A DNA stretch of 24,909 nucleotides from a virus (IMGVR_UViG_3300023371_000071); one strand, 5' to 3'; shown: positions 1 through 24,909, numbered from the stretch's first letter. Notes: generated by a model not told the origin, from the letters alone. Translations and numbers: made by a program.

Positions 1-3000
1 TCTGAAACCCATGCAGTAGAATCTTCCAATAAAGTTGCCAAATTACCTTCTGAAAAAATGCCTAAAATGTCACCGCCATAAATATCTGCCAATGCACTCT
101 AATGCTGTGCAAACACAGCTTGCCCTTCTTCGGTTTGGTAATATGCTAACTCTTCTCCTGTAAGGACATCCATATTACCTTTTGATAAATATAATTTCTA
201 TAATACAGGATCTGCAGTTGCGTAACTAGAAATTAAAGGACTTATATACTACTCTGGATTATTCATAATATCAGTAAGAGTAGGCATAGATAATAATGAC
301 GTAATAGGAATTAATAAATCTTCGACGTCTTCTGACAAAGATTTAATTGTAATCATACCAGACTCTTTATCATAATTATCCATTAATTTGTCTGTTGTCC
401 AATCATATTGACTAATATCATAATCGCTATTGGTTGCGAGATAATCTCGATATGATAATAAATAACCACCCATTTGAGCCCAATCTTGTGCTTCTGCATC
501 AGGCACCCAATTCTCAGGTAAAGAATTTACTAAAATTTCTTCTAATTTATATGGGAGAGCAGTCTATAGCCATTTCATTGTATCTGCATCATATTTAGCA
601 GTTTTATTATTGTCATTTAATAAATAATTAGCTAAAATGCCATATTGTGCAGGCTACCAAAGAGCATCAGCCCTTGCTTTAGCTGCCCCTTGTGCAAACA
701 CAGTATCTGTATTTACAGTTAAAACACCTGTATCTGTTAAAGCTCCTACAAAAGCGTTTGGATCAAAAACACTGCCATATTGAGCAGATGGATCCATCCA
801 TAAATGAAGCTATTGCTCTAATGCGTAAGGTAAATGTCCATTGTTTAAATAATCTAAAACTGCTTCTCCGGCATTTTTATATGTTTTATCATATTGTGTA
901 CTTGCCCAAGTTAAAGCTTCAGTAACAACAGTATTAATTAACGCTCTTTGATCATATTCATAATCATCGCCACTAAGAGTCTTAAAAAACTTGTCGCCAT
1001 CTGCGCTGTTTAATAACCATTGAATCGCTTCATAATTTTCAACAGACCAGCCTTGTGTTGTGTCATAACCAACCTCTTGTGCATCCTCAGGAGTTAAATT
1101 ATGTCTAGTTTCTCCCGATGGACTAGTAAAAGTTGTAGCATATTCAGGCTTAAAAGCGGTACCATATGGATTTGCCCAACCTAATATATATGGCAAAGAA
1201 CTTTCTCGTGATCCAAGTGCCTCTAATCCCGGAAAAGCTTCTTGTAAAATTTCAGGAATTATTTCTGAAGTAGTTTCCCACTTAATAGCTCCAAATAACA
1301 TAGAATGCTTAGTAGTTTTTGTTTCAGTATTAGTTAAAACATTTCCTGAAGCTCCCGCCATTTCAGCACGTCTTTCTTGCGCAATTTCCAATTGACGCAT
1401 GGATGATTCTCCTAACGCTGACCAAGCATACTGCATACCTAAATTACGTTGTTCAACTTCTAAGGCTCTAGAGACCAATAGATCCATATTAATCAAGCCA
1501 TTATCATCATATAAAGAACTTAAATCAAAATTATCTCCAAAATATTTTATTGGATCTTTTAATATCTTCCCCAATAAAGGATATGCACTTAATAATTCTA
1601 AAGTCGCAGACTAAACATTACTTAATGCTTGATACCATGCTGAAGTTCCTTCAGTGCAATTATCTAATGCTTCTCTAACACTTGTATAAGAATCAAAATC
1701 ATCTTCTAAAGAAGATATTTTATTTTTAGTATTGGTAATTGCTGTGCTTAACTCTTCAACCTAAGATTTTAAATTTTGCAAATTTTCATCTACACTCATA
1801 GGCTTTTCGACTTCTTTTCTAAAAGCAACGAATGCACCTACAACTAAAGCCAATGCTCCTACAATTAAAGTTAATGGCCAAATTGCAGTATTTAATGCAA
1901 CACCAAAACCTGTGACTGCATGTGTTGCACCAGCCGCGCCTGCTCCAACCGCAGCCGTTCCTGCCGCGCCAGCAGCTCCAGCAGCAGGCAATAGTGACAT
2001 TACGCCGATTAAGCCTTGACTGATAGAAACAAGAGTCATTACAGTTGTAATAACAAATCCTAAAATTGCATCGAATTTTTCCCAGCCAGACACTTCAGGA
2101 TCTTTTAATGTGTCAACTAAACCCTTAAAAGAATTAATTAAACCATAAATTGATTCAAGACTTCCTGCAATATCTAAAACTGCATTTAAATTTTTAGATG
2201 TTTTTTGTGCGGCTTGAGCAAAAGCTTGTTCCATCTTTTCGCCAGCTTCTTCTGCATCTTTACCCAGTTTATCTAATTTAGATCCACCTTTTTCCCATTC
2301 TTGGAATAACTCTTCAAAACGGCTTTTTAATTCTGGTGGTACCATATTTAAAATAATCGCTTTAATTTTTGGTACATTTTTAGATAATTTCGCTTCAGCC
2401 TTAGACATACCTTCAGAAATTAAATTAAATAATTGTTCAATTTCTGCTTTTGTTTTATCCCCAGCAAAAGCTTCTTCTAATGATCCAGCGTTGCCTTTAA
2501 TTTTCGCAACTTGACCATTAATTAATTTACTACCTGTTTCTTGTCCAATTCGTTCTAATTCTTTAGCATATTGCAATAGATCTTTTAGAATTTCAGCATC
2601 ACTACGATTAGATGCAAATAATTCTGGTGCTTCAATTGTTCCAAAAGTTTGTTCAATTTGTTTTCCCATATTTTTAACATCTCCAAAAGCTGTAACCAAT
2701 GTCTAAGCAGAAGAAACCGCCTAATCAAATGTTAAATTTTCTAAATCCTTAAAACCTAATTTAGTAAAACTAGAACCAAGCTCTTGTGCAAGCTAAGATA
2801 CGGTTTTTTCAAGTTCTTTAGTGGAAGTAGCATCTGTTGTAAACTTAACTTTAATATCAGCCGCATCCACTAAAAATTTTTTATTTGCTTCTTCTGTAAA
2901 TTTTTTCTTTTCTCGCGCATTTAAATAAGCATAATCCTTATTCTATTTATGAGCTCTAGCTTTAGCTTCTTGACTTACTACTTCATCTACTAATGAAGAT

Positions 3001-4856
3001 TTTTCTTTTTTCATGTTAGTCTGACGTTTTTGCTCTAATTGCATTAACTCATTTAATGCAGCAATTTGTTCTTGATAAGCTGAAATTACTGCTTTAGCTT
3101 GCGCAATTTGTCCTTCTGACATATTTTTTGATGCAACTAATAATTGATCTTTTTTCTCAGAAACTTTTAAAGCTGCATTAATTTGCATATCTTGTGATGG
3201 ATCTAATACTGAACTATCTTTCTAAATTTTTTGTAACTCTTGACGCATCTGCGCTGAATTTTGTAAAAATCTAGTTTGTTCATTCATTCCAGTAAATGCG
3301 TCTTTAATTTTTGTAGTAATTTTTGTAATACCGTTTGCAATATCATCACTAAAAGCTTGAGTTAATGCACCACCAACAGTTCCGATAATACCAGCGACAC
3401 CGCCCATACCATCAATTAAGCCGCCAAGAGTAGTTACAATTTTTTCAATTGCATTAGTCACTCCGACCAAAGCTTTATCATTAATTAAACTACTAAAAAT
3501 TTTTTCCCAGGCTGCTTGAACTCTTCTGGATGCTGCCTCCCAAGATTCTGCTGCAATATCTGCCATTTCTTGTAAAGAACCTTCCGCATTTGTTGCAATA
3601 GACATATTGGACTTATACATAGAAGAATTTTCCATTAAGGCCATCCATTGAGTATATTGTCGTTTACCGGCAATCACTTGTGCTATAGCAGTTTGCTCTG
3701 CTCGTCCCATTTCTCCCCATTTGGCCATTAAATCTTCAATAATTGTTCCCATATCTCTCAATTCGCCGTTAGCATCTAAAATAGATACACCAACTTTTTC
3801 TAATTGAGAAGATACTTGTCCAAGATTTACCCCGTCTTCTAATGTCTCTCCAAGTTTCAAATCACCAATACGAGCAAAAATTGTTTTAAATGCAGTACCA
3901 ATAGATTCTGCGGATTCACGAGTAACAGAACTAACTGTAGCAATAATGGAAGAAACTTGCTCCATTGATACACCAACTGTATTAGAAGTTGCAGCTACTT
4001 TTTGCATAGAAGTTGCAATTTCTTCTAAGCTAGTGGCGGTTTTTGCACCAAGGGCTGCCATAATATCTACATATCGTTCAAGTTCATCAGCACCGACTTG
4101 ATAAGAGTTCCATACTGCAGTTAAATATTCTGACATTTCTTGTGCAGAAGTATTAAAACTTGAATTAGCTGCCTTAATTGTAATTGCTGCTTTTTTAGCT
4201 ACCTATTCTGCACTATCGCCCTATTGAAAATAAATCAAAGATGCATCAGCATATGCTTTAGTGGTTGTAGATAATTCTCTCGCCGCGCGATTAGCCTATA
4301 CAGCAAATCGAGACATATCTTCTGCACTTTGTCCAGTAACAATACGAATATTTGTTAAAGAACTATTTAAATCTTTTACATAGGACACAGCTCCAGATAA
4401 TGCACTTTCTAAACCATGTACCATTGTAGAAGATAATTCCCATTTTACTGTATTTTTTAAAGTCTGTCCCCATGCAGCTAATGTGCTATTCATGCGCTTA
4501 ATTGGTACTTCTGCACTGGCAATAACAGAAGCCAATTGTGAAAAAGCTGCTTGACCAGTTTGTCCTGCATCTAATAAAGCATTGCCTAATTGAGTAACAG
4601 ATGTGCCAGCTTTATTTAAACTATTAACAAATGTGTTAAGATTTAATTCACCAGTATTTACATTAGTAGCCTCTTGTAAATGCTTTTTTAAATCTTGCGC
4701 AGCTTCAGAAGCTTTTTTAAGTGCTGAATCTGAAATTGCTACTTCCAAATCCACAGTTGACACTTTATTTAAGCTTTTTTGTAATTCACTTAAAGCTTTT
4801 TTAGCCTAAGAGGTGTCAGCATTAAATTGTAATGTAAACTATCTGTTTCCAGCCAT
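1..4856 (-). CDS. Tape measure protein (3' end beyond window, >1618 aa, 18 in-frame TAG)
   Basis: Six ORF-track fragments (4296, 3222, 2943, 1761, 810, 249) share one frame and each ends in TAG. The hand-translated gaps contain no TAA/TGA. ATG at 4856 has an AGGAG SD. The protein has a TP901-type TMP core (ANRAARELSTTTKAYADASLIYFQ*G...LEEIATSMQKVAA...IGTAFKTIFARI) and Ala/Gly-rich hydrophobic segments at about 1830-2090. TAGs at 4839, 4806, 4296, 4221, 4203, 3222, 2943, 2793, 2721, 2703, 1761, 1611, 810, 654, 564, 249, 198, 99. Confidence 0.93.
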
Positions 4857-4877
4857 TTACACAATCTCCTTTCTCTC

Positions 4878-4912
4878 AAAAAAGCCTGACACAAATATTG
4901 TGTCAGGCTTTT
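4878..4912 (-). terminator. Intrinsic terminator between the 174-aa gene and tape measure gene
   Basis: Perfect 10-bp stem GCCTGACACA/TGTGTCAGGC (4884-4893/4899-4908) followed on the minus strand by T6. Confidence 0.85.
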
Positions 4913-4945
4913 CTCCTAATCTCTATCAAAGTTTATTTAAATAAA

Positions 4946-5470
4946 TTAACCAATCTTATCAAGAATATCCTTCACTAATCCAATCTTATCAGGTTGATCA
5001 AGTGTTTTCATAATCTCTTCAACATTCAATTTAGTAGCATCATAATCATTAGTTACAGTTTTCATCATTCCAACAAAAGAATTCAAATACTTAACAGTAT
5101 GCTCCGCACAATCTTCAATCGCATCAAAAATAGCATCATATTCATCTTCGGGAATTGCAGCAATAACATGATCAAGAACTTCATTAATCATTAATAGATC
5201 ATAAGTATTCGGAGCATTTTCTATCATCTTATCAGTAATAGAAATATTTGTATAAGTTTTTACAATTTCAAGAATTGCATAAACTTCTAAACGAACAGGA
5301 TTCAAAAATCCAGTATCGTCAATAGTCAAATTCAATACTCGCTCAACAAGAGCAAGCTTATCATTTACAGGAAGATACTGAATGACTTCAACTTCCTGTT
5401 CACCAATCTTAATAGTCTGTGGATCAACCTTCTTAATAGGGGTGACCGCTTTCAAAGAAACTTTAGCCAT
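4946..5470 (-). CDS. Hypothetical protein, 174 aa; tail assembly chaperone candidate
   Basis: Clean ORF with AGGAG SD, ATG start, TAA stop and no TAG. The chaperone call rests only on its position directly upstream of the TMP. Confidence 0.7.
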   Translation of the reverse strand: MAKVSLKAVTPIKKVDPQTIKIGEQEVEVIQYLPVNDKLALVERVLNLTIDDTGFLNPVRLEVYAILEIVKTYTNISITDKMIENAPNTYDLLMINEVLDHVIAAIPEDEYDAIFDAIEDCAEHTVKYLNSFVGMMKTVTNDYDATKLNVEEIMKTLDQPDKIGLVKDILDKIG

Positions 5471-5503
5471 GCTAATCTCTCCTTTTTCTCATTTTATGTA
5501 TAT

Positions 5504-5532
5504 ATTATACCAGAAAATTTTTTGTTTGTCAA
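5504..5532 (-). promoter_or_regulatory. Consensus sigma70/sigmaA promoter for the 174-aa gene
   Basis: TTGACA-17 nt-TATAAT with extended -10 TG (TTGACAAACAAAAAATTTTCTGGTATAAT). Confidence 0.85.
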
Positions 5533-5538
5533 GTTAAA

Positions 5539-6816
5539 TCATCGCGTTCGTCCAATCTAATCTAATATACTTTCTAAATCTGCTAATTCAGATTCAATAA
5601 GCTATACAATCTAATTTCGTTTAGGTCCTATTATTGTTGCTGAAAATTGTCGAGCCCAATACTACTTTTCTTCTAAATCCATTTTGGCTTCAAAATCTTT
5701 GATACGTAATGCAAATTTATATACAGTTTCCATACCCGCCGCGGATGCGCCATTACTCTTTACGCCATAATAAATAGTTTTACCATTAATATCTACTCCG
5801 CCTTCAATATCTTCTGATAAGAAACCTGGAGCATTATCTACTTGATGTAACCATCCTCGTACAAAATCATCAATGCGCTCATCCCAATTGCCATGATTAG
5901 GTTTTAAAAAATCTGGCATAATGTCAACTGGATTTTTTAAATTGGGATTATTCATAAGCCTTGTGCTAAAAGTTACTAAAATATTTGCATAAGTTTCTGC
6001 TAAATCACCTAAAGAGCTGATTTCTACTTTATTCCATTCTCCGCCAATTTTCCACATTAAAAGATTAGTGCCTTTATCTTGCGCAATTTCCATTCTACGA
6101 GATAACTCATCATAAAATGCGGTTAATTGAGTCCCAATAGTTTCTAAAGCTTTATCTATTAAAGTAAAATGTTTGCCATCTGAATCTTTAATAGTTTTAA
6201 CACGAGCGGTTGCACGACCACCATGACTCAAAGAAGCAAAGTCTGTATATAAATATTTTTCACTAAATTCTTTTGCATTACCCAATAAACGAATATCCAC
6301 AGTGCCTTTTTTACCTTTAACAACATACAAATATTCAATACGTCTATTCACTAAATCTAATAGTGCATTTTGAAACTCATTACGTGCCTATTCAGCAGTT
6401 AATAATAGTTTATCAATTGTTCTTTGTTTGCCTTCTAATACACGTAACTTTTGTCGCTGTGCTTCTGCTTCTTTTTTTATATTTAATAATTGTTCCATAG
6501 CTTCTCTGCCAGAATCATCCAAAGATAACTCACCAGACTAATATGCTCTAATTGTATTAATACGGATTTTTGCTATACCAGTGCGCTTCTAAGTTTCTGT
6601 TAATTGTGTCATATATTTAGAAGCTATAGCATTATATTCACTCACAGCTGCATCTAATACCTGATAAGCATCTACAAATAATTTAGCTTTTTCGCGTAAT
6701 ACCTATCCTTGTATATTATTTTCATCTACTAAAGCGTCAGAAGCTTTTGATAAAATATCAATAATATCATCTGCCGCTTTTTGGGCTGCTTCTGTTATAA
6801 AACTATATTTTCCCAT
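5539..6816 (-). CDS. Hypothetical protein, 425 aa (8 in-frame TAG)
   Basis: ATG 6816 with AAGGAG SD. The frame is open to TGA at 5539 except TAG at 6703, 6589, 6538, 6388, 5662, 5611, 5602, 5557. It contains the 229-aa ORF-track fragment, and the N-terminal half looks helical or coiled-coil. Confidence 0.85.
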
Positions 6817-6829
6817 AGTCAATTACTCC

Positions 6830-7363
6830 TTAAGACAAAGGCTTAATTTGATCTTCTACTCCATGTACGGCATCATAAGTTGCAGACAATCCGCATAATT
6901 CACTATTCATATTTAAACCAGAACAAATTCTTAATGTAACTTCTCCAATTCCAGTTAGCTTTTGACCATTTAACATAGCATCAATTTCGCCCATAATTTT
7001 ATAAGGACGTAAAGCAAAATCACCAAGATTCCAGTGATCTGGATGACATAAAACTTTAATTTCAATTGCACAATCTCTAAATTCAGGATTAGTGTCATTT
7101 GGCATAAAATCAGTCATAGATACAATAATATAATTAGGACATTCTTTATCAATAAAAATCCAAGGCACAATTTTAATTTGCTTATTGATCATAGACAATT
7201 TTTGTGCCATGGTTAAATTTTCTGCTTTTAAACAATCTTTTTCAGTATAATAAAGCAGTTTACATAATCTATCATTGTTTAGAATTTTATTAATAATGAT
7301 CGATAAATCTTTATCTACAGATAAAAAACTGGATTTTGGGAAAAAATTTTGTCCGACTTTCAT
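6830..7363 (-). CDS. Putative tail completion/terminator protein, 177 aa
   Basis: Clean ORF with AAGGAG SD and TAA stop. Size and position next to the tail tube gene fit a tail-completion protein; the function is inferred. Confidence 0.6.
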   Translation of the reverse strand: MKVGQNFFPKSSFLSVDKDLSIIINKILNNDRLCKLLYYTEKDCLKAENLTMAQKLSMINKQIKIVPWIFIDKECPNYIIVSMTDFMPNDTNPEFRDCAIEIKVLCHPDHWNLGDFALRPYKIMGEIDAMLNGQKLTGIGEVTLRICSGLNMNSELCGLSATYDAVHGVEDQIKPLS

Positions 7364-7387
7364 ATATCATTCTCCTTTTTCGCAAAT

Positions 7388-7426
7388 AAAAAAAAGGGAG
7401 ATACTAACCGAAGTTAGTATCTCCCT
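7388..7426 (-). terminator. Strong intrinsic terminator after the major tail gene
   Basis: 14-bp perfect stem AGGGAGATACTAAC/GTTAGTATCTCCCT closed by a C(UUCG)G tetraloop on the minus strand, followed by a T run. Confidence 0.92.
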
Positions 7427-7445
7427 ATATTGTCATAGTATTAAA

Positions 7446-8378
7446 TTATTCTTGTGCTTCATCCAACTGACCGAAGATACCAGCATCTTCAACGATCTGA
7501 AGAGCAGCAATAACCTTCTTGGTCTTGTCAAACTTGGTATAATCCGGGAAAGCATCCATGGTAAAGGTGAAGGTGGAAGGATCACCGGTAGGAGCCATGG
7601 TGAAGGTGAAGTTAGACTGAACCTTGCAGTTTGGAATAATGAACTCTGCAGGGAAGTCATCACCAGTTGCCTGATCACGGAACAAGGTAGAAGCTTCAAG
7701 ATAGTAAGAACCACCGAACTTACCAGCTTCAATATCAATCTGCTTTACGCCCTTAGCAGCTTCGATGTAGTAGTCAACATAAAGAATGTCGCCTTCTGCA
7801 ACAGTAGGAGCGTTCTGAGTGGGTAGCTTCAATTCAATATGACGAGCATCCTGATTGTAAGCGGTAGCCCAGTTATCAAGAACATCCTGAATAACCATTT
7901 CTGCACCAATATCAGTAGAAGCAATCTGCATAGGTAGCTTAGAAGCATCAATAGAGCCGTCCTCAGTCATGAGCATGATATACATTTCACCCTGATTAGA
8001 AGGCTTCTTCTCAAGCTTAACCTTTAGAGCGCCACCATCATTAACAACTTCCAACTGTTCGGTAGCATGAACATAAATCTTCTCATCATCAGAAGCATCC
8101 ATGAAACCAGCACCAGAAAGAATGGAGAAGCTCTCAGGAGAAATCAAAGCATCTTCCATAGTAAAGGTTACAACGCGGTCGCCTTCCCAAGCTACCAAGC
8201 GAGGATTACCTTTACCACCCTGAGCATAAACAGTAGTAGCAGTACCTTCAAGACTGGAAGTCTTCAAGGTATCGAAATAAAGAACAGGCATGTTCTTATC
8301 CAAATAAAGCTTACCGAAATAACCGCCGGCCTTCTTCTTTAGCACAACGTCACAAATTTCGCGTACACCAAATTTCAT
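7446..8378 (-). CDS. Major tail (tube) protein, 310 aa
   Basis: Beta-rich tube-like motifs (TTVYAQGGKGNPRLVAWEGDRVVTFTMEDAL; SNFTFTMAPTGDPSTFTFTMDAF), AAGGAGG SD, high-expression codon style, strong downstream terminator, no TAG. Confidence 0.8.
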   Translation of the reverse strand: MKFGVREICDVVLKKKAGGYFGKLYLDKNMPVLYFDTLKTSSLEGTATTVYAQGGKGNPRLVAWEGDRVVTFTMEDALISPESFSILSGAGFMDASDDEKIYVHATEQLEVVNDGGALKVKLEKKPSNQGEMYIMLMTEDGSIDASKLPMQIASTDIGAEMVIQDVLDNWATAYNQDARHIELKLPTQNAPTVAEGDILYVDYYIEAAKGVKQIDIEAGKFGGSYYLEASTLFRDQATGDDFPAEFIIPNCKVQSNFTFTMAPTGDPSTFTFTMDAFPDYTKFDKTKKVIAALQIVEDAGIFGQLDEAQE

Positions 8379-8403
8379 AGGTTTTTTCCTCCTTAAAATT
8401 CAA

Positions 8404-9150
8404 TTAATGGATATTTTTCATCCAATCATTGGGCTTGCCATCGGGTTTACCTCCGGCCAAGCGAGACCGTATGTCTAAATCCCAACTAATCCATAAGCCA
8501 TATCGTTCAATTAAATCATATAGCTAATAAACAGTTAGATCTAAACACTTATCTAGACTCATTGAATTTAATCCAATAGTAAGAATAGATACATAACGAG
8601 CTAACACGCTTCCTTCCCCTTCTCCTCGTAGCTGGGCTGCTCTCTAACGACCTTTCATTAGCTTGGCCGCAATTTGAGCGGCTCGCTCATTAGCAGGGTT
8701 GAAATTAGAATTCTATCCACCCGCAGTATTATTCATACCAGCCATATTTGTTAATACAGCCTAAAAAGCATCAAAATTATTTTCATCTAAAACAAAGTGG
8801 TGCTAAGTTTCAGCATTATTAAAATAGATGCTATGAGGAAGAAATTGAGCGGTATACCCAGGAAAAAGTAATACAAACATTGAAATCATTGCATTTCGTT
8901 TTTCATTTACGTTTTTCATTTCTGGGTCTGTTACCAACGTCATAAATATCTAAAAATTATTCATAGCCTATAGAGCAGAACTGCCCTATGGGTTTGCAGC
9001 TATGATTATCTATTTATTGAAGCATAGTATTTGTAACGATGAAAAATACTATTCTTCGCCTAAGAAAGAAATTTCTCTAATAGTTGGCTAATGTAAACTT
9101 GTACCTAATTCTGGAATTGGGATATCGGTTCCAGCCATTAACTGCAACAT
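8404..9150 (-). CDS. Hypothetical morphogenesis-region protein, 248 aa (11 in-frame TAG; absent from the ORF track)
   Basis: ATG 9150 with GGAGG SD. Hand translation MLQLMAGTDIPIPELGTSLH*PTIREISFLGEE*...LYDLIERYGLWISWDLDIRSRLAGGKPDGKPNDWMKNIH, TAA at 8404. It fills the 8379-9165 gap almost exactly. TAGs at 9088, 9049, 9010, 8986, 8968, 8950, 8803, 8761, 8713, 8644, 8524. Confidence 0.88.
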
Positions 9151-9165
9151 GCATACCCCTCCCTC

Positions 9166-10110
9166 TTAAAACAGCGATTCAACAACAACTGTTTTTACAA
9201 GAGGTCCATAATGAATTTCAAATTGTCCACTAACCATCGCGGTCCATTGAACAGTTAACACATTTTTATCTGTGCTCCAAGTTAATACATCAGCAACCTC
9301 TTTATTATCAGAAGCTAACGTAATATACCAATAGCAATCGGGATCAATAAGATTAGAGGTATAAGATACACTTTGCAAAGGTTTAATAAATGTTTCTCCA
9401 GAAATTTGCGGCGCCAATGGTGCCTCAACCTCTTTATTGGGATCAACAACCTCTACAAGCAATTCATCATGATGACAATCATAATCTTCTTCTGCAGTCA
9501 CTTCCAATACTCCTGGTGTACTAATAGCATCAGGAGCTTGCACCATCCAAGTGCGTCCCGCAAATGAAAATCTACAGTAGCGCTCAAATAATTGTCGATT
9601 TTTTTCTGTATTTGGTACATAAAAAACTAATGACATATTCGGCACATCTGCAACAATACCAGCCTTTTGAATTGTATTAATTTTAGTTTCAACTGGTCCT
9701 CTAATTGAGCCATAGATTGTTAATTTATCTCCAGTGTCTGGATCTTCTACTTCAATCTCTTGGCATCGTCTAATATTGCCCCTAAAGTAGGCTAACTCCG
9801 TTAACTCTTGTTTAAGAATAATCCAATGGATATGAGAATCCTTTGGCCATTCAAAAGTATCACCCGGCTTAAAGTCATGTTTCCAATCGACCGATACAAT
9901 TTTTTCATCATAGTCAAATTTCACTTTATCCGGATTGATTAATGCCCTACACCATTCAGCATCTTCTGCATCTTTTCTAATCCAACCAGATTGATAAGAA
10001 TACAAAAGTGCACGATGAAAAGAGCGTTCTTTATCTCGAATCATGCGCTCACGCTGGCGATCATTATTCGCGTAAATCGCACGAATTCGCATTCTATCTA
10101 AATTATCCAT
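9166..10110 (-). CDS. Putative head closure/neck protein, 314 aa
   Basis: Clean ORF with TAA stop and no TAG. It lies between the adaptor and tail genes and has a beta-rich, possibly Ig-like, C-terminus. The function is inferred from synteny. Confidence 0.6.
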   Translation of the reverse strand: MDNLDRMRIRAIYANNDRQRERMIRDKERSFHRALLYSYQSGWIRKDAEDAEWCRALINPDKVKFDYDEKIVSVDWKHDFKPGDTFEWPKDSHIHWIILKQELTELAYFRGNIRRCQEIEVEDPDTGDKLTIYGSIRGPVETKINTIQKAGIVADVPNMSLVFYVPNTEKNRQLFERYCRFSFAGRTWMVQAPDAISTPGVLEVTAEEDYDCHHDELLVEVVDPNKEVEAPLAPQISGETFIKPLQSVSYTSNLIDPDCYWYITLASDNKEVADVLTWSTDKNVLTVQWTAMVSGQFEIHYGPLVKTVVVESLF

Positions 10111-10393
10111 CCAATAAAGAGTTAGCTAATTCAGTTAATAAAGAAATAGAACTAAATACAGCTACTCTATATGTCATAAAATCTGTGGTCTGCGGCAAAC
10201 CTTCTAATTTCGATAAAAGAATTAAAAGATTCAATTGATCGCCAAACATTGCCTATAGACCATACAATTCATTCAAAACAGAGCCTAATTGCTTTTGCCA
10301 ATCCTCATTATTTTCTCGCATTGGTAGCAATTTCCAAACTTGGTTTATTAAACGTCTTAAATCTTTATTGAGAGTTTCATTAGAAAAAATCAT
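10103..10393 (-). CDS. Hypothetical protein, 96 aa (1 in-frame TAG; absent from the ORF track)
   Basis: ATG overlaps the upstream TGA (ATGA). MIFSNETLNKDLRRLINQVWKLLPMRENNEDWQKQLGSVLNELYGL*AMFGDQ...LANSLLDG, TAG at 10253, TAA at 10103 overlapping the next start region. Confidence 0.8.
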
Positions 10394-11028
10394 TTTCCAA
10401 TTGCCTCCCATCCCCACATATCATCACAGTTACAATCTTCTGTGTTAGAAGTTTTATCACTAGTGATTGGGATCCAGTCTGGATCATCGCAATCGCAATT
10501 AATATTGCCATTTACATTAGAACCAGTACCAGTACCCACTGTTGTGGAAGTGGTAGCACCTCCATCAAATACACTTTGTCTGAAGATACTCCAATTAGAT
10601 TCAATTCTACCATCACTGGTATTTCTACGACGTTTATATAAACGTTGTGCGTGAGTTGACTCACGCACATTCTCTGATTTTAATTGTAATAGTTTAGATA
10701 AATGATTGGCTTGAGAAGTCATTTTGAAGTCTGAACCAGAATACTTCATTCGAGTATTCTCAATAGAATTGATCTATCGCTCAAGCCAAGCAGTTTTCAT
10801 CAAAAGAGCTAAAATATGAATTTCTTCAATCGTTAGATCGACATTATACTGTTCCAGCTCTTCGTCGTAGTTATACAATTGAAAACGAGGAAATTCAAAA
10901 AATGGGATGGCATCCAATAGAAACTGTTTTACATCACGCAAAGTATCTTCATAGGTCAACTCAAGATACATATCATCTGTAATCTTGCCGAAGAATCTAT
11001 TATAGATAGTTTCAAAGGATGTTGCCAT
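10390..11028 (-). CDS. Putative head-tail adaptor/connector, 212 aa (1 in-frame TAG)
   Basis: The 84-aa and 119-aa fragments share one frame and are joined through TAG 10774 (AWLER*INSIENTRMKYSGSDFKMTSQANHL). GGAGG SD, TGA stop, helical adaptor-like N-terminus two genes downstream of the MCP. Confidence 0.75.
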
Positions 11029-11031
11029 TGA

Positions 11032-11622
11032 TTACGCCTCCTGCTTTGGAGTGACTACCTTATACTGCGGGACTGCGGTACGACGGCCAGTAGCAGGCTG
11101 TGCTTCCTCAGTCTTCACACGACGCACAGGAGTAATTGCTTCGGCTTTCACGCCAGACTCTTCTTCCTCTGCCTTGCGAGCTTCTTCCAAATGCTTAATC
11201 GCTGCGGTTACGTCGAAGCCCATCTTTTCTTTGATAGCTTCACGCTTACGATTATCATTTACTGGAAGTGCCACAGCGTGCTTCTTAATTAAATCAAGCA
11301 CGCCTTCGGGAGCAAAATCCAAACAATCTAAGAATGCATCAATAGAACCTTTTTCAAGTAGATCAATAACACCCTTTTCATCCAAATAATATTCAGGCTC
11401 AACTTTTACAGACATTTCTTGTAGAGCGGACTCATCCTGAACAAATAGATGCTTGCGAATTAGATTCATGCCGCCGGGCAAATAAGACAGAGCATTTAGT
11501 TCGTCCATAGAAATGGTTTTTACTTCGTTGGGAGCAAACTCGCGACGAACACCCATTTCCGGCACACTGTATACAACCATAGAACTACTTCTATTCTTTA
11601 CAGAAACTTTCTTATCACTCAT
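11032..11622 (-). CDS. Hypothetical virion-associated protein, 196 aa
   Basis: Clean ORF with AAGGAG SD, TAA stop and no TAG, directly after the MCP terminator. Confidence 0.8.
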   Translation of the reverse strand: MSDKKVSVKNRSSSMVVYSVPEMGVRREFAPNEVKTISMDELNALSYLPGGMNLIRKHLFVQDESALQEMSVKVEPEYYLDEKGVIDLLEKGSIDAFLDCLDFAPEGVLDLIKKHAVALPVNDNRKREAIKEKMGFDVTAAIKHLEEARKAEEEESGVKAEAITPVRRVKTEEAQPATGRRTAVPQYKVVTPKQEA

Positions 11623-11643
11623 ATTTTAAAACTCCTTTTACTC

Positions 11644-11671
11644 AAAAATGGGGAGGGAGTGATCCCTCCCC
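11644..11671 (-). terminator. Intrinsic terminator after the major capsid gene
   Basis: 9-bp stem GGGGAGGGA/TCCCTCCCC with a 4-nt loop, followed by ATTTTT on the minus strand. Confidence 0.8.
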
Positions 11672-11686
11672 GATATATTTATTTAA

Positions 11687-12733
11687 TTAACCAGAAACCT
11701 TGTCACCATCATAAACCTTGGTATCCAAGGAGTTGTTTACATAAACGCAAATGTCAGGAGTCATAACGACGCCAACGCCAACCTTCTTGTAAACCTGGAT
11801 TTCACGGCTACGATCCTTGTTAACATACTCGTCAACAATGGTAGCACCTTCCATAACAACCTTAGCTGGCTTTACAGAACCAGGTAGGATGTAGCAATGG
11901 GAAGGATCAATAACCTTCTCGGTATGAGTAGCATCAGTGAAACCTTGTGGAAGAATAACAACAGGATGATTCTTATAAGAAGCAAAGCGACCATTATTCC
12001 AGATAACATCCTTCATGTTGTCAGACCACATATTAGCATTCTCAGGACGAATGGTGCTAGCAAACTCCTCAGTGCAGTAGATGGTAGGAGTACCATAAGC
12101 TGCAGCAATAGAAATAAGACGATCGAATGCCTTCTCGTCGAAAGCAGAAGCCTCAACCTTATTCATGGTTGGAAGCTGATTCAAACCAGTCTTAAGAGCC
12201 TGACCGATCTCCCAGTAAATAAGCTCGTCCATGCCGTCCATAACGATCTTGGTAACTTCAGCAAAATCAGCACGACCATCAAGGAACTCCTCAAGACCGA
12301 TCTGAGCTGCGCCACCAATAGCGCTGGTCTGCATTTCGATAGCAGTATCCTTACCAAGCTTAAAGACTTCGTAGATACCTGCAAGTCCGACCTTGGTAAT
12401 AAACTGCTTAGCACGCTGACGATCATGGTGACGATGGAAGATAGCCTTATCGCCCTGACCAATGGTCTTGATCTCAGCAAACTGACCATAGTTTTCCATA
12501 ACCTTCTTAGGAAGTACTTCATCCATAGTCTGCTCAATTAGAGCAAAAATCAAATTCTTATTCTCACGATACTGAGCGAAAGTGCCAGCATACTCGTTGA
12601 GTTCACGGCGAAGAGTCTCATTAAGAGCATCATAAGTCAAATTCTCGCCGTTAAAGCTGTAAGCAACCGGAGCGGAGCGATCAGCTTTAGCAGTAGCCTT
12701 CATAAGCTTCAAAAGTTCATTTCTTTCTAACAT
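11687..12733 (-). CDS. Major capsid protein (HK97-fold candidate), 348 aa
   Basis: Size, position after the protease and accessory gene, strong SD, high-expression codon bias and downstream terminator. No TAG. Confidence 0.85.
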   Translation of the reverse strand: MLERNELLKLMKATAKADRSAPVAYSFNGENLTYDALNETLRRELNEYAGTFAQYRENKNLIFALIEQTMDEVLPKKVMENYGQFAEIKTIGQGDKAIFHRHHDRQRAKQFITKVGLAGIYEVFKLGKDTAIEMQTSAIGGAAQIGLEEFLDGRADFAEVTKIVMDGMDELIYWEIGQALKTGLNQLPTMNKVEASAFDEKAFDRLISIAAAYGTPTIYCTEEFASTIRPENANMWSDNMKDVIWNNGRFASYKNHPVVILPQGFTDATHTEKVIDPSHCYILPGSVKPAKVVMEGATIVDEYVNKDRSREIQVYKKVGVGVVMTPDICVYVNNSLDTKVYDGDKVSG

Positions 12734-12756
12734 AGCTAGTTTCTCTCCTTTCCGAA

Positions 12757-13461
12757 TTACTGAATACGCATGACCTTAACGGCCTTCTGCATATCGCCTA
12801 AATTGTATACCTTAACAACCTGCCACAACATGCCGGACTCAGCCTCGGTCTTAGCCAAGTAGCCCTTTGCATTAGGAGCAAGAATGTCACCAAGAGCAAG
12901 AGTTTCCTCTGCAACACAGTTAGTAGTAAAGATGTCGCCCTCATGAGTCTTGAATAGACGAGGAGTCATCATACCCTGAACATCAGAAAGTAGCTGAGGC
13001 TGATTTAGATTCTCAATCTCATAGGACTGACCAATCTTCAAATGCATACGACCAAAGTCATCAGCAGCACCCTCATCAGTATAACCAGCAGCATAAACAT
13101 CGGTCTCAGCACCGATAGTCTTCATCTGGTTGTCAACATCGCCCTTAGCGCCAACTGGGCTATAAACATAACCATTGTAGTCACGAGCGATCATAGCGAA
13201 GTCCTGGTCGGTCTCCCATGGAGCATAGACCTTAACTTCATTGAAGATAAGCATCCATTCGCCCTTACCTTCAAAATCAACAGTACCATTTACATAGTTG
13301 TACTTAGCAAACTGACCATTCTCTAGGATCTTGATATCCTTATGAGCAGGCAACTGAGCATAAATTTCACCAGTGCGCTGTGCGGAGAGATGGTTAGGCT
13401 CAACCTGACCGAAGCCATAAGTTACATACTTAGCTTCAGGAGATAATCTTTTAAAAGCCAT
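12757..13461 (-). CDS. Capsid accessory/decoration protein candidate, 234 aa
   Basis: Clean ORF between scaffold and MCP with the same high-expression codon style, AGGAGG SD and no TAG. Confidence 0.6.
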   Translation of the reverse strand: MAFKRLSPEAKYVTYGFGQVEPNHLSAQRTGEIYAQLPAHKDIKILENGQFAKYNYVNGTVDFEGKGEWMLIFNEVKVYAPWETDQDFAMIARDYNGYVYSPVGAKGDVDNQMKTIGAETDVYAAGYTDEGAADDFGRMHLKIGQSYEIENLNQPQLLSDVQGMMTPRLFKTHEGDIFTTNCVAEETLALGDILAPNAKGYLAKTEAESGMLWQVVKVYNLGDMQKAVKVMRIQ

Positions 13462-13487
13462 TTTTTAGCTCCTCCTTTGATATCTAA

Positions 13488-14897
13488 TTACATAGTTTTG
13501 GCAGTCTCACGCACGGCCTTAATCCAGGCTGGTGCATTGTCATTGCCATCGTCGTTGTCACCAAGGGAATAAACCATTGGATCCTGTTTTTCGGGTTCTT
13601 GTTTATCGTTATCAAGGCTGAAATTAACCTTGTTACGAACACAAATAATAGAAAGCTTGGCTTCAATATCATCCAAGGAATAGTTGTCAATATTAGCAAC
13701 AACATCAGCCTTGTCAGTTTCAGTCAACATATAGAAGCCATCAATCATAGCCTGCTTTTCCTTACGATCAGCAGTGGCCTTAAACTCACGAAGTGGAGCG
13801 ATTTCCTTCTCAAGAGAAGCACACTTTACTTCGAGAGCAGCATAATTCTTGGCGAGCTCAACATATTCTGGAATCTCTTCAAGATTATACTTCTTTTCTT
13901 TATTGCAAGAGCATTCAGACGCAGGTTTTCCGCACTTCGGGCACTTCTTGTCATCCTCGTCCTCTTCTTCATCATCGGACTTGGCGAACTTCTTCTTACC
14001 CTTCTTCTTCTTGTCCTCGTCTTCGTCTTCATCCTCCTCAGACTCTTCAGATTCCTTCTTATCCTCTGAATCATCTTCGTCCTTCTTTGGAGGGAATGGA
14101 GGCTTTTTCTCTTCTTTCTTTTCCTCTTCCTCGTCGGGCTTCTTCTTGAACTCAGTCTCTTCGGCTGAATTCTCGATATTCTGCTCCTCCTCAGTCATAG
14201 GGGTCTTAATATCCTCATTCATTTGAGTTTTTCCTCCTTCTTGTAAAGCTGTTTGTAATTCTTTAATCATGGAGAACAATTGTTCCTTGAACTCTCCATC
14301 AATAGAGAACTGCGAAGCGATACCCGCTCCCTCAAAGCAAGGTTCGACGTTCTCTCCAAGAATACACAATTTTTGGATAATTGCTTCATTGATAATGAAA
14401 AACTTAGGCATTCCATTATCGTCTGTTGTCCACTTCCCTTTTGTAAGTTTATTATGAAGTTCCATGGACTGATTATTCCCCTTCTCAATGATACGCTTAG
14501 CCTCTGGGTACACATCATCCCAAATATAACCTTCAGTCATAAGGTACTCATGCTCAACACCATCATCTAAGAATTTCTGGAACCAGACTTTTGCTCCCAA
14601 ATCAACGAAACCATATGGTCGAGTGGTATCAATAATATCAAACTTACCATTTGAAACATCAATCATACGATTATGCTCTTCAAAATCACCAGTAGCCTCA
14701 TTAAAAAAACCAACAATAGGGCAACCTGGCAATGACTTCGCCATATCAGTGGCAACAGCCTTGGTAATTACACTGTGGTTTCTATTGGGATCTTCTCCCA
14801 CATAACACACTTTAATCTGACACTTAGAGATTAAAGGGTTAACAGGAGTGAAGTTAAGCAATTCAACAGTAGCTTCAACTGGAACACTAATATGCAT
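13488..14897 (-). CDS. Prohead protease-scaffold fusion, 469 aa
   Basis: N-terminal HK97/U35-like protease region (KVCYVG..NRNHS...QSMEL...LCILG.NVEPCFEGA), then an acidic/basic low-complexity region and a coiled-coil C-terminus. It lies between portal and capsid genes. Confidence 0.8.
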   Translation of the reverse strand: MHISVPVEATVELLNFTPVNPLISKCQIKVCYVGEDPNRNHSVITKAVATDMAKSLPGCPIVGFFNEATGDFEEHNRMIDVSNGKFDIIDTTRPYGFVDLGAKVWFQKFLDDGVEHEYLMTEGYIWDDVYPEAKRIIEKGNNQSMELHNKLTKGKWTTDDNGMPKFFIINEAIIQKLCILGENVEPCFEGAGIASQFSIDGEFKEQLFSMIKELQTALQEGGKTQMNEDIKTPMTEEEQNIENSAEETEFKKKPDEEEEKKEEKKPPFPPKKDEDDSEDKKESEESEEDEDEDEDKKKKGKKKFAKSDDEEEDEDDKKCPKCGKPASECSCNKEKKYNLEEIPEYVELAKNYAALEVKCASLEKEIAPLREFKATADRKEKQAMIDGFYMLTETDKADVVANIDNYSLDDIEAKLSIICVRNKVNFSLDNDKQEPEKQDPMVYSLGDNDDGNDNAPAWIKAVRETAKTM

Positions 14898-14912
14898 TAT
14901 TTAACTTCCTCC

Positions 14913-16520
14913 TTAATTAGCAGATTCCTTATTCTAAATAGTTTTTTCAGATTTCTGTCCATCTGGTTTTTCAGGACGACCGCCTTTATTTTCAGAGGAA
15001 GAACCTGTCTAAGAACTTTGAGCTTTCTTCTAAGCCTTCTATCCTAAGATGTCCTCACCATTCATTGTAGAACTCATAATCGGTGGGATCATAATTTCAT
15101 ACAAGTGCAATACTTCATTTTCAAAGTGTGCAGTAGCAATAATAGCACTTTGAGAATGACCCATCGCAATCTGCGGTAGCATCTTGGAGTAACCAATCTG
15201 CACTTGTTCCTTATACATCTTCGCAAGCTCGATGTAGTTGTAGACTGTCGTCTCCAACATATACACTCTAAAGTTATACTTCTTCTTACCGGGGAACTTG
15301 TGACGAACGATCTTGTTTAACATATTACCAAACTGTAGAATCAAATTGCGCATTGAAGCCTCATCATTTAAGATAGACTTTTCAAGAGCAATATTACCAT
15401 CTGTATTAAACAAGTTCTAAGAAACACCAAATTGGTTATACAAAGTTCTTTCAACCTTTTCCAAATCATCGGTAGAGGTTGTAGTATTTTTATCCGCCAA
15501 GTCCGCAACAGAGGTATCCGCAAATGTAGTCATAACGTCTACACCAACCGCACGCTTCAACATCTGAACCGCATTGTTGTGAATATCTTTTGCTTCATCA
15601 ACGTCAAAAATCAAATCACCATTCTTATCAAGAGGAAGTTTCTGAATTACAATTTTCAACAATTTCTGCATGGTCTTGCGACGGTCTAAATCCTGCGCTG
15701 CATCCAAATCCAAAATCGCGGGAATCGCATTTGCAAGAATTGGATAGTCACTACCATTCAGATTTAATTTAATCGCACAAGCGGGATCAAGTAAATACCA
15801 CCCAGCTTGAGAGCCAGATTCATCTTTAAGTTTGCCTTTCTTGTATAAAACATAACCTTTGGCAAACTCTTCTGGGAACATCTTTAAAATTCTAAGTCGC
15901 TGTTCAATAGTTGGGAACTTATCATCAAAGAACTTCATATTGAACTCAACGGCCGGCGAATCGCCAACCATATAACGACTGCGACAATAAGCAACTGGCA
16001 ATTCCTGCAAGGTCATGCCATTAGTGGTATCTACAATATAACCATAGTAGCAACCATTCTTAATAACCTAAAGGGCTACATTGCCGCACATGTATTTAAT
16101 ATTTGAGTTATCTAAATAATTAAGAACCTTAGAAAACTCACTTAGAATTTTTTCTTCCTTGATAGAATCATCTTCAACATATGGAACAACATACCAGTCA
16201 TATCTATACAAAAATGCAAAATATTTGCATAGACGTTCATAGATACCACTTACCTCATAGAAGTAATTTGATATTTCACGCAAGGTGTTATAATCCTTAG
16301 TAGCTAATGCGCGTAAAACCGCATTCTTGTCACCATATGTACGATTGGTCTTTTTTAAAGCACCCAAATCTAAAATAGCATCATCAAGGGTTTGTAGACC
16401 AATACGAATCTTGCTAAAATCAAGTGGCTCATTATTTTCCGGATCAATATAATCAATATCCCTGCGAGGCGGAGTTAATGCAAAACCTTTAGCACGGATT
16501 TCATCCTATCTTCTTCGCAA
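14913..16520 (-). CDS. Portal protein, 535 aa (7 in-frame TAG)
   Basis: Three same-frame fragments joined through TAG at 16506, 16068, 15417, 15039, 15030, 15009, 14934. TTG start at 16520 lies 8 nt from GGAGG, with TAA at 14913. It has a typical GGRP C-terminal motif and lies between terminase and protease. Confidence 0.88.
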
Positions 16521-16533
16521 CCGTCACACCTCC

Positions 16534-16890
16534 TTAATAGCCAGCCTTTGTCATAATATAATCATAAGTAATAAGATTCTCTTCTGTATACGGAATTTCA
16601 ACTAATGGGATTTCCTTTAATGCACAAAAACGACGTTTCTTGTTATCATTGAACTACTGTTGATAAAAACCTTTTGTTCCACCAAATTTACTTGATGGTT
16701 CATAATGTTGTTTACCTTGATATTCAATAAGGAAATCAATATTTCCATCATCGTCAAATACACAAAAGTCAAACCGCAAAGGACGACCATTCGGGCTATT
16801 TAAACCCTCAAATGATTGTTCCATTGTGAACCGCAATCCCGCCTCTTCCAGAATCTCTTGAATCTTGATTTCTCCACGAGACGCTCTCAT
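16534..16890 (-). CDS. Small DUF559/Vsr-like PD-(D/E)xK endonuclease-fold protein, 118 aa (1 in-frame TAG)
   Basis: Motifs S.GE..I...L, LRFDF.VF, LIEYQGKQHY. Readthrough of TAG 16654 adds FNDNKKRRFCALKEIPLVEIPY, which completes the domain, and the stop is TAA at 16534. Confidence 0.8.
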
Positions 16891-16902
16891 AATGGACCTC
16901 CC

Positions 16903-18645
16903 TTAGTTCATAAACATCATTTCAGAAATTCTGCCTTTGCGTTTACGCTTTTTACTATCTTCCTCTTGTTTAATATAGTACAAGCCATATTCAAAAGCAG
17001 AGAACTTATCTTTCTTAATTGACTTATTAGCTTGCTTTAAAATGATGTTAACACCTTCGTTTTCTTCACGAAGATTCATCATCTCTTCCTTCAATATGGA
17101 AGTTAGAGTAAACGGTTTAAGATATTCCGCCCTCTCTTCAGGTTTCATATCTTGTCCACGCTTAGTTCCCATTAACTTAACTTTTGCCACACGTTCATCA
17201 ATCAGCATCTTTACTTTACCAGAAGATAACTGAGTTTGCGCATTCGCGTGAGCTTCAGTGTTAATAGGTGCATTGGCCTTAATAATATACATAGCATCAA
17301 ACTCACAGGCATCAGTGCGGAACTTCTTATAATAATTTTCTTCATCGTTCTCAACACCAAAGTCAGGATAAGTTTCATTAGTATCCGGATCAATTTGAGT
17401 TTTTACCATATAGTCAACAAGACCAATACCAAGACCATTACCGTCGATAACAATACGACGAGCCTTGTATTTATAGAACAACTTCTTCAATGCAATAGCT
17501 TGATCTTCAAAGTGTTCATCATGTAAAGTATAAATATTTACCAAAGTCTTTAATGATACACCCGCAGTCTGTGGTGTTACCTTAAATACACAAACTACAG
17601 TATCGCAACCTTTACGACCTACGTCAACCGCAAGTACATAATACGCAGACTTCATAGATCTACCAGAATACTCGTATTCAGGCTGCTTTAAGATTCTATT
17701 ACGATCAAATTGCTCAGCACGGAAGAACGCATCTTCAATAGTGCCAGACCATTTAGATTCATACTCACGGTCAAAAGAGGACTCATTAAATGTACCGTCC
17801 AATTTCAAGTCGCGCACAAAGTTCTTATCAAGTAATTTCATAAGAACAGGAATTCTCCAAGTACCACCCATAATACAAAACTTCTCCGGTTGCGTAATCT
17901 GTCCAACAAGCATTTGAATCAACTTATCATAAGCGAAAGTATTCTTCCAGCCCGCAGTTGTAACAAAGATCTGACTTTTATTCAGAACCTCTTGATCATC
18001 AGAAGTACCATCCGGCAATCTGCGAGAAACGTTCATAACTGGAATAATAACTTCGTTTAGGATAGTTCCATCTACGCCAACGCACTCCTCAACAAGTCCG
18101 CCATGTCGGCGCTTACCTCTTGATTTTTCGCTAGCACCCAAGTTATCAATATAAGAACCACTTCGGAAAATATATTTACAATAGTCTTTACCTTCTAATG
18201 TTTTACCACGGCCCCAGTCAATCTCTTTTGCGAAGCCCGGCACAAGAGTACAGATTTCCTGGACTTTTTCTTTCAAAATACCAGAAGCCTGTTCCTTACC
18301 ACCAGAAGTAACAAATAGTTTAGATCCCGCATATAGTACTGCACGAGTCATCAAAATCAAAACCGCAAGGAATGATTTTGAATAAGCACGCGGAAAGACC
18401 GCATACACGTATTTGTAACGCATAGCGGCCCGCAAAAATACTCGTTGATAAAAGAATAAGTTAAGCGTTTCCTTTGGAGGATTTGGCTGCCATTTACCTG
18501 CCATGAAGTCAACAAACATGTCAGGGTATTCGCGCCAATAGGCAATATACTAACGTGCGACCGGAATAACGGCCCGCACACGCTCTTCAGATAAACCAAT
18601 TTTCTATCGGTCGTTTGAGAGGTTTAATAAGTCTTGTAAAGCCAT
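16903..18645 (-). CDS. terL: Terminase large subunit, 580 aa (2 in-frame TAG at codons 14 and 32)
   Basis: Walker A-like FPRAYSKS, Walker B-like GGLVEE, RNase H-like nuclease motifs YVLAVDVGR, IDGNGLG, KDKFSA. The start extends to ATG 18645 (MALQDLLNLSNDR*KIGLSEERVRAVIPVAR*YIAYWREYPDMF) with a GGAGG SD, through TAG 18604 and 18550. Confidence 0.92.
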
Positions 18646-18646
18646 A

Positions 18647-19819
18647 TTATTCCTCCTTTAACATTTCCATCATCGTTAAGGCATCATCTTCAGCCTCTTG
18701 TTCTAAGAATTCATAGTGTTCGGCAAAGTCATCATCTTTCAATTCATCAAGAGAATCCATATCCATAATTTCATCTTCATCATCAATATCTTCATCTTCT
18801 TCGCGTTCGGCTTCGCGCTGCAATGCCTTAACCGCAGATTCGATAAGATTACCAAGATTCATCTCTTCAGTAACAAGAGTGTTAGTGTAGCCACGCAAGT
18901 CCGCAAGAGTTTCATCAACTCTATCCTTCGGCTTGTCGGTATAGAAACGAGGAATAAATCCCTCTTCTTTTTCACATAATAAAACCAGTTCAGAAATTGA
19001 GTTAACAAACTCGCCAGCCTCAGCCTTATTCTGAACCGCAGTAAATTTAGCGGATTTCATCAAAGCGTCATAAACCTTAGACATCTTTTGGAAACCTTCG
19101 ATGTCGCCCAAGTCAATCAGTTGATGAGCCTTGATTGAAGTTTTACAAATAAGCTTTAAATAGTCTTCATGAGATGGAGTCTGAATATCGAACGATTGCA
19201 TCATCTCTTGATAATACTTCTCTAACTGAACCCATTCATACGGTTTGTAGGTCTTGCCCCACTTAATCGCCAAGTAAGTTTTATCTTCTTCAGTTAGATC
19301 ATCTTCGAATCCCACTGGCTCAAAGGCATCAATCGGAGCAGGCTCCTCTCGTGTTGCTTCTAGTTCAGCGGGTCTTTCAGGTGTCCTGTTTGCGGCGAGA
19401 GCTTCCTCAATCTCTTCTCCAGTATAGCCTTGTCGAGCCATAACGTCTCGCTTCCGCGCATCCATTTCAGCCTTAATCTTTTCAGTATCTTCCCATGAAT
19501 AATTTTTGTATTGATTCAATTTCATTTTGGAAAGGTAACGACCCAAGATGGTCATACCAGTAACCTTGGTGCGGTCCTTGCCATAACGTTCAAGTAGAGT
19601 ATTCCATTCCTCTTCAATATAAGGAACATTGATCTCTTCCAAAATCCATAAATAAGTTTTCGGATTCCAATTGTCTACATGTCGAGTGATGCATTTCTTA
19701 CATTCAGGTAATTTACCATCGTCGGGGTATCTATCCAACCGATTAGATGTGTAAAATTGATCAGTATCCATCGTTCGACCGCAGACCTTACAATAATAAG
19801 TTTTATTTAAGTCTGCCAT
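18647..19819 (-). CDS. N-terminal Zn-finger protein, 390 aa; terminase small subunit candidate
   Basis: CKVC...CKKC near the N-terminus, acidic C-terminus, and it abuts terL. No TAG. The TerS role rests on position only. Confidence 0.6.
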   Translation of the reverse strand: MADLNKTYYCKVCGRTMDTDQFYTSNRLDRYPDDGKLPECKKCITRHVDNWNPKTYLWILEEINVPYIEEEWNTLLERYGKDRTKVTGMTILGRYLSKMKLNQYKNYSWEDTEKIKAEMDARKRDVMARQGYTGEEIEEALAANRTPERPAELEATREEPAPIDAFEPVGFEDDLTEEDKTYLAIKWGKTYKPYEWVQLEKYYQEMMQSFDIQTPSHEDYLKLICKTSIKAHQLIDLGDIEGFQKMSKVYDALMKSAKFTAVQNKAEAGEFVNSISELVLLCEKEEGFIPRFYTDKPKDRVDETLADLRGYTNTLVTEEMNLGNLIESAVKALQREAEREEDEDIDDEDEIMDMDSLDELKDDDFAEHYEFLEQEAEDDALTMMEMLKEE

Positions 19820-19824
19820 TCACA

Positions 19825-20886
19825 TTACTCCTTTGCCTTCTTGTTCTTGGCATTCCGGCAACACTTACACAAAGAATACCATCCATCTCTTGAACCTTTG
19901 TTTATGGAAAAAAATCTTGAATGGGCTAACTTAATTTGCCCACACCTAGTACATTTCTTCCACTTCCCATATTCTTTTTCAGTATAATACCAGGTCAGCC
20001 ATTCATCTGTATAATAAGAGGCAATGAGCTTTGGAATTTTATTACGCCATAACGAAGAAATATATTCGAGCGAATGAGTGAAGCCGAATTCCTTTTCAAT
20101 CATTTCCTTGATATCAACATTAGATTGCCCGTCAATTTTATATTCTACAATACGACGGTATAAAGGATAGCCGGCAAGTGAATTATCTACTAATCTATCA
20201 AAGTCTTCCATCATATACCAGGTATCACCCTCGAACCTGCCATAGCATCCTTCTTTTAGTTTAGAATAATTGCATAAAATAGTGCTAATAACAACGGGAT
20301 TGATAAAGGACACACCTTCATACTGGATTTCTCCATTTTCATCTACCCATTCATCCCATGGGAGTTTAATATAGTGTCCGATATTTCTTGTAATATTTCG
20401 CGCAACAATTGGTTGGCGGTAGGCGTTTTTAATAAGATATTGATCCTTCCGCAATTCGATAATAGTTGATTTGATAATATAGGCTGCTCGCCCAGTCGCA
20501 GTTTTAGACAGCTTTTCCCAATATGCTATGCTGTCGCGCAACTGACGTAATGGCTCAATTTCTTCTAAATCTTTTTTCGTAATTGTTACTTTCGGCTAAA
20601 ATATTACATTCTTATCGTTCGTTACTAAATTATATATACCATCTTCGCCATTCTCCAACTGGCCAACAAGACCCTCGAAAGATGTTTCTCGTTTATTGAC
20701 AGTCGCCATACGGTTGTCGGTGAGAATCTTTCGCTCCTTCTTCTCTTGTTTCTCCATACAAAGAACCAAATAATCAGCAAGGATTTCCAGATATTGCTCG
20801 CTTGGGTCGGGAGTCTCTGTTAAAATCTATTTCACCAATTCATTTCGCTCTTGAGGAGATTCAATCGTATAATCTAGCTTGATTAT
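19825..20886 (-). CDS. Putative DNA-binding regulator, about 353 aa, with HTH-like region and C-terminal Zn ribbon (2 in-frame TAG, non-ATG start)
   Basis: The frame is open from the AGGAGG SD (about 20896-20901) to TAA 19825 except TAG 20827 and 20596. It has CTRC...CKCC at the C-terminus and a region resembling sigma region 4 HTH (YRRIVEYKIDGQSNVDIKEMIEKEF...EYISSLWR). There is no ATG near the SD, so the start coordinate is uncertain (ATA 20886, ATT 20889/20892, or TTG 20895). Confidence 0.7.
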
Positions 20887-20912
20887 AATAATCAACCTCC
20901 TTCTATGCCTCT

Positions 20913-20941
20913 ATTATACCACAAAAATTTTCATGAGTCAA
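20913..20941 (-). promoter_or_regulatory. sigmaA-type promoter heading the packaging/structural module
   Basis: TTGACT-17 nt-TATAAT with extended TG. Confidence 0.8.
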
Positions 20942-20959
20942 GTAAAAAAGATCGCCCAT

Positions 20960-20988
20960 TTGAAAATTTAAAAAAAATTTGATATAAT
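20960..20988 (+). promoter_or_regulatory. Divergent sigmaA-type promoter
   Basis: TTGAAA-17 nt-TATAAT with extended TG, back-to-back with the leftward promoter. Confidence 0.7.
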
Positions 20989-21019
20989 GTATATAGAAAT
21001 GATAAAGGAGATGACTTCA

Positions 21020-21352
21020 ATGGTACAGAAGATCATTAGTCTGATTTTAATTGTGGCAATTGCGGTCGGTCTATTGTTTGTTGCAATTGGAGCAACCAAA
21101 GGCACAAGTTATTACATCGTGGATAAGGGGTACGCATTGAGCTATATCGATGAATATGCATTTGTACACGATGATGTATTCTGGTTTGTGTTGGGTGACC
21201 AGAGTGGCAAGATGGAGAGCATTACTGTATTTGTGAGTCCAAATTCTTGGTACCGCTATTCTGTAGGTGAGCGATACGGCGGACCAATTGAGAATTTTAT
21301 TACTTATGAAGGTGATGACAGCATTGCTCGTCACTTGGATGGGGTACACTGA
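21020..21352 (+). CDS. Hypothetical protein with N-terminal TM/signal segment, 110 aa
   Basis: AAGGAG SD 9 nt before ATG 21020, hydrophobic IISLILIVAIAVGLLFVAIG segment, TGA overlapping the next ATG. Confidence 0.75.
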   Translation: MVQKIISLILIVAIAVGLLFVAIGATKGTSYYIVDKGYALSYIDEYAFVHDDVFWFVLGDQSGKMESITVFVSPNSWYRYSVGERYGGPIENFITYEGDDSIARHLDGVH

Positions 21353-21750
21353 TGTTCATCCTTAACTCCGTCGGTAGCACGATTCTGCGCGCAGAAGAAA
21401 AATTTATGCGAGAGGTTGCACCGACGATGGGACTAGAAAATCCCTTTAAGCGTAAACATAAAGTACTAGCGAGTATGTTTAAAGAGGTAAATACTGGCCA
21501 GTACAAAAGAGTCCCAGATGAAAAATTAGATTGGAGCGACTATCCTACAGAAGAAGAGTGCGCGCATTGGGAAAGAGAAAAAAACCACTATGTGGCGAAG
21601 CAAGTATTGCTTCGCCATGGATGGGTGGAACTACAGAAATTTGCGGAAAGCCGACATGTGGAAGAAGTGTTGAAAAGTTTACTGCCCTGTGAAGCAGAGA
21701 GTGGTCAATGTCACATGGATTGTTATATGAGAGGAGAATGTCATCTATAA
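21352..21750 (+). CDS. Hypothetical protein, 132 aa, Cys-rich C-terminus
   Basis: TGATG and TAATG translational coupling at both ends; ends in CEAESGQCHMDCYMRGECHL. Confidence 0.7.
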   Translation: MFILNSVGSTILRAEEKFMREVAPTMGLENPFKRKHKVLASMFKEVNTGQYKRVPDEKLDWSDYPTEEECAHWEREKNHYVAKQVLLRHGWVELQKFAESRHVEEVLKSLLPCEAESGQCHMDCYMRGECHL

Positions 21751-22526
21751 TGAAATGGCAAGAAATGATTGGTCAAACTTTTAAGACATTAACTGTTATT
21801 CGGCGTCCTTCTAAAGAAGAGACACCTTGGAAGAGTCATTCGACACCACTGCTATGTAAATGCAATCAATGCGGCAAGGAAGCTATTTTGCGGAAAGAAG
21901 ATGTTGAAAAGGGTTGTGTTGATTGCAGAATCGCCGCAGGAGAAATTTCAGGTGGTAGAGGTCATCAAGCCTTAAAAATGGGAGATAGGTTTGGTAAATT
22001 AACAGTGATTGAATATGATTTACCTTATAAAACCGCGGGTGGAAGATATACTTCTTATGTTAAATGTCAATGTGATTGCGGCAATGTGGTTTCAGTGCGA
22101 AAAGACCATTTAACTGGATATAAGCGCGGTAGCGATAGAGATGGATATAAATATACTGTATCGTGTGGCTGTTCTCAAGTATCTGCTGGTGAACTATACG
22201 TGCGGACAATGCTGCAAGATCTTGATGTAATATTTGAAGAGCAATATTCCATTGAAGAGCTGTCTACAGGTTTAAAGTTTGATTTTGCGGTTTTTGATTC
22301 AAATAGACAGTTATCTTATTTAATTGAATATGATGGAGAGCAGCATTTTAAGGCTGTTGAAGCATGGGGCGGAGAAGAAAAATTACAAATTCAAAAAGAG
22401 CGGGATGAGCGCAAGAACGTATACTGTAAAGAGCAAGGGATCCCTTTAATTAGAATTCCCTATACCGTTAAACTTTCCAATCTCACTTTTGATGATATAT
22501 CTCCGTCTTCCAGATTTCAAATTTGA
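21750..22526 (+). CDS. Free-standing homing-endonuclease-like protein (Cys-rich DNA-binding repeats plus DUF559/Vsr-like nuclease), about 258 aa
   Basis: Two repeats G..F..LTVI...C.C..CG (the second ending SCGC), typical of phage endonuclease DNA-binding modules, followed by S.GE...LKFDFAVFD...LIEYDGEQHF...LIRIPY. The start is placed at the TAATG overlap. Confidence 0.75.
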   Translation: MKWQEMIGQTFKTLTVIRRPSKEETPWKSHSTPLLCKCNQCGKEAILRKEDVEKGCVDCRIAAGEISGGRGHQALKMGDRFGKLTVIEYDLPYKTAGGRYTSYVKCQCDCGNVVSVRKDHLTGYKRGSDRDGYKYTVSCGCSQVSAGELYVRTMLQDLDVIFEEQYSIEELSTGLKFDFAVFDSNRQLSYLIEYDGEQHFKAVEAWGGEEKLQIQKERDERKNVYCKEQGIPLIRIPYTVKLSNLTFDDISPSSRFQI

Positions 22527-22669
22527 TTTAGTGGGAATTGTGACCAGGTATAACCCCTTTTCTCTTTCAAAATAATTTTTTTCCCGAAAGGGTGCCCGGA
22601 GGGTGAATGTTGAATGGATTTACATACCAGAAAAAAATACAAGAGTACTGCCAGCATCTGGAACGCTCG

Positions 22670-22698
22670 TCGGGGCGTGCATGGTCGGCACGCCCCGA
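22670..22698. repeat. GC-rich inverted repeat (11-bp stem)
   Basis: TCGGGGCGTGC-ATGGTCG-GCACGCCCCGA; no clear U tract. Confidence 0.8.
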
Positions 22699-22802
22699 GT
22701 TTGCGCAATAAACCTGTCATGCAACAAAAGCGTCGCGAATGCATTGAATGCATCATGTTAAGTGTTATCCTAAAACTTAATAAAAAAAATTGTAAAAACC
22801 TA

Positions 22803-22831
22803 TTGACAAACGCGGTCAGTTGTAGTATACT
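22803..22831 (+). promoter_or_regulatory. Early-type sigmaA promoter 1
   Basis: TTGACA-17 nt-TATACT with an A-rich upstream element. Confidence 0.85.
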
Positions 22832-22882
22832 ATAATCACAGCAAGGGACAAGAGCCCAGCTGAAAGAAAGGAAGTAACTACA

Positions 22883-23161
22883 ATGATGACTGCTGAAATG
22901 CTGATGACCATGCTGGAAACCCTCGAACAGGCTGGCGATGTTGAAATCCGTCGCGAATCCGACACTGAAATCTGTGTGGATTTCATCGACTTCATCGGCT
23001 TCGATGATGACTGGTGTGAGCAGTTCCGTGACTATACCATGCCTGAGCTGGTTGAGCAGGTGCAGGACATCATCGACGAGCTGGGCACTGGTGACTTCTA
23101 CCATGAAGTGGTGCTTGATGGTGTGGGCTTCATGTTCGGTTGTACCTCTTACGACATCTAA
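22883..23161 (+). CDS. Small, highly acidic hypothetical protein, 92 aa
   Basis: Own promoter, AAGGA SD and TAA stop; 24 Asp/Glu versus 3 Arg and 0 Lys by my count. Confidence 0.8.
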   Translation: MMTAEMLMTMLETLEQAGDVEIRRESDTEICVDFIDFIGFDDDWCEQFRDYTMPELVEQVQDIIDELGTGDFYHEVVLDGVGFMFGCTSYDI

Positions 23162-23242
23162 GAGGTCACCGAGCACGGGCCTAGCTAGCCAACAAACAAG
23201 AGACACAACAAATAATTAACAAAAATAATCTGTATAAACCTA

Positions 23243-23271
23243 TTGACAAACATCCTGAAACCTGCTATAAT
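23243..23271 (+). promoter_or_regulatory. Early-type sigmaA promoter 2
   Basis: TTGACA-17 nt-TATAAT with extended TG. Confidence 0.9.
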
Positions 23272-23309
23272 AGGTAGTGTCAAGGGAACAACGAAAGGAG
23301 ATCAAAGCA

Positions 23310-23618
23310 ATGTTTATCCTCATGAAGTATTCGAAGGTAGAAAGTACTCGCACTCGCACCGCCGCACACAGAGTAGGTCTGTTCCGCACTCGCAAAGGTG
23401 CAAACAGAGTGATGGCAAGGCTTCTGGAAGCAGAAAAAAAGAAGCCTGTACCTGCCACTTTCAAGGTGGAACATGAGTGCTATTACAGTACCCGCGCATT
23501 CTGGGATGCTGTTGCACAGATGTACTGGGGTTGGCAGGATCGCCGCTATGCCAAACTGTTGGCGAAGTTCGACCGCATCCAGCAGAAGCTCGAAGCCATG
23601 AGGAGGGCAAGAGGATGA
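23310..23618 (+). CDS. Basic hypothetical protein, 102 aa
   Basis: AAAGGAG SD 9 nt before ATG 23310, TGA stop, Arg/Lys-rich. Confidence 0.75.
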   Translation: MFILMKYSKVESTRTRTAAHRVGLFRTRKGANRVMARLLEAEKKKPVPATFKVEHECYYSTRAFWDAVAQMYWGWQDRRYAKLLAKFDRIQQKLEAMRRARG

Positions 23619-23733
23619 ACAGCGCAAGGTTTAAGAAGCTCGTCAAGAGGAAAGAAAAGCAAGTCTATGCACAGAGGAGGGAAGAGCGATCTTCCCCCTC
23701 GAAAAAAAAGATAAAAAAGTTTGCGGAAAAGGC

Positions 23734-23762
23734 TTGACAAATACCCTAAGACGTGCTATACT
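23734..23762 (+). promoter_or_regulatory. Early-type sigmaA promoter 3
   Basis: TTGACA-17 nt-TATACT with extended TG and an A-rich upstream element. Confidence 0.85.
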
Positions 23763-23809
23763 AATAGTGTCGAAAGGGACAAGACAAAACACAGAAAGAG
23801 GTAATGAGA

Positions 23810-24247
23810 ATGAAGATCTGGTTCGATATGGATGGTACGATTGCTGACCTGTATGCGGTTGATGGATGGCTTCAGATGCTCCGAGCTTACGACCCTGCAC
23901 CCTACGCAATGGCAAAGCCCATGCACCACATGGCAACGCTGGCAAGGATGCTCAACAGGGCACAGGCACAGGGACACGAACTCTGCATCATCAGCTGGTG
24001 TAGCAAGGAAAGCACTCTTGCCTATGATGAAGCAGTCCGAGCCGCCAAGCTCGCATGGCTCGCCAAGCATCTGCCTTCTGTTCATTGGGATGTGGTGGAG
24101 ATCGTTCCCTATGGGCAGAACAAGTGGGACACCTGCAAGAGCGGCATTCTCTTCGATGATGAAGAGCGCAACCGCAACGCATGGGAACAGGGCAAGGCGT
24201 TCACTCCCGAAACTATCTTCGCCACTCTCTCTGCACTCACTCGCTGA
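23810..24247 (+). CDS. HAD-superfamily phosphatase, 5'(3')-deoxyribonucleotidase-like, 145 aa
   Basis: Motif I FDMDGTIAD at the N-terminus, motif II IISW, motif III K, motif IV ILFDDE; GAGGT SD 7 nt before ATG 23810. Confidence 0.85.
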   Translation: MKIWFDMDGTIADLYAVDGWLQMLRAYDPAPYAMAKPMHHMATLARMLNRAQAQGHELCIISWCSKESTLAYDEAVRAAKLAWLAKHLPSVHWDVVEIVPYGQNKWDTCKSGILFDDEERNRNAWEQGKAFTPETIFATLSALTR

Positions 24248-24281
24248 GTGCAGAGAGCAACAAGAAAGAGAGGTAAATAAC

Positions 24282-24515
24282 ATGGGATTCAGTTATAATA
24301 GTTATAATAGTGATAACTCTGGATGCGCGACTGTGGTTGCGGCGCTGATTGTGCTGGCGCTGGTCATCTTCGCTGGGCCATGGGTTGTACAGATGGGATA
24401 CAATGCAGTGAAGCTGGACTTCAACCTGCCTGACCTGAACTACTGGCAGTTCTTCTGGGCTACCAATGCATTGCAGGTTATCTTCAAGACCAATGTTTCC
24501 AGCAAGAGCAAGTGA
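24282..24515 (+). CDS. Small membrane protein, 77 aa
   Basis: GAGGT SD, ATG 24282, hydrophobic TVVAALIVLALVIFAGPWVV segment, TGA followed by a terminator. Confidence 0.75.
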   Translation: MGFSYNSYNSDNSGCATVVAALIVLALVIFAGPWVVQMGYNAVKLDFNLPDLNYWQFFWATNALQVIFKTNVSSKSK

Positions 24516-24522
24516 TAAATAA

Positions 24523-24558
24523 AAATGCAGGATGACTCCACACATCCTGCATTTCTTT
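24523..24558 (+). terminator. Probable intrinsic terminator ending the early cassette
   Basis: 12-bp stem AAATGCAGGATG/CATCCTGCATTT followed by CTTT, directly after the stop at 24515. Confidence 0.75.
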
Positions 24559-24567
24559 GTCCCTGGC

Positions 24568-24604
24568 CGGCTGGTGCACGGGCGCCAAGTCTGTGCACCA
24601 GCCG
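24568..24604. repeat. GC-rich inverted repeat (12-bp stem)
   Basis: CGGCTGGTGCAC-13 nt-GTGCACCAGCCG. Confidence 0.8.
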
Positions 24605-24668
24605 TATTCCCGCACGCATAGGCTATGCATAATTATTCATTCGCAAGTCGCGCCAAAATGCAAAGAAG

Positions 24669-24909
24669 CCCCATCCCAAAACAGAGCCACTCTCGTCTTC
24701 GCTTGCGCGGGCGGAATTTCACCGTCGTGGATGTATGGGATGGGGTGATCACGTAGGCTAGGGGGACGATTTGAACGTCTCTTCTACTTGCGTAGCGTGC
24801 TAACCGAGCTAACACTACCCGTTCGCCGTGATCTGGAAGCTCTTGATACCTGCGAGAGTTTTGCCACCGAGTAATCGCGAATCCTCAGTGCCCGTAGTGG
24901 TTGTGCTTC
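24669..24909 (-). ncRNA. Structured non-coding RNA with a tRNA-like domain (5' part probably beyond the window)
   Basis: On the minus strand there are a D-arm-like hairpin with AGCTCGGTTA loop, a CTAC-GCAA-GTAG hairpin and a T arm GACG-TTCAAAT-CGTC, enclosed by GATCAC/GTGATC. A second domain is closed by CCCCATCCCA/TGGGATGGGG. No convincing coding frame with an SD. Confidence 0.65.

Follow-up and report, generated by a model that had tools for sequence, protein, structure and literature searches.

Nine genes on the minus strand of a 24,909-nucleotide stretch of viral DNA from IMGVR_UViG_3300023371_000071 (here called the window) are open except for 51 in-frame TAG triplets, which raises the question of whether TAG is read there as a stop or as an amino acid and, if the latter, as which one and at what cost. 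The window is 100% identical to positions 226-25134 of the 40.8-kb contig ena:ERZ27248457:k141_453581, which carries ~52 genes, and its DNA was detected in 18 runs of animal gut or faecal material, drawn from at least 12 studies. We consider it highly probable that the window is an SPbeta-like (Yon/Yom) virion and packaging module of an ~170-kb animal-gut siphovirus in which UAG encodes glutamine (NCBI table 15) and never serves as a terminator. The host is probably a member of the Bacillota; contigs that carry relatives were binned into MAGs of Lachnospiraceae and Bacilli, and a GlnRS-type anticodon-binding domain is encoded in both of the Lachnospiraceae ones.

No in-frame TAA or TGA occurs in the nine genes, and the TAGs are distributed as 18 in the tail tape measure protein (TMP) gene, 8 at 5539-6822, 11 at 8404-9150, one each at 10103-10417 and 10390-11028, 7 in the portal gene, one in a nuclease-like gene, and two each in the large terminase (TerL) and sigma-factor-like genes. 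This agrees exactly, gene by gene, with the initial annotation, made from the sequence alone, including its description of TMP as 1618 codons with 18 TAG and neither TAA nor TGA. Because TAG makes up just 20% of the stop triplets when these genes are read in their two remaining frames, the probability that all 51 would be TAG is ~3e-36. Every complete ORF in the window stops at TAA or TGA, and TAG ends none of the ~52 genes of the whole 40.8-kb contig, so that the earlier statement that no complete gene ends in TAG holds for both. Coding density over positions 1-20900, obtained by greedy ORF tiling, is 0.73-0.79 under table 11 versus 0.978 with TAG as sense, and PHROG and Pfam profiles run uninterrupted across the TAG positions. 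In the homologous genes of 80 IMG/VR relatives, in-frame stops were TAG in 1425 cases versus TAA or TGA in one, and in assemblies from other samples with 96.5% identity to the window, TAG was kept at 25 of 25 positions outside TMP and within TMP was swapped with CAA only. Judged by these comparisons, TAG is a sense codon that is evolutionarily interchangeable with CAA and CAG and is under the same purifying selection as Gln. The standard code, with the TAGs as true stops in a decaying or defective phage or as C-to-T errors of sequencing or assembly, would account for the fragmentation of these genes under table 11 but is virtually excluded by the exclusive use of TAG among the in-frame stops, by its absence as a terminator, by the recurrence of the same TAGs in independent assemblies from other samples, and by the conservation of homologous TAG positions in dozens of relatives, where they are swapped only with CAA or CAG.

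The gene families of the module, all on the minus strand up to position 20895, show how these TAGs are placed. The TMP gene (3-4856) runs past the window start, and its N-terminal 1618 codons hold TAG at residues 6, 17, 187, 212, 218, 545, 638, 688, 712, 718, 1032, 1082, 1349, 1401, 1431, 1536, 1553, and 1586. PF10145 and TMP PHROGs span residues 11-528 and cross five of them, and at positions 17, 187, and 212 relatives have TAG, CAA, or CAG, with one CGA. The gene at 4946-5470, in tail-chaperone position, encodes a 174-aa, weakly YomO-like protein (PF27287, weak); it is TAG-free here and has TAG in 8 of 12 relatives. The 425/427-aa gene at 5539-6822 (427 codons open save for its 8 TAG) has no assigned function and its product no family or relative match; in the 96.5%-identical strains a different gene, of 392 aa, stands in its place. 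A YomW-family virion protein of 177 aa (6830-7363; PF27256, phrog_6123) is encoded without TAG here and with TAG in 25 of 55 relatives. The 310-aa tail tube protein gene (YomU_Tube; 7446-8378; PF27173) is TAG-free and prefers CAG, with TAG in one of 53 relatives and a CAG share of 0.83 in recoded versus 0.66 in non-recoded relatives. In the 248-aa YomV-like virion protein gene (8404-9150; PF27211, and phrog_4051 over residues 2-247), TAG is the main Gln codon, with 11 TAG versus 5 CAA or CAG; all 11 are kept in two other assemblies, and at six of these positions Gln is invariant among six standard-code lineages. The gene for a 314-aa virion-module protein (9166-10110) lacks TAG here and contains it in 30 of 55 relatives.

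Similar variation is seen through the head and packaging genes. The single TAG of the 96/104-aa protein (10103-10417; phrog_29637), at residue 55, is kept in the sequences designated L122 and L123, and its column is N, D, or Y in standard-code relatives. That of the 212-aa protein (10390-11028; phrog_3853), labelled an adaptor in the initial annotation, lies at residue 85, which is an invariant Gln in six standard-code lineages and is Q in 49 and TAG in 12 relatives. A 196-aa head-module gene (11032-11622) is TAG-free and prefers CAG (share, 0.62-0.73), with TAG in 3 of 60 relatives; the same holds for the 348-aa YonB-family protein, the putative major capsid protein (11687-12733; PF27364; TAG in 0 of 66 relatives; CAG share, 0.89), and for a 234-aa protein in scaffold position (12757-13461; TAG in 1 of 71 relatives; CAG share, 0.88). 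The 469-aa YonD_N-family head protein gene (13488-14897; PF27290) is TAG-free here and has TAG in 27 of 78 relatives. The portal protein (535 aa; 14913-16520; phrog_2739 over residues 65-534) has TAG at residues 5, 151, 368, 494, 497, 504, and 529, all seven of which are kept in L122; relatives align over residues 1-535, and residue 5 is an invariant Gln in the standard-code lineages. At residue 79, the one TAG of a 118-aa HNH/homing-endonuclease-like (DUF2726-like) protein (16534-16890; phrog_9084, phrog_559), relatives have Q (53) or TAG (29) and nothing else. TerL (580 aa; 16903-18645) matches phrog_15503 in its N half and phrog_24618 in its C half, with a weak match to TerL phrog_5909, and its TAGs at residues 14 and 32 are both kept in L122. 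The 390-aa YonG_N-family gene (18647-19819; PF27269) is TAG-free here and has TAG in 32 of 65 relatives. The gene for a 356-aa sigma-factor-like regulator (19825-20895; phrog_5767 over residues 34-349) opens the leftward block. Its TAGs fall at residues 23 and 100, the latter column reading QQQQQR across six standard-code lineages.

As to which amino acid TAG specifies, homologs allowed an assessment of 30 of the 51 TAGs; 20, made up of 12 in TMP past residue 630 and the 8 of the 427-aa gene, have no alignable relative. Opposite the window TAGs, relatives carry Q 575 times, K 184, TAG 156, D 122, and S 100, making Gln the preferred residue, and a column-weighted likelihood over the relatives puts Gln in the lead by 23.7. 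When the comparison was confined to six standard-code lineages, the Q share of TAG columns was 0.47 versus 0.49 for true-Gln control columns, and Gln was best by 20.6, so that the initial assignment to Gln is borne out with a margin above 20 log-likelihood units. Of the nine invariant TAG columns, eight are Gln (Gln background, 4.3%), and Glu, Ser, Leu, and Tyr are found at none. Reciprocally, in-frame stops of relatives fall opposite 8.6% of window Gln residues and opposite 0.6% or less of any other residue. Both local contexts quoted in the initial annotation are also real, IYFQ*G lying in TMP (residue 208) and GVS*NLFNTDG in portal (residue 365). The reading of TAG as Gln is thus supported by all of the comparative tests that were run, although CAG-to-TAG is a single transition, so that Gln columns would be enriched by ancestry alone. 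That TAG is sense but specifies another residue, either Glu (through a nondiscriminating GluRS without amidation) or Ser, Leu, or Tyr, is very unlikely. The second-best residue is often Glu or Lys, and distant relatives have an acidic residue at a few of the TAG columns, as at YomV-like residue 34, which is Asp in all distant standard-code lineages and I, E, or N in closer relatives. However, Gln exceeds Glu by at least 22 log-likelihood units and Ser, Leu, and Tyr by more, and its lead holds in the window as in all recoded relatives, regardless of suppressor type.

How UAG might be decoded was approached through tRNA genes. ARAGORN detected no tRNA in the window, in agreement with the earlier remark that no suppressor tRNA was visible there. 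For the rest of the genome, the initial annotation had proposed a search for tRNA-CUA, RF2, or GlnRS. A suppressor tRNA(CUA) is likewise absent from the 40.8-kb contig, and RF-1 and tRNA-synt_1c domains were found neither in three complete relatives nor in the gut phage phAss-1, but tRNA(CUA) does occur in recoded relatives: four of five complete recoded relatives with tRNA arrays have it, versus none of five non-recoded ones, while three other recoded relatives (82-92% complete) have no tRNA of any kind. Three samples that contain the window each have one contig spanning an entire long-arm tRNA(CUA), and this co-occurrence in samples suggests a link to the phage of the window. In these samples and in recoded close relatives, tRNA(CUA) is 88-95 nt long, with a weak 1-72 pair and G73. 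A long variable arm is the usual mark of Ser, Leu, or Tyr tRNAs and would favor one of those residues for TAG, but the arm here bears a Gln anticodon loop and is not of the Ser/Leu type: in 21 of 22 long-arm tRNAs it is a 3-bp helix, present in four compensated versions, with the loop Y-U-CUG/UUG-A-A, and so it is a small copy of the Gln anticodon stem-loop.

For Gln, these observations suggest that UAG is decoded by a phage-encoded tRNA(CUA) located elsewhere in the genome, and that a host enzyme would charge it with Gln, the phage family lacking a release factor and a GlnRS/GluRS gene. The extra arm plausibly preserves Gln identity while the true anticodon reads UAG. We tentatively raise the possibility, which we would put at somewhat less than even, that the tie between UAG and Gln is kept by splitting decoding from charging, with the CUA anticodon serving to read the codon and the miniature Gln stem-loop in the arm serving as an identity element for an anticodon-reading host GlnRS. 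If true, such a split would explain both the efficient translation of genes with at least 18 UAG and the constancy of UAG as Gln across lineages. A tRNA design with a second Gln anticodon stem-loop appears to be undescribed. In Escherichia coli, supE is a tRNA-Gln with a CUA anticodon that reads UAG, inserts Gln, and competes with release factor 1; it is an ordinary tRNA-Gln with a single anticodon change and a weak suppressor. The phage tRNA family, in contrast, has the additional Gln-anticodon-like stem-loop and must serve at least 18 UAG in one gene.

Recoding across the virion module, as initially described, stands for the nine genes and fails for the capsid, tube, and scaffold-like genes and one neighbouring gene, which lack TAG here and, with few exceptions, in the relatives. 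Across genes, the TAG share drops with rising GC3 (rho, -0.69; P = 0.002), and non-recoded relatives share the bias toward CAG seen in the TAG-free genes. TAG behaves as a poor, non-optimal Gln codon. Such a codon would be costly; among late genes of low copy number (TMP, portal, TerL, YomV-like) it makes up 10-47% of Gln positions, and it is kept out of genes whose products are required in hundreds of copies (capsid, tube, scaffold-like) and out of the adjoining block of small rightward genes. In this divergent block (plus strand, from 20987 to the window end at 24909), TAG occurs neither in frame nor as a stop, and CAG and TGA stops are abundant; on the source contig the block extends to a window-equivalent position of ~34.5 kb. 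In the rest of that contig (22.9-40.2 kb, rightward block included), one of 29 genes has an in-frame TAG, and the stops are TGA in 23 and TAA in 6.

A different explanation of the same pattern, set out as a code switch in the available text of the preprint by Borges et al. (10.1101/2021.08.26.457843), is that the TAGs are mainly a temporal gate with regulatory placement, late genes being untranslatable until the phage suppressor tRNA builds up. Such a primary role is rather unlikely here. The first TAG does come early in key genes (codon 5 in portal, 6 in TMP, 14 in TerL, and 23 in the sigma-like gene), and the adjacent small rightward genes lack TAG, as a gate would have it. However, the capsid, tube, and scaffold-like genes of the same late operon are ungated, TAG share follows an ordinary codon bias seen also in non-recoded relatives, the TAGs are scattered along the genes (quintile counts of 9, 8, 4, 3, and 9), and 38 of 78 relatives have TAG in their homolog of one of the rightward genes (21708-22526). 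The gate and the poor-codon idea are not mutually exclusive, and both can hold.

The precedent for TAG-to-Gln recoding in gut phages that the initial annotation had invoked is borne out by PMC9523058 and by the available text of the Borges et al. preprint, whose phages read TAG as Gln, as this one very probably does, and do so in standard-code hosts through phage suppressor tRNAs. As far as the same preprint text goes, they also resemble it in concentrating recoding in structural genes, in the close kinship of recoded and standard-code lineages, and in including 150-200-kb Firmicutes-infecting clades in animal guts; some Lak and Agate phages described there carry RF2, in contrast to the relatives of the window phage, in which none was found. 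That text makes no mention of a sparing of high-copy virion genes. Insertion of Gln at TAG was demonstrated with peptides by Peters et al. (PMC9523058), in crAss-like phages only. A closer precedent than Lak or crAss is the phAss-1 group, proposed as Phassvirus by Babkin et al. in 2023 (PMC10607447) and listed by NCBI as "Caudoviricetes code 15 clade." Like the phage of the window, phAss-1 is a large siphovirus of the gut whose structural module is SPbeta-like, and its late genes, among them TerL, portal, and TMP, use TAG for Gln. The large tRNA array of phAss-1 includes tRNA-Sup(CUA), the phage encodes no aminoacyl-tRNA synthetase, and its MCP is not in the set of recoded signature proteins. 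The two are nevertheless distant kin, with 36.7% portal identity and no nucleotide match. The annotated phAss-1 suppressor (105747-105820) is an ordinary 74-nt tRNA, in contrast to the 88-95-nt long-arm form in close relatives of the window phage, and the phAss-1 genome is 136 kb and from human gut, compared with ~168-174 kb and animal gut here. Members of the phAss-1 genus share 80-86% nucleotide identity with each other (PMC10607447), and megablast of the window matched no phage record; we therefore reject membership of Phassvirus, the two being akin only as members of the wider SPbeta-like group. TAG as Gln in this large uncultivated animal-gut phage is a well-supported instance of a trait already described for related gut phages.

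That wider kinship is evident in the module itself. PF27364, PF27290, PF27269, PF27173, PF27211, PF27256, and, weakly, PF27287 were all found on the identical contig, and the SPbeta virion module and large Bacillota siphoviruses (Enterococcus EF1/VRE9, Lactococcus 949) have the same gene families in the same order as the window: YonG, TerL, portal, YonD, YonB, YomV, YomU tube, YomW, YomO, and TMP. These phages use the standard code, unlike the phage of the window, and their portal proteins are only 25-32% identical to its own; tblastn from the window also reaches SPbeta-like Staphylococcus phages, at 25% portal identity.

When TAG is read as a sense codon, the fragments obtained with table 11 on the minus strand between positions 1 and 20900 fuse into 18 closely packed genes, and a re-call of this region by ORF tiling gave a coverage of 0.978, against 0.73-0.79 with table 11. 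The initial annotation had reported 51 in-frame TAGs in nine of these genes, and our counts were the same (TMP, 18; 427-aa gene, 8; YomV-like 248-aa gene, 11; 96-aa gene, 1; 212-aa gene, 1; portal, 7; nuclease-like gene, 1; TerL, 2; sigma-like gene, 2), with an identical codon count; both quoted contexts, IYFQ*G and GVS*NLFNTDG, were also found. These nine genes contain no in-frame TAA or TGA, and the terminator of every complete gene is TAA or TGA. Because TAG makes up only 20% of the stop triplets in the other two frames of the same genes, the restriction of all 51 of 51 in-frame stops to TAG has a probability of ~3e-36. PHROG profiles matched the TMP, the portal, a split pair of terminase-half families, a sigma-factor-like protein, an HNH/homing-endonuclease-like protein, and several virion proteins, and these alignments continue unbroken over the TAG positions. 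A further code-15 ORF with two TAGs, 23483-24283 (-), overlaps better-supported plus-strand genes and was not counted as a gene.

The suggestion that the TAGs are C-to-T errors is contradicted by two assemblies from other samples that share 96.5% nucleotide identity with the window (L122 and L123), in which the TAGs outside the TMP are kept at 25 of 25 and 13 of 13 alignable positions, respectively; in the more divergent TMP N terminus, CAA is the sole alternative to TAG. Across the homologous genes of 80 relatives, in-frame stops were TAG in 1,425 cases and TAA or TGA in 1.

To assign the amino acid, window TAGs were masked as X, the proteins were aligned to the DNA of relatives, and the opposing codons were tabulated, giving Gln 575, Lys 184, TAG 156, Asp 122, and Ser 100; several columns hold Gln codons and TAG and nothing else. 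When residues were scored by a column-weighted likelihood, with calibration drawn from those alignments, Gln led the next residue by 23.7 units, bearing out the earlier assignment. Conversely, in-frame stops in relatives lie opposite 8.6% of window Gln codons and at most 0.6% of those for any other residue. The relatives are bimodal in TAG content, with either 20-66 or 0-1 per ~4,700 aligned residues. In six standard-code lineages, window TAG columns are 47% Gln, compared with 49% for true Gln codons, and Gln was best by 20.6 when only these lineages were used; it was likewise best for each of eight recoded relatives tested alone against them. Nine TAG columns do not vary among the six lineages; eight of them are Gln and none is Glu, against a Gln background of 4.3% among invariant columns. 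A Glu assignment for TAG was tested in these comparisons and does not hold for this phage. The one invariant Asp column varies in closer relatives, and a second apparent Asp column adjoins a QQ pair, where closer relatives have TAG or Gln. TMP positions 17, 187, and 212 are TAG, CAA, or CAG in relatives, with one CGA. For 20 of the TAGs, 12 of them past TMP residue 630 and the other 8 in the 427-aa gene, no relative could be aligned. Since the in-frame stops are TAG only, no gene terminates in TAG, and Gln stands opposite TAG, the window is, judged from its sequence, a genuine code-15 phage segment.

Recoding had been described as extending across the virion module. TAG does occur in nine late genes, but its use is uneven, and four late genes are spared throughout the clade: the tube gene (7446-8378) and, together at 11032-13461, the 196-aa, YonB capsid, and scaffold-position genes. 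TAG was found in the YonB gene of 0 of 66 relatives, the tube gene of 1 of 53, the scaffold-position gene of 1 of 71, and the 196-aa neighbour of 3 of 60, while each other late gene carries it in about one-third to two-thirds of relatives. In recoded relatives, TAG accounts for 0-2% of Gln-like codons in the four spared genes and 12-47% in the others. The spared genes are GC3-richer and CAG preferring in recoded and non-recoded relatives alike (CAG share in the latter, 0.57-0.73 versus 0.15-0.35 elsewhere), and TAG share falls with GC3 across genes (rho -0.69, p 0.002). By the sparing, the CAG bias, and the GC3 anticorrelation, TAG therefore acts as the Gln codon that ordinary translational selection favours least. 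Both competition from release factor 1 and the very high per-codon read-through that an 18-TAG gene needs fit this status.

On the rest of the source contig (window-equivalent 22.9-40.2 kb), which begins with the divergent block of small rightward genes (20987-24909 in the window and on to ~34.5 kb), we called 29 genes. TGA is the stop of 23 of them and TAG of none, and in-frame TAG occurs in one. Most Gln codons in the rightward block are CAG, whereas in the leftward late operon CAA is preferred and TAA provides 16 of 18 stops, so that one phage has two codon regimes. The rightward pattern is compatible with the code-switch model, in which a phage suppressor tRNA gates late genes in time (Borges et al., preprint 10.1101/2021.08.26.457843), though that model is not needed to account for it. 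Of 78 relatives, 38 have TAG in their homolog of one rightward gene (21708-22526).

The initial annotation saw no suppressor tRNA in the window; ARAGORN likewise found no tRNA there, and none was found on its 40.8-kb contig. Three near-complete close relatives (portals 69-76% identical) each encode 18-34 tRNAs, including one tRNA(CUA), and one further recoded genome has a tRNA(CUA) of 75 nt; no tRNA(CUA) was found in five non-recoded complete genomes with 21-37 tRNAs. Three recoded genomes, G010, G012, and G014 (L035, L045, and L077; 19-50 TAG columns, contigs of 143-177 kb, 82-92% complete), have no tRNA gene, and either these contigs lack the part that bears the array or suppression has another source. 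The tRNA(CUA) of close relatives is 88-95 nt long, with a variable region of 19-23 nt, a weak 1-72 pair (U-A, A-U, or U.U), and G73, as at L113:11105-11197 (-), L114:10186-10280 (+), L116:12625-12714 (+), and in the stretches L127-L154, in contrast to the ordinary 74- to 75-nt CUA tRNAs of phAss-1 and relative G011. Among 22 distinct long-arm tRNAs from IMG/VR, the variable arm forms a 3-bp helix in 21, in four fully compensated versions (UCC/GGA, CUC/GAG, UGC/GCA, and CAC/GUG), and its loop is 7 nt in 21, reading Y-U-CUG-A-A or Y-U-UUG-A-A, the frame of a Gln anticodon loop. AGGAGG is present in the arm as well. A literature search found no description of long-arm suppressor tRNAs in phages. 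In three samples that hold the window, one contig each spans a whole long-arm tRNA, which is co-occurrence and not linkage; the variant is identical in all three, with arm positions 48 and 58 changed together from C-G to U-A. No contig covers the long-arm tRNA in run X9, but this run contains just 58% of the words of the window, and the negative carries no weight.

Three complete relatives and phAss-1 showed neither a release-factor nor a GlnRS/GluRS domain. A GlnRS-type anticodon-binding domain is encoded by two Lachnospiraceae MAGs that include contigs of related phages, but not by a Bacilli MAG. An anticodon-reading GlnRS is therefore plausible for the host clade. The scan of genome contigs gave only three that are MAG-binned, and these are probably phage contigs rather than integrated prophages, so host assignment is weak.

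Several phage tRNA genes of the clade are interrupted, within the anticodon loop or close to it, by 40-76 nt or more of inserted sequence. A 145-nt match in recoded G013 (L172:5366-5510, -), with a 76-nt AT-rich insert, was rejected as a suppressor, being an intron-containing tRNA with an anticodon other than CUA; matches over 115 nt occur in G004, G006, G007, G008, and G009. G004 has, next to its CUA suppressor, a 72-nt tRNA-like gene (28% GC; L116:12843-12914, +) with anticodon UUA, which would read TAA. A 72-nt tRNA-like gene of G001 (L113:4751-4822, -) has anticodon UCA, which would read TGA. The virion genes of these two relatives showed neither TAA nor TGA in frame.

The window is 100% identical to positions 226-25134 of a 40,801-bp ENA contig, whose precomputed Pfam matches (YonG, YonD, YonB, YomV, YomU tube, YomW, and YomO) indicate an SPbeta-like module; a Pfam-A search of the window itself gave the TMP domain as the single named match. 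With the whole window as query, megablast matched no phage record. By tblastn, the nearest deposited phage is an unannotated human-faecal contig (portal identity, 57%), followed by phAss-1 (36.7%) and standard-code Enterococcus, Lactococcus 949-type, Bacillus, and SPbeta-like Staphylococcus phages (25-32%). NCBI places phAss-1 in the 'Caudoviricetes code 15 clade', and TAG-to-Gln recoding in 41 of its ORFs, with suppressor tRNAs, has been reported (PMC10607447). Both phages belong to the same broad SPbeta-like assemblage, but the window phage is not a Phassvirus, given the lack of nucleotide similarity and the portal identity of 36.7%. A related portal occurs on 287 IMG/VR contigs (identity, 56-82% among the best 80 of 287), and window DNA is present in 18 runs of animal gut or faeces, drawn from 12 or more studies.

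TAG-to-Gln recoding in phages has been published (PMC10607447, PMC9523058, 10.1101/2021.08.26.457843), and the recoding seen here and its code/tRNA pattern are nothing new in kind. Annotating this phage or its ~290 IMG/VR relatives with table 11 breaks the TMP, portal, terminase, and other genes into pieces; table 15 is required for about half of the clade. Because recoded and non-recoded lineages stand side by side and tRNA(CUA) tracks the code, the clade is a good natural system for stop-codon capture, and the gene-by-gene pattern shows that the captured codon is handled as the worst Gln codon rather than through a uniform switch.

The tail region (427-aa gene and TMP) is hypervariable. In the otherwise 96.5%-identical strains, the 427-aa gene (5539-6822; 8 TAGs) is swapped for a 392-aa gene of unrelated length (L122:15915-17093), and the TMP, 3,818 aa there, falls in part to 78% nucleotide identity. 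The nuclease-like gene 16534-16890 (-) sits between portal and TerL; it and the C-terminal part of the 272-aa gene 21708-22526 (+) match the same DUF2726-like region in a relative (L161:6241-6594), and the two look like paralogous nuclease domains.

Follow-up and report, generated by a model that had tools for sequence, protein, structure and literature searches.

Gene content of the late operon

The window, a 24,909-nt stretch of DNA from a virus (IMGVR_UViG_3300023371_000071), carries a late structural operon. The phage is a large SPbeta-like siphovirus in the phAss-1 group and reads TAG as glutamine (genetic code 15). The source setting of the phage is gut or rumen. All genes at positions 3–20895 lie on the minus strand; every complete one terminates in TAA or TGA, and none in TAG. 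Genes and associated features are listed below with their in-frame TAG codons; clade values refer to 21 recoded representatives.

3..4856, minus strand: tape-measure protein (TMP), 5′ part, running off the window; 18 in-frame TAGs, the first at codons 6 and 17; GC3 0.18; N-terminus conserved among relatives
4946..5470, minus strand: 174-aa gene (g174), YomO-like (weak match); no TAG
5532-5504, minus strand: sigma70-like promoter match upstream of the 174-aa gene
5539..6822, minus strand: 427-aa gene, no family match; 8 TAGs, the first at codon 40
6830..7363, minus strand: 177-aa virion protein (g177), YomW-like; no TAG here, 0–6 in relatives
7395..7426, minus strand: terminator-like hairpin (14-bp stem and T run) directly 3′ of the tail tube gene
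7446..8378, minus strand: tail tube protein, 310 aa, YomU_Tube; no TAG; CAG:CAA 12:1; AAG/Lys 0.91; GC3 0.40
8404..9150, minus strand: 248-aa gene (g248), YomV-like; TAG at 11 of 16 Gln codons, the first at codon 21
9166..10110, minus strand: 314-aa gene (g314); no TAG here, 0–7 in relatives
10103..10417, minus strand: 104-aa gene; single TAG, codon 55
10390..11028, minus strand: 212-aa gene; single TAG, codon 85, in a fully conserved Gln column
11032..11622, minus strand: 196-aa gene (g196); no TAG; clade TAG/Gln 0.05, an intermediate class
11650..11671, minus strand: terminator-like GC-rich hairpin directly 3′ of the MCP gene
11687..12733, minus strand: major capsid protein (MCP), 348 aa, HK97 fold, YonB family; no TAG; CAG:CAA 11:1; AAG/Lys 0.96; GC3 0.42
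12757..13461, minus strand: 234-aa head gene (g234); no TAG; CAG:CAA 13:0; clade TAG 1/262 Gln codons
13488..14897, minus strand: 469-aa head gene (g469), YonD_N; no TAG here; clade TAG/Gln 0.10
14913..16520, minus strand: portal protein; 7 TAGs, at codons 5, 151, 368, 494, 497, 504, and 529
16534..16890, minus strand: HNH endonuclease, 118 aa; single TAG, codon 79
16903..18645, minus strand: large terminase (TerL), 580 aa; TAG at codons 14 and 32 only
18647..19819, minus strand: 390-aa gene, YonG_N; no TAG here, 0–10 in relatives
19825..20895, minus strand: putative regulator that opens the late operon, 'sigma factor'-like (PHROG 5767); two TAGs, in codons 23 and 100 as counted from a TTG start that is uncertain (a later start would place the first at about 20)
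20913..20941, minus strand: sigma70-type promoter match before the late operon, TTGACT-17-TATAAT with TG

Precomputed Pfam matches for a 100%-identical contig (YonB, YomU_Tube, YonD_N, YonG_N, YomV, and YomW) are to families shared with the structural module of Bacillus phage SPbeta, although among SPbeta-type phages with known hosts in the 'phages' collection the MCPs are only 26 to 37% identical to that of the window. The predicted model of the MCP shows the HK97 fold. For the 310-aa protein, the matches are to siphovirus tail tubes, and its model agrees with the tail tube structure of SPR. The phAss-1 (proposed Phassvirus) group and a wider monophyletic group have been described (Babkin et al. 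2023, PMC10607447). Shared with that group are a siphovirus genome of roughly 130 to 170 kb from gut metagenomes, the interruption of TerL, portal, and TMP genes by TAG, and large tRNA sets with tRNA-Sup(CUA). The structural module of phAss-1 is syntenic with the window and its MCP is 52% identical; the window falls in a separate, mostly IMG/VR-derived sublineage, its MCP being 77 to 85% identical to those of L002–L015. The published account lists TAG-carrying ORFs without analysis of copy number or position, and reports Enterococcus phage EF1 as not recoded (PMC10607447).

TAG usage across genes

Reading in-frame TAG as sense recovers full-length ORFs in conserved genes. At conserved TAG columns, other sequences carry glutamine in 43 of 59, an enrichment of about 5.8-fold; no such enrichment is seen for Ser, Leu, or Tyr. 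The ORF set of the complete relative G002 was called with TAA and TGA as the sole stops, and its 118:34 tally cannot test TAG termination. We found no tRNA genes within the window. Three relatives each encode a single tRNA(CUA), and in G002 its gene shares a strand with the early and middle genes, which suggests early expression of this tRNA.

As the preliminary description reported, the genes for MCP (348 aa), tail tube (310 aa), and the 234-, 469-, and 196-aa proteins are free of TAG. In the TAG-free high-copy set, TAG accounts for 0 of 56 glutamine codons, compared with 51 of 239 in the other genes (Fisher p=1.5e-5), with both copy number and TAG cost inferred from protein identity; counted against CAG, the same contrast is 0/47 versus 51/93 (p=1e-12). 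The 174-, 177-, 314-, and 390-aa genes are also TAG-free here, without any sign of high copy. Orthologs of the latter three carry TAG about as frequently as other low-copy genes, and the 174-aa family is TAG-poor clade-wide (TAG/Gln 0.11).

Depletion across the clade is deepest in the proteins of highest expected copy number and is graded below them: TAG/Gln reaches only 0.019 in MCP, 0.011 in tube, and 0.004 in g234, with g196 (0.05) and g469 (0.10) between these and the remaining genes (0.19–0.45, the g174 family being lower). MCP, tube, and g234 all lack TAG in 17 of 21 genomes. The earlier statement that TAG never occurs in high-copy genes thus holds within the window but not across the clade: L034 has three TAGs in MCP, and in the 96.5%-identical strain L087 TAG occurs at codon 53 of the tube gene and codon 27 of g469. 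This strain keeps every TAG of the window and adds others in TerL (codons 129, 382, and 498) and portal (codon 172).

High-copy genes also differ in their other codons, with AAG/Lys of 0.74 to 0.80 versus 0.13 to 0.36 elsewhere and CAG/(CAA+CAG) of 0.83 to 0.86 versus 0.10 to 0.34. The use of AAG and CAG, the higher GC3, and the terminator-like hairpins 3′ of MCP and tube are as expected for top-expressed genes. The AAG/CAG/GC3 gradient is absent in standard-code relatives, and codon optimization of high-copy genes could reflect a host difference.

TAG position within genes

The first TAGs fall where the preliminary description had placed them, at codon 5 of portal, 6 of TMP, 14 of TerL, about 20 to 23 of the regulator, and 21 of the 248-aa gene; TerL indeed has TAG only at codons 14 and 32 of 580, and what was given as a 425-aa gene with a first TAG at codon 38 is borne out as a 427-aa gene with its first TAG at codon 40. 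That TAG often lies near the N-terminus does not exceed chance in the window. When TAG was permuted among the glutamine codons of each gene, neither an excess in the first 40 codons (p=0.067) nor an earlier-than-chance first TAG (p=0.09) was significant, and the mean normalized TAG rank is 0.53.

At column level, the clade has a TAG fraction of 0.40 within the first 40 codons and 0.30 beyond them, a shallow excess of about 1.3- to 1.4-fold (p=0.019 with the boundary at codon 40, 0.001 with it at codon 60). Along genes, the TAG fraction runs 0.32, 0.38, 0.32, 0.26, 0.26, and AAG/Lys increases from 0.25 to 0.30 (0.35 without the tape-measure gene). For the four 'initiator' families (portal, TerL, TMP, and regulator), with the window excluded, the 5′ and later fractions are 0.42 and 0.29 (p=0.017). 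Other TAG-bearing families have a 5′ excess of similar size, significant only with all families pooled, and g177 and g314 show the reverse. First TAGs are early across relatives in TerL (p=0.017), regulator (p=0.005), and TMP (p=0.046) by permutation uncorrected for shared ancestry; portal has no positional bias (p=0.20, mean rank 0.50). The modest 5′ excess is real at the column level in the clade, and selection for early TAGs in some genes would be compatible with it.

The N-terminal TAGs, whose conservation in recoded relatives had been proposed as a check, are largely not retained. At these sites in TMP, portal, TerL, and regulator, only 7 to 38% of relatives have TAG and the rest have CAA/CAG or other residues; portal codon 5, for example, is TAG in 6 and CAA in 11 of 19 sequences. 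Codon 21 of g248 is TAG in 53% of relatives. Conservation at N-terminal TAG sites does not exceed that of internal TAGs in conserved glutamine columns.

Explanations for the TAG distribution

The preliminary description allowed that TAG might do no more than track the AT-richness or low-expression codon bias of each gene, in which case TAG itself would not be under selection. TAG fraction does correlate negatively with GC3, both across families (rho −0.61) and within the late gene set of G002 (rho −0.41), but the correlation is not significant within the window (rho −0.37, p=0.13), and within GC3 strata of the clade TAG stays at 0 to 1% in the high-copy class (10% in the lowest stratum) against 19 to 32% in other genes. 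TTG/(TTG+CTG) is flat across families (0.76–0.94, except 1.00 in the two-member 427-aa family) and uncorrelated with TAG/(TAG+CAG) (rho 0.14), which is 0.49 to 0.83 in most low-copy families, 0.27 in g174, and 0.00 to 0.02 in high-copy genes. The early genes of G002, though just as rich in AT, have a TAG/Gln of just 0.07 at a GC3 of 0.24, compared with 0.365 in its late genes and 0.02 in its late high-copy genes. A purely compositional origin is very improbable. These AT-rich G002 genes, 36 of 52 early and middle ones having no TAG, do indicate that a TAG-free gene can mark suppressor-independent expression, and the high-copy genes might likewise be TAG-free since they are translated before the suppressor works, timing rather than cost being the cause. 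We consider this distinctly unlikely: MCP and tube share their minus-strand operon with TAG-rich genes and are not preceded by any strong match to an internal promoter, and AAG/CAG optimization, present in high-copy genes but not in the early genes of G002, points to expression level. The least probable of these explanations is a mosaic origin, in which the TAG-free capsid block and tube gene would be recent arrivals from a standard-code phage, still lacking TAGs. Mosaicism does occur, MCP being closest to L002–L004 (85%) whereas TerL is closest to L016 (95%), and the GC-richer capsid genes form one contiguous block. However, the TAG-free status recurs in 17 of 21 lineages spanning about 50 to 85% protein identity, the tube gene behaves alike although it lies apart from the capsid block, and standard-code relatives are neither GC3- nor AAG-rich in these genes.

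The position of TAG bears on a designed translational gate, the central proposal of the preliminary description, in which selected N-terminal TAGs would delay portal, TerL, TMP, and regulator until suppressor tRNA accumulates and bulk subunits would be exempt. The early first TAGs of TerL, regulator, and TMP, the column-level excess in the four families, and the persistence of all window TAGs in L087 are in its favor, as is a putative regulator at the head of the operon, with TAG near codon 23 and a host-type promoter before it. Yet the window tests are not significant, portal is unbiased, the 5′ excess is similar in noninitiator families (although not separately significant there) and reversed in g177 and g314, and the sites alternate with CAA/CAG. 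TAG/(TAG+CAG) in the TMP, portal, TerL, and regulator families (0.57–0.83) is not above the TTG/(TTG+CTG) values that serve as a neutral benchmark. Gated and ungated genes appear to share one operon, and the strand of tRNA(CUA) in G002 suggests that the suppressor is expressed early. MCP and scaffold made without portal form dead-end shells, so holding back portal but not MCP would be harmful. We therefore regard the gate as unlikely. No sign of a dedicated checkpoint on assembly initiators emerges, and the pattern looks like ordinary selection against a costly codon rather than a purpose-built assembly gate. The accompanying idea that bulk subunits avoid suppressor load is supported: TAG is strongly depleted in MCP, tube, and g234, independently of GC3 and conservedly across relatives, and these genes also show AAG/CAG optimization.

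The best reading, to which we assign a probability of roughly 0.7, combines the known late-gene lock of code-15 phages with selection that keeps a costly codon out of high-copy genes. TAG would be a nearly neutral synonymous glutamine codon in low- and medium-copy genes of the late operon, at about the frequency expected from the first-position T-over-C bias of the phage, and purifying selection would strip it from the most-translated genes, namely MCP, tube, and g234, and less strictly g196 and g469. The likely cause is competition of the suppressor tRNA with release factor 1, by which yield would be lost at each TAG, at a cost that probably grows as more of the protein is made. That TAG first appears early in portal, TMP, TerL, and regulator would mostly reflect glutamine codon positions and the number of TAGs per gene, and the shallow 5′ excess of the clade, which parallels the rise of optimal codons along genes, may arise from early termination being cheaper than late. 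Classical codon-bias theory holds that costly codons are depleted in the most expressed genes through translational selection and nonsense-error cost. As in that theory, TAG depletion co-varies with other preferred codons, and the weak rise of preferred codons along genes fits costlier late termination; unlike in classical codon bias, the codon is a reassigned stop, it would be contested by a release factor and not by a near-cognate tRNA, and we infer expression.

A model in which recoding regulates late/lytic genes has been developed for code-15 gut phages (Borges et al., bioRxiv 10.1101/2021.08.26.457843; Peters et al. 2022, PMC9523058). Here as there, in-frame TAG occurs in structural genes, early/replication genes are largely in standard code (in the relative G002), and the phages encode a suppressor tRNA(CUA), here seen in relatives. 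That TAG-bearing genes need the suppressor tRNA follows from the code, and their awaiting a code switch is the late-gene lock already present in that literature (10.1101/2021.08.26.457843; PMC9523058). A gene-family test for enrichment of the recoded codon is reported to show preferential recoding of a tail-tube family in crAss-like phages (10.1101/2021.08.26.457843), whereas tube and MCP are the most TAG-depleted here; avoidance in high-copy genes is thus not universal. The word 'capsid' is absent from that preprint, and we found no analysis of high-copy depletion or of within-gene TAG position.

The modest 5′ TAG excess, strongest in the putative late regulator and TerL, might also be a selected fail-safe that locks late development to the code switch, a suggestion to which we give little weight. 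The host-type promoter could then transcribe the late operon at any time, and the first gene of the operon and the packaging enzyme would be cut off within 20 to 35 codons unless the phage tRNA(CUA) were present. If true, such a fail-safe could, for instance, guard against leaky expression before the code switch or in a nonpermissive state.

Gene content and coding of the late module

With TAG read as a sense codon, positions 3-20895 of the minus strand form one continuous late module, in which TAG terminates no gene. The genes follow one another in this order:

Start, minus strand: putative regulator (PHROG 5767, "sigma factor"), then a 390-aa gene
Next, minus strand: large terminase (TerL), HNH endonuclease, portal
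Head genes, minus strand: 469-aa head gene, 234-aa head gene, major capsid protein (MCP)
Next, minus strand: 196-aa gene, then four small or medium-sized genes
End, minus strand: tail tube, three more genes, and the tape-measure gene (TMP), truncated by the window edge

The 348-aa MCP is predicted to adopt an HK97-type capsid fold, and the 310-aa tail tube protein matches siphovirus tail tubes, including that of the SPbeta-type phage SPR. Because confidence in the tail tube model was low (pLDDT 60), its identity was taken from concordant top matches and Pfam rather than from geometry. A 100%-identical ENA contig of 40.8 kb, which stops short of the tRNA island, carries precomputed Pfam assignments to the SPbeta structural proteins YonB, YomU_Tube, YonD_N, YonG_N, YomV, and YomW. 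Scans for exact matches among IMG/VR and JGI metagenome contigs gave no hit. Our own Pfam and NCBIfam profile searches gave no usable match for the structural genes or the regulator, nor did PDB sequence profile searches. PHROG 5767 is the sole source of the regulator label, as none of its more than 6,700 homologs carries a name. The nearest described phage is phAss-1 (52% MCP identity), whose group comprises large gut siphoviruses, some of which use TAG as glutamine (PMC10607447). The window phage is a code-15 member of this phAss-1/SPbeta-like group.

Near-consensus sigma70-type promoters stand back to back at 20913-20941 (minus strand) and 20960-20988 (plus strand). On one side of them lies the late operon with its TAGs; on the other, a plus-strand cassette (20987-22526) free of in-frame TAG.

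The window genes were aligned with those of 27 further representative loci (20 recoded and seven standard-code), with TAG masked as X. Glutamine was present in 43 of 59 otherwise conserved TAG columns, approximately 5.8-fold above background, and serine, leucine, and tyrosine were not enriched. No tRNA gene was found in the window. Three relatives encode one tRNA(CUA) apiece, each within a large tRNA island:

L072:13356-13448, tRNA(CUA) of genome G001
L073:10186-10280, tRNA(CUA) of genome G002
L075:12625-12714, tRNA(CUA) of genome G004

These genes are 90-95 nt long and have a long extra arm whose loop resembles a glutamine anticodon loop, reading CUCUGAA or CUCUGAC in two genes and GUUGAAG in the remaining one. 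A glutamine-like acceptor end (U1-A72, G73) is present in one of the three. G004 also carries, 130 nt downstream of its tRNA(CUA), an AT-rich, 72-nt tRNA-like gene with the ochre-type anticodon UUA (L075:12843-12914).

TAG depletion in presumed high-copy virion genes

The TAG counts and first-TAG positions of the preliminary description proved correct to within 1-2 codons of start-site choice. TAG accounts for 0 of 56 glutamine codons in the MCP, tail tube, 234-aa, 469-aa, and 196-aa genes, versus 51 of 239 elsewhere in the window (p=1.5e-5); when TAG is compared with CAG alone, the counts are 0/47 and 51/93 (p=1e-12). Using MCP, we retrieved 40 related loci, of which 27 were recoded and yielded 21 nonredundant representatives, including the window. 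Across these, the TAG share of glutamine codons is 1.9% for MCP, 1.1% for the tail tube, and 0.4% for the 234-aa gene; it rises to 5-11% for the 196-, 469-, and 174-aa genes and to 19-45% for every other family. The first three genes are all TAG-free in 17 of 21 genomes. The claim that TAG never occurs in high-copy genes holds for the window but has exceptions in the clade: one MCP (locus L034) contains three TAGs, and L087, a strain with 96.5% identity to the window, has one TAG in its tail tube gene and one in its 469-aa gene.

A neutral alternative, in which TAG simply tracks AT-rich codon bias, was rejected, as the depletion persists among genes of similar third-position GC (GC3). In GC3 strata of at least 0.25, TAG is 0-1% in the high-copy class (MCP, tail tube, and the 234-aa gene) and 19-29% in other genes; even in the lowest stratum (0.15-0.25), which contains five high-copy genes, the values are 10% and 32%. 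The leucine pair TTG/CTG presents the same first-position C/T choice as TAG/CAG. TTG makes up 76-94% of this pair per family (100% in the two-member 427-aa family), and its share is uncorrelated with TAG/(TAG+CAG) (rho 0.14). The latter ratio is 0.49-0.83 in most low-copy families (0.27 in the 174-aa family), so near the TTG benchmark that TAG looks nearly neutral there, and 0.00-0.02 in the high-copy class. The same three genes have AAG as 74-80% of lysine codons (13-36% elsewhere) and CAG as 83-86% of non-TAG glutamine codons (10-34% elsewhere). Mosaic import of TAG-free genes was also considered and rejected.

Two terminator-like hairpins lie inside the late operon:

7395-7426, minus strand: hairpin directly 3′ of the tail tube gene
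11650-11671, minus strand: hairpin directly 3′ of the MCP gene

Phage genes with the highest expression usually have a terminator behind them, and these hairpins probably determine the relative mRNA levels for the two most abundant proteins. In the complete 165.7-kb genome G002, AT-rich early and middle genes use TAG for 7% of glutamines, and 36 of 52 of these genes are TAG-free; the figure is 36.5% in late genes and 2% in late high-copy genes. From the GC3 strata, the TTG/CTG control, the AAG and CAG shift, the hairpins, and the G002 split, we infer two superimposed effects: the known early/late division of code-15 phages would be overlaid by purifying selection that removes TAG from the late genes with the heaviest translation.

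In seven standard-code relatives (L019, L025, L027, L030, L035, L036, and L038), the high-copy genes lack the AAG, CAG, and GC3 optimization; AAG is 0.23-0.29 of their lysine codons, versus 0.74-0.80 in the recoded clade. Either the hosts differ, or the optimization arose along with recoding.

Position of TAG within genes and the proposed checkpoint

The preliminary description proposed that TAGs near the N terminus gate portal, TerL, TMP, and the regulator until a suppressor accumulates, sparing bulk subunits. Tests of position and conservation do not support such a translational checkpoint on assembly initiators. When TAG was shuffled among each gene's own glutamine codons, the first 40 codons in the window held nine TAGs versus 6.3 expected (p=0.067), and the summed log of first-TAG positions gave p=0.09. 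Single-gene values were 0.19 for TMP, 0.31 for portal, 0.18 for TerL, and 0.32 for the regulator. The mean normalized rank of TAG among glutamine codons (0.53) indicates no 5′ skew in the window; a skew appears in TerL (0.09) and the regulator (0.29) alone.

Nor are the N-terminal sites specially conserved; internal TAGs at conserved glutamine columns are kept at least as well. Among relatives, portal codon 5 is TAG in 6 of 19 and CAA in 11 of 19, and TAG occupies TMP codon 6 in 5 of 13, regulator codon 23 in 4 of 11, and TerL codons 14 and 32 in one and two of 14. The restriction of TerL TAGs to codons 14 and 32, correct for the window, is strain-specific, since L087 keeps both and has further TAGs at codons 129, 382, and 498. 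L087 has TAG at codons 382 and 498 where the window has CAA, and each of these differences involves two bases. Across the genes that align well, the two strains differ in TAG at six sites, and in every case L087 has the extra TAG.

With alignment columns as units and the window excluded, the clade shows a real, small position effect: TAG is 0.40 of glutamine codons within the first 40 codons and 0.30 later (p=0.019), or 0.42 and 0.29 with a 60-codon cutoff (p=0.001). The effect is about equal in the four putative initiator families (0.42 early, 0.29 later) and in other TAG-bearing families (0.39 and 0.32; not significant on their own, with p=0.25 at 40 codons and 0.08 at 60), and thus does not single out assembly initiators. 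By codon bin, the gradient is shallow (0.32, 0.38, 0.32, 0.26, 0.26) and parallels an overall increase in AAG toward the 3′ end of genes; the 177-aa and 314-aa families show the reverse trend. Such an excess is what selection against costly TAGs predicts, since a ribosome that stops after 20 codons has wasted less than one that stops after 400.

General phage biology and gene layout also argue against the checkpoint. Production of capsid and scaffold without portal yields dead-end shells. All the genes concerned appear to share one operon with one sigma70-type promoter (20941-20913), and G002 carries its tRNA(CUA) gene on the strand that encodes the early and middle genes, which suggests that the suppressor is made early. 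By the code itself, TAG-bearing genes cannot be completed without a suppressor, and a wait of late genes for a suppressor or code switch has been proposed (10.1101/2021.08.26.457843). The operon opens with the putative regulator, which has a host-type promoter in front of it, and a TAG falls within the first 34 codons of this gene in 9 of 11 recoded representatives scored, window included. A selected fail-safe at this gene seems improbable, yet it is the one element of the proposal that retains some probability.

Sequence context has no bearing on the checkpoint. The +4 base after TAG did not differ from that after CAA or CAG (p=0.07), and most of the −1 bias comes from CTAG avoidance and from a pattern common to T-starting codons in general. 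In low-copy late genes of the 21 representatives, C precedes 3% of in-frame TAGs versus 7-14% of other T-starting codons, reflecting CTAG avoidance; the low frequency of G at this position is common to all T-starting codons.

Implications for stop-codon recoding

Stop-codon recoding in phages is customarily viewed as a lock that turns late genes on or off. We found no description of reassigned-codon avoidance in high-copy virion genes in literature with accessible text. A preprint on recoded phages reports enrichment tests only, and the crAss-like tail tube it describes is enriched in the recoded codon, unlike the tube here (10.1101/2021.08.26.457843). The present pattern is not a new mechanism. 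It tempers regulatory readings of TAG placement, marks TAG-free genes in a recoded block as major virion proteins for annotation, and yields a testable number: without selection, TAG should take roughly the share that TTG has of TTG+CTG. From these data, the reassigned stop inside a recoded late operon seems to behave for the most part like any other synonymous codon that carries a slight cost, with expression level governing how often it is used.
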